Assembly: GCA_965213625.1 (NCBI GenBank)
Contig: CBDBZU010000004.1
Coordinates: 1,600,001-1,664,000, forward strand
Reading direction: 5' to 3'
DNA length: 64,000 nucleotides
DNA from: a bacterium
GTDB lineage: Bacteria; UBA8248
Shown here: in pieces, positions 1 through 64,000 of the stretch
How the letters are laid out: each line of letters begins with the position of its first letter
How positions within the stretch are numbered: position 1 is the first letter of the stretch
Position numbers and translations under genes: made by a program
Notes under the pieces: generated by a model
What the model saw: only the letters and a program-made list of their open reading frames with translations
What the model was told of the DNA's origin: nothing
Databases searched by the model: none

Positions 1-183
1 ATCGCCACCTGTTTGTAACACCTCCCGAAGATATTTTCTCTATATTCCATCCCGTAGCGAGACATGAGAGTCAGTGCAAAATCTGGCATCCGAATGGAAG
101 GTTTGCTCCAGCACTTTGGAAGGCGTCTTCTTGAGCCTTGGGAGATGCTAATCTTTACTTGTAATCCATAGGAGACGGATGGG

Positions 184-1188
184 ATGGGCTCGATGAAAAA
201 TACCGCTTCAATCTTGAAGAGATGCCTTAGCGCGTTACTCGGCGCGACGACGCTGCTCGCGCTGACAGCAGGCGCCGCCTCGGCCGATAAACCCTTCACG
301 TTCGTGGCGCTCGGCGACATGCCATACGGCAAGCCCGCGAAGGTTTATGCACCCTTCAAGACGTTGATCGGTCAGGTGAACACCCTGAAACCCGCATTCA
401 CCATACACATCGGAGACACGAAGTCAGGCTCCACCCCGTGCTCGGACAAGATGCTGCTGGACCAACTCAATTTCATGAACACCTTCGACGCCCCGCTCGT
501 CTATACGCCCGGCGACAACGAATGGACCGACTGTCACCGTAAAAAGGCCGGCCGCTTCGATCCGATTGAAAGGCTCGCCTTCCTGCGCAAGCACTACTTC
601 TCTCACAGCCCGCGCTCGCTCGGTAAGGTTCCCATGAAGATCGAACGCCAGTCGGACCTGATGAAGAAATATGCCGCATATCCCGAGAACGCGCGTTTTG
701 TGAAAGAGGGCGTCCATTTCGTGGCGGCGCACGTCGTGGGTTCAAACAACAACTTCGAGGTGCGCGACAGGCGCGCCATCGCGGAGTTCTTCGCACGTGA
801 TAAGGCGAATGTCGCCTGGCTGAACGCGGGATTCGATAAGGCCGTCGCCGCAAAGGCCAAGGCGCTCGTGCTCGCGATTCACGCCAATATCTTCAAGCCC
901 GGCTTTTTCTCCAAGAAAAAAGAGGCGTTCTCGGGCGCGTCGGGCTTTAAGCGGTTCGGCGATGCGCTGCTCAAAAATGCCGCCGCGTTCAAAAAGCCGG
1001 TTCTGCTGATCTATGGCGACAGCCACAAGTACCAGATTACGCGCCCGCTCTCGAAAAAAGCGCCGAACGTGCTTGCACTTCAGGTCTTCGGCGCCAAGCA
1101 GATGCACGCCGTGAAGGTGATGGTGGATACGAACAAGCCTGCGGTTTTCGCCATCCGGCCCATCAAGATCAAGGCGCTGGCGAATTAG
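184..1188 (+). CDS. Secreted calcineurin-like metallophosphoesterase
   Basis: Signal peptide (..AGAASA); motifs GDMPY, HIGD, PGDNEW, GDSH. Confidence 0.8.
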   Translation: MGSMKNTASILKRCLSALLGATTLLALTAGAASADKPFTFVALGDMPYGKPAKVYAPFKTLIGQVNTLKPAFTIHIGDTKSGSTPCSDKMLLDQLNFMNTFDAPLVYTPGDNEWTDCHRKKAGRFDPIERLAFLRKHYFSHSPRSLGKVPMKIERQSDLMKKYAAYPENARFVKEGVHFVAAHVVGSNNNFEVRDRRAIAEFFARDKANVAWLNAGFDKAVAAKAKALVLAIHANIFKPGFFSKKKEAFSGASGFKRFGDALLKNAAAFKKPVLLIYGDSHKYQITRPLSKKAPNVLALQVFGAKQMHAVKVMVDTNKPAVFAIRPIKIKALAN

Positions 1189-1238
1189 GTAGTTGCCATT
1201 ATTGCAGGCTATGCTCAGCGCGAGAAGCGATAAAAATG

Positions 1239-1280
1239 AACAAACCCGGCAAAGACGCGCTTTGCCGGGTTTGTTGTTTG
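1239..1280 (+). terminator. Intrinsic terminator, probably bidirectional
   Basis: aacaaacccggcaaag / ctttgccgggtttgtt inverted repeat between convergent genes. Confidence 0.75.
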
Positions 1281-1464
1281 ATAACTATCCTGATTGGGTG
1301 GTCGAATTATCGGAAGCAACAACAAAGTCGGGAAGATTTTCGCCTCCCTTGGCGGTTCTCACATAATTTTTAGGTTCAGGCGTTTGCCCTCGATTGGTTA
1401 TGATACGGGTTCAAGGCTACCATTAGACGCGCTGTATTTTGGAGAAGATTTCTTGGTATGTACC

Positions 1465-1728
1465 TTATTCCCATTCCTTGTTTTCTCTCAATGCTTCGAC
1501 TTTCGCCTCCAGGCTCACCATACGCCCATCGAGAAGTTCGAAGCCATCTCTCATCTCCGAATCGAGTTTGTCGAACCGTTGATCCATCCCTTCGAACCGT
1601 TGGTCTATCTCCTCGAACCGCTGGTCTGTTTCTTTCCTGAAGACGGCGAGTTCGTTCCTTACTTCCAAAATGGCTTTGGTTGTCTTTTCGTCTAGATTGG
1701 CGATAGCGGTGAGAATTTCCTGGCTCAT
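1465..1728 (-). CDS. Small coiled-coil protein with DQRFEE-type heptad repeats
   Basis: DQRFEEIDQRFEGMDQRFDKLD repeats; GGAG SD upstream. Confidence 0.65.
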   Translation of the reverse strand: MSQEILTAIANLDEKTTKAILEVRNELAVFRKETDQRFEEIDQRFEGMDQRFDKLDSEMRDGFELLDGRMVSLEAKVEALRENKEWE

Positions 1729-1890
1729 GTTGACACTCCGTTCGTATTACATTCGCTCTCAGCAAACAATATATGGAAATGGCGTCAGTGTCAACTATAT
1801 TATTCGTTCGTTCAAATATAAATGCTTTGCTCGCCTCGGAGGCGCAGTTGTGTGATGGGATTTTGGTGGGGTGGTCAGCTTACGCGCTGC

Positions 1891-3334
1891 CTAATCCAGC
1901 GGGGCGGGGAGGTGGGATTCTCCCATGAGGTATTCATCCACGGCGCGAGCGCAGGAGCGTCCGTCCGCTATTGCCCAGACCACCAGGGACGCGCCGCGCA
2001 TCATGTCACCCGCCACGAAGACGCCGGACGCGCTCGTCATCCATTGCTCATTGCGGCTCACCGCGCCGCGCCCGGTGCGCTCGAGCGCCAGTTCATTGAG
2101 CAGGGGATGGCAGTCGGGACCATGGAAGCCGATTGCCAGGAGAACGAGGTCCGCATCGATTTCCTCTTCCGTGCCTGGAATCTCGGTGAAGACGACTCTT
2201 CCATTCTCGCCATGGGATTCGTTCACCTTTACAGTATCGATTTTCTTGACGCGGCCGTTTTCGCCCAGGAACTGGCGGGTTTGAATCTGGAAGATGCGCT
2301 CCCCGCCCTCTTCATATATGGGCGCGGTGCGGAAAATGTTGGCGTAGTTCGGCCAGGGGTCGCTCAGCGGGTCCCGCTTGTCCGGCGGCCGCGGGTGGTA
2401 CTGGAACTGACGGACGGATTTGGCCCCCTGCCTGTGCGCGGTGCCCACGCAGTCCGCACCCGTATCGCCGCCTCCGATGACGACCACATGCTTGTCCTTC
2501 GCGGTAATGAACTCCTCATCCGGTATATCCTCGCCCGCGAGCCTTCGGTTCTGCATGGTGAGGTAGCGCATGCCGAAATAGATGCCTTCCATCTCACGGC
2601 CCGGAATCTGCAAATCCCTGTGCTGCAGTGCGCCTGCGGCGAGCACGATGGCGTCGAATTCTTCCTGTAACTCGGAGACCTTGGGGTCGACGCCCACGTT
2701 GGCATTCACGCGGAACGTTACGCCCTCCTCTTCCATCTGCTGCGTGCGGCGGTCGATGTAGGTCTTGTCCATCTTGAAATCCGGTATGCCGTAGCGCATG
2801 AGTCCGCCGAGCTTATCGTCGCGTTCCAACACGGTCACGAAGTGCCCCGCCCAGTTAAGTTGCTGGGCGGCGGCCAGACCCGCAGGCCCCGAACCCACGA
2901 CGGCGACTTTCTTGCCGGTCCGAACCGCAGGGGGAGTCGCCTGCACCCAGCCCTGCTCGAAGGCATGTTCGATGACGGATTTTTCGATCTCCTTGATCGT
3001 TACCGGAGAATCGTTGATCGTGAGGACGCAGGAATCCTCGCACGGCGCCGGGCAGAGCCAGCCTGTGAACTCGGGGAAATTGTTCGTCGCATGGAGCCTG
3101 TCGATGGCGTCTTTCCACAAATCCTTATAGACCAGATCGTTCCAGTCGGGTATCAGGTTTCCCAGCGGGCATCCCTCATGGCAGAAGGGAATGCCGCAAT
3201 CCATGCACCGCGCGCCCTGGCGCTGGAGCGTCTCGTGCGGCGTTGGGAGATAGACGACGTCCCAGTCGTTGACGCGCTCTTCCACGGGCCTCGTTTTGGG
3301 TCCTTCCCTGCCGAATTCCACAAATCCTGTCGGC

Positions 3335-3342
<8 letters not shown>
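1891..3342 (-). CDS. gltD: Glutamate synthase small subunit
   Basis: MGKPTGF start, [10 protein letters not shown] Fe-S motif, GSGPAG and GGGDTG dinucleotide motifs; overlaps the end of gltB. Confidence 0.97.
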
Positions 3343-7891
<4,549 letters not shown>

Positions 7892-8094
7892 TGTTTCACC
7901 AACTTTCTATCCGAGAGAAGTTCCAGGAGAATTTCCCGCTTGCCCATTCCACGGGGAACTCCTGAGTGCGTCTTTTGGACATCGCAAGATGATTTCCATG
8001 AGACGAAATCAGACTATAACATGCCCTGGATAATAAGGCAAACTAAAATATTTAATATATTGCATTAGATATATTTATATTGTAACCTTCGTTT

Positions 8095-8979
8095 ATGAAC
8101 ATCGAAACCTTGCGGCTTTATTGCCGCATCATCCAGGAGAGAAGTTTTTCCAAAGGAGCCGCTCAAAGCGGCGTCACCCAGTCCGCGGCGAGTCAGGCGC
8201 TTCGCCAGCTCGAGGGGGAATTGAGCGTCGATTTGCTCGACAGGAGCAAGCGGCCCTTCGGCATCACGGAAGAAGGGGCCCGGTTCTATGAGGCTTGCCG
8301 CAAGATGCTGGGGGAATTCGACCAGGTCTGCACGGAGATATCACACGGCATCGGCGAGGTGCACGGCCAAGTACGCGTCGCGGCCATCTACTCTGTGGGG
8401 CTTCATCAACTGGGCGCCTATATGCAGCGGTTCCGCTCCCTGTATCCCCAGGCGCGGGTTCGCCTCGAATGCCTCCATCCCGAGAAGGTCGTGCAATCCG
8501 TTCTGGACGATACGGCGGACGTAGGGGTTCTCTCCTATCCACCGCGGGACAAGGCGCTCCGGGTCGTGCCCTTCAAGGAAGAACCCATGTTCTTCGTCTC
8601 GCATCCGGGGCATCAACTGGCCTTTCGTCACGCGGTAAGGGTTTCCGACCTTGCGGGTGAGCCGTTCGTTGCCTTCGACGGCGATCTCGCCATCCGCAAC
8701 GCGATAGACAGAGTCTTGCGCAAGGCGGGCGTGAGCGTGGATGTCGTCATGGAGTTCGACAACGTGGAGAGCATCAAGGAAGCGCTATTCATCGACACCT
8801 GGGTGAGCATCCTGCCCGGCTCGGCGGTTCATAACGAGCGGGCCATGAACACGCTGGCGGTGCTGCCCTTCGAGGGGGCGCGTATCATCCGGCCGCTGGG
8901 CCTCATCCACAGGCGCGACAAGCCGCTCCACGGCGGTGTTAGGCGCTTCATCGAGCTTCTGGGCAGAGATCTCGACTAA
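8095..8979 (+). CDS. LysR-family regulator divergent from gltB (GltC-like arrangement)
   Basis: SFSKGA..TQSAASQALRQLE HTH plus substrate-binding domain; AT-rich intergenic region upstream. Confidence 0.93.
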   Translation: MNIETLRLYCRIIQERSFSKGAAQSGVTQSAASQALRQLEGELSVDLLDRSKRPFGITEEGARFYEACRKMLGEFDQVCTEISHGIGEVHGQVRVAAIYSVGLHQLGAYMQRFRSLYPQARVRLECLHPEKVVQSVLDDTADVGVLSYPPRDKALRVVPFKEEPMFFVSHPGHQLAFRHAVRVSDLAGEPFVAFDGDLAIRNAIDRVLRKAGVSVDVVMEFDNVESIKEALFIDTWVSILPGSAVHNERAMNTLAVLPFEGARIIRPLGLIHRRDKPLHGGVRRFIELLGRDLD

Positions 8980-9058
8980 ACAACCCCTCCGGTAACTCCT
9001 ATCTTATCAACAGCTTGTCCGAGTATATCCGATAAATAATTATTTATGAATATAAATA

Positions 9059-9087
9059 TTGACATAATAGTTATATATAGATATATT
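9059..9087 (+). promoter_or_regulatory. Consensus sigma70 promoter upstream of the 9425-10059 genes
   Basis: TTGACA (9059-9064), 17-nt spacer, TATATT (9082-9087) in a very AT-rich segment. Confidence 0.75.
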
Positions 9088-9424
9088 GCCTTTGCCTGAT
9101 GTGTGAATAAGAACATCACGCACAGGGGGATGAACAAGTTATCTATTTGATACTTATCGACTTATAAAGAATAATAGGAAATTCCATGAATTTATCGAAT
9201 AACCCCGTGTATTTATCTAAATTTATCGATATTTTCAGAAATTCGCCTTGCCCGGATGATCCGTCCCGCGAAATCCCACCTTCTTCCCCACCGAACACGG
9301 CGTCTCGTACCGCCCGCGAGACGCCCCCCTCCAATAGCAACGAACCTTCAAAACAGCGCGGGTCATCCGGGCATTTCATACTTTCCGGCGCAGGGGCCGC
9401 ATACGCCGGTGGGAGGAATACGTC

Positions 9425-9670
9425 ATGAACGAGGCCGTCTCCTTCATCGGAACTCACGAGCGCACGCTCTCAGACCTTGTGGACGATGGGCTGGACGTCC
9501 CCGAAGAGGCCGCGCTGCTCGTCTACCGCGATCTTTCGCGCGAAATAAGCGTGAAACTCATCTTCCCGAATATCGAATCCGCCCGCGCCCGCGCCGACGC
9601 CCTCATCAGGTTGAAGAGAGCCCGCCGCTGCGACTTGTCCGTCACCCCGCTCAGAGAGGCGCTTTGCTGA
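9425..9670 (+). CDS. Hypothetical protein (81 aa)
   Basis: GGAGG SD; stop overlaps the next start (TGATG). Confidence 0.6.
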   Translation: MNEAVSFIGTHERTLSDLVDDGLDVPEEAALLVYRDLSREISVKLIFPNIESARARADALIRLKRARRCDLSVTPLREALC

Positions 9671-10059
9671 TGCCGTCCGAAAAGACCTGCCGAAAGACGA
9701 CTACGAGCAAGCGGCGTAAGAGAAGCACCAAGCAGGCCGCGCCGGACCCCAGAACCCCGCGCCGCATCCTCGAGGAAGAGGCCTTTCTCACCAAACCCAT
9801 GCTTGCCAAGGTGCTCGGCTACAAGAGCTACCGCACGCTCGACGCCATCATCGCCGAAGACTGCGCGAGCGACACGCCCTGCCTCCGGCCCGTCTACCTG
9901 CGCCGCCCGCCACCGCGCGCGGGCGCCAGGCAGCCCGAGAACCACCCCTCCTTCAAGAGCGCGCGCTTCCGCCGCGAGGACGTACTTGCCTACGTCGAGA
10001 AGATGACGGAAGATTTCCCGCTCGATCTGGAATGGAAATTCGGCGGCATGCGGGAGTAG
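9670..10059 (+). CDS. Excisionase/AlpA-like winged-helix DNA-binding protein (129 aa)
   Basis: FLTKPMLAKVLGYKSYRTL...RFRREDVLAYVE resembles the HTH_17/AlpA/Xis pattern; coupled ATG at 9670. Confidence 0.65.
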   Translation: MPSEKTCRKTTTSKRRKRSTKQAAPDPRTPRRILEEEAFLTKPMLAKVLGYKSYRTLDAIIAEDCASDTPCLRPVYLRRPPPRAGARQPENHPSFKSARFRREDVLAYVEKMTEDFPLDLEWKFGGMRE

Positions 10060-10266
10060 TCAATCCCGACTGATCAAGGAGGGATTGCGACCGTGCTGGA
10101 GGAGGTTGGTTTAACAATCCTTTACATCTCATATTCGGATTGTATGAGGATGAGGTTGAGATTTGTTCGGAAATAGGTATATTTGGCGAACGTTTAACCA
10201 CTCAAACGAGTTGCCAGGGGACCCGAATTAGTTGGCGGATGGTTGAGTCCGTAAGAGGGTTCTTAA

Positions 10267-10875
10267 TTGGCGAGAGAATTTTCCAAGGCATTCGATTTCA
10301 ATCTTAAATTCGAGCGCAGGTTCACGGTTCATATTGGCGTGGTTGCCTTTATCTTCGTCGGTGTGATCGTAGGTGTCTATTTCTTCTTGCCTGCTCATAA
10401 GGAGTTGGCGACGTTTATCGCTATTGCCGTTGGCGCCGCAGCTGCGATCGTCAGCGCTTTTTATATTGCTCAAAGCGTTTATGCGAATGTGGAATCCGAG
10501 CAAATGACCCGCACGATGTCCCTTACCTCTGAGTGGAACACCGCAAGTTTTTTCGACTCGAAAAAAGCCGTCATCGGGCTAATCAAACCCATAGCCGCCA
10601 AACCGAGAGAGGAGAGGCTGAGAATTATACAAGAGAAAATCAGAGGTGATGAAATTCTCGAATTGAACATAACGAATGTTTTGAATTATCTCGAAGACTT
10701 GGCGGTGTTGGTAGATAAAGGCTTTGTCAATGAGGACATCATCCGCGAACTGTTCCAGACAAATGTTTTACGCTATTTTGACGTATTCGAGCCGTGGATT
10801 GCAGACCTGAGAAACCGCAGGGGCAACCGTCTTTACAGAGGTCTTGAATATCTATGCCGGAAATGGGATACTTGA
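10267..10875 (+). CDS. Membrane protein, DUF4760-like
   Basis: Two N-terminal TM helices; LNYLEDLAVLVDKGFVNEDII pattern; lower GC. Confidence 0.6.
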   Translation: MAREFSKAFDFNLKFERRFTVHIGVVAFIFVGVIVGVYFFLPAHKELATFIAIAVGAAAAIVSAFYIAQSVYANVESEQMTRTMSLTSEWNTASFFDSKKAVIGLIKPIAAKPREERLRIIQEKIRGDEILELNITNVLNYLEDLAVLVDKGFVNEDIIRELFQTNVLRYFDVFEPWIADLRNRRGNRLYRGLEYLCRKWDT

Positions 10876-10982
10876 AACACTTAGGTGATTTTGTAATTAC
10901 CTGGCCGCTGAAAGGAGACCAAACGATGCTCCACACACACGACGAGGACCCCGGCTTCTAGCAAAGAAGACCGATATGAATT

Positions 10983-11017
10983 AAAGCCCCTCGGTAAACC
11001 CGGGGGGCTTTTCTTTT
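10983..11017 (+). terminator. Intrinsic terminator
   Basis: aaagcccctcgg / ccggggggcttt hairpin followed by a T-run. Confidence 0.7.
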
Positions 11018-11098
11018 GGCGAATCCGCAATCTCTTCTTTCTTGGCCGCAATCCCTCCCTCGTCACTCACAATCCCTCCCTCCCTGGTCGGGATTGAC

Positions 11099-11950
11099 CT
11101 ACCGCACCCCGCCCAGCCACGCTTCCTTCCATTGCCAGGCGGGTTTTCCCGTTTCTTTTTGTATCGCGGCCGCCGCGTCCTTGGCGGCGTAGACGCGCAT
11201 GAACTTCTTCACCCCCCACTCGCGCAGGAGATAGGCCACATAAGACCCCGCGAGAATGTAGAACATGCGCCGCACGGCCCTGTTCTCGAATCTGGGGATT
11301 CCGTTCTCGCCAACGAGGTCGAGCGCTTTCGTCGCGGGCGGGAACTCGCGCCTCAGAACCCGGCCCGCGAACTCATCCACCGATTCCCCGAAATTGGGAA
11401 AGGCGGCGTAGCCGCCCAGGCGGTCGTTCAGGTGAACGGCCAGGCCTTCCTTGAGCCAGAGCGTGTTCCAGTCCCACGCGATGATGTGAACCGTCTCGTG
11501 CAGATAGGGCGTTCTCCTCCCTTTTGCGAAAGAGAGGAACACCACCGGGTGCATGTATTTTCGCGGGCTGTAGGCCGTGATGGTGTGTGAGGGCGCGCGC
11601 CGGCTGTGGACGAAGAACTCGATTTTCTCCTGTCCGTAGGCCTCGCTTGAGAACGGAAGCCCAAGAAACTTCTCGGCGGCCTCGACCCCGGCGTCAATCT
11701 TTTGGTGCAGATCGCTCGCCTCATCAGCCGAGAGATAACCCGCCTCCACCCAGAGAATGGAGCGCGCGGAGACGCGTGTTTCTGCATTTTCCTTGATCGA
11801 GCGCATGAGACCGATGTCGCGGCAGCGCCCCGTGTAGGGGCCATAGGTGCATTCTCTGGCGTCCGCGCGAGGGATACTTACTGAACTGAGTAACAAAGCG
11901 GCGATGAAGAACAATTGGATGGGAAGATTTCTTGTGCGTCTTTTCGGCAT
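11099..11950 (-). CDS. Secreted zincin (gluzincin/peptidase MA-like) protein
   Basis: Signal peptide; HETVH followed by WLKEGLA. Confidence 0.7.
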   Translation of the reverse strand: MPKRRTRNLPIQLFFIAALLLSSVSIPRADARECTYGPYTGRCRDIGLMRSIKENAETRVSARSILWVEAGYLSADEASDLHQKIDAGVEAAEKFLGLPFSSEAYGQEKIEFFVHSRRAPSHTITAYSPRKYMHPVVFLSFAKGRRTPYLHETVHIIAWDWNTLWLKEGLAVHLNDRLGGYAAFPNFGESVDEFAGRVLRREFPPATKALDLVGENGIPRFENRAVRRMFYILAGSYVAYLLREWGVKKFMRVYAAKDAAAAIQKETGKPAWQWKEAWLGGVR

Positions 11951-12037
11951 GGCGCGACCCCCTGTGTTGTACGGCGGCGATGATGTTGCAAAGACGCAAG
12001 GAAAAAGCGGTAAGGGGGGTGCGAACCGCGCTTGCGT

Positions 12038-12445
12038 CTATTTCGCTTTCTCTCCCGTTTTGGTTTTCCGCTGATGCGTGACGATGGGAAGCGGCTCGTT
12101 GCAGCCCTTGTCGAAGGCGATGCGGCGAAGTGCAGCGTTTCGCCGCTCGAGCGCTTCGGTTTCGGCCGCCTCTTTGCCCTTCAGGTCCATGAAGAACCAC
12201 GGCGCGACCAGGAATACGCCCGAAGCGCCGAGGATGAGGTTCTTGTTCGTCTTGTTCGTTCGCTCGGTCGTCTTTTTGGCGATTTCCTTCTTGTTGGCCT
12301 TGAGTTCCGCCTTGAGCGAGGCGCAGTCGCGCTTCTCATCGGCAGGCGTGTAGCGCGCCACCGGATTCGGTCCCGAACCAGCGCACCCGGATAAGAAAAA
12401 CATGAACGCCGTTGCCGCGCAGATCCGCTTCTTCATGAGACGCAC
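12038..12445 (-). CDS. Lipoprotein
   Basis: Lipobox LSGC; start may be the ATG at 12436. Confidence 0.7.
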   Translation of the reverse strand: MRLMKKRICAATAFMFFLSGCAGSGPNPVARYTPADEKRDCASLKAELKANKKEIAKKTTERTNKTNKNLILGASGVFLVAPWFFMDLKGKEAAETEALERRNAALRRIAFDKGCNEPLPIVTHQRKTKTGEKAK

Positions 12446-12487
12446 CTCGTGGATGAACCCGAATGATTTTCCGTGAACGGCGCGGAC

Positions 12488-12976
12488 CTAGTTGACGATT
12501 TTCCAGCTACCGTCGGGTTGTCGGCAGGCGCGGCCATAGGCGCGTTCGGTCTTGCCGCCCACCGTGATGGTCTGCTGGAACTCGCGGCAATAACGGGAGG
12601 TCGAGCCTCTCTGTACCCGGTAGGTGCGCCTGGGCGTAATGGTGCCCCGGTTGCCCGTGTCGGGGTTTACCCACGTGCTGGCCACGTTCGTCTTGCCGCG
12701 CTCGAGCGATTTTTGCGTGCTTCGCGACATCAGCAGGCGGTCGCGCTCGTCGAGCTGCCGTCCGATGGAGCTGCCTACGAGGGTGCCGAGAACAGCGCCC
12801 GTGAAGGTTGCTACACTGCGGCCCCGGCCCTTGCCGAGCTTCGACCCGATGAGACCGCCCGCGATTCCGCCGATGATCGCTCCGCCGGTCTGCTTGTCCA
12901 TGGTTCCATCGGCGCGGCATCCGGCGAGCCCCAGGCTGAAAATGGCTACGAGGACGGTGGCGGTCAGTTTTTTCAT
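12488..12976 (-). CDS. 17-kDa surface antigen-type glycine-zipper lipoprotein (RT0821/Lpp0805-like)
   Basis: LAGC lipobox, glycine zipper, WVNPDTG, YCREFQQ, ACRQPDGSW. Confidence 0.9.
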   Translation of the reverse strand: MKKLTATVLVAIFSLGLAGCRADGTMDKQTGGAIIGGIAGGLIGSKLGKGRGRSVATFTGAVLGTLVGSSIGRQLDERDRLLMSRSTQKSLERGKTNVASTWVNPDTGNRGTITPRRTYRVQRGSTSRYCREFQQTITVGGKTERAYGRACRQPDGSWKIVN

Positions 12977-13127
12977 GATTCATCTCCTGTGTATGGCGGC
13001 ATGCGCAGCGTCGCGCATTATACCAAAACGACCTTGGGCGACACGCATTTTATCATCCCTTACCCGCCGCTTGAAGGGCCGTTTTCCAGGTTTCCGCTCG
13101 AATCGAGCGTAATGAGCACATCTCCGC

Positions 13128-13178
13128 GCAGTTGCCCGCATTTTCCGTCATCGTTCTCACGCTAGCAAGACATAAACT
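13128..13178 (+). promoter_or_regulatory. Shared late-type promoter, copy 1 (lysis module)
   Basis: GCAGTTGCCC GCATTTTCCG (13128-13147); TAAACT at 13173, 35 nt after the second repeat starts. Confidence 0.65.
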
Positions 13179-13246
13179 CTCCCGGTTTGAGGCGCGCAGC
13201 CTGCGAGCGGCGCGCGGGATTTCATTTATAGATGGAGAGGAGAGTC

Positions 13247-13396
13247 ATGTCTGAGAAAAATGATTTTGAAAAAAGAACGGACGCCGTGCTGTCGCGCTGG
13301 GCGAAGGGAAAACACACCCTCTTGCGCCTGGTCGCCGTGGGCGCATTTCTCGTGAGTCTGGGTTTTTTCGTGGGGGGTTATGTATGGCGGCCGTAA
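13247..13396 (+). CDS. Small single-TM protein (49 aa), first gene of the lysis module
   Basis: Not in the ORF track; translated by hand as MSEKNDFEKRTDAVLSRWAKGKHTLLRLVAVGAFLVSLGFFVGGYVWRP; SD GAGGAG; overlaps the next gene. Confidence 0.65.
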   Translation: MSEKNDFEKRTDAVLSRWAKGKHTLLRLVAVGAFLVSLGFFVGGYVWRP

Positions 13397-13620
13397 AGAA
13401 CGCGAAGTATCGCCCCGTCGAGATTTTCCGGGATAAATCCGGGCGGCATCGCTTCCGCGTGCGGGCGAGGAACGGAAGAATTCTGGCGTCGAGCCAGGCC
13501 TACGCGCGCCGCTCGGGTGCGCGCAAGGGCGCTGCGGCGCTCCTGCGTCTGCTTAAAGAAGCGGGCGGGATAGGGAACCTGTTTGAAGGGGAGGGCAGGG
13601 GATGCTCGCTGACGAGTTAA
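13384..13620 (+). CDS. YegP/DUF1508-family protein
   Basis: EIFRDKSGRHRFRVRARNGRILASSQAY pattern. Confidence 0.8.
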   Translation: MAAVKNAKYRPVEIFRDKSGRHRFRVRARNGRILASSQAYARRSGARKGAAALLRLLKEAGGIGNLFEGEGRGCSLTS

Positions 13621-14015
13621 TAGAGGAAATCAAGCGCGAGGAGGGTTTCATGCCGGTAGTGTATATGGATAGCAAGGGAAAGAAGACCATCGGCTACGGT
13701 ACGCTGCTCGAAGACGGGATATCGCAAGCCGAAGCAGAGATGCTTCTTCGCCATCGCCTGGGCCTGATGGCCGGTGAACTCGAGCGCTCCTCTGTCGGCG
13801 TGGTCTTCGCGGGTCTCAAGCCAGGCGCCAAGCGCGCGGTTCTGAACATGGCCTACAACATGGGCGTGCCGAGTCTTCTGGGCTTCAGGAAAATGTGGGC
13901 CGCGCTCGCGAATGGCGATTATGCGCGCGCGGCTGAGGAGGCGCTCGATTCCGATTACGCGAGGGAACTCCCCGCGCGAGCGGGCCGGGTGGCCGAGAGC
14001 ATGAGGAGCGCGTGA
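13602..14015 (+). CDS. Phage-type lysozyme/endolysin (T4L/GH24-like)
   Basis: E-x8-D-x5-T triad in EEGFMPVVYMDSKGKKTIGYG; NMAYNMG. Confidence 0.9.
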   Translation: MLADELIEEIKREEGFMPVVYMDSKGKKTIGYGTLLEDGISQAEAEMLLRHRLGLMAGELERSSVGVVFAGLKPGAKRAVLNMAYNMGVPSLLGFRKMWAALANGDYARAAEEALDSDYARELPARAGRVAESMRSA

Positions 14016-14437
14016 TGGCCTTTTTGGAAAAACTCATCGGCGGCGGCGTCATCACGGCGGCGGAGGGCGTCGCCAACGTCATCGACAAATTCGTCGAAAC
14101 GCCGGATGAGCGGCGCGCGGCCGAGGCGATAAAGCAGAAGCTGATGATGCGGCCCTTTGAGGCCCAGAACGAGATCAACAAGATAGAGGCCGCCCACCGC
14201 AGCGCCTTCGTCGCGGGCGGCAGGCCGTTCATCCTGTGGACCTGCGGCGTCTCGCTCGCCTTTTATTTCATCCCCCAGTATGCGCTCGGCGCATGGCTCT
14301 GGACGCGGCAGGTGCTGATGAGCGGCGATCTCGTGCCCTATCCCGTCTCGGCGGATGGGCTTCTCGAACTCACGCTCGGGATGCTGGGTCTGGGCGCGCT
14401 TCGCACCGTCGAGAAGCTCACGGGCAAGGCGCGGTGA
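14012..14437 (+). CDS. Holin, GTA_holin_3TM-like
   Basis: AQNEINKIEAAHRSAFVAGGRPFILW...GMLGLGALRTVEK; directly follows the endolysin. Confidence 0.85.
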   Translation: MMAFLEKLIGGGVITAAEGVANVIDKFVETPDERRAAEAIKQKLMMRPFEAQNEINKIEAAHRSAFVAGGRPFILWTCGVSLAFYFIPQYALGAWLWTRQVLMSGDLVPYPVSADGLLELTLGMLGLGALRTVEKLTGKAR

Positions 14438-14462
14438 GGAACTCCTGCGCAGGGAGGGGGGG

Positions 14463-14650
14463 GCTGAAAAAGCCCCGCGGGTCGGGCCGAACCACTCCCC
14501 CTTGAGGGGGTTGTTGAAAAACCTCACAAAAGGAGCGCGGTGGATTTCACTCCCCCTCAAGGGGGGAGTGGTTATTGAGCGCTCTACAAGAGAAGAACGG
14601 TTTGGCCCGACCCGTAAGGATTTTTTCAACAATCCCTTGTCAGGGGGGTA
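14463..14650. repeat. MITE/REP-like composite element
   Basis: Terminal IR GGGGTTGTTGAAAAA / TTTTTCAACAATCCC (14507-14636); CTCCCCCTCAAGGGGG palindrome also near 20975; CCTTGTCAGGGGG also near 26.3-26.5 kb. Confidence 0.7.
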
Positions 14651-14700
14651 GCAGCGACGCTCCTCGGCGAGGGCTTTTTCATCGGGCATTCCCCCGACCC

Positions 14701-15105
14701 TCACGGGCCGCTTTTTCTTTTTGTGGGTTTCGTCTCGATGTGCTCCAGGGGATGGTCGTGCACGATCTTGATCTGCTCGGGGAGGATAAAGGCGGCGGTG
14801 AACAGTACGACGGCGCCCAGGCAGGTGACGAGCAGCCCCGGCAATATCACTTTGAAGCCCGTGAATTCGGCCCCCGCGCTCTCGCGCGCCTCGGCGCGCG
14901 ACTGCTGGGTGATGAAGGCGCCCATCGCCAGGATGATGCCGCCCACGATGGCGGTCGAGATTCTCAGGAGGTTTTTCTCCTCCGCCAGGTAGGCGAAGAG
15001 CAGGATTTCCTCCTCCCCGTGGCCTGAGGCCGGCGCGTCTGGCAATCCCAGGAACCATAGCGAGAGCATGGCGAATGCGGTGGTAGTCGGCGCGCGAAAG
15101 CGCAT
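14701..15105 (-). CDS. Hypothetical membrane protein
   Basis: GGAGG SD before the ATG at 15105; signal-like segment plus two TM segments. Confidence 0.6.
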   Translation of the reverse strand: MRFRAPTTTAFAMLSLWFLGLPDAPASGHGEEEILLFAYLAEEKNLLRISTAIVGGIILAMGAFITQQSRAEARESAGAEFTGFKVILPGLLVTCLGAVVLFTAAFILPEQIKIVHDHPLEHIETKPTKRKSGP

Positions 15106-15166
15106 CAAACGTCCTCCTTCCGGCCATTGTGCAGCGCGCAAGTCTTTTTCTCAACGGAAAGGCTCC

Positions 15167-15217
15167 GCATTTGCCCGCATTTGCCGCACACCCCCAACCC
15201 GCGCCGCCTTGTATGTT
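15167..15217 (+). promoter_or_regulatory. Shared late-type promoter, copy 2 (gp26/gp27 module)
   Basis: GCATTTGCCC GCATTTGCCG (15167-15186); TATGTT at 15212 (+35). Confidence 0.7.
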
Positions 15218-15363
15218 AGGGGAAATCTCCGCCGCGCGCGGGGGTGTTTGGCGTTTCGGAAAGAAAGTCATCGAGGAGGTGTTTCAGTGGGTGGAAGAAG
15301 TCTGGATTTCAGCGGGTGGCGTCCGGCGTGCCGGTATGAATGTCATCGAGGAGGTGCATTAAC

Positions 15364-15696
15364 GTGAACGAACTGGCGGCCCGCGTCCTGCGCGGCGACA
15401 TTTTGAAGACGCTGTATTACCAGGATGCCTTGCGCGCGGAATCGAGCGTGGGGAGTCTTCTCCTCTGGAGCGCGCTGCGCGAGGCGGGCCATCATGAAGA
15501 CGGCGCGCCCCTGGGCCGCGAGACGCTCGAGGCCTTCGTGGACGATCTGGCCGGGCGGGGTTTGGTGGAAAAGCGCACCCCGGGCGGGTTCGGCCGCCTG
15601 CTGACGGATTACGAGGCGCACCTTACGCGCAAGGGGCGCGGCTTGCTCGAAGGAGCCGTATCCGTCTCACCCGACATCCTCGTGGGGGATCTGTAA
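15364..15696 (+). CDS. Mu gp26-like winged-helix protein
   Basis: GAGGAGG SD, GTG start; LAGRGLVE...LTRKGRGLLEG pattern; coupled to a DUF3486 gene as in Mu-like phages. Confidence 0.6.
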   Translation: MNELAARVLRGDILKTLYYQDALRAESSVGSLLLWSALREAGHHEDGAPLGRETLEAFVDDLAGRGLVEKRTPGGFGRLLTDYEAHLTRKGRGLLEGAVSVSPDILVGDL

Positions 15697-16268
15697 TGGA
15701 GAGGAGACGGGGCCGCAGATCGAAAGTAGTGGAATATGGCGCCGAGAAAATCGTCGATACCATGCTCGCCGAGGGGAAGACCTACCAGGAGGTGGCCGAG
15801 GCCTTCGAGAAGGAGACCGGGGAGAAGATAGCGCTCGGCTCCGTCGGGGCGCGCAACAACCGCCTGCTCGAGGGTATCCGCAAGACCAAGCGGGTGGAAG
15901 CCATGGTGGATGAGCTGATCGAGGAGGTCATGGCGTATGACGGCGAGGGCCGGGACCCGGGCGAGAAGGTGGCGGCGGCCGCCAGGCGGATGCTGATGAC
16001 CCAGGCGGTCGAGGCCGTCTCTCACATGGGGAAAGAATCCTTCGAGGGCCTCAAGCCCGAGAAACTGGCCCAGATGGTGAACGGGCTCGAGCGCAGCAGC
16101 ATCTCGGCCGAGAAGCTCAGGCTCCAGTACGAGGACGGCTTCGCCGCCGCCAAGATGGCTATCGTGAAGGAAGTGCGCGAGTCGTTCCGCGAGCATCCCG
16201 ATTTGATGGACCAGGTGTGCGAAATCGTCGAGGAGGCGACCCGAAAGCTCGAGGATCGGATCGAGTGA
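15696..16268 (+). CDS. Mu gp27/DUF3486-family protein, putative terminase small subunit
   Basis: N-terminal RRSKV, TYQEVAE...I.LGSVG HTH-like segment, helical C-terminus, 190 aa. Confidence 0.72.
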   Translation: MERRRGRRSKVVEYGAEKIVDTMLAEGKTYQEVAEAFEKETGEKIALGSVGARNNRLLEGIRKTKRVEAMVDELIEEVMAYDGEGRDPGEKVAAAARRMLMTQAVEAVSHMGKESFEGLKPEKLAQMVNGLERSSISAEKLRLQYEDGFAAAKMAIVKEVRESFREHPDLMDQVCEIVEEATRKLEDRIE

Positions 16269-16411
16269 TGGGGGGAGGAGGCAAGATTCGGGCTGGTTGA
16301 AATTTCAGTGATCTATGGCAAGATATGAAGAATCATTGCACCCTATGAGATAGGGTGTGGCTGTGTGATATATTTCTTGCACAAGTTCAGCTAACCGCAA
16401 AGGAGGGTGAC

Positions 16412-16876
16412 ATGAGCACGTTTCCGTTCTTTTTTACCTTTGTGGACAAGGTGGAAGGAAACGGCTTCGTAGCGGATATAAGAATGCTGGGAACGCTCCT
16501 CGGGATGAAAGAGGACGATTCCACATGGATGTACGGCGTACAACCGGGTGGAATCGCCGCGACTGGACAAAACGAGGATGAGGCATTCTCCATCTTCCGG
16601 CGAACCTACACGTCCGTCCTGTTCGACATGGCGGAGGATGCCGACGATTTCACGACCTTCAAACAGCGAGTGGAGGTTTTCTTCAAAGAAATCTGTGAAG
16701 AGACGAAACAAGAATGGGATGAAGCCGTTGAAGCGGTGCGCCGGGGAGATATTGAAGCCGAAGGACTGGAAAAGAAAAACGCAGATAAGCACCAGCCCTA
16801 TGTGCAAGTAAGATCCGTCAAAAAACCCAAGGCGGGGCGCAACATGCTGGATGAACCAAGAGCCATCGCCGCCTGA
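16412..16876 (+). CDS. HicB-like antitoxin
   Basis: IAATGQNEDEA matches the HicB (A/T)xGxTxEEA pattern; acidic; GGAGG SD. Confidence 0.5.
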   Translation: MSTFPFFFTFVDKVEGNGFVADIRMLGTLLGMKEDDSTWMYGVQPGGIAATGQNEDEAFSIFRRTYTSVLFDMAEDADDFTTFKQRVEVFFKEICEETKQEWDEAVEAVRRGDIEAEGLEKKNADKHQPYVQVRSVKKPKAGRNMLDEPRAIAA

Positions 16877-17131
16877 ATGGCTTCAAGCGGTCGCGTACAA
16901 CTAAGAAAAATATGGAATATGCTCAAAAGATGCGCGCCAGGATGCGTTGTCACGGAAAAGACGCATCACTATTGGATTCAATTTGAAGGCCGTACCTATC
17001 CTTCATTCCCAAAGGGAGCGCATGGGAAGGGAATTCGGGCGGAAATTGAAGTTGGCCATATCAGGAAGATGATTCGGCACCTACATATCGACATAGACTG
17101 TGCGAGGAATGAATTGCCGGAAGTGTATTGA
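16877..17131 (+). CDS. HicA-like toxin
   Basis: 84 aa, basic; THHY...HGK..EIEVGHIRKMIRHL resembles the HicA dsRBD-like fold. Confidence 0.55.
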   Translation: MASSGRVQLRKIWNMLKRCAPGCVVTEKTHHYWIQFEGRTYPSFPKGAHGKGIRAEIEVGHIRKMIRHLHIDIDCARNELPEVY

Positions 17132-17373
17132 GCCTGAAACTTCAACCACTTCTGTTGCTAAGTAGTGAGAGTTTTCCAAAAAAGTATTTTCCCTAAAACC
17201 TCATCGCCAGCGGTTACATCTGAGCGGTGACCTGAGATCATAGCACCCGGCCGATTACCTCCCTATTGCTCCTGCCTCCCAACCCTGGACGCCTCACCTT
17301 CGCTCGGTTATATTCCTTTCATCCCCGAATATGTCACCGACGGTGATCCACCTTTTTCACGGAAAGGCGAAAC

Positions 17374-19122
17374 ATGAGCGAGTTCAAGAGCGAGGCAAGA
17401 GACGGAATGCGCATCGACTGGGACGTGCCGGTCGAGATGGATGACGGCGTGGTGCTGCGCTGCGACGTTTACCGGCCAGACGACGACGGCGAATACCCCG
17501 TCATCATGAGCTACGGACCCTACTGCAAGTGGCTTCATTTACAGGACGGCTACCCCCACCAGTGGAGCCTGATGGTGAACGATTATCCCGAAACCGTCAT
17601 GGGCACGAGCAACAAATACCAGAACTGGGAGCTCGTCGATCCCGAGAAATGGGTGCCCGACGGCTACGCCTGCGTGCGGGTGGACTCCAGGGGCGCCGGC
17701 CGCTCGCCGGGCTATCTGGAAGTGTGGTCCCCGCGCGAGACCAGGGATTTTTACGACTGCATCGAGTGGGCGGGCGTGCAGTCCTGGAGCAACGGCATGG
17801 TGGGCCTGAACGGCATCTCCTACTACGGTATGAACCAGTGGCAGGTGGCCTCGCTCCAGCCGCCGCACCTGGCCGCCATGTGCGTCTGGGAAGGAGCGGC
17901 GGATTTCTATCGCGATCTCGCCCATCACGGCGGCATCGCCTGCCGTTTCTCGGACACCTGGTACCGCCAGGCCGTCGTACCCCGCCAGCATGGTAAGGGA
18001 AACCGCGGCATCAAGAGCCGCATTAACGGCGATTGGATATCCGGCCCCGCCAACCTGAGCGAAGAAGAACTCGCTTCCAACAGGAGCGATTTCGGCCAGG
18101 ATATTCTCGATCATCCCCTCGTGGATGATTACTGGAAAGCGCGCATGCCCGATTACTCGAAAATCAACGTGCCGCTCCTATCCTCGGGCAACTGGGGCGG
18201 TGTGGGTCTGCACCCCAGGGGCAACACGGAGGGTTTTGTGCAATCGGCCACCGACGAGAAATGGCTGGAGATGCACGGGCTGGAACACTTCACGGAGTTT
18301 TATACCGATTACGGCGTCGCGCTCCAGAAGAAATTCTTTGGGCATTTCTTAAAGGGCGAGGATACCGGCTGGACGGAGCAGCCCAAAGTCCAGCTCCTGG
18401 TGCGGCATCCGGGCGAGAAATTCGTGCCGCGCGCCGAGAGCGAGTGGCCCATCGCGCGCACGGAGTGGACGAAGTATTACCTCCATTCCGGCTCCGGCAC
18501 ATTCCGGGCGGAACCCCAGACCAACGAGCGGGAGAAAACCTACGACGCGCTGGGCGACGGCTTAATCTACATCTCGCCGCCCTTTGCCGAGGAAACCGAG
18601 ATAACGGGTCCCGTGGCGGCCAAGCTGTTCGTCTCATCGGATACGGCAGATGCCGATTTGTTCCTCACCCTGCGCGTCTTCACGCCGGACATGACCGAGA
18701 TCGTCTACCGGGGTGCTAACGACCCGCATACGCCCGTGGCCATCGGCTGGCTCAGGGCCTCGCACCGAAAGCTCGACGAGGCGCTCACGCTGCCCTACCG
18801 GCCCTACCACACGCACGATGAGATTCAACCTTTGACGCCGGGCGAGATATACGAGTTGGATGTCGAGATCTGGCCGACCTCCATCGTGATTCCAAAGGAA
18901 TACCGCCTGGCGATCAGCGTCCGCGGGCGCGATTACGTCTGGCCCGGCTACGAGCCGTCCGCGCCCAAAATATCGGGCCGCGTGTATTACGGCGTGGGGC
19001 CCTTTAAGCACGACCTGAAAGAAGACAGGCCGACGGAACTGTTCGGCGGCAAGGTGACGCTGCACACCGGCCCGTCGTGTCCGTCCCATGTATTGCTGCC
19101 TGTGATTCCGTCGAAAGGATAA
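17374..19122 (+). CDS. CocE/NonD-family serine hydrolase
   Basis: DSRGAGRSPG, GISYY nucleophile motif, PepX_C-like C-terminus. Confidence 0.92.
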   Translation: MSEFKSEARDGMRIDWDVPVEMDDGVVLRCDVYRPDDDGEYPVIMSYGPYCKWLHLQDGYPHQWSLMVNDYPETVMGTSNKYQNWELVDPEKWVPDGYACVRVDSRGAGRSPGYLEVWSPRETRDFYDCIEWAGVQSWSNGMVGLNGISYYGMNQWQVASLQPPHLAAMCVWEGAADFYRDLAHHGGIACRFSDTWYRQAVVPRQHGKGNRGIKSRINGDWISGPANLSEEELASNRSDFGQDILDHPLVDDYWKARMPDYSKINVPLLSSGNWGGVGLHPRGNTEGFVQSATDEKWLEMHGLEHFTEFYTDYGVALQKKFFGHFLKGEDTGWTEQPKVQLLVRHPGEKFVPRAESEWPIARTEWTKYYLHSGSGTFRAEPQTNEREKTYDALGDGLIYISPPFAEETEITGPVAAKLFVSSDTADADLFLTLRVFTPDMTEIVYRGANDPHTPVAIGWLRASHRKLDEALTLPYRPYHTHDEIQPLTPGEIYELDVEIWPTSIVIPKEYRLAISVRGRDYVWPGYEPSAPKISGRVYYGVGPFKHDLKEDRPTELFGGKVTLHTGPSCPSHVLLPVIPSKG

Positions 19123-19147
19123 TTTCAATAAACACGAGAGGTGCGCG

Positions 19148-20893
19148 ATGAGAGGGCGTAAATCCGAAATAGCCGACGGCATGCGGATCGACTGGGAGGT
19201 TCCGGTCGAGATGGACGATGGACTCGTGCTTCGCTGCGACGTCTACCGGCCCATAGCGGAAGGCCGCTATCCCGTTCTGATCACCTACGGGATTTACGGG
19301 AAGTGGCTCCACTTCGAAGACGGCTATCCCGAGCAGTGGCGGCGCATGGTGGAGCAACACCCCGACGTCGCGGCCGGTTCCTCGAACAAATACCAGAACT
19401 GGGAGGTCGTGGACCCCGAGAAATGGGTGCCGGACGGCTACGCCTGCGTGCGGGTGGATTCGAGGGGCGCCGGCCGCTCGCCGGGGTATATGGACCCCTT
19501 CTCGGATCGCGAAACGCGCGATTTCTACGAGTGCATCGAATGGGCTGGGGTACAGCCCTGGAGCAACGGCAAGGTTGGCATCAACGGCATCTCCTATTAC
19601 GCCATCAACCAGTGGCAGGTCGCGTGCCTGAAACCGCCTCATCTCGTCGCCATGTGCGCCTGGGAGGGAGCGGCGGATTTCTACCGCGACATGAACTACC
19701 ACGGGGGCATCTACTGCACCTTCACCGAGAACTGGTATCAGAACAGGGGGCGCTCCAAACAGCATGGCCTCGGCGAGCGCGGCTACAAGAGCCGGGTGAC
19801 GGGCGATTGGGTATCGGGGCCTGACACGCTGAGCGAAGAAGAACTGGGTGCCAACCGCTGCCGCCTGGGAGCGGAGATGCGCGCGCACCCGCTCGATGAT
19901 GAATACTGGCAGGCGAAAACGCCGGACTGGTCCCAAATCGAGGTGCCCTTTTTATCTTCGAACAACTGGGGCGGGCAGGGGCTTCACCCGAGGGGGAATT
20001 GCGAGGCCTTCATGAACGCTGCCTCGGAAGAGAAATGGCTGGAGAGCCACGGCATCGAGCACTGGACGGAGTTTTACACCGATTACGGCGTGGCGCTCCA
20101 GAAGAAATTCTTTGGCCATTACTTGAAAGGCGAGGACACGGGCTGGAAGGAGCAGCCGAGGGTCCTGCTCCAGGTGCGCCACCCCGGCGAGAAATTCGTG
20201 GAGCGCGCGGAGAACGAGTGGCCCATCGCGCGCACGAACTGGACGAAGCTGTATCTCCATACGGAAGGCCACCTGCTCGGCGAGGCCGCGCCCGCCGAGA
20301 CTGGTTCGGCCACATATGCCGGCTTGAGCGACGGCGTCACGTTCGTCTCGCCCCCCTTGAAGCGCGAAACCGAACTCACGGGACCCCTGGCGTCCAAGCT
20401 GTGGGTGTCATCTGAAACCCAAGACGCCGACCTGTTCCTCGTCATCAGAGTATTCACGCCAGATTTCAAGGAAGTCACCTTTCAGGGCGCGCTCGACCCC
20501 AAAACCCCGGTCGCCCAGGGCTGGCTCAGAGCCTCGCACCGAAAGCTGGATGAAGCCCGCACGCTTCCCTACCGGCCCTACCACGCGCACGACGAGGTGC
20601 AGCCCCTGACGCCGGGCGAGATATACGAACTGGACGTCGAGATCTGGCCGACCAGCATCGTGGTTCCAAAGGGCCATCGCATCGCTTTGAGCGTCCGGGG
20701 GTGTGACTACGTCTATCCGGGCGGCATCACCCAGGGGCTGCCGAACATGCCCGCCGTCTTCTCGGGCGTGGGACCGTTCCGCCACAACGACCCGGTCGAC
20801 CGGCCGCCTGAGGTGTTCGGCGGCGAGGTGACAATCCACACCGGTCCCGAGCATCCCTCCCACGTGCTCTTGCCGATTATCCCGCCGAAATAG
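19148..20893 (+). CDS. CocE/NonD-family serine hydrolase (tandem paralog)
   Basis: Same motifs and long identical blocks shared with the upstream gene. Confidence 0.92.
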   Translation: MRGRKSEIADGMRIDWEVPVEMDDGLVLRCDVYRPIAEGRYPVLITYGIYGKWLHFEDGYPEQWRRMVEQHPDVAAGSSNKYQNWEVVDPEKWVPDGYACVRVDSRGAGRSPGYMDPFSDRETRDFYECIEWAGVQPWSNGKVGINGISYYAINQWQVACLKPPHLVAMCAWEGAADFYRDMNYHGGIYCTFTENWYQNRGRSKQHGLGERGYKSRVTGDWVSGPDTLSEEELGANRCRLGAEMRAHPLDDEYWQAKTPDWSQIEVPFLSSNNWGGQGLHPRGNCEAFMNAASEEKWLESHGIEHWTEFYTDYGVALQKKFFGHYLKGEDTGWKEQPRVLLQVRHPGEKFVERAENEWPIARTNWTKLYLHTEGHLLGEAAPAETGSATYAGLSDGVTFVSPPLKRETELTGPLASKLWVSSETQDADLFLVIRVFTPDFKEVTFQGALDPKTPVAQGWLRASHRKLDEARTLPYRPYHAHDEVQPLTPGEIYELDVEIWPTSIVVPKGHRIALSVRGCDYVYPGGITQGLPNMPAVFSGVGPFRHNDPVDRPPEVFGGEVTIHTGPEHPSHVLLPIIPPK

Positions 20894-21213
20894 GGATTAT
20901 CCACAGGCGGCGGGGCCGGAAAGTTGATAAAGCTTGGGAAGCGAATTTGGATTGCGCGCACGCTTTTGAAGTTCACTCCCCCTCAAGGGGGAGTGATTTC
21001 TTATCAACAAAGGTATTTGGAAGGCTGCTAATCTGTAGGGCTTTTTAACAACCCCAAGCAGGAAGTACTCACCGCCGCCACGTTTCTTCGGCCCATCTCC
21101 GCCGGTCTCCTTTCTTGACGCGCCGAAGCCTGTGTGTGAGAATTTTCCCATCACCACATTTCAAAGAATACGATTGCACACTGGGCCATAGATCTAACCG
21201 GGGAGGAAAGTCT

Positions 21214-22164
21214 ATGAAGCGCATGATCGGCATCGTTATCGTGGCGGTTGCGTTCGCCGGGTTCACGTCGCCCGCGTTCGCGAAGGACATCAAGATAGGC
21301 ATCGTGGTGGAAACGCTGGGGAACCCCTACTTCGCGTGTCTCAAGCGTTCCGCCGAGGCGGAAGCCAAGAACCATCCCAACGTCAAGCTCACGGTATTGA
21401 GCGGCGCCCTGGGCACCGATTTGATCGGCGTGACCAAGATGATCGACGACATGATCCAGAAGCGCGTGCACGTCCTCGCATTCAGTGCCATCGACCCGAA
21501 CGCGATGGTGCAGACGGTCAAGAAGGTGCAGAAAAGCGGCATCCGCGTGCTCATCCATTCCGACGACCTGGCCAAGCAGGTGGCGCGGCATTTCGTCGGT
21601 CCGGATCAGTACTACGGGCAGTCGGCAGTCGCCAAGGCCGTCGCCGAGGAGTTGGGCGGCAAGGGCAAGGTCGCGCTCATGGAGGGCGTGCCGGGCAACA
21701 TGTCCAGCATCCTGCGGAAAAGGGGCGCCAGGGACACGCTGGCCAAGTACAAGGGCATCAAGGTGGTCGGCGTCTGGGCGGCCAACTGGGACCGCGCGCA
21801 GGGACTCAAGAAAGCCGAAGACATCCTGACGGCGCATCCCGACATCTCGGCCATCGTCGCTGTGAACGACGACATGGCCCTCGGCGCGCTCCAGGCCGTC
21901 AAGGCGCGTGGCAAGCTCGGCAAGATCATCGTCACGGGCTTCAACGGCGTCGAGGAGGCGATGCAGGAAGTCTATCGCGGCAACATGCTGGCGACCGTGC
22001 TGACATTTTGTGATTCCGTCGGCAAGCAACTCGTTCGCACGGGCGTCGACGTGGCGATGGATAAGGACGACAAGTCCAAATACACGATCGACACCGGCAC
22101 GATTCCGCTCGACACGAGACTGCTTCAGGCGGTCGGAAAGAATTTGAAAGCCGGCATCAAGTAA
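21214..22164 (+). CDS. Sugar-type ABC transporter substrate-binding protein (RbsB-like)
   Basis: Signal peptide, NPYF, ANWDR, NDDMALGA. Confidence 0.9.
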   Translation: MKRMIGIVIVAVAFAGFTSPAFAKDIKIGIVVETLGNPYFACLKRSAEAEAKNHPNVKLTVLSGALGTDLIGVTKMIDDMIQKRVHVLAFSAIDPNAMVQTVKKVQKSGIRVLIHSDDLAKQVARHFVGPDQYYGQSAVAKAVAEELGGKGKVALMEGVPGNMSSILRKRGARDTLAKYKGIKVVGVWAANWDRAQGLKKAEDILTAHPDISAIVAVNDDMALGALQAVKARGKLGKIIVTGFNGVEEAMQEVYRGNMLATVLTFCDSVGKQLVRTGVDVAMDKDDKSKYTIDTGTIPLDTRLLQAVGKNLKAGIK

Positions 22165-22245
22165 GAGATCAAACGCGGCGCCGCGCGGCGGAGGCGGGGG
22201 AAATGATCCCTGTCTCTGCGCGCGTCCTCGCCTGAGGGGACGGAC

Positions 22246-23451
22246 ATGCCCATTCCACGCGACGTGCTCCAGGCCGAAATCGACAGGCGGTTGGCGAACA
22301 CCCGGCGGCTGATGGCGGAGCGCGATTACGACGCCTTGATCGTTTACGGGAACAACAAGCTCTCCGGCAGCCTGCGCTATCTCACCGATTACTTTCCCGA
22401 CCGTGCGGGGTGGATCAGCTTGACGACCACAGAGACCGCCATCGTCGACGGGGGCGCGGCCTTCATCACGCAGGATGATGTTCCCGCGCTCATGGTCGAT
22501 CCGGGCCTCATGCCGACGCGCGAGGTGTGCGTCCCGCGCATCGTGGCCGGGGAGGGGTTCTCGGCGAAAAAGGGCGACGGCCTTTCCGTCGAGAACATCG
22601 AAAAACTCATCCGAGACACCGGCGACGTGAAGCGCGTCGGTATCGAGACGTTCGACAAGTTCCCCGCACCTCTTTACGCCGGGATGCGGGAGACGTTCCC
22701 GGACCTCGAAATCGTGCGCTCGACCATCGTCGAGGAACTCCGGATGGTGAAGAGCGATTTCGATCTCGAGATGATGCGAAAGGCAGGCCGGGTCGCGGAT
22801 TTGGGCCATGAGACCGTCGCCGGCATCCTGAGTACGGAGGGCGTCGGCAAAACGGAGCTCGAAATCATCCGCGCCGCCGAACACGCGATGCGCTCCGCCG
22901 ACCCGATTTACGAGGATTCGTGCAGCAGCTCACCGAGCCTCATCTGCAGCGGCTACCCGGTGGCGGGCGCGCTGTTGCACATGCCGAATCCGGCCAAGGC
23001 CATCGAGCGCGGCAACGTCGTGCACTGGGACATCTGCATGCGGTTCGAGGGCTACCCGGTCGACTCCTCGCGCACGCGCGCCATGGGGCCGGTGACGGAG
23101 GTCCACCGGCGCGCTTATGAGACCATTCTGGAAATTCAGCGAACGGTCATCGAGGAGGCGAAGCCGGGCGTCTTAGCGAGCAAACTCGTCGACACGGCCG
23201 AGGCGATGGCCCGCGACGCCGGTTTCGATTTGTGGGACAGGTTCTTGGGCCACGGCCTGGGATGGGACATCCACGAGCGCCCCGACATGGGCATCGAGAA
23301 ACTCCCCCTCGAGGAGAACATGGTGCTCGCCGTCGAGCCGCGCATCGCTGTCGACAACACCTATCTGTTCGGCAACGAGGACATGGTGCACGTCACGAAA
23401 GAGGGCGGCGTCTCCTTTACGTCTTTCCCGAGGGAGCCGCTGGAGATATAG
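22246..23451 (+). CDS. M24-family peptidase (Xaa-Pro/creatinase-like)
   Basis: Creatinase_N region, GHGLG..HERP, EPR and NED metal ligands. Confidence 0.88.
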   Translation: MPIPRDVLQAEIDRRLANTRRLMAERDYDALIVYGNNKLSGSLRYLTDYFPDRAGWISLTTTETAIVDGGAAFITQDDVPALMVDPGLMPTREVCVPRIVAGEGFSAKKGDGLSVENIEKLIRDTGDVKRVGIETFDKFPAPLYAGMRETFPDLEIVRSTIVEELRMVKSDFDLEMMRKAGRVADLGHETVAGILSTEGVGKTELEIIRAAEHAMRSADPIYEDSCSSSPSLICSGYPVAGALLHMPNPAKAIERGNVVHWDICMRFEGYPVDSSRTRAMGPVTEVHRRAYETILEIQRTVIEEAKPGVLASKLVDTAEAMARDAGFDLWDRFLGHGLGWDIHERPDMGIEKLPLEENMVLAVEPRIAVDNTYLFGNEDMVHVTKEGGVSFTSFPREPLEI

Positions 23452-23559
23452 CGGCGCGCGCGCGGAGGATGTTCGCGCCCAAGGCCGTGGCGGTCGCGGC
23501 CGCCATTTGCGCCGCCCGAACCTCCCACTGGCCCGATTTTCCAACTGGAAGACTCGTCC

Positions 23560-25146
23560 ATGACGTCATCCCCCTCCAGTCCAGCCGAATCTCCCCCTGA
23601 AAGCGCGGCGGAGCGCCTCATTCTCGACATGCGCGGCATCGGCAAGCGGTTTCCGGGCGTCGTGGCGCTCGACGAGGTGGATTTCAGCGTCCGTCCGGGC
23701 GAGGTCCACGTGCTTCTGGGCGAGAACGGGGCCGGCAAGTCGACCATGATCAAGATCATCGCGGGCGTCGTCGAAAAGGACACCGGCGAGATGGTGTTCG
23801 AAGGCGGCGTCATCGAGAGGTGCTCGCCTGCGCTCACGCGGGAGCTCGGCATCAGCGTCATCCACCAGGAACTGAGCCTCGTGCGGCTGATGGACGTGAA
23901 GAGCAATCTCTTCCTGGGCCGCGATTTGAGGAGCGCAAACCGTCTGCTCGGGCGGCTGGGCGTGAGAGACGAGACGGCGATGGAGCGGCGCTGCCGGGAG
24001 ATTTTCACCGAACTGGGGATCGAGGTCGACCCGAACGCCGAGGTGTCGAATCTGAGCCTCTCGGACATGCAGTTTCTCGAGATCGCCAAGGCGGTCGCCT
24101 TCGATGCGAAAGTCATCCTGATGGACGAACCCACCTCGTCCCTGGGCCCCGGGGAGAAAGAAGCGCTCTTTGGCGTCATCGAGCGATTGACGGAGCGCGG
24201 CATCGGGGTGGTCTACGTCTCCCACACGCTGGAGGATTGCCTCGCTATCGGCGATCGCATCTCCGTCCTGCGCGACGGGCGCCACGTCGGGTCCATCGGC
24301 GCCGAGAATACCGAGGTCGACACGCTTATCCGCATGATGACGGGGCGCACCTTCAGCGAACGCTATCCCAGAATTTCGGGCAAGGTGGGCAAGGAGGTTC
24401 TCGAAGTCAGGAATTTCACGCAAACGGGCGTGTTCAGCGACGTGAGTTTCCGCGTCAGGCAGGGCGAGATACTGGGTTTTGCGGGATTGGTCGGCGCAGG
24501 CCGCACGGACTTGTTCCGCGCGCTCTTCGGCCTGGAGCGGCCCGACGGCGGCGAGGTGTTCATCGACGGCCAGCCGGTGAGAATCAGGAAACCCCGCGAC
24601 GCCATCCGCCACGGGCTTTCCTTTCTGACTGAGGATCGCAAGAACCAGGGCGTGTTCCCGCTCTTATCGGTGTTGGAGAACCTGCTGATCACCCTGTTCA
24701 ACTTCGGCCGGGAAAGCCGCTCGCGCAAGCTCACGCGCATTATGGGCTGCATTAACGGCGCAGGCGCAACGCACCTCTCGCGCGACTATGTGGAGCGGCT
24801 GAGCATCAAGGTAGCCTCCTTGACGGATCAGATCGCCCAGCTCAGCGGCGGGAACCAGCAGAAGGTGCTTCTCGCGCGGGGGATATCCACAGGCGCGCGC
24901 ATCGTCATTCTCGACGAACCCACCAAGGGCGTCGACGCGGGCGCGAAGGTGGAAATTTACCGGATTCTTGAAGAACTGGCGCAGCTCGGTGTGGCGATCA
25001 TCGTGATATCCTCGGAATTGCCTGAAGTCACGGCCATCTGCAGCCGCATCATCGTGATGAACGAAGGCCGCATCACCGGCGAGGTGCTTCGTGAGGACGC
25101 TGACGCGGAAACCATCATGCGCTACGCGACGGGCACCGCGGCCTAA
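23560..25146 (+). CDS. Sugar ABC transporter ATP-binding protein (RbsA-like)
   Basis: GENGAGKS, two ABC domains, LSGGNQQK. Confidence 0.95.
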   Translation: MTSSPSSPAESPPESAAERLILDMRGIGKRFPGVVALDEVDFSVRPGEVHVLLGENGAGKSTMIKIIAGVVEKDTGEMVFEGGVIERCSPALTRELGISVIHQELSLVRLMDVKSNLFLGRDLRSANRLLGRLGVRDETAMERRCREIFTELGIEVDPNAEVSNLSLSDMQFLEIAKAVAFDAKVILMDEPTSSLGPGEKEALFGVIERLTERGIGVVYVSHTLEDCLAIGDRISVLRDGRHVGSIGAENTEVDTLIRMMTGRTFSERYPRISGKVGKEVLEVRNFTQTGVFSDVSFRVRQGEILGFAGLVGAGRTDLFRALFGLERPDGGEVFIDGQPVRIRKPRDAIRHGLSFLTEDRKNQGVFPLLSVLENLLITLFNFGRESRSRKLTRIMGCINGAGATHLSRDYVERLSIKVASLTDQIAQLSGGNQQKVLLARGISTGARIVILDEPTKGVDAGAKVEIYRILEELAQLGVAIIVISSELPEVTAICSRIIVMNEGRITGEVLREDADAETIMRYATGTAA

Positions 25147-25171
25147 GGTGGTTCGGTAAGGGAGGGGAGCA

Positions 25172-26179
25172 ATGAGCGGCGAAGGAAAGGCGGACAGCGG
25201 GCGAGGCGCCGCCGCAAAGAGCGGGGGATACAGTGTCTACTCCCTCATCGCGTCCGGTTTTTCCAAGTACGGCCTCATCCTCGCGCTCATCTTGTTGGTC
25301 GTCTTTCTCTCCATCACGGCGGAGAACTTCTTCACCGTCTCGAACATGATGAACATCCTGCTCCAGTCGTCTAACATCGGCATCATGGCGGCGGGTCTCA
25401 CGCTGGTCATCATCTGTGCCGAGATCGACCTCTCGGTGGCCTCCATCCAGTCGATGGGCGCGGTCGTCGTCGCCCTTCTGCTCAAGGAATACGGTGTGCC
25501 CATCGTTCCGGCGGTGATCGCCACGCTGATTCTTGGGGTGCTCCTGGGCGGTGTGAGCGGGGTGTTCGTGGGCTGGTTCGCGATTCCCGCCTTCATCCTC
25601 ACGCTGGCGATGGACAGCCTCGCGCGCGGGGGCGCGCTCATCCTGACGGGTGAGCAGTCCATCTTCGGCCTGCCCGAGGCGTTCAGCGTGGTGGGGCAGG
25701 GCTACCTGGGTCCGTTCCCCATGGCCGCCGTCATCATGGGCGTCGTCTTCCTGGCCGCGCACCTCATCCTCTCGCGCACCGTCCTGGGCACGAACATCTA
25801 CGCCGTCGGCGGCAACAAGGAGGCCGCCCGCGTCGCTGGCGTGAACGTCTTCGCCGTCAAGCTGTTCGTGCTCGTCTTCAGCGGCTTCTGCGGCGCGCTG
25901 GCGGGCGTGGTGATGGCTTCGCGCCTCATGGCCGCCCAGGCCATCATGGGCATGTTCGACCTCATGGACGTCATCGCCGCGGTCGTCATCGGCGGCGCCT
26001 CGCTGCTGGGCGGTGAGGGGCGCATCATCGGCACCGTCATCGGCACGCTCATCATCGCGTGCATCAGAAATGGCCTGAACCTCCTGGGTATAGCCGCCGA
26101 TTGGCAGTTGCTGGCGGTCGGGGGGATCATCATCCTCGCCGTCCTGCTCGACTACGTGGGGAAAAAGCGCACGGCTTGA
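25172..26179 (+). CDS. Sugar ABC transporter permease (RbsC-like)
   Basis: IDLSV, YAVGGN.EAAR, IAAVVIGG. Confidence 0.93.
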   Translation: MSGEGKADSGRGAAAKSGGYSVYSLIASGFSKYGLILALILLVVFLSITAENFFTVSNMMNILLQSSNIGIMAAGLTLVIICAEIDLSVASIQSMGAVVVALLLKEYGVPIVPAVIATLILGVLLGGVSGVFVGWFAIPAFILTLAMDSLARGGALILTGEQSIFGLPEAFSVVGQGYLGPFPMAAVIMGVVFLAAHLILSRTVLGTNIYAVGGNKEAARVAGVNVFAVKLFVLVFSGFCGALAGVVMASRLMAAQAIMGMFDLMDVIAAVVIGGASLLGGEGRIIGTVIGTLIIACIRNGLNLLGIAADWQLLAVGGIIILAVLLDYVGKKRTA

Positions 26180-26182
26180 GAC

Positions 26183-26504
26183 GGTTGTTGAAAAAGTCCT
26201 CGTCGGGGGACATTGCCTTTAGCGGGAAGGCCGCTTTCGCGCGAACCCCCGACCTCCCATGTCGGAAGCAACCCCCCCTACCCCCCCCTTGTCAGGGGTC
26301 AAACGCGAGTGAGGAACGAGCGTTTGCATAAGCCATTGACGAGAAACACATCGGCTCGCAAAACCTCCCTCTTCGGTCGGTTTTGACCCTGACAAGGGGG
26401 GGTAGGGGGGGGTGGGTTTCCAGTGGAGAGGTGCGTCCCCTCCATCCCTTGAAAAGGGTATTTTTTCAACAACTCCTTGTCAGGGGGGCTTCTTCAACAA
26501 CCCC
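26183..26504. repeat. MITE/REP-like element related to the one at 14.5 kb
   Basis: GGTTGTTGAAAAA (26183) / TTTTTTCAACAAC (26461); internal long IR CCCCCTACCCCCCCCTTGTCAGGGGTCAAA / TTTGACCCTGACAAGGGGGGGTAGGGGG. Confidence 0.7.
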
Positions 26505-26652
26505 GCGTAGGGCGGCCTTCAGGAGCGTCCTTGCGCGCCGAGGAGCGCTGGCCGCCGCCCGCATTTAGGGGTGGATATCCCCCCCGTTTTTGGCTTTTCC
26601 TCACGAGCCGCTGGTGTATACTGGCCTCTGGAACCGCCGCCGGAGGCGTGAG

Positions 26653-28506
26653 ATGTCCGAATCCAGCAATCCCGAGCCGAGCACCCAGGAGAAGCAGGGG
26701 TTTTACTGCTCCATCGTTTTCAAGAGCCTCATTCTCGTCCTGATCATTCTCATCGTCGCCATCGTTCCGATGTCCTACCGCTACTATCAGTCGAGCTACA
26801 ATTACGAGCTCAACGTGCTCTCGGCCAGGCTCGAGTTCATTGCCGAGCGCGGTTCCGCCTTGATTGATGCGGAAGCCGTTCACAGCCTGCGGCTGCCGAG
26901 CGACAAGAATACCCCCGAATACAGGGAGGTGCTCGCCGCGCTCAGGCGCATCAAGCGGAACTCGGGCGTGGACAACGCCATTATCATGCGCAGACGCGCC
27001 GATGGAAGCTACGGATACGTCGCCGCCGCGCACGACGGGTTCCAAATCGGCCAGGACGCCCATATCCACAAGCTCTTCCCGGCCACCTACAAGGCCACGA
27101 ACGACACCTGGAACAAGGGCGAGATGATGCGCTCCCGGCTCTTCGGCGGAAAGGTGGGGGACCGCGAGTTCGACAAGTTCTTGCAACTCAACACGCCGCT
27201 CAAGCTGAACGGCAAGGTGGTGGCCATCCTGGTGCTCAACAAGATTGCGAACCCCGTTGCCGAGCAGGTGGCGACGAACACCTTCAAGCTGCTGCGCTTC
27301 ACCATCATCCTGGTCGCCCTTGGCCTCATCCTCTTCTGGCTCATCTCCTCACGGATGCTGCGCCTGATCAGGAACCTAACGAGCGCGGCGGAAGAGGTGA
27401 GCCAGGGGAATCTCGACGTCACGGTTCCCGCTAAGAGGAGCCACGACGAGGTGGGCCGCCTGGCCACTTCGTTCGAGGGCATGATCGATGGCCTGAAACA
27501 GCGCGATTTTATCCGCGACACATTCGGACGCTACATCAGCAAGGAGATCGTGGACGAACTCCTGAACTCGCCCGATGGCCTCAAGCTCGGCGGCGAGGTG
27601 CGCGAGGTGACTTTCCTGGTCTCGGACTTGCGGGGGTTCACCGCGCTCTCCTCTCGCCTTGAGCCGCACGAGGTCATCGAGGTCGTGAACCGTTTCCTGG
27701 AGCCGATGGTGGACATCATCACCAGACACCGGGGCACGGTGGATGAGTTCCAGGGCGACGGTATTCTCGCGTTCTTCGGCGCGCCGCTCGCCGAGCCCGA
27801 CGACTCGGCCCGGGCCGTGGCCTGCGCCGTGGAGATGCAGCGCGCCCTCGTCGAAATCAACGAGGAGCAGCGCAAGCGCGGCATGCCCGATCTTCACATG
27901 GGGATCGCCATCAACACGGGCGAGGTGATCGTCGGCAACATCGGTTCGGAAAAACGCACCAAGTACGGCGCGATGGGCACGGCCATCAACATGGCCTACC
28001 GCATCGAGTCCTACACCGTGAGCGGGCAGGTGCTCATCAGTATGGATACGTATCAGAAAATGGCGGAATTCGTTCAGGTGGGCGATACCCAGGATCTGCG
28101 CTTCAAGGGGCTGGGTGAGCCGGTTCGCGTCTACGAGGTGCGGGGGATGTCGGGGCCTTATGCGTGTGAGATGCCCGAGGCCGCGCCCGAGGTGTTCGTG
28201 GACCTCGCTGCACCGGTCGAGGTGCGGATGTTCGCGGTCGAGGGGAAGACGGTGTCGGACGAAGCCGTGCGCGCCGGGGTCGAGCGTGCTTCCGAGAATT
28301 GTCTGGACGTGGAGGCGGATGCTCCCTTTGAGAGGAACGCGAATCTCATGCTGCGGATGGCGGAAGAAACGGAAGTTTCAGACGTCTACGCGAAGGTCGT
28401 CGAGGCGGACGGGGCGAGATTGATGCTGCGCTTTACCTCCCTGCCCGATGACGCCAAGGCGTATTTCGAAAAGGTCAGGGCATCAGCCGCGCAATCGAGC
28501 ACGTAG
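26653..28506 (+). CDS. Membrane class III adenylate/guanylate cyclase (sensor-HAMP-cyclase)
   Basis: Two TMs, HAMP (DEVGRLA), SDLRGFT, FQGDG, GNIGS. Confidence 0.92.
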   Translation: MSESSNPEPSTQEKQGFYCSIVFKSLILVLIILIVAIVPMSYRYYQSSYNYELNVLSARLEFIAERGSALIDAEAVHSLRLPSDKNTPEYREVLAALRRIKRNSGVDNAIIMRRRADGSYGYVAAAHDGFQIGQDAHIHKLFPATYKATNDTWNKGEMMRSRLFGGKVGDREFDKFLQLNTPLKLNGKVVAILVLNKIANPVAEQVATNTFKLLRFTIILVALGLILFWLISSRMLRLIRNLTSAAEEVSQGNLDVTVPAKRSHDEVGRLATSFEGMIDGLKQRDFIRDTFGRYISKEIVDELLNSPDGLKLGGEVREVTFLVSDLRGFTALSSRLEPHEVIEVVNRFLEPMVDIITRHRGTVDEFQGDGILAFFGAPLAEPDDSARAVACAVEMQRALVEINEEQRKRGMPDLHMGIAINTGEVIVGNIGSEKRTKYGAMGTAINMAYRIESYTVSGQVLISMDTYQKMAEFVQVGDTQDLRFKGLGEPVRVYEVRGMSGPYACEMPEAAPEVFVDLAAPVEVRMFAVEGKTVSDEAVRAGVERASENCLDVEADAPFERNANLMLRMAEETEVSDVYAKVVEADGARLMLRFTSLPDDAKAYFEKVRASAAQSST

Positions 28507-28595
28507 GGTATTCTCGCTTCACACCGAATAGGGGTTTTGAACGAGTCCTGATTCCGTGATTTGGCGTATGGAGCCGACCGGGGAGGGGGTTCTTC

Positions 28596-28806
28596 GTAGT
28601 GACAGCCCCTCCACGGGGCTGTCACGCAGGTCACGACCTGTCCCTACAAGAGGCAGTGCGGTTTTGTTCGTCATTCCGGCGAAAGCCGGAATCCATTTTG
28701 ACTTTGTTTTTATTTTCTGATTGTTTCCCGCTAATGATGGGGAGACGCAAAGCCGGTGTATTGTCATTCTGCTTTAGAATAGATTCCGGCTTTCGCCGGA
28801 ATGACG
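28596..28806. repeat. Cluster of REP-like palindromes
   Basis: Inverted pair CGTCATTCCGGCGAAAGCCGGAATCC (28669-28694 / 28782-28806); GTAG-type palindromes at 28596-28647. Confidence 0.75.
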
Positions 28807-28880
28807 GTGGTGGGCAATTGCGGCCGGGGAGAGTTCTTCAACAACCTCGAATAAAAGAGGCTGCGCATTCGCGTGAACGA

Positions 28881-28912
28881 AAAACCCCGGGGACGCATCC
28901 CCGGGGTCTTTT
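28881..28912 (-). terminator. Intrinsic terminator of amtB (bidirectional)
   Basis: accccgggga / tccccggggt hairpin flanked by A and T runs. Confidence 0.75.
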
Positions 28913-28922
28913 CCTGTACGGC

Positions 28923-30206
28923 CTAGCGTTCGTAGGCCGATTCGTTGTGCATCATGAGGTCGAGACCGCCGGATTCCTCGTTGGCGTCGGCTCTCAGGCC
29001 CACCATGGCGTCCACGATTTTGAGCAGGATGAAGGAGACGACGCCCGAATAGACGAGCGTGGCGATGACGCTCACGAACTGGATCCAGAGCTGTCTGCCC
29101 ATGCCGACGCCCTCGGCGAAGCCGACGCCGCCGAATCCCTCGGCGACGAATACGCCGGTCAGTATCGCGCCGATGATCCCGCCGACGCCGTGCACGGTGA
29201 ACACGTCGAGAGAGTCGTCCACCTTGAGCACCTGTTTCATGTAGTTGGTGGCGGCGAAGCAGCCAAGGCCCGCTATTGCGCCGAGCAGCAGCGCACCCAT
29301 CGGCCCCACGAAGCCCGAAGCAGGCGTTATGCCGACGAGGCCCGCCACCATGCCGGTAACGATGCCGAGCACACTCGCTTTGCCGTGCTTGATCCACTCC
29401 GCGAACATCCATGCGAGAGCGCCCGCCGCCGAGGAGATGTGCGTCACGAGCATGGCCATGCCCGCCGCGCCGTCGGCCGCAAGCGCGCTGCCGGCGTTAA
29501 AGCCGAACCAGCCGACCCACAGGATGCCCGCGCCCGTCACCGCCATGGGCAGGTTATGGGGCAGCATGGCCGTGTTGGGAAATCCGTGCCTCGGTCCGAT
29601 CAGGAGGGCGGCCACAAGAGCAGCGACGCCGGAGTTGATGTGCACCACCGTGCCGCCCGCGAAATCGAGCGCGCCCATCTCGCCGAGCCATCCGCCGCCC
29701 CACACCCAGTGGGCCACCGGCGCGTAGACGAGGATCACCCAGGCGATGGAGAAGATGAACATGGCCGAGAACCGCATCCGTTCGGCGAAGCTGCCCACGA
29801 TCAGCGCGGGCGTGATGATGGCGAATGTGAGCTGGAACATGGCGAAGACCGTCTCGGGAATGTTGCCCGAGAGCGATTCCACGCCCACGCCTGCGAAGAA
29901 CGCCTTGCCCAGTCCGCCGATGAAGGCGTTGCCGGCTTCGAACACCAGGCTGTAGCCGACGATGAGCCAGACGATGGACACGGCGCAAGCGATGGAGAAG
30001 CACTGCATCAGCACCGAGAGCACGTTTTTCGCGCGCACGAGACCACCGTAGAATAGCGATAGGCCCGGAAGCGTCATGAACAGGACGAGGGCGGTCGACG
30101 TCAGTATCCAGGCGGTGTTCCCGGTATCGAGTTTATCGGCCGCGAATGCGACCCCCGGGGCCAGTGTAAGCGCCGTGGCCCAAAGGACCAACACAAAGCG
30201 TTTCAT
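28923..30206 (-). CDS. amtB: Ammonium transporter
   Basis: FQLTFAIIT, DFAGGTVVH, GWFGFNAGS, DDSLDVFTVHG. Confidence 0.97.
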   Translation of the reverse strand: MKRFVLVLWATALTLAPGVAFAADKLDTGNTAWILTSTALVLFMTLPGLSLFYGGLVRAKNVLSVLMQCFSIACAVSIVWLIVGYSLVFEAGNAFIGGLGKAFFAGVGVESLSGNIPETVFAMFQLTFAIITPALIVGSFAERMRFSAMFIFSIAWVILVYAPVAHWVWGGGWLGEMGALDFAGGTVVHINSGVAALVAALLIGPRHGFPNTAMLPHNLPMAVTGAGILWVGWFGFNAGSALAADGAAGMAMLVTHISSAAGALAWMFAEWIKHGKASVLGIVTGMVAGLVGITPASGFVGPMGALLLGAIAGLGCFAATNYMKQVLKVDDSLDVFTVHGVGGIIGAILTGVFVAEGFGGVGFAEGVGMGRQLWIQFVSVIATLVYSGVVSFILLKIVDAMVGLRADANEESGGLDLMMHNESAYER

Positions 30207-30579
30207 CTTTTTGAACCTCCTTTAGAAGTTGGAACAATAATCCGAAAAGTGTTTTCCGCTCAGGTTTGAGGCGCCGTCTTCCGCCGCGTGGAGGGAAATT
30301 TAATCAATCCCGCCACGTCCCAGCGGTGTTCAACCGACGTCTTCGGGCTTGATTCTCGTCGTGATTCGACGCATAAACGTATCTCCTTGAGATGGTCTCG
30401 CGCCCCGGTGGGCGCCGAAACCAGCCATTGAGTCAAGGAAAATAGGGATTCCTTGCGGGGGAAACCCCCAATCGTCTCCAGAACAGTCCTGGGCGTTGGA
30501 AGAGCTATCCCCTACTATACCACCAGCAGCACCGGGTGTGTAGCGTGCGCCCGATTTCAAAAGGAGCTTTGCGGACGCC

Positions 30580-31065
30580 ATGCCTTCATTCGACATTGTT
30601 TCAAGGACGGATTTACAGGAAGTCGACAACGCGATCAATGGGGTGCGCCGGGAAATCGCCCAGCGCTTCGATTTCAAGGGGTCGAAATGCGCGCTCGATC
30701 GGAAAGATACGGAGGTCACCCTGCTGGCCGACGACGATTTCAAGCTCAGGCAGATGCACGATCTGGTGCATACCCATTTAACGAGACGTAAGGTGGATCT
30801 GCGCGCGCTCGACTTCAAAGACCCCGAATCCGCCGCAGGCGGCGCGCTCCGGCAGGCCATTCTCGTGAAGCAGGGCGTGGATCAGGATTCGGCGCGAGAG
30901 ATCGTCAAGAAGGTGAAGGCGACGAAGATGAAGGTGCAGGTCGCGATTCAAGGCGATCAGCTGAGAGTGAGCGGCAAGAAGCGCGACGACTTGCAGCAGG
31001 TGATATCCCTCTGCCGGGAGCTCGACCTCAAACTCGCGCTTCAATTCGAGAACATGCGCGATTAG
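30580..31065 (+). CDS. yajQ: YajQ nucleotide-binding protein
   Basis: MPSFDIVS, RFDFKG, GKKRDDLQ, LQFENMRD. Confidence 0.96.
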   Translation: MPSFDIVSRTDLQEVDNAINGVRREIAQRFDFKGSKCALDRKDTEVTLLADDDFKLRQMHDLVHTHLTRRKVDLRALDFKDPESAAGGALRQAILVKQGVDQDSAREIVKKVKATKMKVQVAIQGDQLRVSGKKRDDLQQVISLCRELDLKLALQFENMRD

Positions 31066-31074
31066 CGCCTGAGC

Positions 31075-31127
31075 GCGCATTTCCCCGCATTTGCGCGTCA
31101 TGGCTCACAGGCCCCATCCCCTATATT
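31075..31127 (+). promoter_or_regulatory. Shared late-type promoter, copy 3 (terminase/portal module)
   Basis: GCGCATTTCCCCGCATTTGCGCG (31075-31097); TATATT at 31122 (+35). Confidence 0.75.
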
Positions 31128-31178
31128 CCTCCTTCGTGAGGATGCGCGCGGCATCCTTGGACTGGAGGAGTTCCGGCT

Positions 31179-32237
31179 TTGCGCAAATCCCGGAAAATCA
31201 ATCGAGCGCCCGGCATGGCCCTTGCGGCCTGCGGGACCTCGCGTTTTTCGGGCGAGGCGCGTGGACTGGCCCGGTTTCTGACGAGCGAGATGTCGACCGA
31301 CTCGGGCGCTTTCACCCTCGAGGGCAGAGAGGCGTTTTCGGAGATCATCGCCGCGCTCGATGAAATCCTTGGAAAACGCACGCCCGATCAAACCATCAGT
31401 GTCCTGAAGGGCGCGCAGGTGGGCATGACCACCCTCGCCATCGGTTTTGCGCTCTACTGCGTCATCGTCCACCGCCTGAACGTGGGCTATTTTCTGCCCG
31501 ATCAGGATTTTGCGGATCGCTTCGATCAGACGCGCGTACGCCCGGCGCTCAGACACGAGAGAATCGCCTCAATCATGCGCGAGGGGAAATACAGGGGCGC
31601 ATCGCCTAAGGGCTTGAAGGAGTTCCCCGGCCGCGGGGGCTCGCGTTTTCTCTACATACTGGGTCTCAAGGACATCGGCAACGCCATATCCATCCCGCTC
31701 GACGTGCTTGTCCGCGACGAGGTGGACGACTTGCCCGCGGACAACCTCAAGTGGTCGAACGACCGCATCGACGCCTCACCCCTCGCCCTGACGCTCAACC
31801 TCGCCGTCGGCAGAACCCCGGGTGCTGGCATTCACGCCATGTACGAGGCGGGTGACAAGAGGCGCTGGCATGTGAGGTGCCCGGCGTGTCATGTGGAGAT
31901 TGTCCTGGAGGAGAACTGGCCGAAAATCTTTAGCGGCGATGCGCTCGCCTGTCCGGCTTGCGGCGGCGCGCTCGAGCGGGGCGCGGGGCGGTGGGAGGCC
32001 GCGCGGGTGAACCCCCGGCACAGGAGCTACCGTCTCTCCCAACTCGCTATCGGCGCGGTGCGTCTCGAACGCATCGCGGCGAAATGGGCCGCCGCCCGCC
32101 TCCCGAGCGAAAAGGCGCGCTTTAGCTGCTCGGCCCTCGCCACCCCCGATGCGGGCGACACCCGGCCGATCTCGCAAGATTTGCTCAGGAAGCTGCGCGA
32201 CGCTGCACCGTATCGCCTGGCGGAGGCGCCTGTATGA
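31179..32237 (+). CDS. Terminase large subunit, ATPase half (lambda GpA-like)
   Basis: KGAQVGMT Walker A, VLVRDEVD Walker B, two CPAC zinc motifs; GGAGGAG SD before TTG. Confidence 0.82.
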   Translation: MRKSRKINRAPGMALAACGTSRFSGEARGLARFLTSEMSTDSGAFTLEGREAFSEIIAALDEILGKRTPDQTISVLKGAQVGMTTLAIGFALYCVIVHRLNVGYFLPDQDFADRFDQTRVRPALRHERIASIMREGKYRGASPKGLKEFPGRGGSRFLYILGLKDIGNAISIPLDVLVRDEVDDLPADNLKWSNDRIDASPLALTLNLAVGRTPGAGIHAMYEAGDKRRWHVRCPACHVEIVLEENWPKIFSGDALACPACGGALERGAGRWEAARVNPRHRSYRLSQLAIGAVRLERIAAKWAAARLPSEKARFSCSALATPDAGDTRPISQDLLRKLRDAAPYRLAEAPV

Positions 32238-32881
32238 GCGCGGCACCTCGCTTCTGCGGAATCGACACGGGCGATCGCTGCGCGCTTGCCGTGCGCGAAC
32301 GGGGGGAGGATCGGCCCGCCCGGTGGATTTATTTTGAAGCGCCTCCTGTTGAACGCCTCATCGAGCGCTGCCGCGCCGTGTTCTCGGCCCTGGGTGTCGA
32401 GGCCTTCGTGGTCGACGGCGGACCCCATACCCTGGCCGCGCGCGCGGTGTACGACTTGAACCCCGAGGGCGGCTTCATCTGGCGGCACACCGAGGGCGAG
32501 ATGCAGACCAAGGGCGTCTCGTTTCTGGGTGTTGAGCGCCGCCATGTGCGGATGAACCGAGAGGACTTGCTGGATCACCTCGTGGAGGAGTTTCACGAGG
32601 GGGCCGGGCGGGTCTTGCTGCCGCAGCCCGGAGATACAGGGGAGGAGGCGCTACTGGCCGAGGTGGAGCGTCACCTGATGAATTTGAGGAAAAAGCCGCG
32701 CATCCGCTCCTCCGGGGAGACGGTGCTGGCGTATGAGCGGAACGAGAACCATTTCGGCTTCGCCTGCGCCTATGCGCGGCTGGCCGAATCCCTGGTGCTG
32801 AGCGAGGGAATACTGGCCCCACTCGCCGGGGGAACGGTGATGCCGCAGGCTTTTCACAAGCGGATGCTCAAGAGGAGATGA
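32234..32881 (+). CDS. Terminase large subunit, RNase H-like nuclease half
   Basis: FCGIDTG, VVDGGP, ENHFGFACAY; own GGAGG SD and ATGA overlap. Confidence 0.72.
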   Translation: MSAAPRFCGIDTGDRCALAVRERGEDRPARWIYFEAPPVERLIERCRAVFSALGVEAFVVDGGPHTLAARAVYDLNPEGGFIWRHTEGEMQTKGVSFLGVERRHVRMNREDLLDHLVEEFHEGAGRVLLPQPGDTGEEALLAEVERHLMNLRKKPRIRSSGETVLAYERNENHFGFACAYARLAESLVLSEGILAPLAGGTVMPQAFHKRMLKRR

Positions 32882-34233
32882 AAATGGAGAGTGTAAAAAG
32901 GGTGAAGGCAGCCGGGCGGAAATCGGGGGCAGGGAGAAAAGGGGATGCCGCGCAGCGTGCAGGGCGAATGAGCGCAGAGATTGACCCGGATGAGCGAATC
33001 TGGCGGCCTCTGGGGGAGGGGCGCGGCGGAGTTTCGCCCTATGCGCACGCGCGCATGCAGTCGTTGGCGTATGAGTTGTGGCTCACGAACTTGATGGGTC
33101 AGCGCCTCATCGAAATCGTGACGGATCACGTCGTGGGCGAGGGAATAAGCTGGCACGGGGAGGATGAGCGCGCATTAAACGTCGTAAAGGCGTTCTGGAA
33201 CGATCCCGTGAACCAGATGGATATCCGCTTCGAGCGGCTGGTCTCTGAACTCGGCATCTTTGGGGAGCTCCTCCTGCCCGCCGCCGTCTCGCGCTTCGAG
33301 GGGCGCGTCCGGCTGGGCTACGTCAGTCCCCGGCTTATAGAAGAGGTGGTGACGGACCCGGACAACTGCGCTCTGCCCATCGGGGTCGTCCTGCGCGCAC
33401 AGGGGCCGGGCGGTGTGGCTCGTAATGGCAAGCGTATCCGGACGGTGCTGGGTGGCGATCCGCGCGGCTATCTGAGCGCCTCCGCCCAAAAGGAACGCGC
33501 GCGCTTCACGGACGGGGAGGCGTTCCTGTTCCAGATCAACAAGGCGAGCGACGCCGCGCGCGGCGCTTCGGACCTGCTCGCCGCCATCGATTGGATAGAC
33601 ACCTATGAGCGCTTCATCTTCGACACCGTGGAGCGCGCGCGCCTGCAGAACAGCTTCATCTACGACGTCACCCTGAAGGGCGCAGGCCCCGAGAAGATAG
33701 CCGAGTGGCTCGCCGAGAACGGCGTCGCGCCCAAACCCTCGAGCGTGCGCGTGCACAACGAAAAAGAGGAGTGGCAGGCCGTCTCGCCCGACTTGAAAGG
33801 AGGCGAGTCTGGTGCGCAAGGCATCGCAAAGATGATGCGGGGCCTGCTTCTGGGCGGCGTGGGCGTTCCCTCCCATTGGTTCGCCCAGGGAGAGGACGTG
33901 AACCGCGCCTCGGCCGAGTCGATGGATCAGCCCACGCTCAAGAAGATGACGCGCCGCCAGCGCACCGTGCGCCACATATTACAGGCCATGGCCGACAAGC
34001 AGTTGGAAGAAGCCCACCGCGCAGGCGCGCTGCCCGAAGAAGCGCTGCGCTCGGGCGTCTCTCCCGTTCTGCCGGATATCTCCGTCCGCGACACGGAAAA
34101 GATGTCCGAGGCGCTCCTGCGCGTCAGCACGGCGCTGGAAACGGCGACCTCACGCGGCTGGATGAGCGACGATGCCGCCGGCAAGCTCATCACCCACCTC
34201 GCGGGCCAGTTCGGTATGAATCTGGAGGGGTAG
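32878..34233 (+). CDS. Phage portal protein
   Basis: 451 aa, follows the terminase; IFGE, GASDL..IDWID, GVPSHW...NRASA portal-like blocks. Confidence 0.75.
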   Translation: MKMESVKRVKAAGRKSGAGRKGDAAQRAGRMSAEIDPDERIWRPLGEGRGGVSPYAHARMQSLAYELWLTNLMGQRLIEIVTDHVVGEGISWHGEDERALNVVKAFWNDPVNQMDIRFERLVSELGIFGELLLPAAVSRFEGRVRLGYVSPRLIEEVVTDPDNCALPIGVVLRAQGPGGVARNGKRIRTVLGGDPRGYLSASAQKERARFTDGEAFLFQINKASDAARGASDLLAAIDWIDTYERFIFDTVERARLQNSFIYDVTLKGAGPEKIAEWLAENGVAPKPSSVRVHNEKEEWQAVSPDLKGGESGAQGIAKMMRGLLLGGVGVPSHWFAQGEDVNRASAESMDQPTLKKMTRRQRTVRHILQAMADKQLEEAHRAGALPEEALRSGVSPVLPDISVRDTEKMSEALLRVSTALETATSRGWMSDDAAGKLITHLAGQFGMNLEG

Positions 34234-34240
34234 GGGTTCT

Positions 34241-35341
34241 CTAGTCCAAGAACTCCCGCGCAGATTTGATCGGCGTTCCGTCTTTTCTGGTGATGGCTCT
34301 GGTGACGCTCAGGTTGTAGCTCGCCGTCAGGACGGCCTGCATGTGGCGGCCGTGGCCGCCTGCTATGACGATGAGGATGTCTTCGGGCCTCGGGACGATG
34401 GGGGCCATGTCCTCATCCTCATCGAGATTCACGAAAGGAGCGAGCGGCGTCATGTCGAAGCCGCCGCGGTCGCGCATCAGGCGAATCGGCTGGCGCGCGT
34501 TCTCGAAGATGAACTGGGAAACATCGGCCTTCGTCCACCCCTGATCCGAGAGCCATGTGGCGGCTTCCGCGGTCAGGACGAGCATCTGCTCGCTCGGCAG
34601 CCCGCTCCGGTAGACGCCGTTCGCGCCGAGGTGGCTCATGGCCGAAGCCGCCGTGCCCAGGTACTTGTGGGCCGTCTTGCTCACCAGGTCGTTCACGTTG
34701 TGGGGCGACTCCGCGCAGAGCATGGTGACGGCGGAAGTATCGGGCGCAAGGCCTCTATCCACATGAAAGGAGGGCCAGGGGCTTCCCTCCTCGTCCTCGC
34801 CGATGGTGTAGGAGTATTTGCCCGGATGCCCGTGGGTGGCCATGTCCGTCACGCCGGGGATGCCGCCGCCGGCGTTCATCATCAGGAGCCTCACCGCGCG
34901 GCCGAGCGTCGCGTTCGCGCGCCGGCCCTGGCCGAACACGTTCTGGCGGCAGTTGACCTCCAGTTCGTTTCGGATAGGCCCGTGGACGATCATCAGGTGC
35001 GCGCCCGGATGGGTGGTCGTCTGGCGGCCGTAGAGGTTGTAGGCGGGTTCCGTCATGGCCTGCATGGCGGCGATGAGTACGGGCAGGTATTCAGGTTTGC
35101 AGCCCGCCATCACGGCGTTGATGGCGATGACTTCCGCCGTGGCGGGTGCGTTCCGTGGCGGAACATGGGCGATGACGTCGCCCGGCGCGTAGTCCGTGAA
35201 GCGCAATGTTTCTGCGACGCGCTCCTCGGTCGGCGGGATGATGGGCAGCCCGTCCGTCCAGCCCTCCTCGTAGAAGTGCTCGTATATCGCGCCTGCGTCT
35301 TCATCGAGTGCTATCTGGCGGGCGGGTTCTGGCGCGTCCAT
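34241..35341 (-). CDS. Conserved protein typically adjacent to UGSC-family genes
   Basis: GWTDGLPIIPPT, INAVMAGC.PEY, RANATLGRA; ATG at 35341. Confidence 0.75.
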   Translation of the reverse strand: MDAPEPARQIALDEDAGAIYEHFYEEGWTDGLPIIPPTEERVAETLRFTDYAPGDVIAHVPPRNAPATAEVIAINAVMAGCKPEYLPVLIAAMQAMTEPAYNLYGRQTTTHPGAHLMIVHGPIRNELEVNCRQNVFGQGRRANATLGRAVRLLMMNAGGGIPGVTDMATHGHPGKYSYTIGEDEEGSPWPSFHVDRGLAPDTSAVTMLCAESPHNVNDLVSKTAHKYLGTAASAMSHLGANGVYRSGLPSEQMLVLTAEAATWLSDQGWTKADVSQFIFENARQPIRLMRDRGGFDMTPLAPFVNLDEDEDMAPIVPRPEDILIVIAGGHGRHMQAVLTASYNLSVTRAITRKDGTPIKSAREFLD

Positions 35342-35348
35342 GCCGATA

Positions 35349-35903
35349 TCAAGCGCTCGCCTGCGTGAGGGCCGCCGCGAGATGCGCGCTTGCTCTCGCC
35401 GACATCTCATCCACCTCCTCGCGCTTTCTGCCCGCAATGGGGTGGGGAAGTGCGACGAGGGGAAGATCGCTCATCTTGTGCAGCTTGGTGAGTTGCTTCG
35501 CGTATGTCTCAAACGCGTCGGTGACGATGGTGACCGTGGCCAGCCCTCTTTTCTCTAAAGCGACGCTGTCGTGGATACTCCACGATGTGCACGAGCCTCA
35601 GTCGCCGAGTGCGGAAACAACGGCGTCGCACTCTCCTTCCACCTGCTCCATGAGGGCGGGCGATGCGCCGCTCACGGATTCCTTCCGGTAGCGCACAACG
35701 CGCACGCCCGGGAACTGTTTTTCAAGCGCGGCGCCCATGACGCTTAAAATCTTATCGGTGAAATCCTTCGTGTTGTTGATGAGGCCGACGCTCATGCCGT
35801 TCAGGCTTTCTGGCCGCGCCGCCATGACGGCGCTCGCGCCCGGAGCCTCCGCCACGGGTTCGTAGACGAGAATTTTTTCCTTTTCCTTCGTCATTTCACT
35901 CAT
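35349..35903 (-). CDS. UGSC-family selenoprotein (in-frame UGA at 35600-35598)
   Basis: ALGD-U-GSCTSWSIHD; frame stays open 82 codons past the UGA; SECIS-like hairpin. Confidence 0.82.
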
Positions 35904-36053
35904 GTCCACCCTCCAGTGAATGATTGTCGGGGAGGTCGAAATCTCCTGTCTCGGTCATTTCCAGCCATTCTAACCGAAGCGGCGGCCCGAGGGAAAACCA
36001 TGGTTTTTACCCGGTTAGGCTTCGGGGCGTCACTCACGCTGAATCTAGGTTCT

Positions 36054-37055
36054 TTACCCGATCCCCCGAACATCCTTCGCCCAGGCGTTCATGAAGACCG
36101 TCCTGTCGGGCAGGTTGTTGTTGATGCGGAGCCCCCTGACGCCCAGGTTTTCCAGGTCTTCCAGCCTTTTCCGGCATTCGGCGGGTGTGCCGACGATGGC
36201 GAATCGCTCCGCCAGGTAGTCCCTCAGGCCGTACTCGTCGACTAGGCCTGCGTTGTTCGACTTGTCCATGAAGCCGTGCTCCGAGGTCTGGTATCCGTCT
36301 CTGAGTGCGCGGATGCCGGATTCGAGTTCGGTGGGGATTCGCTTGTTCTCCAGCGTGAAGGCGAACGAGTGGTGCGCGCTCGCGGCGAGGGCGGTGCGGA
36401 TGTCTTCGCGGGCGTGCTCCCCGTCCGCGTCCACGTGGGCGTCCACCAGCCACCATAGGTCAAGTTCTTCCACCCTCCGGCCTGATTTCTTGGCGCCCTC
36501 GTCGATGAAGGAGAGCGTGTCCGCGATGACTTCTGGAATCAGGCCCGTTCCGATGATGACGCCGTCGGCCACCTCGCCCGCGAGGCGCAGCGTCTTGGGG
36601 CCTTCTGCGGCGATGTGAATAGGCACGTGGGCTTTGTGCCAGCTCAGCCGGGCGTTATTCCCTTTGTACTGCGCGCTTCCATCTTCGAGCATGCCTCGCA
36701 CGGCGAGAATGTATTCGCGCATCTCGGCGAGCTTCGCGGGCCTTAATCCCAGATTTAGTACGGCGCTGTCGCCCGTGGCGATCCCCCAGAAGGCGCGCCC
36801 GCCGGAGAGTTCGCTGATGGTGCCGATGGCGCTTGCTGCCACCGCCGGGTGGCGCGTGACGGGGTTCGTGACGCACGGCCCGAAGATAATCTCGCTCGTC
36901 TCCATCGCGCATATCGCACAGGAGACGTAGACTTCTCTGTAAAGGGACTGGGTGTCGGGGATGAATACCGCGTCGAAGCCGAGTTCTTCCGCGCACTTAC
37001 ACCAGCGGGCGAATGAATCCGTGTCGGGCGGTCTGAATGAAATGCCGTGTCTCAT
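36054..37055 (-). CDS. LLM-class (Mer-like, probably F420-dependent) oxidoreductase
   Basis: VTNPVTRHP, GIATGDS, EGPKTLRLAGEVADG. Confidence 0.88.
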   Translation of the reverse strand: MRHGISFRPPDTDSFARWCKCAEELGFDAVFIPDTQSLYREVYVSCAICAMETSEIIFGPCVTNPVTRHPAVAASAIGTISELSGGRAFWGIATGDSAVLNLGLRPAKLAEMREYILAVRGMLEDGSAQYKGNNARLSWHKAHVPIHIAAEGPKTLRLAGEVADGVIIGTGLIPEVIADTLSFIDEGAKKSGRRVEELDLWWLVDAHVDADGEHAREDIRTALAASAHHSFAFTLENKRIPTELESGIRALRDGYQTSEHGFMDKSNNAGLVDEYGLRDYLAERFAIVGTPAECRKRLEDLENLGVRGLRINNNLPDRTVFMNAWAKDVRGIG

Positions 37056-37072
37056 GAAGGTGTCCTCTCAGG

Positions 37073-38077
37073 TTACTTGCTCCGGCTGATTATCTCGCGG
37101 CCCCACGCCCGGATGAAGGCGGGCTTGTCGTGCACGTGGGCGGCGATCCTCAAGTTCTCGACGCCGAATGAATTCATGTCCGCTATCTTCTGCCTGCACT
37201 CTTCGGGCGAGCCTGCGATGGCGAAGCGATCGAGCAGGTATTCGCGTAGGCCGAGCCTGTCCACGAGTTCGGCGTTCGTCTGCTTGTCCACCATCTCGTG
37301 CTCGTGGAACGCATATCCTTTTTTGAGTGATTCAACGGCGGAGAGGAGTTCTTTGGGAATCCGCTTGCCCTCGAGCGTGAAGCGAAAGGCGTGGTGCGCG
37401 CTCGCGGCCAGCGCCATGCGGATTTCTTCGCGTGCCTGTTCGCCGTCATCGCGCACGTTCACCTTCGCGAGCCACCAGATGTCCAGATCGCTCAGCTTGC
37501 GGCCCGATTTCCTGGCGCCCTCTTCCAACCAGGTGAGGGAATCGGCCGCGACTTCGGGCGTGAGGCCGGTACCGATAGTGACGCCGTCCGCAATCTCGCC
37601 CGCAAGCCGGATGGTGCGCGGTCCTTCGGCGGCGATGTAGAGGGGGATGCGCTTTTTGTGCCAGTTCAGGGTACAGGGCTTTCCCCGGTAGTGGGCCGTA
37701 CCCTCCTCCAACATCCCGCGCATGGCGAGCACGTAGTCTCTCATGTCGTCCACGCGGCCGGGGCGCAGGCCCAGGTTCAATACGGCGCTGTCACCCGTGG
37801 CGATTCCGAACAGCGCGCGGCCGCCCGAGAACTCATCCACCGTGGCGATGGCGCTCGCCGCCGTCGCGGGATGCCGCGTGAGGGGATTGGTGACGTTGGG
37901 GCCGAGCAGGACGCGCTTTGTGTTCGCCGCGCAAATGGCGCACGAGACGTAAAGCTCCCGATAGAGCGATTGTGAGTCCGGCACCCAGACGACGTCGAAG
38001 CCCGCTTCTTCCGAGAGTCGGCACCAGTGCGCGTAAGTCTCGGGCGCAGGGGGCAGCATGGCGATTCCGTGTTTCAT
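37073..38077 (-). CDS. LLM-class oxidoreductase (tandem paralog)
   Basis: Same motifs; ATG at 38077. Confidence 0.88.
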   Translation of the reverse strand: MKHGIAMLPPAPETYAHWCRLSEEAGFDVVWVPDSQSLYRELYVSCAICAANTKRVLLGPNVTNPLTRHPATAASAIATVDEFSGGRALFGIATGDSAVLNLGLRPGRVDDMRDYVLAMRGMLEEGTAHYRGKPCTLNWHKKRIPLYIAAEGPRTIRLAGEIADGVTIGTGLTPEVAADSLTWLEEGARKSGRKLSDLDIWWLAKVNVRDDGEQAREEIRMALAASAHHAFRFTLEGKRIPKELLSAVESLKKGYAFHEHEMVDKQTNAELVDRLGLREYLLDRFAIAGSPEECRQKIADMNSFGVENLRIAAHVHDKPAFIRAWGREIISRSK

Positions 38078-38091
38078 TTCGAAAATATCTC

Positions 38092-38997
38092 CTATTCTGG
38101 AACTCTCATCTGCACGCCGCCCGCGCGCTCTTCCTGGAGCGTCATGGCGCGTCTCGCATCTTCCTCCCCCCATCCCCGGTTCAGGCCCGTGATAAGCTCC
38201 CCGTAAGCGATGTTGCCAATCGCCATGGGTACGTCGTGCTCGCGGGCGAGTTGGAGTGCGAGGCCGACGTCCTTCACCGAGCCCTTCATGGGAAAATGCG
38301 GCTCGTCGAATTTCCCCTTGAAGAAAGTCTCGGGGAAGATGAAGTGAAAGTGCACGCCCCGGCCTACCGCGCCGTTACGAATCGTCTCGGCCAGGACATC
38401 GGGCGCTGCGCCCGCCTTGACGCCCAGGGTGTAGCATTCCGCCGCGAGGGCCTGAATGCCGTAGCTCATGCAATTATGGGCGAGCTTGCACACGGTGCCG
38501 GTTCCGATGGGGCCGGTGTAGGTGGGGCGGTCTCCCATGGCGTCGAAAAGGGGCTTGCAGCGCTCATACATCTCCTCCTCACCCCCCACCATCACGGCAA
38601 GGCGGCCCGTGTTCGCGCCGATGGTGGAGCCGCTCACGGGAGCGTCGAGCATGTGCGCGCCCGCTTCTGAGAATTTCTCGTGTATGCGGCGGACGATGGC
38701 GGGGTATCCCGTGCTCAAGTCGACGAAGACTTTCCCCGCGCTGATGCCTGCAAGAATGCCGTTCGGCCCCGTGGCGACGCTCTCGACTTCCTTGGGTCCG
38801 GGCAGCGAGGTGAAGATGATCTCGCTCGCGCGGGCCACTTCTTCGGGGGAATCCGCCCAGAGCGCGCCTCTTTCTAAGTGGTCAGCCGCCGCTTCCGGGG
38901 CGATGTCGTGAACGACGAGCTCATAGCCCGCCTTCTGGAGGTTGGCAGCCATGCCGGCCCCCATGTTTCCCAGTCCGATAAATCCGATTTTCATCAT
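38092..38997 (-). CDS. Beta-hydroxyacid dehydrogenase (3-hydroxyisobutyrate dehydrogenase family)
   Basis: GFIGLGNMG, DAPVSG, catalytic K in CKLAHN. Confidence 0.9.
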   Translation of the reverse strand: MMKIGFIGLGNMGAGMAANLQKAGYELVVHDIAPEAAADHLERGALWADSPEEVARASEIIFTSLPGPKEVESVATGPNGILAGISAGKVFVDLSTGYPAIVRRIHEKFSEAGAHMLDAPVSGSTIGANTGRLAVMVGGEEEMYERCKPLFDAMGDRPTYTGPIGTGTVCKLAHNCMSYGIQALAAECYTLGVKAGAAPDVLAETIRNGAVGRGVHFHFIFPETFFKGKFDEPHFPMKGSVKDVGLALQLAREHDVPMAIGNIAYGELITGLNRGWGEEDARRAMTLQEERAGGVQMRVPE

Positions 38998-39199
38998 CGA
39001 TTCCTTTTTGGGTTGCGAATTTCGCAAAGTGGCGTCTCTTTCGTTCCAGGCTCCGCATGTTGGAGACGAAAAAGGAGAATCTGTAAAATGAATGCAATCC
39101 ATTCCAAAAACAAGTTAAGATGAGGGGAATCAGGGAAAATATAGACGCAGAGAAGAGAAAACATCGGCGGAAAGGTGGAACTCAACGGGAGATGCGGAA

Positions 39200-39673
39200 A
39201 TGGGGACACGGGAAGCTTTTATGAGAAAGGCGATATCGCTCGCTTCTCAAAACGTGAGGGAAGGACTCGGCGGGCCTTTCGGGTCCGTCGTCGTGAAGGA
39301 TGGCGAAATCATCGGCGAGGGTACGAACCGGGTGACGTCATCTTGCGATCCCACAGCCCATGCCGAGATGATCGCCATACGGGCGGCCTGCGCGAAACTG
39401 AAGAATTTCGATTTGTCAGGCTGTGAGATATATACGAGCTGTGAACCCTGCCCGATGTGTTTGAGCGCAATTTACTGGTCGAGACTCGACCGTATGTATT
39501 TTGGAAACTCCATCGTCGAGGCTGACGCCATCGGGTTTTCCGATGAATTTCTCTACAAGGAAATCGCCCTGCCGGTCGCTGACAGAAAGCTCGAAGCAAC
39601 GCGGCTCCTGGAAGATGAAGCCCTCGAATCCTTCAATCTATGGGCGCAGATGGAGGACAAGATTTCCTACTGA
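39200..39673 (+). CDS. guaD: Guanine/nucleoside deaminase (CDA fold)
   Basis: GGPFG, HAE, PCPMC, GFSD. Confidence 0.8.
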   Translation: MGTREAFMRKAISLASQNVREGLGGPFGSVVVKDGEIIGEGTNRVTSSCDPTAHAEMIAIRAACAKLKNFDLSGCEIYTSCEPCPMCLSAIYWSRLDRMYFGNSIVEADAIGFSDEFLYKEIALPVADRKLEATRLLEDEALESFNLWAQMEDKISY

Positions 39674-39783
39674 ACGCAATTTTAATGCGTTGCCTATCTC
39701 CCTGCCGGTATCAAACTACCCGGAAAGTTGTATATCTCCCGTGCGAGGCTCCATTGATTGAGGAGAACTCGCTATCTCCGCTA

Positions 39784-40281
39784 TTATGAAATTTCCTTTG
39801 GCGCGGTTTCATCTTCCCTTAATACGACGATTCGCTCCTCGAGTTTTGGCGGCGTCATCAGCGTGTTGTGGATGGGGCAGTTCTCAAGTTCATCGAGAAG
39901 TTCCGCCTTTTGTTCTTCCGTTACGTCGCCGTGTATGTAATAGCTCGTGCGGATTATGCCGATGGCGAGTTTTCTCCGCTCCGGGTCCGCGTGGTAATCC
40001 GAGTGAAATTTAGGCGTTATGTTCCGTTTGAACTCCGCGTGGACTTCGACGTCGTCTATCTGGATGCCCTTGGCCTTCGCTGCTCCCAGCAGCGTGTATA
40101 GGCCTCAGCCCGCGTGCCCTGCGATGAAGAACTCGAACGGCGTGGCGGCCAGGTCCGTGCCACCTCTGGTTTCGGGTTCATCGAGCACGTAGGAGTGCTT
40201 GCCCGTGGTGGTGAGCATCTGAAGCTGCGTGCCCTGAATGTGGCGGAGGATGACTTGCGGCGTGTTCGGTCTTTCCGGCAT
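39784..40281 (-). CDS. OsmC/Ohr-family selenoprotein (in-frame UGA at 40107-40105)
   Basis: DEP..GG.D..TPFE..AG-U, then an open frame to CPIHNTL; SECIS-like hairpin. Confidence 0.82.
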
Positions 40282-40416
40282 GAAGATGACTCCTCGGTTA
40301 CGTTGTGGTTTATTTGTCGGTGCGATGGATTCTAGCAAAGTTAGGAGCGGGATTCTTCCCGCAAAATATTTATGGCTTCGTAGTTTGTGTTCTCATTCAA
40401 AAAGGGGGAAGGCGTT

Positions 40417-40611
40417 TTGAGTTTTCATCATGCCAGAGAGGTTTTCACCGACATGCTCGATTCGGTGAACGCGGAGGAAGAGCCGGAAAAACACCAGCTC
40501 TACAATGGGCTCACCCTGCTCGCTGAGGGGTTCGAGTATGACTTCAACATGATCAAGAACAGGCTCCAGCAACTCGAAATCGAGATGCGAAAACTCGAGG
40601 GAAAGAGCTAG
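40417..40611 (+). CDS. Small hypothetical protein
   Basis: Purine-rich SD before TTG, coding-like composition, followed by a terminator. Confidence 0.5.
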   Translation: MSFHHAREVFTDMLDSVNAEEEPEKHQLYNGLTLLAEGFEYDFNMIKNRLQQLEIEMRKLEGKS

Positions 40612-40654
40612 AAAAAAAAGAAGAGCGGGGCATTGCACCCCGCTCTCTTTTTTT
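40612..40654. terminator. Bidirectional intrinsic terminator
   Basis: agagcgggg / ccccgctct hairpin with A-run and T-run flanks. Confidence 0.8.
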
Positions 40655-40809
40655 GCTTTTCTCAGGTGAGAACTCATCTCACCTCAAAAAGGCGTTTTGT
40701 CGCCTTTTATTTGGTCATCAGCCTTTGTCTTCCTCCCCGCCCGGCTGATGCGATGGGGCCGGGGAGGGTGGCGTTTCCGCACGGCTGAAGCGATTTATCG
40801 TAGATGTCA

Positions 40810-40970
40810 TCGCATCCTCCTTCTGTAGAAGGGTTTCCTTGTGCCGGGCCGGAGCCGCTTTCTTTGACGACTCCTTGCCGCCTCACTTGGGCCAGCCAAG
40901 TACCATCAATGATGGTTCGCCCGCCTCGCTCGTCAAAGCGCTTGGACGTCTCAGCGACGGTAGCCCGGTT
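40810..40970 (-). ncRNA. Candidate structured RNA or leader, family unassigned
   Basis: Nested stems behind TTGCTT-N17-GATATT; see findings. Confidence 0.35.
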
Positions 40971-41047
40971 CCTTCAATATCGGTATTTTTATCGAAAAAA
41001 GCAAATTTTTTTTGCAGGAAAAATTCAAGTATCTGAAAAGAAGGGCC

Positions 41048-42358
41048 TTAAAAGTTCGAGGACTCCGGCGCCTCGGTGGAGGCGCTCGATTTCGTCATTT
41101 TCTCAGGCGTCGGCGCCTTGGCGAGGTTCAATTCCAGGGCCTTGGGTTCCGCGCTCAGGAATTCAAGACCGTTCGGCAGGTCGATGTTGCGGCCCGAAAG
41201 TGTGCGCGAATGCGCGCCGGGCGTCATTTTGGCGAGGTTCACGTTCACACGCAGGCGGGTGGCGTCGATGTAATTGAGCAGATCGCGCCTGCCCCTGATG
41301 CGGATTTTGACTTCTTTCGCCGCATCGGCGGGCAGGACGACGCCGTTTGGAACGTTGTAATAATGGACACGGACGCTGAATTCCTCCTCCACCTTGCTTT
41401 CGAGCTGCGGGAAGAAATTCTGCGGGTTCTGGTTCTCCTGCCCGCCGAGCGACCAGAGGAAAAAGACGGCGGCCAGCGCGGCGAGCTTGGGCCGCCAGTT
41501 CGTGAAAACGTGGCGGAGCGAGATGCGCCCCATCGACTGGCCCGACTCGCGGGCAGCGCGCAGACGCGTGGTAAGCCAGGAGGCGAGTTCTTCCTCATTT
41601 TCTATCGTCTTTGTTTGGCTGCCTTCCACGCAGGTAATCTCTCCGCGTTCCTCGGAGATGACGATCGCCAGGGCGTCACAGCGCTCGGTGATGCCCACCG
41701 CCGCCCTGTGGCGCGTGCCGAACTCGGGCGGCAGGGCGCGGTTATCCGAAAGGGGCAGAACGCATCCCACGCGCGAGATCTTGTTCTCGCGAACCACGGC
41801 GGCGCCGTCGTGGTAGGGCGCACCCTTGATAAAAATGGTTTCCAGCAGCGCCGGCTGGATGTCCGCCTCGATCTCCTCGCCCGGGCTTCTCAGGAGGGAG
41901 TCGGTCAAATCCCGGTGTTCCACGACGATGATGGCGCCCATATGCTTCGCAGCGAGCGAAAAGGCGGCACTGGCGATGGTGGCGACGCTCTCGTCCGGCA
42001 GGCGGATGCGCATTGCCCGGCGCAGCAGGGTGGAGAATCTGCGCACCGGGTTGAGCTGGAAGAATATCTTCTGGATTTCGCCGTGGAAATTGATGAGAAA
42101 CAGGATGAGCACGGCGATCCAGATGGCCCACAGCAGGAACGAGGTCAGGTGGAGTCCGGCTGCCTGGGAGGCGAGATAGATGAGCCACACCGCGAACACG
42201 CGAACGAGGAGGCGCATCGCCTGAGTGCCCTTGAAGCGAATATAGACCTGGTAGAGCAGGAACCACATAATCCCGATGTCGAGCATATGGTTCCAGGAGA
42301 GTTTTTGGAAGAAATTCAAGGCCGGTTGAGCGACGCCCCACATGAGATCAAACCTCAT
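41048..42358 (-). CDS. dacA: Diadenylate cyclase (CdaA-type) fused to a YbbR/CdaR-like domain
   Basis: 3 TMs, HDGA and GTRHRAA motifs, SEERG; further TM and VKIRIRG.R YbbR-like C-terminus. Confidence 0.85.
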   Translation of the reverse strand: MRFDLMWGVAQPALNFFQKLSWNHMLDIGIMWFLLYQVYIRFKGTQAMRLLVRVFAVWLIYLASQAAGLHLTSFLLWAIWIAVLILFLINFHGEIQKIFFQLNPVRRFSTLLRRAMRIRLPDESVATIASAAFSLAAKHMGAIIVVEHRDLTDSLLRSPGEEIEADIQPALLETIFIKGAPYHDGAAVVRENKISRVGCVLPLSDNRALPPEFGTRHRAAVGITERCDALAIVISEERGEITCVEGSQTKTIENEEELASWLTTRLRAARESGQSMGRISLRHVFTNWRPKLAALAAVFFLWSLGGQENQNPQNFFPQLESKVEEEFSVRVHYYNVPNGVVLPADAAKEVKIRIRGRRDLLNYIDATRLRVNVNLAKMTPGAHSRTLSGRNIDLPNGLEFLSAEPKALELNLAKAPTPEKMTKSSASTEAPESSNF

Positions 42359-42552
42359 CCGTCTTGTTCAGGGGGCGGTCTTTTTTGCTCGGCGAATCCA
42401 GAAAATTCCTGAGTGGCGGGCGAAGTATCCAGAATTGGTAGACGCCGGGACCACCCGCATCGTCCGCAACTCCAGAATTTTCCGTATGTTACCGCATTTA
42501 CTTAAAATTTACAATTAGCAAAATCAAAATTCCGCAAAAAAAGACGCCATAT

Positions 42553-42605
42553 GCGCATTTCCCCGCATTTGCGCGGCCCGCATTCGAGACTCCTTGCCCT
42601 AGATT
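42553..42605 (+). promoter_or_regulatory. Shared late-type promoter, copy 4 (head-tail module)
   Basis: 23 bp identical to 31075-31097; TAGATT at 42600 (+35). Confidence 0.75.
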
Positions 42606-42703
42606 ATCGCCGTTACACCCGCTCCCAGTTTCACCGGGGCGGCGGCCTCCGGCGGACCGCCGGGAATCGAAACCCTGAAAGACCAGCGAAAAAGGAGTTT
42701 CCC

Positions 42704-44782
42704 TTGAAAAAATGGATGAACCGCATTTGGGCGCGGGCCGAGGCGCAGAAGGATTCTCACCCATTGAGGTTGCATGGCCACCTCATCCGCGCGGTTGCGA
42801 AAGATGCCCAACCGTCGGGCGAAGCCTGGGATTTCGAAGTGCTGATCGCCAGGGCCGGTTACTCGAGGGACGGAGAGTGGTTCCTGCCCCGCGAGGTTCT
42901 GCGCGAGGCCGCTCCCCTGTTCGAGGGCGCGCAGGCGTTCGCGAATCACACGGGATCGGGTGGCCCCGACATCAAGAACCTGGTCGGCTGGCACCGCGAA
43001 GTCCGCATGGGCGAGGAAGGGCTGTTGAGTACGTTTGCGGTTTCGCGCTCAGCACCCTGGTTTCAGGCGCTGGCGCACGATGCGCTGGCCCGGAGCCTCG
43101 ATGAGCCCTTTGGCTTTTCCTTCGACGTGCTCGCGCAGGCGGAGTTCCGTGAGGAGGCCGATGGGCTCGTTTTGCATTTCGAAAAGATTCTGGCGGTCCA
43201 CTCCGTCGACGTTGTGCACAAAGGCAAGCTCGGGGGCGGGATTCTGGGTCTCGCCGCCAATCATTCCACTAAAACGGAGGTGAAGATGTTCGAAAAGCTC
43301 GGAAAAAAACTGAAAAGCGTGGCGCCCGAATCGGGCAAGAGGCTCGGCGATGCATGGACGCCGCAGCAGTTCCTCGCGGCCTGTGAAGACGCAGGTCTCG
43401 AACTGGACTTGAAGGAAAAAGGAGGAAACCCCATGGAAGATGGAACCGAAACCGGGACTGCGGCTCGCAAGGTGCTTGCCCAGAAACTCGCAGCCTCCAC
43501 GCTGCCCGAAGCCGTTCAGGAGAAGATGCGCGCCCAGTTCGGGGAAGGGAGCTTCTCGGAGGAGGAAATCGAAGAGGCGATCCGCATCGAGGCGGCCACG
43601 CTGGAAAAACTCACGGCAAGCGGCGCGCTTCGTGGTTTCGGCGCTCGCGCGGAGGTGATGCGTGATGAGGCGGACCGTAAGAAAGCGGCGCTAGACGGGA
43701 TATGGAATTCGCGCGAAGAGGCGGTCGAGGGTGAGCGTCCCTATCGTTTCATGAGCGAGGCGTTTCAGGATTTTACGGGACATCGCCTCACCCCGCGCCA
43801 ATTTTTTGCCGAGACGTTCCACTACCACCGCGCCGCCGAGGACTGGAACGGGGTGCGCCGACTCTCCGCCTCCTTGCAGACGAGCACGTGGGGCGAGGCG
43901 TTCGGCGATTCCATCCGCCGCGCCATGTTGCGCGACTTCCGGGACGAGCGGTTCCACCAGTGGAAGAAGATCGTCTCCTCGGTTACGCCCGTGAAGGATT
44001 TCCGCACGAACCGCCGGGTGCGCGTCGGCGGTTACGGCGATCTACAGAAAGTCGCCGAACAGGCCGCTTATCCGGCGCTCACCTCCCCGACGGATGAGGA
44101 GGTGACGTACGCCGTGGCCAAGCGCGGCGGCGTGGAGGATCTCACCTGGGAGATGATCCAGAACGACGACATGGGCGCGATTCGCATGATCCCCCAGCGA
44201 CTCGCCCGCGCGGCCCAGCGCACCCTGAACGGCTTCGTGTTCGATTTCCTCACCTCCAACGCGGATATCTACGACGGCGACGCGCTATTCCACGCCAACC
44301 ACAACAACACTTCCGCGAACGCGCTCACGTACGACAACGTCATCGCCGGGGTGAAGACGATGGGCCAGCAGACGTTCTACGGAGAAGACGGCGTCGAGGT
44401 GGCGGCGCAGGCGCGGCCCCAATACCTCGTCCACCCGACTGAACTGCTCGAAGAGGCGTTCGACGTCACCCAGTCTCCCGTCAAGGTCGTTGCGGGCGGA
44501 AACTCCAACCAGCCGAGCTTCATCAACCGCCTGGGCATGGAGCCCTTGTGGGTGCCCGAACTCACCGACGCGAACGATTGGTACATGGTCGCCGACCCGA
44601 GCCTCATGGACACCGTCGAGATCGGTTTCATGGACGATATGCGCGAACCCGAGCTGTTCATCGAGGACAACCCATCCGCTGGCAGTGGATTCAGCGCGGA
44701 CAAGATTCGCTACAAGATCAGGCACGTCTATGGCGGAGCCGTCCTGGACTTTCGCAGTTTCTATCGTGGTGCGCCCGCCTAG
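42704..44782 (+). CDS. Fused prohead protease/scaffold plus Mu gpT-like major capsid protein
   Basis: AAGGAG SD before TTG; protease-like ANH..GFSFD..SVDVV; C-terminal WEMIQNDDMGA, LFHANHNN, DFRSFY Mu gpT-like blocks. Confidence 0.85.
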   Translation: MKKWMNRIWARAEAQKDSHPLRLHGHLIRAVAKDAQPSGEAWDFEVLIARAGYSRDGEWFLPREVLREAAPLFEGAQAFANHTGSGGPDIKNLVGWHREVRMGEEGLLSTFAVSRSAPWFQALAHDALARSLDEPFGFSFDVLAQAEFREEADGLVLHFEKILAVHSVDVVHKGKLGGGILGLAANHSTKTEVKMFEKLGKKLKSVAPESGKRLGDAWTPQQFLAACEDAGLELDLKEKGGNPMEDGTETGTAARKVLAQKLAASTLPEAVQEKMRAQFGEGSFSEEEIEEAIRIEAATLEKLTASGALRGFGARAEVMRDEADRKKAALDGIWNSREEAVEGERPYRFMSEAFQDFTGHRLTPRQFFAETFHYHRAAEDWNGVRRLSASLQTSTWGEAFGDSIRRAMLRDFRDERFHQWKKIVSSVTPVKDFRTNRRVRVGGYGDLQKVAEQAAYPALTSPTDEEVTYAVAKRGGVEDLTWEMIQNDDMGAIRMIPQRLARAAQRTLNGFVFDFLTSNADIYDGDALFHANHNNTSANALTYDNVIAGVKTMGQQTFYGEDGVEVAAQARPQYLVHPTELLEEAFDVTQSPVKVVAGGNSNQPSFINRLGMEPLWVPELTDANDWYMVADPSLMDTVEIGFMDDMREPELFIEDNPSAGSGFSADKIRYKIRHVYGGAVLDFRSFYRGAPA

Positions 44783-44815
44783 TCGCGTGGCGATTGCCCT
44801 TCTTAAGGAGAAGCC

Positions 44816-45157
44816 ATGTCCGACAGGCGAACCCACACGATAGTCCTCGCTCCTCCCGCGACCAGAGTCGCCGCGGGAGGCAGCACGGCGTTCGAAGTGA
44901 GCCGCTTCACCGAGGCGCTCTTGTTCATCGACGTAACGGCAGTTTCTGGCGATTCGCCCAAGCTCGATTTCGAGGTGCGAACCGGGCCGGAGGATGATGA
45001 AGTCGCTTTCGAGCATACCAAATCTGCGCAAATCACCTCGGCGGGTAAAACCCTCGTCAAGCTCACGAACATTGGCCCCTGGATCAGGCTCGCGTGGTCC
45101 GTCGGCGGGGAGGAGGCTTCGTTCACGTTCGAGGCCAAGCTCGCGCTGAAAACATGA
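44816..45157 (+). CDS. Putative head decoration/cement protein
   Basis: Small beta-rich protein right after the capsid gene; AAGGAG SD. Confidence 0.55.
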   Translation: MSDRRTHTIVLAPPATRVAAGGSTAFEVSRFTEALLFIDVTAVSGDSPKLDFEVRTGPEDDEVAFEHTKSAQITSAGKTLVKLTNIGPWIRLAWSVGGEEASFTFEAKLALKT

Positions 45158-45200
45158 GACCACCTGCATCTGGTGAGCGAGACGAGAGGAGAAAACAGGA

Positions 45201-45911
45201 ATGGCAAGCAGGCAGACGATCATCAAGGAGGTGAAGGTGTTGTTGAAGACGGGCGCGCTGCCCCGGGAGTTCGGGGCTGAGGAGGCGGACTTCGCCGATT
45301 TGGTGAACGCGGCGCTCACACGCTACAGCAAGGACAGGCCGCTCGTTTCGTTCGCCGATTACGCAGGCGATAGCGAGTCGTTCGATTTTCCCCTGCCCGA
45401 GGACTGGGATGACTCCCTCTCCTTCATCCGTGAGGTGGAATATCCACAGGGGGAGAGAAAACCCTCCTACCTGCGGAGGAGCGCCTGGATCATCTATGCC
45501 AAAGGAACCCCGGCGGCGAGGTTCAGGCTCATGTACTTCGCTCCTCAAATGGGCCACACGCTTCGCCTGTTCTACACGATCAAACACACGGCAGATGACG
45601 AACACACCAGTGTTCCCGAAAACGATTTGACCGCCGTGGCCTGGCTGGCCGCCGCGGAGGGCTGTCACCTTCTGGCCCGCCGCTTCGCCCAGTCCTCGAA
45701 CCCGACCCTCGCAGCGGATTCGGTGGACTACCAGAGCAAGTCTTCGGAATACACGCGCCTGGGCCGGGAGCTCGAGCGCAAATACCAGAACCATCTCGGC
45801 CGCAAGGAAGGCGAAGTGGCGGGCGCTGCAGGCGCGTCTCTCGATTGGGACATTCTTCTTTCATTGGCGCGCGGTGAGTACTTCACGCACGGCGCCTCCG
45901 GGGATCGCTAG
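45201..45911 (+). CDS. Putative head-tail adaptor
   Basis: Position and size; ADSVDYQSKS adaptor-like C-terminus. Confidence 0.55.
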   Translation: MASRQTIIKEVKVLLKTGALPREFGAEEADFADLVNAALTRYSKDRPLVSFADYAGDSESFDFPLPEDWDDSLSFIREVEYPQGERKPSYLRRSAWIIYAKGTPAARFRLMYFAPQMGHTLRLFYTIKHTADDEHTSVPENDLTAVAWLAAAEGCHLLARRFAQSSNPTLAADSVDYQSKSSEYTRLGRELERKYQNHLGRKEGEVAGAAGASLDWDILLSLARGEYFTHGASGDR

Positions 45912-45929
45912 GTGGGGAGGAGGGGCGGA

Positions 45930-46433
45930 GTGTTCCGTCGATATGTGGCGCTTGGAGAATTGCCGGAGGTGCCGGCAATCGCATGGGAAGAGGTTTTTCT
46001 CCTCGCGCACGAGGCGATGCGCGAGATCATCGGAATGCTCAGGCGCGAGGTAATGGCGCGAACGCCCATCGGCGCGAGCGGAAACCTCAGGGGCAATATC
46101 TACACCGGAATAAAAGGAATAAGCCCTCAAGTGTTGCGCGGCGTGGTCGCCTCGCGCACCCCATACGCCAGGTACGTGGAATTCGGGCGCCGGGCGGGCG
46201 GCAGAATGCCGCCTTGGAGGGAGGGTACGTCCCTGTATCGCTGGGTGGCCCACAAACTGGATCCGCCCGATGGGCAAATCGAGAGCGTGTCCTTCCTCGT
46301 TGCCCGAGCGATCGCACGGCGCGGGATACCGGCAAGCCGTATGTTCGCGCGCGCCTTCGAGCAAAATCAAAGCCGAATCGATCGGCGTATTCGTGAACTG
46401 CTCGATGAGATTGCGAGGTTAATAGGTGGCTAA
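45930..46433 (+). CDS. HK97 gp10-like neck/morphogenesis protein
   Basis: TP..SGNLR, YARYVEFG; start at GTG 45930 or 45912. Confidence 0.75.
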   Translation: MFRRYVALGELPEVPAIAWEEVFLLAHEAMREIIGMLRREVMARTPIGASGNLRGNIYTGIKGISPQVLRGVVASRTPYARYVEFGRRAGGRMPPWREGTSLYRWVAHKLDPPDGQIESVSFLVARAIARRGIPASRMFARAFEQNQSRIDRRIRELLDEIARLIGG

Positions 46434-46959
46434 ATCACGATACAGAGAAATTGGCGACACCATTTTGGCGGAAATATCGAGCGTACCGGAGGCAGGGCGG
46501 GTGCACGCCTATCAGCGCTGGTCGGCCGATTTGGGGAAATACCTGGACCATTTCCGTTGGGAGGCGGGCGGCGGCCTCGCCCAGATCAGGGGTTGGGTGC
46601 TGACGCGCGAGAGAGCAGGGGAGGAGGCTGCATCGGTCGGCTCTAGCGCGTCCGGCGGCTTCACGCCCTCAGGCCTCAGCAGGCGAACCCACACGTTCTT
46701 GCTGTTCGGCATCATGAGCGCCGAGGACGCGGTGGGCAGCGAGGTGGCCTTTCAGGATCTGATCGAGGAGATTTGCGACCGCTTCAGGGACGACAGGGCG
46801 CTACGCCTCCTCGATGATTCAGGCGCCCCGCGCGTCCGCTCCCTGGAGCGTCTTCAGCCTCCGCAGGTGGATCTGATTGAACTGAGAACATTTGGAAACG
46901 TGCTTTGCCACTACGTCGAAATCAGGCTTCGGGCAATAGAGCGGATTCGGCGGGATTGA
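46426..46959 (+). CDS. Putative tail terminator/completion protein
   Basis: Lies between the gp10-like and tube genes; Gp37-like size. Confidence 0.55.
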   Translation: MAKSRYREIGDTILAEISSVPEAGRVHAYQRWSADLGKYLDHFRWEAGGGLAQIRGWVLTRERAGEEAASVGSSASGGFTPSGLSRRTHTFLLFGIMSAEDAVGSEVAFQDLIEEICDRFRDDRALRLLDDSGAPRVRSLERLQPPQVDLIELRTFGNVLCHYVEIRLRAIERIRRD

Positions 46960-47032
46960 GTGAAGCAAATGAAATGAAACCGGCGGAGGATGTTTCTTCG
47001 CCTTAAAAAAATTCAAAGGAGGAGAACAGCGA

Positions 47033-48172
47033 ATGGGCGATACGATATTGATGGATCGGCAAACTATCGGCGCGACGGAAGAGAAGGAACTTGTGGCGGA
47101 TTCCGCCGACGCCTCCACCCTGGTGGACGCCGCGCTCGCAGAGGATGATGACTTCTGGAACGGCTCGGTGCTGCGCACGATTCGGGGGATGGGTGTTGGC
47201 CAAAAAAGAAAGGTGAGCGATTACGACGCGGCCTTGGACACGCTCACGGTGGACACCGCCTGGGACGCCATGCCGGCGGCGGGCACGGCCTACCTACTGG
47301 ATAGGCCCGCTGTTTCTTCGGAACTGTTCCGGGCGGGCAACTTCACCCATGAGGTCAGCGTTGAGCAGCTGGAACGCGCGGTGAAGGATGCGAGCCTCTC
47401 GCCTTTTCCCTCGATTCCAGGAAAACGCTCCGCGCAGATTTCCTTTTCCACCGAGTTGCGCGGTTCGGGAGTTCCCGGAGTTGCGCCCGATTACGGACTG
47501 TTGTTCAAGGCGTGCGCGATGAGCGAGGCCATCGTGGAGGGCGCTTCCGTCACCTATGCGCCCGTGTCCGATAAATCGGACTATACGAGAGTCTGCCTGA
47601 CGACGTTCATCGACGGACTGCGGGTGATGTATCTGGGCTGCATGGGGAGTTTTTCCATCAACTGTCCCCTGGACGGCGTTCCCACGGTGGATTGGGAGTT
47701 CGAGGCGGCTGATTTCGAAGTGAGCGATGCGCCGCTCCCGGGCGGCGCGTCCTACGACGAGCAGACGCCCGAATCCATCCTCATGAGCGGCTTTTCGTTC
47801 GGCGGATTCCATTTAGACGCGGCGAACATCCGCTTTGCCATGAACAACGAAGTGGTGCTGCGTCAGAGCGCCAACGCATCGGGCGGGCACGTGAACGCGA
47901 TGGTGACGGGCCGTGCGCCCTCCGGCTCCTTCGACCCAGAAGCAGTGCTCCAGGCCACAGACGACGTGTTCGCCGATTGGGAGAGCGGCGCACAGCTCCC
48001 CCTGCGCGTACAGATCGGTCACAGGGCCGGGAACATCTGCACCATCACCGCGCCCAAGTGCCAGTATTCGGATATGGGATTTTCCGACCGCGACGGCCTG
48101 CTGACTTATGATGCGCCCTTCCGCCTGGCCCGCGACGCGGGTGATGACGAGATTTCCATCGTTTTCACCTAG
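47033..48172 (+). CDS. Non-contractile tail tube protein with an extra N-terminal domain
   Basis: Strong SD; ELRGSG..G.AP, TGR.PSGS.DPE, C-terminal DDEISIVFT; no sheath gene. Confidence 0.72.
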   Translation: MGDTILMDRQTIGATEEKELVADSADASTLVDAALAEDDDFWNGSVLRTIRGMGVGQKRKVSDYDAALDTLTVDTAWDAMPAAGTAYLLDRPAVSSELFRAGNFTHEVSVEQLERAVKDASLSPFPSIPGKRSAQISFSTELRGSGVPGVAPDYGLLFKACAMSEAIVEGASVTYAPVSDKSDYTRVCLTTFIDGLRVMYLGCMGSFSINCPLDGVPTVDWEFEAADFEVSDAPLPGGASYDEQTPESILMSGFSFGGFHLDAANIRFAMNNEVVLRQSANASGGHVNAMVTGRAPSGSFDPEAVLQATDDVFADWESGAQLPLRVQIGHRAGNICTITAPKCQYSDMGFSDRDGLLTYDAPFRLARDAGDDEISIVFT

Positions 48173-48244
48173 CCGTTATTCGACAGGCGGCTTCTTCTTC
48201 ATTTTGGCCAAGTATTGGTTCAGGGAAAACGAACGGGAGGAATC

Positions 48245-48637
48245 GTGGAATTATCAGAATACAGAAACCATGGCCGCAAGCCCATCACGCTGCCTTCGGG
48301 GCTCAAGGGCTTCGTGCGCGCGCCGAATCTCCTGGACATGGCGGCGTATCCAAAGTTATTAGCCGGCGCTTCAAACGGTGCTGCGGGCGAGGAGGAGCAA
48401 TACGCGCTTACCGGGGAGTGGGTGCACTGCATCCTGAGGCGCTGCTTTGTTCCCGAGCGCGGCTCGATGACGGAAAAAGAACCGGGGCGTTGTATGCCCG
48501 ATGAACTCAGCATCCACGAACTCGCCCCGGCGGATGCGGATGCGATTTTCACAGCCGTTACGGCCCTGCAGAACGAGACGGCGGCTCCTGTCCCTGAGGA
48601 GGGCGCGCCGGGCGGCGATACGTTTCCGGCGGCGTAG
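48245..48637 (+). CDS. Tail assembly chaperone (gpG-like)
   Basis: GGGAGG SD, GTG; ITLPSG start; follows the tube gene. Confidence 0.65.
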   Translation: MELSEYRNHGRKPITLPSGLKGFVRAPNLLDMAAYPKLLAGASNGAAGEEEQYALTGEWVHCILRRCFVPERGSMTEKEPGRCMPDELSIHELAPADADAIFTAVTALQNETAAPVPEEGAPGGDTFPAA

Positions 48638-48824
48638 GAAAGAGCTTCTCGGGGTCATTCACTTTCAGGCGAAGACCTATGGCCTCCCCCCGCACCTGTT
48701 GGCTCGATGCTCCTGGGAGGAGTTCCGCTTCAACCAGGAGGTGCTCGAAGCCGGTCTGGCGCTGGAGCGGATGAGTCGGCGGGAGCCGGGGAAAAACACG
48801 AACCTCAGACGATTCAAGAGCTAA
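48624..48824 (+). CDS. Frameshift extension of the tail chaperone (gpT-like)
   Basis: Overlapping +1 frame without its own SD; TTT-C at 48623-48626. Confidence 0.5.
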   Translation, partial: FRRRRKELLGVIHFQAKTYGLPPHLLARCSWEEFRFNQEVLEAGLALERMSRREPGKNTNLRRFKS

Positions 48825-48865
48825 AGAACCGGCTCTCCCGATACGGGGAGGGCCGGTTCTTATTT
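48824..48865 (+). terminator. Intrinsic terminator ending the head-tail module
   Basis: aagaaccggctctcccg / cggggagggccggttctt hairpin. Confidence 0.8.
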
Positions 48866-48911
48866 GGTGCTTGATGTTTTTCCGGTTAAGAGAGCTATTT
48901 TATTCTGGGAA

Positions 48912-49244
48912 TTATTTGTCCCACTGAAAATCAGGATTCGGCGGTGAGAACATGTCGATGTACTCCGCTTCTTCGAGAACTTCGCCTCCGTGCGGGGTTC
49001 CCGCCGGAAACACCATGACGTCACCTGCCTGAACGACCTGGTAATCCTCGTCTCCCGAGTGGAACTTCAGCTTTCCCCGGATCATGTGCGTTATCTGGTC
49101 GAATTCGTGCGTGTGCGTCTTGATGGGACTTCCGGTCTTTGCCGTGATCCGGCACGCCATCACGTTGTCCGTTTTGACGATTCTACCCCGGATGATGTCG
49201 TTCAGTTGTCTTTCCTCGACGTCGTTCCAATGAAGTATAGCCAT
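48912..49244 (-). CDS. Cupin-domain protein
   Basis: HTHEFDQ, PAGTPHG, DMFSPP. Confidence 0.85.
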   Translation of the reverse strand: MAILHWNDVEERQLNDIIRGRIVKTDNVMACRITAKTGSPIKTHTHEFDQITHMIRGKLKFHSGDEDYQVVQAGDVMVFPAGTPHGGEVLEEAEYIDMFSPPNPDFQWDK

Positions 49245-49274
49245 GAGCGCATCCTCATATTGAGAGTTGTGGAT

Positions 49275-50036
49275 TCATGGTCGAAACAAATCTTCTTCTT
49301 TCGTGCGGTAGAGTGTCTGCGCGGGGCGGTGTCCCGCATGGTATTCGAGGCCGCGAATCAAGACGGCGGGAACCCCCTGCTTGTCCTGTCCCATCACCAT
49401 GCTCGCCGCCGCCGCGATTTCATCCGCATGCGCGAGTATGGTGATCTCGAGGGCGCGGCCTGTTCTGTCTTTCTCTCCTCTCAAATCCACCAGAGGCTCC
49501 AGACCGGCGCATCCTATCGCAACGCCGACGACGCCTCGCCGAAAGGCACGCCCCTGGGTGTCGGCGATGAGGACGGGAACGAAGGCGTCCGTCGCGTGTT
49601 TGATTTCTTCATGGAGTTTCCGGGCGGAGATGTCGGCGTCGCGGGGCAGCAACAGCACCTCATCTTCATCCCCTCCGACGTTTGAGCGATCGATGCCTGC
49701 ATGGGCGCATACCGCGCCTGTTCGGTGCTCCACGATGAGCGCACGCTCCGAGGCGACGACTATCTCGTTCGATTCCCTGAGTACCGCCTCCACCAACCTG
49801 GGGTCACGCCCGTCGCGGTTTGCGATATTGAGCGCTTCACGCGATGGCTCGACGCTTTTCAGGTCCAAAAGCCTGCCTTCGGCCTTGCTGACGATCTTCT
49901 GCGCGAGGACCAAGACGTCCCGATCCCGTATTGTCACCCCGCTTGCCTCAATTGCTTCCAGAATCAGGGGCGTGAGTGCGTCGCCCTCTTTGAATTCCGG
50001 CAAACCGATGACGGGGATGATTTCGACGTTTTTCAT
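49275..50036 (-). CDS. cofE: Coenzyme F420-0:gamma-glutamyl ligase
   Basis: QKIVSKAEGR, AGIDRSN, DTQGRAFR, DLFR. Confidence 0.93.
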   Translation of the reverse strand: MKNVEIIPVIGLPEFKEGDALTPLILEAIEASGVTIRDRDVLVLAQKIVSKAEGRLLDLKSVEPSREALNIANRDGRDPRLVEAVLRESNEIVVASERALIVEHRTGAVCAHAGIDRSNVGGDEDEVLLLPRDADISARKLHEEIKHATDAFVPVLIADTQGRAFRRGVVGVAIGCAGLEPLVDLRGEKDRTGRALEITILAHADEIAAAASMVMGQDKQGVPAVLIRGLEYHAGHRPAQTLYRTKEEDLFRP

Positions 50037-50689
50037 CTCATGGGAGCAGAAGCGAGCCACTCCGGTGCTTCTTTCTCGTGGGAGAGCAGGAATTCGAGGT
50101 CTTCGGGAGAATCGATGTCGTGCGCAAAGCCGAACGATTTAAAGGATAGCGGGTCGCTGTGACCATCCCTCGCGGCATCGCTGTGTTTTTCGAAACTCCG
50201 CTCCCCGAACAGAAAGGGAACCGCGTCAATCGGCTGTGTGAAAAGCGCGGTCGTGCCGCCATCCTTGGATTTGGCGATGCGTATGTCGCGCCCGGAGTTC
50301 TCCGGTCGTGCGCGCTCTTCGATAAAAGCGTTCACCTCTTCGCTCGTTAAAAACGGCAAATCTCCGTGGACGATCAACAAGGAGAGGGTGTTTCTCTCTC
50401 TTGCCCAGGTGCGGCCGATTTCGAGGTCATGGTTGAGACCGCCTGATTTCTGGAACAAGCCGACCGCTCCGTATTCTCCCGCCAGAGTCAAAACTTCCGC
50501 GGAATCGCTCACCACCGCTATTTCATCGATGCGCTCCGCATTCCCGACCGCTTTGAGGACGCGCTCGATCATCCAGCGGCCCAGGAGGTTTCTCGTGTTC
50601 TCGTCCAGGGTCTGCGCGAGCCTCGAATTACCGGTTCTGAAATCACGAACGGGTATCAAGGCGACGCAATGGCTTGAAAGACTCATCAT
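50033..50689 (-). CDS. cofC: 2-phospho-L-lactate/PEP guanylyltransferase
   Basis: IPV..SRL, GDLP, DGGT, DIDSPEDL. Confidence 0.88.
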   Translation of the reverse strand: MMSLSSHCVALIPVRDFRTGNSRLAQTLDENTRNLLGRWMIERVLKAVGNAERIDEIAVVSDSAEVLTLAGEYGAVGLFQKSGGLNHDLEIGRTWARERNTLSLLIVHGDLPFLTSEEVNAFIEERARPENSGRDIRIAKSKDGGTTALFTQPIDAVPFLFGERSFEKHSDAARDGHSDPLSFKSFGFAHDIDSPEDLEFLLSHEKEAPEWLASAPMR

Positions 50690-50739
50690 CCATCCCGGAG
50701 GTGTAAGAGAAAACGTGTTTTGAGTATACCTGAAACCTC

Positions 50740-51696
50740 TTATGCCATCTTTTGCACCGATGAGGCGAACGCCAAAACGCCCTGCGCCAGTTTTTTCTTC
50801 GAATTAACGTCGGACATGATGCTGGGCAGCGCAATGCTCCGAAGACCCATCTCTTCGATGGATGGAACCAGGGCCTCATCTTCGGTGTCTACGACGAACC
50901 CGTCGAGCACATCTTTGAGAATCCGGGCGACGCCCAGAGCCGACACCTCATGTCCTAGGCTTTTTAGCATCTCGGCGGCGGGGCCTCTCAAGGCGGCGCC
51001 CCCGATGATGGGGCTTACGCCCACGCGCGGCGCGGACGCGCTGCGGAGACGCTCGTGTATGTCCGATATCGCGAGGATAGGGCCGATGCTCACAATCGGG
51101 TTCGAAGGGCAGAAAACGATTACGCTCGCCTCATCGAACGCGCGCATTACCTCGGGCGTGGCGCGCGCCTCATCCGCCCCCTGGAAGCGCACACCGCATA
51201 CGCTCGGCCGCGTTCCTCTGGCGACGAAGTAATCCTGAAACTCGAGCTCTCCCTCGGGCGTCTTCACGCGCGTGGCGATGGAAGAATCCGTCATCGGCAG
51301 TATGTTCGACTTGACCCCTAAGGATGCGGAGAGTTCGCGCGTCACTTCTGTTAAGCGAGCGCCCTCGGCCAGGCGCTGGGTTCTGCGAATGTGGGTTGCT
51401 AGGTCCTTGTCGCCGAGCCGGAACCAGGTCGGCCCCCCGTAGCGACCCAGGAGGTCGAGCGCGCTCGTCCCGTCGCCGTCGATGCCCCAGCCCGTCTCGG
51501 GGTTCGACATGCCCGCGAGGTTATACATCACGGTGTCGATGTCCGGGCTGATGTGCAGGCCGTGAAGCACCAGGTCGTCCGCGGTGTTTACGACGACAGT
51601 GAGCGCCCCCTCGGGCAGTGCATGGGCCAGGCCGACGGCGAGCTTGGCGCCTCCCACCCCTCCTGCGAGCGCAACGACAGGGCCGGAAATGCTCAT
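50740..51696 (-). CDS. cofD: LPPG/EPPG:FO transferase
   Basis: GGVGGAK, ISPDIDT, WFRLGDKD, PSNPIVSIGPI. Confidence 0.95.
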   Translation of the reverse strand: MSISGPVVALAGGVGGAKLAVGLAHALPEGALTVVVNTADDLVLHGLHISPDIDTVMYNLAGMSNPETGWGIDGDGTSALDLLGRYGGPTWFRLGDKDLATHIRRTQRLAEGARLTEVTRELSASLGVKSNILPMTDSSIATRVKTPEGELEFQDYFVARGTRPSVCGVRFQGADEARATPEVMRAFDEASVIVFCPSNPIVSIGPILAISDIHERLRSASAPRVGVSPIIGGAALRGPAAEMLKSLGHEVSALGVARILKDVLDGFVVDTEDEALVPSIEEMGLRSIALPSIMSDVNSKKKLAQGVLAFASSVQKMA

Positions 51697-52328
51697 CGGA
51701 CGATCAGCACCGGCTTGGGCGTTTCTTTGGGAGCGGGCAGCTGCGCGGGGTAGCCTGCCACGATGAGCGCCCTGGGTACCCACTCTGCGGGCAGGTCCAG
51801 AGCCTTTCTGGCCGTTTCAGGACAGAACAAGGGCGCGCAGCGCCACACGGAGCCTACCCCATGTGCCGCGAGGGCGAGCATCAAGCTTTGAAGTGCACCG
51901 CCCAGGCTGTGTTCGGCCATCATCCATTCGTTTGCCTGTTTTTCTGGTTCCTCGTAATTGTCCAGGTCCGCGAAGGAAAGAGACGCCATGATGAGCGCGG
52001 GCGCGCCGGTCAGCAGGCGGATGCTCCCCCGGTGCCTGCGCGTTCGTTCCTCTTCAGAAACCCCCTCCGCTTCCATGTCGCGGAGAAAATCCTCGCCCAT
52101 CTCGGCGGCGAGAGTCTCCTTCGCCTCATTGGAATCTAAGATGCAAAACCGCCAGGGGGTCGTCCCGTGCGGGCTGGGGGCCAGACACGCGGCGGAGAGG
52201 GCTGTTTTCAGTATCTCCATCGGGACGGGCTCGGCCGTGAAATGCCGGATGGATCGCCTTTTGCGCAAGGCTTCATCCAGCGAAATGGAGAGTGTCGGTT
52301 TTTTGTCTTTGGTAGAGGGAGTGTCCAA
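51693..52328 (-). CDS. Nitroreductase-family protein, FbiB C-terminal-like
   Basis: RRSIRHF, APSPHGTTPWRF; located in the F420 operon; start approximate. Confidence 0.8.
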   Translation of the reverse strand: MDTPSTKDKKPTLSISLDEALRKRRSIRHFTAEPVPMEILKTALSAACLAPSPHGTTPWRFCILDSNEAKETLAAEMGEDFLRDMEAEGVSEEERTRRHRGSIRLLTGAPALIMASLSFADLDNYEEPEKQANEWMMAEHSLGGALQSLMLALAAHGVGSVWRCAPLFCPETARKALDLPAEWVPRALIVAGYPAQLPAPKETPKPVLIVR

Positions 52329-52329
52329 C

Positions 52330-53772
52330 TTATGACTCTTGTGGCTCCCAGCCCGGCGGCGCGCCGCCCTGGGCCGGGCTCGGGGGAGGTGGAAGTTTGC
52401 GCTTCTCCCCGGGTGGTGGGTCTGCCGGGGTGTCCGGAATCGGCTGGCCCGCGAGGAACCCGCGCACGCCGTCGGGGCGCGCCTCATCCCCGTAGGCCGT
52501 GTCGAGGCATTCTTCCAGTTCCTCGGGCGTCTTGGGGCTGTCGACCATGTTTTGAGCGGCGAAACCGGCGCCATCGAATGGGTCGTATTGTGGGAGGCCT
52601 TCCGGCGTGCCGCTCCTGGGTCCCAAGGTCGGCACGCGGTTGCGCTGCCTTCGCGCCAGAATGTGCAGGATGTTCCAGGCCCGCCGGTTCTCCTGCATCG
52701 GCTGAATCTCCACGAGTCCCTCTTTTTCGAATTCGCTCCAGATCTCCTTGCCCTTCTCGGTCCGCAGGACGACGATGGTCCAGCCCCGTGTACCCACGCC
52801 CCCGCAGGCGATGTCCGCGAGTTCGGCGGAGAAATCCGCGCAGTGCTGGCACTCGGGGCGCTGGTAGTTCTCCATCGCCTCCTGGAGCGAGAAGGTGACG
52901 AGTTCACCGTCTTTCTTGTGCACGAGCACCTCGCCCTTCACGTTGAATTTCGCCACGTCCGTGAGGGGGATGCCGAGGTCTTTTTCGATTTTCTCCGTCA
53001 TCAGGTCGAAGGTGAAGACCTCGGTGCAGAAAAGCCCGATTTGGAACGCCACGCGATTAGAAAAGCCCCTCAGGAAGCCGCGTTGCTTCTCGATGTGCTG
53101 GGGCCTTTTCTTGTGCGAGACCAGAAAGGCGGGGTCGATGAGCTCCATCTTGCGAATTGGCGTGACCTGACAGGGAACGCCCACGAAGCCGACCTTTTTC
53201 AGGTCTCTTTCTTTCACTTCCTCAAGCGCGAGGTTGTTCGGACAATAGGTGTACCAGCTGCCCGCGCTCGCTCGAATCTCCTCGTACGTCGTGGCGACCT
53301 TGGGACTCGGGTCGCAGGGCGGGTCGTCCTCCCCGACGGCGGAGACCACCGCCCCGTCGATCACGCCCGCCTCGAGCGCCCATGCGAGCAGCGCCGTGAC
53401 GATGCCGCCGTCCTGGGCGCGCTCCATCACGTCGTCGCGCTTGGTCCTCGCCATGAAGATGTGCTGATAGGCGCCGAAAATGCCTTCGTAAGTCTTGCTC
53501 CTCGTTTCACCGAAGGTGGCGTCTTTCAGGTGGTTCTCCCTCGGCCAGAGCCTCGGGCACACAGACGCGCAGACGTCGCAGCCCACCCCCTCACTGATGC
53601 CGCAGTAATCGAAATCGGCTTTTGCCTTAGCCGTCTGCTTGGGCTTGGCGTCGATGTATTCGATGACGTTGTGCGGGCAGACGAGGACGCAGCATCCGCA
53701 CTCGCAGCAGCTGCCCGCGTCCACCACGTCGTTCATCATGTCTTTGAAGGAATGATGGTGAAGTTCGTTCAA
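52330..53772 (-). CDS. FrhB/FdhB-family F420-binding Fe-S flavoprotein
   Basis: CCECGCCVLVCP ferredoxin motif, QDGGIVT, GVPCQ, IGLFC, CQHCADF. Confidence 0.85.
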   Translation of the reverse strand: MNELHHHSFKDMMNDVVDAGSCCECGCCVLVCPHNVIEYIDAKPKQTAKAKADFDYCGISEGVGCDVCASVCPRLWPRENHLKDATFGETRSKTYEGIFGAYQHIFMARTKRDDVMERAQDGGIVTALLAWALEAGVIDGAVVSAVGEDDPPCDPSPKVATTYEEIRASAGSWYTYCPNNLALEEVKERDLKKVGFVGVPCQVTPIRKMELIDPAFLVSHKKRPQHIEKQRGFLRGFSNRVAFQIGLFCTEVFTFDLMTEKIEKDLGIPLTDVAKFNVKGEVLVHKKDGELVTFSLQEAMENYQRPECQHCADFSAELADIACGGVGTRGWTIVVLRTEKGKEIWSEFEKEGLVEIQPMQENRRAWNILHILARRQRNRVPTLGPRSGTPEGLPQYDPFDGAGFAAQNMVDSPKTPEELEECLDTAYGDEARPDGVRGFLAGQPIPDTPADPPPGEKRKLPPPPSPAQGGAPPGWEPQES

Positions 53773-53791
53773 GGATTCTTTCTCCGGCCGG

Positions 53792-55045
53792 TTAGCGGGG
53801 GAGTTCGGGATTCGAGACGCCCAGGTGGGTATCCGGGATGAAGTCGCCCGCCTTTTGCCCGCCCGAGAAGCCGGCGCCGAGCAGCGATTCGTCATCCGCG
53901 CGGGGGTGGCGGTACCGCGGGTCGTCTTCGCGGATGATGTCATAGGTAGTGGTGCGCTGGACGGGAGTGCGTCCCGCCCCCAGGATGGCGTCGTTGAATT
54001 GTTTGGGGCTCAGGCTTTGCCCGTATTCGGAACCCGATTCGCGTGAGATGTTCTCCTCGATGAGCGTTCCGCCCAGGTCGTTCACCCCGAGGGAGAGCGC
54101 CTTCTTGGCGGCGTCGATCCCGATCTTGGGCCACGCCACCTGAATGTTGGCGATCATCCCCCGGAAGAAGAGCCGGGCCACGGCGTGAAGTCTGAAGATG
54201 GTTTCCAGGTCCGCCATTTTCTCGATGCCGAACTCCTCGCCCATCTTGTTGTCGTACGGGATGAAGGGCAGGGGAACGAACTCCGTGAACCGGCCCTCTC
54301 CGTCTGTTTTAAGCGAGTCTTTTTGCATTTTTCTCAGAATATCCATGTGCTCGGCCAGATCGGCGCTGCTCTCGATGTGGCCGTACATGACGGTGGAGGT
54401 CGTCGGGATGCCCACGGCGTGAGCGGTCCGGATGATCTCGCACCATCTCTCGACCGGGATTCTTCCCGGGCTGATGAGCTTCTTCACCCTCTCCACGAGT
54501 ATCTCTGCCGCCGTCCCGGGTACGGAGCCGAGCCCCGCTTCCTTGAGCCGGGTGAGCACCACTTCGAGGGGCAGCCTGGTTTTTCGCTGGATGTGGTCGA
54601 CTTCCGCTGGCGAATAGGCATGCATGTGGACTCCGGGGATGATTTCGCGCGCGAGCCTGAGCACTTCCTCGTAGCGGTCGATCGATATCAGGGGGTTCAG
54701 CCCCCCCTGCATGCAGATTTCGCGCACGCCGAAGTCCCTTGCGCGCGCGAATTTTTCGCGCAGTACGTCGTCGTCGTGCGTATAGGCGTCCGGGGCGTTC
54801 GGGCGCCGCCAGAAGCCGCAGTATTTACAATCCGTGTAGCACACGTTCGTGAAATTCACGTTCGCGTTGATGACGTAGCTCACCTCATCGCCGATGGTCT
54901 TCTTCCTTTCCGCGTCCGCCGTTTCATAGAGGCGCTCGGTGAGTTCCTCATCCCGCTCAGTGAGCAATGCGGTAGCGCCCTCGCGCGAGATTTCCTCTCC
55001 CGCCTCGAATGCGTCGAGTATTTCATGGGCGAAAAGGGCGTTCAT
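53792..55045 (-). CDS. cofH: FO synthase subunit CofH (radical SAM)
   Basis: NFTNVCYTDCKYC, PGTAAEIL, FTEFVPLPF, NDLGGTLIEE. Confidence 0.9.
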   Translation of the reverse strand: MNALFAHEILDAFEAGEEISREGATALLTERDEELTERLYETADAERKKTIGDEVSYVINANVNFTNVCYTDCKYCGFWRRPNAPDAYTHDDDVLREKFARARDFGVREICMQGGLNPLISIDRYEEVLRLAREIIPGVHMHAYSPAEVDHIQRKTRLPLEVVLTRLKEAGLGSVPGTAAEILVERVKKLISPGRIPVERWCEIIRTAHAVGIPTTSTVMYGHIESSADLAEHMDILRKMQKDSLKTDGEGRFTEFVPLPFIPYDNKMGEEFGIEKMADLETIFRLHAVARLFFRGMIANIQVAWPKIGIDAAKKALSLGVNDLGGTLIEENISRESGSEYGQSLSPKQFNDAILGAGRTPVQRTTTYDIIREDDPRYRHPRADDESLLGAGFSGGQKAGDFIPDTHLGVSNPELPR

Positions 55046-56043
55046 GCGATCTCCAGTGGCAGGGTTTCCTGTGCTTCGCGCCTATCCAGCATCCGGCGGA
55101 GCGCAGGAAGAGTTTCGGGCGGACACCAGCCCGTCTCGATGAATTCATCGTATACCGGCATTCGCAGGCGCAGCGCAATGTCTTCCTGATGAAGGGATTG
55201 GTCCAGGTTACCGAGTTTGGGCCAGTGGCGGTTCGGGTTGATGTGATCCGGCTCCGGCGCGATGCCTCCGATGTCGTCCGCACCCGCCATGATGAGGCCG
55301 AGCAGATCGTCGACCAGATTCGGCGGGACCTGGATGTGCACACCCGGCATGAGCCTTTTGACTTCCGGGATCAGCGCCGCGACCTCCTCATCCGGCGGCC
55401 GGGTCCACCTGGCCATGGGCGTCAGGGGCTGGGGATTCAGGGGTTGCAGGATAATCTCCTGAATATGTCCGTAGCGGCTGTGCACCTCGGCGATGGCTTC
55501 CAGCGTCTCGACGCGCTCTTCGGGTGATTCCCCGATGCCGATGAGAATTCCCGTCGTGAACGCGACCCCCAGCTTGCCCGCCGCTTCCAGGGAGGCGAGC
55601 CTGACCTCGGGGGTTTTCGTCGGCGCCGCGCGGTGGGCGGCCCGCGTGGCCTCGGGGCTCACGGTCTCCATCATCATGCCCATCGAGACGTTGTAGGGTT
55701 TTAGTATCTCGTATTCCCACTCTTCCAACGTGCCGATGTTGGCGTGGGGCAGCAGGCCGATTTCGAGGCACATCTTGCACACTGCGGCGGTGTAGGCGGC
55801 GTAGGAGTCATATCCCCATTCTTTGAGTTGATTCTTGAGTCCCTTGTGTCTGTCGATACCTTCGCCCGTCATGACGAGCGCCTCGACCACGCCCTGCGTG
55901 TAGGCCTGCCTCGCGAGACGTTCGCACTCTTCCATCGAGAGCAGGAGGGGAACGCTGCTGCGGAAGCTGCAATAGCCGCAATGGTTCACGCACCAGTTCG
56001 TGATGGGCAATGTGAAGTTGAATGAATACGTGACTGTTCTCAG
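55042..56043 (-). CDS. cofG: FO synthase subunit CofG (radical SAM), probable CTG start
   Basis: VTYS.N..PIT..CVNHCGYC, TTGILIGIGE, QVPPNL, DHINP. Confidence 0.88.
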   Translation of the reverse strand: MRTVTYSFNFTLPITNWCVNHCGYCSFRSSVPLLLSMEECERLARQAYTQGVVEALVMTGEGIDRHKGLKNQLKEWGYDSYAAYTAAVCKMCLEIGLLPHANIGTLEEWEYEILKPYNVSMGMMMETVSPEATRAAHRAAPTKTPEVRLASLEAAGKLGVAFTTGILIGIGESPEERVETLEAIAEVHSRYGHIQEIILQPLNPQPLTPMARWTRPPDEEVAALIPEVKRLMPGVHIQVPPNLVDDLLGLIMAGADDIGGIAPEPDHINPNRHWPKLGNLDQSLHQEDIALRLRMPVYDEFIETGWCPPETLPALRRMLDRREAQETLPLEIA

Positions 56044-56137
56044 GGCGTTTCTCCGTGTTTTTCGAATAAAGTCAGCGAATTCTCCCGCATCCTATCGGCG
56101 AGGGCCGCGTCTGACAAGGCTTGGCTCCCCATGAACG

Positions 56138-57328
56138 CTAGGCGACGCCCTTTTCTTTCAGCGCGGCGATTTCCTCACCCGATTTTCCGAGCAGGCCGGT
56201 GAGAACTTCTTCAGTATGCTCGCCCAGCAGGGGAGGGGGCATTCGGATTTCACCAGGGGTATCCGAGAGCTTCATGGGGTTGCCCATCACCTTCAGGACG
56301 CCGGTTCTCGCGTGCTCCATCTCGACCACCATCTCCCGGTGATGGATTTGCGGGTCCGCGCACAACTCCTCGATCGTTCGCACCGGTCCGCAGGGAACGC
56401 CGGCATCCGATACGATTTCGGCCCACTCCGCGCGGGTCCTGGCCCGCATGGTGTTTTCGATCTCGGCTTCGAGTTCATCGCGTCCCGAGACGCGCGCCGC
56501 ATTCGTATCCCATTTGGAGTCGTCCGCCAAATCCGCCCTGCCGATGGCGCGGGCGAACCGCTGCCACAAGGAGTCGTTGGCCGCCGCGACGATGAGTTCT
56601 CCGTCCGAACAGGGAAAATCGCGGTACGGCGCGATGCTCGGGTGGCGGTTCCCCAACCGTCCGGGCGGGGCGCCCGTGGCGAAGAAGTTCCCCGCGGCGT
56701 GGCTCATCAGAGCGGCCTGTCCGTCCTGGATCGCCGTGTCGACGTATTGGCCCTTGCCCGTCTTCTCCCGTGCGATGATGGCCAGTAATATCCCCTGGGT
56801 CGCGAACATGGCGGTGGTGAGGTCGGCGATGGCGATGCCAGTCTTGAAGCCACCGCCGCCTTCTGCTCCCGTGATGCTCATGAGTCCGCCTTCGCCTTGC
56901 AGGAGAATGTCGTAGGCGGGTCTCTCTTTGGAGGGCCCACTCTGGCCGTAGCCCGAGACGCTGGCGTAGATGATCCTGGGGTTGAGCGCGTGGCAGGTAT
57001 CCCAGTCGAACCCGAGCCGCTCGATGGCGCCGGGCCGGAAGTTCTGGATGAGGATGTCCGATTTCTCGACGAGTCCCCTTAAAACCTCTTTTCCTTCCTC
57101 GGCTTTCAAGTTCAGCGTGAGGCTTTTCTTGTTGCGGTTCACGGACTGGAAATAGCTGCTCTCGCCTCCGTCATAAAAAGGCGGCCAGCCACGCGTGTCG
57201 TCTCCGCCGACGGGGTTTTCGACCTTGATGACTTCGGCTCCCATGTCGCCGAGCATCATAGTGCAGAATGGACCCGCCAGAATTCTGGAAAGATCGAGGA
57301 CGCGAATCCCCTCAAGCGGCATACTCAT
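56138..57328 (-). CDS. Family III CoA-transferase (CaiB/BaiF)
   Basis: LDLSRILAGP, NRNKKS, NFRPG, LGEHT. Confidence 0.93.
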   Translation of the reverse strand: MSMPLEGIRVLDLSRILAGPFCTMMLGDMGAEVIKVENPVGGDDTRGWPPFYDGGESSYFQSVNRNKKSLTLNLKAEEGKEVLRGLVEKSDILIQNFRPGAIERLGFDWDTCHALNPRIIYASVSGYGQSGPSKERPAYDILLQGEGGLMSITGAEGGGGFKTGIAIADLTTAMFATQGILLAIIAREKTGKGQYVDTAIQDGQAALMSHAAGNFFATGAPPGRLGNRHPSIAPYRDFPCSDGELIVAAANDSLWQRFARAIGRADLADDSKWDTNAARVSGRDELEAEIENTMRARTRAEWAEIVSDAGVPCGPVRTIEELCADPQIHHREMVVEMEHARTGVLKVMGNPMKLSDTPGEIRMPPPLLGEHTEEVLTGLLGKSGEEIAALKEKGVA

Positions 57329-57362
57329 GGAATCTCTCAGGCTCCTTTTTTCTTTGGTTGAT

Positions 57363-58226
57363 TTATCGGTTCTGAAGCGCTTCGAGCATTTTCTCGCGCA
57401 CATGCTCGACCGGCATCTGCGTGCCGGTCCAAAGCTCCCAGCCCAGGGCCCCCTGGTGTAAGAGCCAGCCGATGCCCGAGACGGCGCGCGCGCCTTTTCT
57501 TCGGGCGGCCTTCAGGTACGGGGTGTCGAGCGGACTATAGACCGCATCGGCGCAGATGCTATCCGGCGGAATGAACTCCTCGGGAAGACAGCAGGCCGCC
57601 TCCCGCGCCTTGTCCCCGCTCATCCCCAGGCTCGTCGTGTTGACGATAATATCCCGCCCCCGGGCGGCGGATTCAAGCGCATCCAGGCCGCCACCGTGAA
57701 TTTCCGTATTCGGGAAGTGGGATTTTACTTCGCCCGCCAAAGACTGTGCTTTCTCCGCCGTACGGTTTCGAATCTCGATGTGCGCGGCCCCAGTTTGCGC
57801 GAGCTTGATGGCGATGGCCCGCGCTGCCCCGCCCGCGCCCAGAAGCAGGCATCTTTTTTCTTCAGGCGACACGCCCGTTTCCTCTTCCAGGGAGCGGAGC
57901 CAGCCCGCGCCGTCGGTGTTGTGGCCCTTGAGTTTGCCATCGCTCTCGAACGTCACCATGTTCACCGCGCCCATGAGCCTCGCATCCTCGCTCACTTCGT
58001 CCACGAGCCGGAATGTGGCGACCTTGTGGGGGATGGTTACGCAAAAGCCCGCAAAACCCATAGCGCCTGCACCGCGCACCGCTTCTTCGTACTGGTCCGG
58101 ATGCACCTCGTAGGCCGTGAAGCGGTAGGGCAGCCCCAACGCCTGCGCCGCCGCGTTGTGCATGACGGGCGAGAGTGTATGCCCCAGTGGATAGCCGAAG
58201 ATGGCGAGCGTTTTTTCGAGCTGCAT
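57363..58226 (-). CDS. aroE: Shikimate dehydrogenase
   Basis: SPVMHN, VTIPHK, NTDG, GAGGAA, NRT. Confidence 0.9.
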   Translation of the reverse strand: MQLEKTLAIFGYPLGHTLSPVMHNAAAQALGLPYRFTAYEVHPDQYEEAVRGAGAMGFAGFCVTIPHKVATFRLVDEVSEDARLMGAVNMVTFESDGKLKGHNTDGAGWLRSLEEETGVSPEEKRCLLLGAGGAARAIAIKLAQTGAAHIEIRNRTAEKAQSLAGEVKSHFPNTEIHGGGLDALESAARGRDIIVNTTSLGMSGDKAREAACCLPEEFIPPDSICADAVYSPLDTPYLKAARRKGARAVSGIGWLLHQGALGWELWTGTQMPVEHVREKMLEALQNR

Positions 58227-58379
58227 GAACGTTCCTCAAGTGATTCGGCGTTCGCTTCTACTGCGTTCGTTGTGGCGGGAATTAGAGATACGCTAAAGTA
58301 GCGCTCATAACAACTTCCAGAGACGCTCCGCGCTGATTTTTCCGGCGCTCCATGCCATCGCTTCGAGGAGACGGATTCG

Positions 58380-59504
58380 ATGTCCACCGTTCAGGCCGCC
58401 ACGATTCTACAGCCGGGCGAAATCGCCTTGCGTGAATACCCCATGCCCGAGATTGAGGACGACGCCCTTTTGATGAAGGTGTCCGCTGTCGGCGTCTGCG
58501 GTTCGGACAAGCACATGTACGGAGGCAACCTGAACCTGGCGTGGCCGGTAATTCCGGGCCATGAGTTCAGCGGTATCGTCGAGAAGATGGGGCCTTTGGC
58601 GAATGCGAACATGAAGATCGTGGGCGGCCCCATCGAGGAGGGCGACGCCATCACCGTGGCGCCGGGAAGCCAGGCCTGCGGAAAATGCTGGTTCTGCATC
58701 CACACGCCGCACCGGCCCCAGTTGTGCCCGAACCGCACGGTTTTCGGCTTCCGCACCTCCGCCGAGGCGCCGCACCTTTTCGGGGCGTTTTCGGAATATA
58801 TGTACATCCCCGGAAGTTCCTTCGTCCTGAAGCTGCCCGAGGGTCTCTCTCTTGAGCGAGCCACGCTTTGCGAACCGCTGGCCGTGGCCCAGAGAGCGGC
58901 GGGGCGTTCGCTCTCCCCGGGCATCCCCTACGCGGGGGAGGGGTTTGGCGTGGGTGCACGGTGCGCCGTCATGGGCGTGGGACCCATCGGTCTGCTCGTG
59001 GTGGCCGCTCTCAAGACGATGGGGGCGGGCGAGATCATCGCGGTGGACATGACCGAAGAAAGACTCGCGTTCTCCAGAAAATTCGGCGCCACGAAGACGG
59101 TGAGCCTGGCTACGCTAACGAAAGAAGAAAGAAAAGAGCAGATCCTCTCCTGGACGGACGGGGTGGGGCCCGACGTGGTTATCGAGGCGGCAGGCGTTCC
59201 CGCTGCCTTCGCCGAGGGGCTGGACATCGTCCGCCGGGGCGGGAAGCTCGTGGAAGTCGGGCATTACGGCGATCCGGGCGGGGTGGAGATCAGGCCCCAC
59301 CAGGTGTGCAACAAGGACGTGGATATCTGCGGCTCATGGGCCTATCCCCAGGTGCAGTTCGAACCGGCGATGGACATGCTGCTCAGAACGGACCTGCCGA
59401 TTGACGACATCTTCACGCACCGCCTGCCGCTTTCCCAAGTGCAGGCGGGCATCGAGGTCACTGGAACGGGAGAGTGCCTGAAAGTCCTGCTCAAGCCGGA
59501 TTAG
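58380..59504 (+). CDS. Zn-dependent MDR alcohol dehydrogenase
   Basis: CGSD, GHE, CGKCWFC, GVGPIG. Confidence 0.92.
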   Translation: MSTVQAATILQPGEIALREYPMPEIEDDALLMKVSAVGVCGSDKHMYGGNLNLAWPVIPGHEFSGIVEKMGPLANANMKIVGGPIEEGDAITVAPGSQACGKCWFCIHTPHRPQLCPNRTVFGFRTSAEAPHLFGAFSEYMYIPGSSFVLKLPEGLSLERATLCEPLAVAQRAAGRSLSPGIPYAGEGFGVGARCAVMGVGPIGLLVVAALKTMGAGEIIAVDMTEERLAFSRKFGATKTVSLATLTKEERKEQILSWTDGVGPDVVIEAAGVPAAFAEGLDIVRRGGKLVEVGHYGDPGGVEIRPHQVCNKDVDICGSWAYPQVQFEPAMDMLLRTDLPIDDIFTHRLPLSQVQAGIEVTGTGECLKVLLKPD

Positions 59505-59511
59505 GCCTTCA

Positions 59512-61185
59512 TCACGGAGACGGGATGGTGTCGAAATCCATTTCGAGCAAGTTCAGCGTCTCTGCGCGCTCGCAGTCATCAATGTCGAGGTCGTCGAGTT
59601 TTTCCAGTCCCGCGAGCATGTTCGTAACGCCCTGTGCGAGTCCATCCGGTGAGATTTTATCCTCATCAATCCGGTAGCCCATGGTTTTCGCCATGGCGAG
59701 AACGTGGGCGGCGGTTTCTGATTCCGTCATTTCTTGCAGCGGTGAGGCGGAGGGTTCTGGATATTCTTGGGGAGGTGGTTGCTCGTCGACCTCGGGCGGC
59801 TTCAACTGCCAGAGTGGATTGTCGTCTTCCAATGCCTTGCCGATGCGGAACAGGCGCGCCTCATCCCCCCATCTCCCTGCAATCTGGAGGCCGACGGGCA
59901 GGCGCGCTTTCGTGAACCCGCAAGGGACCTGAAGCACGGGGTTGCCGATGGTGCTGAAGGCGGCCGTGTTGTCGCTCACTATCGGCCACATCTTCATGCC
60001 GTCGAGGCAATCCGCAATGGTGGGCGGGGCGATAGCGACGGTGGGCGTGAGCACGGCGTCCACATATCTAAACACCTCCGCCGCCTGGCGGATGAAGTAT
60101 GTGCGGGCCTTTTGCGCCTGCACGTAGCGCCAGCCCGGAATGAAGAGGCTGTACTCGAAGAAATCCGCTCCGGGGGAGACATACCCGTCCCGGTGGTTTT
60201 CGAGAAACTTCCGGTGGTATTCCGCACCCTCGGGCCCCACGGTTGCGGCATAGGCGACCTGGCCGAGCCGCGCCCAGGGTATTTCCACTTCCACGATGCT
60301 GGCTCCCAGCTTCTCGAATCGCGCAATAGCCTCGCGCACGAGTGCCTCCGCTTCCGGGTCTTCACCCGGCCAGAAATGGTTCGTCGCGACGCCGAGCGTC
60401 ATGCCTCCTACGCCCTCGTTCACGGTTTCGAGGAAATCGGGCGCGGGTCTCGTTCCCGTGGTGGGGTCTTTGGGGTCGGGACCTGCGATGGCTTGCAAGA
60501 TGAGGGCGGCGTCTTCCACCGTGCGCGTGAGGGGACCCACGTTGTCGAAACTCAAGCCCAAGGGCACGGCCCCCGCCCTGCTCACCCGCCCGTAGGTGGA
60601 GCGGATGCCCACCAGATTGCAAAACGAAGCGGGCAGGCGCACCGAGCCGCCCGTGTCGGAGCCGAGAGCGGCCGCCGCCATCCCCGCCGCCACGCAGGCG
60701 GCGGAGCCGCTGCTGCTTCCTCCGGGTGTGTGGTCGAGGCTCCAGGGGTTTCGCGCCGGACCGAACGCGCTGTTCGCCCCGGTGCCGCCGCGCGCGAATT
60801 CCTGCAAGTTTGTCTTACCGACGATGACCGCTCCCGCCTCAACTAACCTGCGCACGCACTCCGCCGTTTCGTTCGCCGCGTTTTTGCCCAAAATCCGGCT
60901 GCCCGCCGTGGTCGGGTGGCCTTCCAGGTCGAACAGGTCCTTGAGCGCGACGGGAATCCCGTGGAGCGGCCCCCGGTTTTTTCCACCGGCGAGTTCGGAA
61001 TCGAGCCGCTCCGCCTGTTTCCTCGCGAGTTCGAAAGTGGTTCTCGTGAAGGCGTTGATGGTTGTGTCGTGCGCCTCGACCCTGGCGATGTGGGCTTCAA
61101 GCACCTCGCTCGGCTTCGTTTCGCCTGCCTGGATGAGGGCGGACAACTCCGTGATGGGGCGATGAAGCAGTTCTTCGGGATTCAT
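59512..61185 (-). CDS. Amidase signature family enzyme
   Basis: LKD, GGSSSGS, GSDTGGSVRLPA. Confidence 0.92.
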   Translation of the reverse strand: MNPEELLHRPITELSALIQAGETKPSEVLEAHIARVEAHDTTINAFTRTTFELARKQAERLDSELAGGKNRGPLHGIPVALKDLFDLEGHPTTAGSRILGKNAANETAECVRRLVEAGAVIVGKTNLQEFARGGTGANSAFGPARNPWSLDHTPGGSSSGSAACVAAGMAAAALGSDTGGSVRLPASFCNLVGIRSTYGRVSRAGAVPLGLSFDNVGPLTRTVEDAALILQAIAGPDPKDPTTGTRPAPDFLETVNEGVGGMTLGVATNHFWPGEDPEAEALVREAIARFEKLGASIVEVEIPWARLGQVAYAATVGPEGAEYHRKFLENHRDGYVSPGADFFEYSLFIPGWRYVQAQKARTYFIRQAAEVFRYVDAVLTPTVAIAPPTIADCLDGMKMWPIVSDNTAAFSTIGNPVLQVPCGFTKARLPVGLQIAGRWGDEARLFRIGKALEDDNPLWQLKPPEVDEQPPPQEYPEPSASPLQEMTESETAAHVLAMAKTMGYRIDEDKISPDGLAQGVTNMLAGLEKLDDLDIDDCERAETLNLLEMDFDTIPSP

Positions 61186-61392
61186 GTGGTGACTCCGGGA
61201 ATAGGGTTATTTTGGCGCGATTATATTCCATCCGACGACGAGTCGAAACGAAAGCGGGCGTTCACTCCAAAATGCGATGACACGCCTAATGCGCCGGGCT
61301 AGTTTCCACGAAAGGCTCCCCGGCTTGGCAAGCGCCGCCATCAAGGGTAAAAACACATCACTTTAGATAATGAGAGAAAAGGAGAACCATCC

Positions 61393-62298
61393 ATGAAACT
61401 CTACCGGACGATTCTCTTCGCCCCCGGAAACAGGGAGAGAATGCTCGCCAAAGTGGGCAAGGCCGGGGCCGACGCCGTCGTTCTGGACCTCGAAGACGCG
61501 GTGCCCGCCGATGAGAAGACATCCACGCGTAATGCGCTCGGTGCGGCGGTCAAGACGATTGCCGAAGAAGACGGTGCGGACGTCTTCGTGCGCGTGAATC
61601 CGCTGGATGACGTGACGGGCTTTTCCATCGCCTGCGGTCCTGAGGACATCCCTGCCGTCGTGGGACCTGCGCTCCGGGGGATCGTGCTGCCCAAGGCGGA
61701 GAATCCCGGCCAGATATTGGCGGCAGACCGGCTGCTTCGCGATGCGGAAAGAGATGCGGGCTGTGAAGCGGGGAGCGTGCACCTGCTCGCCATCATCGAG
61801 AACGCCCGGGGCGTGGAGGACGCTTTCGCCATCGCTTCCGCCGACACGGGGGAGCGGCGCTTCCAGCTCGCTTTCGGGGCAGGGGATTACACCAACGATC
61901 TCGATATCGAGTGGCCGCGCGACGAGTTTACCTTCGACTACCCGCGTTCTCGAATCGCTGTGGCCTCGCGAAGCGCAGGCCGGGAGAAACCGCTCGATAC
62001 GGTATGGATTGCGTTGGATGACCAGGAGGGTCTGGCGGCGAGCGCCGTGCGGTGCCGGGTGCTCGGCATGTTCGGCAAGTTCTGCATTCACCCCAAGCAG
62101 GTGGAAATCGTGAACCATGCCTTCACGCCGACAAAAGATGAAGTCGAAAAGGCGCGTGAGGTTATCGTGGCCTTCGAGGAAGCGACGGCGCGTGGGGAGG
62201 CGAGCGTCTCCGTCGGCGGGCGCATGATCGATTATCCGGTGGTCGAGGCGGCGGAAAAAGTCATCGCCCTGGCCGATGATTTTGGAACCAATGACTAA
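61393..62298 (+). CDS. CitE/malyl-CoA lyase-like (HpcH/HpaI family)
   Basis: DLEDAV, VRVN, LPKAE, IHPKQ, MIDYP. Confidence 0.9.
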   Translation: MKLYRTILFAPGNRERMLAKVGKAGADAVVLDLEDAVPADEKTSTRNALGAAVKTIAEEDGADVFVRVNPLDDVTGFSIACGPEDIPAVVGPALRGIVLPKAENPGQILAADRLLRDAERDAGCEAGSVHLLAIIENARGVEDAFAIASADTGERRFQLAFGAGDYTNDLDIEWPRDEFTFDYPRSRIAVASRSAGREKPLDTVWIALDDQEGLAASAVRCRVLGMFGKFCIHPKQVEIVNHAFTPTKDEVEKAREVIVAFEEATARGEASVSVGGRMIDYPVVEAAEKVIALADDFGTND

Positions 62299-62320
62299 CA
62301 AGTCAAAACGAGAGGGTGAT

Positions 62321-63325
62321 ATGAAATTCGGCATGTTCGTCATGAATCAGCACGCCTTGGGGGATGACCCCGCAGAACGCTGGGAGGAGCATCTCGAACA
62401 GGTGCGACTCATCCGGGATTTGGGCTTTCACAGCGTTTGGTGCGGCCAGCACTACCTCACCGAGGGGGTGTGGATGATGCAGACCTGGCCGAGCGTCGCC
62501 CAGGTGGCGGCGCACGCGGGCGATATGACGGTCGGCACGGGCATCCTGCTGCTCGCGCTTCACAACCCGGTGGACGTGGCCGAGCAGGTCGCCACGCTCG
62601 ACGCCATGACGAAGGGCCGCTTCGTGCTCGGCGTGGGGCTGGGTTACCGCGAGCCCGAATACCGCGCGTTCGGCCTCACGAAACCCTATCGCATCAAGGC
62701 TTTCGAGGAGAAACTGGAAGCTCTCACACGCCTGCTGGAGGAGGGGACGCTCGATTATGAGGGCGAAGTCGTAAAGCTCCAGGACGTAAACCTCACCATG
62801 CGGCCCATCCAGAAGCCGAGACCGCCCATCTGGATAGCGGCGAACGGCGACGGCGCCGTGAGGCGCGCGGCGCGGATGGGTGAGGCGTGGTTCCTGAATC
62901 CCCATGCGCGTTTCGACACCTTGAAGCGCCAGATGGAGATGTTCCACGAAGAGCGCGAAGCCGCAGGCAAGGGTGCTCCCGATGCGACGCCCGTCATCAA
63001 GGAGATGTTCATCGGTGAAGACAGGGAGAGCGCCTTTCGAGAATGCGCGAATTATCTGGCGGTCAAGTACAACGTCTACGTGAAGTGGGGCCAGAGCGAG
63101 GCGCTGCCCGAGAGCGACACGCTCCGGATGCCGCTAGACGAGTTGCGCTCCGACAGGTTCCTCATCGGTTCGGCGGAAGACGTGGCTGAGGACATCAGGC
63201 GCCACCGCGACGAGCTGGGCGTGGACCACATGGCGTTCCGGGTCCAGTGGCCGGGGATGCCGCAGGAACTCGTGCTGAGGACGCTCGAGCGCTTCGCAAA
63301 AGAGGTGATGCCCGAGTTCGTCTAG
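62321..63325 (+). CDS. LLM-class flavin-dependent oxidoreductase
   Basis: AEQVATLD..GRFVLGVGLGYR, P.QKPRPPIW. Confidence 0.9.
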   Translation: MKFGMFVMNQHALGDDPAERWEEHLEQVRLIRDLGFHSVWCGQHYLTEGVWMMQTWPSVAQVAAHAGDMTVGTGILLLALHNPVDVAEQVATLDAMTKGRFVLGVGLGYREPEYRAFGLTKPYRIKAFEEKLEALTRLLEEGTLDYEGEVVKLQDVNLTMRPIQKPRPPIWIAANGDGAVRRAARMGEAWFLNPHARFDTLKRQMEMFHEEREAAGKGAPDATPVIKEMFIGEDRESAFRECANYLAVKYNVYVKWGQSEALPESDTLRMPLDELRSDRFLIGSAEDVAEDIRRHRDELGVDHMAFRVQWPGMPQELVLRTLERFAKEVMPEFV

Positions 63326-63373
63326 GTTGCGGTGCGATTTCCTGCAGGCGCTTGTCCGCAAGAGGAGGACGCC

Positions 63374-64000
63374 ATGTCGAAAGAGGAATCCGCATCCTCC
63401 GAGGCCCGGGATATACACGAATTCTTCGCCGCGGACCCGGTGGCGGCGGATAGCGCCTTTTTCGGACGAGAAACCTGTTTCGATAGGCGTGGCTTTCTGC
63501 GGGGCGCCGGGCTTGCCGCCATGACGGCGATGGTTGGCGCGGCGATTCCGTTTCACCGGAACATGCCGGCGGGCCTCATCCCGGCGGCTTTCGCCAACGA
63601 GAAGGCGCTTGTCGGCAAAGATGGCCTGACGCTTCTGAACGAGCGACCGCTCAACGCCGAAACACCGCCCCATCTGCTCGACGACCCTGTCACCCCGACA
63701 TCCCGGCACTTCATTCGCAACAACGGCGTCCCGCCCGCTGAAGCGTCGGCGGCATCCTGGACTCTCACCGTCGATGGTCTCGTAGAACGCCCGATGACCT
63801 TGTCAATCGACGAGCTTCGCTCGAGGTTCGAAGTCGTCACGATGGCCCTCGTCATCGAATGTGGGGGCAACGGGCGGGCCTTTTTCAAGCCGCCGGTAAA
63901 AGGCTCCCAGTGGACGCACGGGGCGGTCGCCTGCTCAACCTGGACGGGGGTAAGGCTCAAGGACGTTCTGAGGGCGGCCGGCGTACGGCCCGATGTCGTC
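63374..64000 (+). CDS. Tat-exported sulfite oxidase-family molybdoenzyme (partial, runs off the window)
   Basis: Translated by hand: DRRGFL Tat motif, PLNAETP, FIRNNG, ECGGNGR, WTGVRLKD. Confidence 0.88.
   Translation, partial: MSKEESASSEARDIHEFFAADPVAADSAFFGRETCFDRRGFLRGAGLAAMTAMVGAAIPFHRNMPAGLIPAAFANEKALVGKDGLTLLNERPLNAETPPHLLDDPVTPTSRHFIRNNGVPPAEASAASWTLTVDGLVERPMTLSIDELRSRFEVVTMALVIECGGNGRAFFKPPVKGSQWTHGAVACSTWTGVRLKDVLRAAGVRPDVV

What the first reader, a model, noticed from the sequence alone, without database searches (positions are those of the whole stretch)
9425..48865. Genome-dispersed, co-regulated Mu-like virion gene set: candidate new gene transfer agent or domesticated phage
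Seen: four intact + strand modules (lysis 13247-14437; gp26/gp27 15364-16268; terminase/portal 31179-34233; protease-capsid, neck, tube and chaperone 42704-48824). They follow tailed-phage late-gene order but are separated by about 15 kb and 8.5 kb of ordinary host genes (ABC transporter, amtB, yajQ, dacA, selenoproteins). The ORFs are uninterrupted with good SD sites and appear host-like in GC. No integrase, MuA/MuB, repressor, replication gene or att-like end is visible. Established: known GTAs (RcGTA, Caulobacter GTA, VSH-1, BaGTA) are replication-less, often multi-locus, and host-regulated. Inference: a Mu-like late region was fragmented and kept under selection as a GTA-like particle, with an architecture unlike RcGTA.
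Basis: partly seen in the sequence, partly recalled or inferred. Interest (0 to 1): 0.95.

Follow-up and report, generated by a model that had tools for sequence, protein, structure and literature searches.

The report
Scattered, co-regulated domesticated phage particle genes
A full set of tailed-phage particle genes lies in pieces among ordinary genes of this bacterium, has been inherited and kept intact across a whole genus, and shares one promoter type, so it is probably a new gene-transfer-agent-like system.

Summary
Four intact + strand phage modules sit where stated: lysis, small terminase, large terminase plus portal, and capsid to tail tube. Identified host genes separate them.

I found a fifth module 2.25 Mb away (G000:C4:3893819-3900628). 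It holds five tail-tip genes and the tape measure gene.

- **Synteny:** the arrangement is the same in four closed genomes of other species of the genus.
- **Selection:** phage-derived genes have the same synonymous divergence as host neighbours. Median dN/dS is 0.17-0.27, against 0.10-0.20 for host genes.
- **Distribution:** four module markers (capsid, tail protein, tape measure, gp27) are each in 20 of 22 other genus genomes. Two genomes lack all six markers tested. In one of them (G010) the window's modules were deleted separately, leaving stubs.
- **Terminase:** the large terminase is two coupled ORFs (ATPase, nuclease) in all 5 species compared.
- **Promoter:** each transcription unit starts with the same promoter, CGCATTTnCCCGCATTT followed 29 nt later by TAnnnT. 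The motif also heads a mobile repeat family, and it is nearly absent from genomes that lost the particle genes.
- **Missing functions:** no integrase or rve transposase lies near any module.

Best reading: a domesticated, Mu-related siphovirus late region working as a GTA-like particle system. Particle production and DNA content are untested.

The parts
13129..13143 (+). Promoter motif upstream of the lysis unit. Degenerate first half-site: CAGTTGCCCGCATTT.
   Evidence: Also present upstream of the lysis genes in G020 and G007.
13232..13620 (+). Two small lysis-module ORFs: a 54-aa protein with a hydrophobic stretch (13232-13396) and a 78-aa protein (13384-13620).
   Evidence: GC3 gene call. 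phrog_8105, E 1.8e-6, for the 78-aa ORF. Only found in G020 among the four species compared, with stubs in G010.
13602..14015 (+). Endolysin (phage lysozyme).
   Evidence: PF00959, E 3.5e-11. 67-80% identity in 4 species. dN/dS 0.17-0.27.
14012..14437 (+). Holin of the GTA 3-TM type.
   Evidence: PF11351, E 6e-12. Found in 18 of 22 other genus genomes at 80-96% identity. dN/dS 0.11-0.19.
15168..15182 (+). Promoter motif of the gp26/gp27 unit (CATTTGCCCGCATTT).
   Evidence: Conserved in G020.
15340..15696 (+). gp26-position ORF, 118 aa, no family hit.
   Evidence: GC3 0.81. 80-93% identity in G020, G019 and G007; not found in G001. dN/dS 0.15-0.20.
15696..16268 (+). Small terminase candidate (Mu gp27 / DUF3486 family).
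   Evidence: PF11985, E 6.1e-7. phrog_426 terminase small subunit, E 5.3e-10. Found in 20 of 22 other genus genomes.
31078..31092 (+). Promoter motif of the terminase-portal unit, with TATATT 29 nt downstream.
   Evidence: Conserved in G020, G001, G007 and L037. A diverged version lies before the terminase in L038.
31179..32237 (+). Large terminase, ATPase half (separate ORF).
   Evidence: PF05876, E 1.8e-18. phrog_675 positions 25-345 of 576. dN/dS 0.23-0.24.
32234..32881 (+). Large terminase, nuclease half (separate ORF; its start overlaps the stop of the ATPase half as ATGA).
   Evidence: phrog_675 positions 360-550 of 576. The stop/start overlap is conserved in all 5 species aligned. dN/dS 0.13-0.31.
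32878..34233 (+). Portal protein.
   Evidence: phrog_10963, E 3.1e-47. 81-95% identity across the genus. dN/dS 0.08-0.21.
42556..42570 (+). Promoter motif of the head-to-tube unit, with TAGATT 29 nt downstream.
   Evidence: Conserved in G020, G001 and G007, with a 1-mismatch form in G019.
42704..44782 (+). Prohead protease / scaffold / major capsid fusion protein.
   Evidence: PF25209, E 1.6e-44. phrog_4523 major head and protease protein, E 9.5e-51. Found in 20 of 22 other genus genomes at 77-91% identity. dN/dS 0.10-0.20.
44816..46959 (+). Four head-tail connector genes: 113 aa, 236 aa, 173 aa (Neck1 / HK97 gp10-like) and 177 aa.
   Evidence: PF04883, E 1.2e-5. phrog_5, E 3.1e-13. The 236- and 177-aa proteins hit Mae-JY22 genes in the same position. 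The 236-, 173- and 177-aa proteins hit G032 and G027. dN/dS 0.10-0.44.
47033..48172 (+). Tail tube protein.
   Evidence: PF18906, E 5.3e-12. phrog_290, E 1.5e-19. dN/dS 0.13-0.24.
48215..48824 (+). Tail assembly chaperone candidate (48215-48637). A second overlapping frame is open from 48471 to 48824.
   Evidence: Position after the tube gene. 74-91% identity in 4 species. The second frame is +1 to the first and no XXXYYYZ heptamer was found, so a G/GT-type frameshift is not shown.
16355..31065 (.). First host block between the modules: peptidases, ABC transporter, adenylate cyclase, amtB and yajQ. It begins with a two-gene cassette unique to this genome.
   Evidence: Variable between species: the peptidase/ABC part was not found in the G007 region.
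34241..42358 (.). Second host block between the modules: a 398-aa unknown protein, a UGSC-family gene, two luciferase-like oxidoreductases, a dehydrogenase, tadA and dacA.
   Evidence: The gap is 7.6-11.8 kb in 14 genus genomes (G015 included; coordinates). It is 4.9 kb in L038 and about 1.5 kb, with no host genes, in L034.

Best explanation
This is a domesticated late-gene set of a siphovirus with transposable-phage (Mu-related) ancestry. It has been broken into at least five transcription units.

Four units lie in the window: lysis; gp26 plus small terminase; split large terminase plus portal; and protease-capsid through tail tube and chaperone. A fifth lies 2.25 Mb away and holds five tail-tip genes followed by the tape measure gene (G000:C4:3893819-3900628).

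Shown:
- The units are intact.
- They are inherited vertically with the chromosome.
- They are under purifying selection.
- They are kept or lost together.
- Each begins with the same promoter architecture: a direct repeat CGCATTT-n3-CGCATTT ending 29 nt before a TAnnnT -10 box.

Inferred:
- One unidentified activator binds the repeat at about -42 to -58 and switches all units on together.
- The gp27-like small terminase and a two-polypeptide large terminase (ATPase plus nuclease) fill HK97-type heads through the portal.
- Tails about 560 tape-measure residues long are added.
- The holin and endolysin release the particles.

The genes are spread over 2.25 Mb and no replication, integration or transposition genes are present. 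The particles therefore cannot carry their own gene set and most likely carry host DNA, which is what a gene transfer agent does.
For: 1. Gene identities. Tape measure: phrog_1535, E 5.2e-8. The tail-tip genes are homologous to genes lying after the head and tube genes in the contiguous elements of G032, G027, G041 and G024. The 403-aa protein resembles TipJ / Phage-tail_3 clusters (score 0.95-0.97, a lead only).

2. Synteny of the whole window, and of the tail locus in the same host context (fabH-plsX-ppx ... cinA), in G020, G019, G001 and G007.

3. Selection: median dS of phage-derived versus host genes is 0.34/0.29, 0.84/0.81, 0.67/0.67 and 0.71/0.68. Median dN/dS is 0.17-0.27 (n = 19-20, maximum 0.46) against 0.10-0.20 for host genes (n = 30-39).

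4. Phyletic pattern among 22 other genus genomes: capsid 20, portal 20 plus a 28-aa stub in G010, tail 390-aa protein 20, tape measure 20, gp27 20, holin 18. G009 and G010 lack all six.

5. In G010 the host backbone of the window is intact at about 78-97% identity. Each module is deleted separately, leaving stubs of gp27 (25 aa), portal (26 aa) and the 78-aa lysis ORF (31 aa).

6. Promoter: the strict motif occurs 29 times in 4.1 Mb, where roughly 0.1 is expected for 13 fixed bases on both strands (my arithmetic). Four of these sit directly upstream of module starts in the right orientation, plus one degenerate copy before the lysis unit. They are conserved at the same places in relatives, the tail locus included. 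In 14 of 29 sites TAnnnT lies exactly 29 nt downstream, and no other offset reaches 3.

7. No integrase or rve lies near the modules.

8. A published review (passages read) states that GTAs resemble remnant phages, tend to be encoded at multiple loci that can be hundreds of kb apart, and arose several times from different phages.
Against: - No expression, particle or packaged-DNA data exist.
- The activator is not identified.
- The gp27-like protein matches nearly the whole Mu gp27 profile (positions 12-153 of 173). Unlike what the review reports for known GTAs, there is no sign that the small terminase lost a DNA-recognition part.
- A split large terminase could be less active, or not active at all, as a packaging motor.
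- Some genes evolve fast: Neck1 has dN/dS 0.38-0.44 and the tape measure up to 0.46.
- Decay occurs in some lineages. The portal is in three pieces and the holin was not found in G015. gp27 is in two frames in G004. The terminase ATPase half is broken in G041.
- No homologue of the minor head protein that lies between portal and capsid in G032 and G027 was found in this genome by tblastn.
- AlphaFold models of two tail proteins were too poor to confirm folds.
Confidence: 0.6

Rival explanations
1. The same domesticated particle set is kept for a use other than gene exchange. Examples are a PBSX-like killer particle against competitors, a particle released for biofilm or host-association purposes, or a decoy or abortive response to phage attack. 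Any DNA packaged would be incidental.
For: All evidence for a functional, co-regulated particle set fits this equally well. No computation here distinguishes gene transfer from killing. The motif also precedes genes such as katG and cytochrome c', which could hint at a stress-linked regulon. That assignment is uncertain because most of these sites lie more than 400 nt from the ORF.
Against: Both terminase halves, the small terminase and the portal are under purifying selection (dN/dS 0.08-0.37). This argues that DNA packaging itself matters. No bacteriocin-type or immunity gene was recognised in the modules.
Confidence: 0.17
2. The structural genes serve as a resident helper for a small mobile element. 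The roughly 150-320 nt repeat family that carries the same promoter motif, or an unseen satellite, would be the real cargo or beneficiary of the particles.
For: The motif is the 5' end of a repeat family with at least 57 full or partial copies in this genome and 39 matches in G020. Copy sites differ between species: the copy before katG in this genome is missing before katG in G020 and G010. The strict motif is nearly gone from genomes without the particle genes (G009 0, G010 1), against 20-60 in 18 of 20 carriers.
Against: The repeats hold no ORF and are far too small to fill a head. They look like promoter cassettes with a fixed -10 box. G019 has intact modules but only 3 strict motif sites. 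G001 and G007 have 25 and 33 sites yet lack the repeat-family marker (0 matches). The family is therefore younger than the module promoters. Related genomes are not independent samples.
Confidence: 0.08
3. The genes are remnants of an old prophage scattered by rearrangements, with no joint function. Some genes are kept for unrelated reasons or simply have not yet decayed.
For: Some relatives show broken genes (G015 portal, G004 gp27, G041 terminase). Two species have lost everything.
Against: All 19-20 phage-derived genes tested have dN/dS of 0.46 or less at dS up to about 1. Neutral genes would have lost their frames. The loss is all-or-none across six loci, and in G010 the window's modules were deleted separately. 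The same promoter is conserved at all units in several species.
Confidence: 0.04
4. Assembly artefact: phage contigs were wrongly joined to host contigs in a metagenome-assembled genome.
For: The genome is a 4-contig assembly with 5.2% estimated contamination.
Against: The same junctions occur in four other single-contig or near-closed genomes and in contigs of other assemblies (L036, L038, L037). Orthologous host genes flank every module.
Confidence: 0.01

Closest known systems
RcGTA of Rhodobacter capsulatus (multilocus GTA)
   Same: Both are phage-derived particle gene sets without replication or integration genes. RcGTA has at least 24 genes at five loci, is kept by the host and is widespread by descent (abstract of PMC5026251). 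Lysis genes sit at a separate locus, and the holin here belongs to the Pfam family named after the GTA holin (PF11351).
   Different: As I recall it (not checked here), the RcGTA terminase-to-tail core is one contiguous cluster of about 15 kb, and only accessory genes lie elsewhere. Here the core itself is cut between small terminase, large terminase plus portal, capsid to tube, and tail tip plus tape measure. The protein families differ (Phage_capsid_4 fusion, gpA-type terminase, Mu gp27). The host lineage differs: relatives are titled Nitrospinota, Nitrospinaceae or Candidatus Tectomicrobia. The large terminase is split. I did not compare sequences with RcGTA proteins directly.
VSH-1 of Brachyspira hyodysenteriae
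   Same: A GTA with a 'divided genome'. I saw only the title, in the reference list of PMC11841831. The review cites it among GTAs encoded at several loci.
   Different: The paper itself is not held, so details are recalled, not checked. As far as I recall it is divided into two parts some kilobases apart, not five units over 2.25 Mb. It is not known to have a split terminase or a shared direct-repeat promoter.
Microcystis phage Mae-JY22 (PP438414.1) and Mu-like transposable siphoviruses
   Same: Closest phage by sequence: portal 40%, capsid fusion 33%, and two connector proteins 29-30% identical. It carries DUF3486 (gp27 family) and Gam genes. A class-level relative (G027) has a contiguous element of the same head genes with an rve-domain ORF about 8 kb upstream of its terminase.
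   Different: No transposase, Gam, repressor or replication gene was found here (intervening genes identified). The Mae-JY22 terminase and tail genes gave no tblastn hit in this genome. The gene set is not contiguous.
PBSX-type defective prophages
   Same: Both are chromosomally fixed, non-propagating tailed particles that package host DNA and are released by lysis (recalled, not checked here).
   Different: PBSX is one contiguous prophage-like region with its own repressor (recalled). The set here is dispersed and has no recognised repressor.

Membership tests
Gene transfer agent (functional class) | Phage-derived head, tail, packaging and lysis genes encoded in the chromosome. | tested here: met
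   Tail locus.
Gene transfer agent (functional class) | Particles carry random host DNA and cannot transfer all of their own genes. | not testable with these tools
   Only the second half can be argued: the genes span 2.25 Mb, far beyond any single head. The DNA content of particles is unknown.
Gene transfer agent (functional class) | No replication, integration or excision functions of its own. | tested here: met
   No PF00589 hit in the window or within 170 kb of the tail locus. PF00665 gave 0 hits in the genome. PF02914 gave 0 hits, but its control rang nowhere. Genes between the modules are identified host genes. A few small ORFs remain unnamed.
Gene transfer agent (functional class) | Vertical inheritance with the host and purifying selection. 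| tested here: met
   Synteny in 4 species. dS equals that of host neighbours and median dN/dS is 0.17-0.27. Identity falls with taxonomic distance: genus 77-95%, other genera of the family 71-72%, order and class 34-46%.
Gene transfer agent (functional class) | Expression under host control. | tested here: inconclusive
   One promoter type heads all units and about 25 other sites, some before host genes. The regulator is unknown, and the motif disappears together with the modules. The regulator may therefore belong to the element rather than to the host.
Gene transfer agent (functional class) | Small terminase without a sequence-specific DNA-binding part (reported for known GTAs in PMC11841831). 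| tested here: inconclusive
   The gp27-like protein covers positions 12-153 of 173 of the Mu gp27 profile, so no truncation is evident. Its DNA specificity cannot be judged from sequence.
RcGTA-like (alphaproteobacterial) GTA family | Contiguous head-tail cluster homologous to RcGTA genes. | tested here: not met
   The cluster is not contiguous. Capsid, terminase and small terminase fall in Pfam families PF25209, PF05876 and PF11985. Only the holin family is shared. No direct comparison with RcGTA proteins was run.
Mu-like transposable prophage | DDE transposase (MuA, rve superfamily) and MuB next to the late genes, with phage ends. | tested here: not met
   rve gave 0 hits in this genome. 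PF02914 gave 0 hits with an uninformative control. An rve ORF is present only in the distant relative G027.
Mu-like transposable prophage | Mu-type head genes (gp27, gpT capsid). | tested here: inconclusive
   gp27 is above the cut-off (30.4 against 28 bits). gpT is below it (16.6 against 20.1 bits). The terminase is gpA-type.
Tailocin (phage-tail-like bacteriocin) | Tail genes only, with no capsid, portal or terminase. | tested here: not met
   Capsid, portal and terminase are present and conserved.

The most novel reading that the evidence does not exclude
The direct-repeat motif is more than a promoter. A genus-specific activator or terminase system and a proliferating repeat family carrying its site form one co-evolving unit with the particle genes. 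The 20-60 dispersed sites per genome would both fire transcription and mark where the HTH-bearing gp27-like small terminase starts packaging. The chromosome would then be loaded into particles from many defined entry points by a naturally split large terminase. Loss of the trans-acting factor would explain why motif sites, repeat copies and all five module loci vanish together (G009, G010).
Probability: 0.12. Interest if true: 0.9.

Novelty: new variant of a known kind. Interest (0 to 1): 0.74.

Why it matters
According to the review read here, GTAs appear to have arisen several times from different ancestral phages. They are also hard to recognise from sequence because they look like phage remnants at scattered loci.

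This case would add an independent domestication in an uncultured lineage whose relatives are titled Nitrospinota, Nitrospinaceae or Candidatus Tectomicrobia.

It also preserves the steps of fragmentation in living relatives:
- contiguous, with a transposase (G027);
- contiguous, without one (G032);
- terminase displaced (G041);
- host genes between portal and capsid (L036, L038);
- five units over 2.25 Mb (this genus).

It gives three directly testable handles:
- a defined promoter motif for finding the regulator and the full regulon;
- a natural two-polypeptide large terminase;
- natural knock-outs (G009, G010) for comparison.

It also shows that concerted loss of dispersed modules, together with dS parity, can identify such systems from genomes alone.

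Tried and rejected

- **Expression:** The look-up of sequencing runs listed no RNA holder. This is no evidence either way.

- **yajQ as the regulator: rejected.** It is reduced to N-terminal stubs in many motif-rich genomes (G002, G003, G005, G011-G014, G017, G021) and is intact in motif-poor G015.

- **Candidate regulators next to the modules:**
  - 9425-9670 (81 aa), 15340-15696 (118 aa) and 14701-15141(-) (146 aa, with hydrophobic stretches that look like membrane segments) have no family hit.
  - gp26 was not found in the G001 region.
  - 12624-13112 translates to an R/P/S-rich sequence and is probably not a gene.

- **Other motif sites as hidden phage modules: none found.** Of 10 ORFs downstream of motif sites sent to Pfam, 6 are host-type enzymes and 4 have no hit. 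None of the downstream ORFs matches proteins of G032, G027 or Mae-JY22, apart from the capsid and tail genes already known. Two of the unnamed ORFs gave no match in the phage collection.

- **Rfam:** 16 motif-site regions gave nothing at E up to 0.01.

- **Structures:** AlphaFold2 models of the 403-aa and 359-aa tail proteins, with 7- and 6-row alignments, had mean pLDDT 40.8 and 49.9. They are unusable, so no fold search was run.

- **PDB sequence search:** both terminase halves and the capsid gave no match.

- **Phage collection:** tblastn of the 403-aa tail protein gave no match.

- **IMG/VR:** a search with the portal found only two contigs at 32-33% identity. That tool finds only close relatives of a single protein, so this shows no close viral contig with this query, not absence.

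- **Chaperone frameshift:** the second frame is +1 and no slippery heptamer was found. It is not claimed.

- **Not run:** Complex prediction for the terminase halves, because by the tool's own note halves of a split gene tend to pass.

- **Literature:**
  - 'gene transfer agent' with 'Nitrospinota' gave 1 paper, a salt-pan metagenome study seen in the listing only.
  - With 'Tectomicrobia' it gave 0 papers.
  - With 'Nitrospina' and 'prophage' (any two of the three terms), 479 papers held the terms, 12 were listed, and none of those seen in the listing described such an element.
  - A search for a large terminase split into separate ATPase and nuclease genes gave 22 papers, 12 listed, with no title or abstract describing one.
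  - PMC2648187 (VSH-1 divided genome) is not held.
  - Supplementary files were not consulted. Those of PMC5026251 could refine the RcGTA comparison.

Full report
**1. What is in the window**

The window is G000:C4:1600001-1664000, inside a 4.13 Mb contig of a 4.15 Mb assembly.

- Lysis: endolysin 13602-14015 (PF00959, E 3.5e-11) and holin 14012-14437 (PF11351 GTA_holin_3TM, E 6e-12), preceded by two small ORFs.
- Small terminase: gp27 family 15696-16268 (PF11985, E 6.1e-7; phrog_426, E 5.3e-10), behind a 118-aa ORF at 15340-15696.
- Large terminase as two ORFs, 31179-32237 and 32234-32881, followed by portal 32878-34233.
- Protease-capsid fusion 42704-44782, four connector genes, tube 47033-48172 and chaperone 48215-48637.

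The genes between the modules are ordinary cellular genes. To the right of the last module lie a cupin gene and an F420 biosynthesis cluster. One correction applies: amtB is on the - strand, and the long + strand ORF over it is spurious.

**2. A fifth module far away**

Relatives at class level (G032, G027) carry the same portal and capsid genes in a contiguous phage-like block. I used their downstream ORFs as tblastn queries against this genome and hit C4:3893888-3896712. That locus holds five + strand genes (390, 177, 403, 312 and 231 aa), then a 564-aa tape measure protein at C4:3898934-3900628 (phrog_1535, E 5.2e-8). Host genes surround it: fabH, plsX, ppx, an LbH transferase and an M23 peptidase upstream, and cinA downstream.

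- The 403-aa protein resembles TipJ / Phage-tail_3 clusters (0.95-0.97).
- The 390-aa protein resembles viral hypothetical proteins (0.97).
- Both of these are leads only.
- In G024 the tape-measure end is followed directly by the 390-aa and then the 403-aa homologue.
- In G041 the two tail genes lie about 4-6 kb after the chaperone. That is the usual siphovirus order.
- In this genus the tape measure gene has moved behind the tail-tip genes.

The set thus has about 23 genes in five units.

**3. Inheritance and selection**

The capsid gene is found in 20 of 22 other genomes of the genus at 77-91% identity. Identity is 71% in another genus of the family and 41-42% at order and class level. The portal behaves alike.

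In four closed or nearly closed genomes of other species (G020, G019, G001, G007), both the whole window and the tail locus are syntenic, host genes included.

Pairwise Nei-Gojobori estimates from my own script give the following.

| Compared with | Median dS, phage genes (n = 19-20) | Median dS, host genes (n = 30-39) |
|---|---|---|
| G020 | 0.34 | 0.29 |
| G019 | 0.84 | 0.81 |
| G001 | 0.67 | 0.67 |
| G007 | 0.71 | 0.68 |

- Median dN/dS is 0.17-0.27 for phage-derived genes, with a maximum of 0.46.
- Median dN/dS is 0.10-0.20 for host genes.
- I left out of the 'host' class the unnamed small ORFs and the overlapping second chaperone frame; these are listed in the script.
- Equal dS means the modules diverged together with the chromosome.
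- dN/dS well below 1 at dS up to about 1 means they are kept by selection.

**4. Kept or lost as one**

The table counts how many of the 22 other genus genomes hold each marker.

| Marker | Genomes with it |
|---|---|
| Capsid | 20 |
| Portal | 20, plus a 28-aa stub in G010 |
| 390-aa tail gene | 20 |
| Tape measure | 20 |
| gp27 | 20 |
| Holin | 18 (not found in G015 or in fragmented G018) |

G009 (99% complete) and G010 (95% complete) lack all six.

In G010 the 40 kb region matching the window keeps the host genes in order at about 78-97% identity. The lysis genes, gp26/gp27, terminase plus portal, and the whole capsid-to-chaperone block are each cut out. What remains is 25 aa of gp27, 26 aa of the portal and 31 aa of a lysis ORF.

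G010 host proteins are closer to G000 (about 90%) than those of G001, G007 and G019 (about 66-91%). The loss in G010 is therefore secondary. Several independent deletions of dispersed modules in one lineage are what one expects if the modules only have value together.

Decay is also seen elsewhere: a portal in three pieces in G015, gp27 in two frames in G004, and a broken terminase ATPase half in G041.

**5. Steps of fragmentation in relatives**

- G027 has terminase, portal, capsid and tail genes in one block, with an rve-domain ORF (405-aa frame, E 5.3e-9) about 8 kb upstream of its terminase. This fits a Mu-like transposable prophage.
- G032 has the block but no integrase or rve within the 40 kb read.
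- G041 (portal 71% identical) has portal, capsid, connectors, tube and chaperone contiguous, with the two tail genes a few kb further on. Its terminase lies 11 kb away.
- L036 and L038 (portal 75-76% identical) have amtB, terminase and portal, then a luciferase-like gene and dacA, then the capsid gene in L038 (not found in L036).
- In the genus of the window the portal-capsid gap is 7.6-11.8 kb (coordinates) and the tail module is 1.2-2.3 Mb away in the closed genomes.

Whether the class-level elements are the same vertical lineage or related phages cannot be told from 30-40% identity.

**6. Split large terminase**

- In all 5 species aligned, the ATPase ORF ends in a TGA that overlaps an ATG or GTG (ATGA / GTGA).
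- That start codon opens the nuclease ORF, which begins ...RFCGIDTGD.
- Both halves are under purifying selection (dN/dS 0.13-0.31).
- The relatives G032 and G027 have single terminase ORFs of 560 and 529 aa. These are too different to be hit by this terminase.
- The split is therefore a stable, translationally coupled two-gene arrangement, not a sequencing error.
- My literature search found no description of such a split (listing only).

**7. One promoter for all units, and a puzzle**

The upstream regions of gp26, terminase, capsid and the tail locus each hold CGCATTT(G/C)CCCGCATTTGC. A degenerate copy precedes the lysis genes.

- The strict pattern GCATTTnnCnGCATTT occurs 29 times in the genome.
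- A looser form occurs 43 times.
- In 14 of the 29 strict sites a TAnnnT hexamer lies exactly 29 nt downstream, and no other offset reaches 3. A is at +30 in 23 of 29 and T at +34 in 23 of 29.
- This places the repeat at about -42 to -58, as for an activator-dependent promoter without a -35 box. That is inference.
- The sites are conserved before the same modules in G020, G001, G007 and G019, in part with one mismatch. They include the tail locus in all four, and an extra site before the tape measure gene in G001 and G007.

The other sites lie before assorted host genes, mostly more than 400 nt upstream: katG, cytochrome c', a cyclase, a binding protein, and hydroxyacyl-CoA and acyl-CoA dehydrogenases. 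Many are the 5' end of a repeat family of about 150 nt, sometimes about 320 nt.

- At least 57 full or partial copies exist in this genome.
- Copy sites differ between species.

Motif counts per genome are as follows.

| Genomes | Strict motif sites |
|---|---|
| 18 of the 20 module-bearing relatives | 20-60 |
| G019 (modules intact) | 3 |
| G015 (modules decaying) | 1 |
| G010 | 1 |
| G009 | 0 |
| Each of 18 genomes outside the genus | 0 |
| Control (pattern read backwards) | 0-2 |

A marker of the repeat family itself is confined to 16 of the 22 genus genomes. It is absent from G001, G007 and G019, so the family is younger than the module promoters.

The coupling of motif and modules suggests a shared trans-acting factor that is lost with the element. 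G019 and G015 weaken this, and related genomes are not independent samples. I could not identify the factor, and yajQ is excluded.

**8. What it is not**

- It is not a prophage that can excise or transpose. No integrase lies within the window or within 170 kb of the tail locus, and no rve hit exists in the genome. The PF02914 search is uninformative because its control rang nowhere.
- It is not a tailocin, because head and packaging genes are present.
- It is not an assembly artefact.
- It is not neutral debris.

**9. Most likely mechanism**

Shown: an intact, vertically inherited, selected and jointly retained set of packaging, head, connector, tail and lysis genes, in five units with one promoter type.

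Inferred: a single activator turns on all units. Heads are filled with DNA by the gp27-like protein and the two-part terminase, tails are attached, and the cell lyses. Since the gene set cannot fit in or be targeted to one head, the cargo is most likely host DNA, as in a gene transfer agent. I put 0.6 on this. Most of the remainder goes to the same particle serving another purpose.

**10. Comparison with known systems and novelty**

The closest known system in concept is RcGTA, with at least 24 genes at five loci (abstract). A review states that GTAs are typically multi-locus, resemble remnant phages and arose several times (passages).

This case differs in several ways:
- its ancestry (Mu-related head genes and a gpA-type terminase);
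- its host lineage (relatives titled Nitrospinota, Nitrospinaceae or Candidatus Tectomicrobia);
- a core cluster that is itself cut into pieces;
- the relocated tape measure gene;
- the split terminase;
- a promoter shared with a mobile repeat family.

My searches found no report of a GTA in this lineage. I rate it a new variant of a known kind.

**11. Limits**

- There are no expression or particle data.
- Two structure models failed.
- Tail-gene roles rest on position, distant homology and one language-model lead.
- The small terminase shows no loss of a DNA-binding part.
- The chaperone frameshift is unverified.

Noticed in passing
G000:C4, e.g. 2596091-2596420, 783490-783805, 1237760-1238074; alignment: A repeat family of about 150 nt (some copies about 320 nt) with at least 57 full or partial copies. 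It starts with the promoter motif, then a fixed -10-like CAGAAT inside GGCAGAATTCCCCTGCG, and ends in an AT-rich block. Copy sites differ between species: the copy before katG here is absent before katG in G020 and G010. It looks like a mobile promoter cassette. Rfam gave no match.
   Followed up: partly
window 9187-9240; also G000:C4:3900708-3900748 just after the tape measure gene: The AT-rich end block of the repeat family (an array of ATTTATCGA-like repeats) also occurs alone about 30 times in the genome. One copy lies upstream of ORF 9425-9670 and one lies right after the tail locus. Its function is unknown.
   Followed up: no
window 16355-17131: A two-gene cassette (173 aa and 84 aa, low GC3 of 0.59 and 0.46) sits directly after gp27. 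It is present in this genome but not in G020, G019, G001 or G007. Homologues (46% and 50% identity) lie side by side next to the G032 element, and one lies in L034. No family hit for either ORF (173 aa; 84 aa: PHROGs only). It may be a mobile pair such as a toxin-antitoxin.
   Followed up: partly
window 9000-12500: A low-GC stretch (0.51-0.53) holds ORFs 10267-10875, 11099-11950(-) and 12038-12445(-) (phrog_13472, unknown function). They are shared only with G020, and the last one also with G010. This is a variable islet next to the lysis unit.
   Followed up: partly
window 30580-31065 (yajQ): yajQ, directly upstream of the terminase promoter, is intact in 8 genus relatives (G001, G006, G007, G008, G015, G020, G022 and this genome's own copy). 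It is reduced to a C-terminal part in G004, to N-terminal stubs of about 26-61 aa in 9 others, and was not found in 5. This is ongoing gene loss at a module border.
   Followed up: yes
window 17374-20893: Two tandem S15 X-Pro dipeptidyl-peptidase paralogues, about 66-68% identical to each other. The G019 and G001 regions show one copy only. G010 has both.
   Followed up: no
window 12473-13165: The + strand ORF 12624-13112 translates to an R/P/S-rich sequence with dN/dS of 0.4-0.9 and is probably not a gene. Yet the DNA is conserved in all four species and in G010. The real feature here, perhaps a gene on the other strand or an RNA, was not resolved.
   Followed up: partly
L041 (G027:C6:100001-120000), about 1025-1240: An rve-domain ORF (405-aa frame) lies at the left of a contiguous element that holds the same portal and capsid families. 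It is likely a Mu-like transposable prophage in a 2.1 Mb genome.
   Followed up: partly
window 35598-35909 and 49275-56010: A UGSC-family gene (a family named after a U/C-containing motif) lies in the second host block. An F420 biosynthesis cluster (cofE, cofC, cofD, an FrhB-like gene and radical-SAM CofH-like genes) lies right of the last module.
   Followed up: no
G000:C4:453-1583 and 185210-186340; C4:5396-8022 and 190153-192779: Exact or near-exact duplicated segments carry transposase-like and paired tyrosine-recombinase genes near the contig start and about 185 kb in. This is seen from identical hit scores.
   Followed up: no
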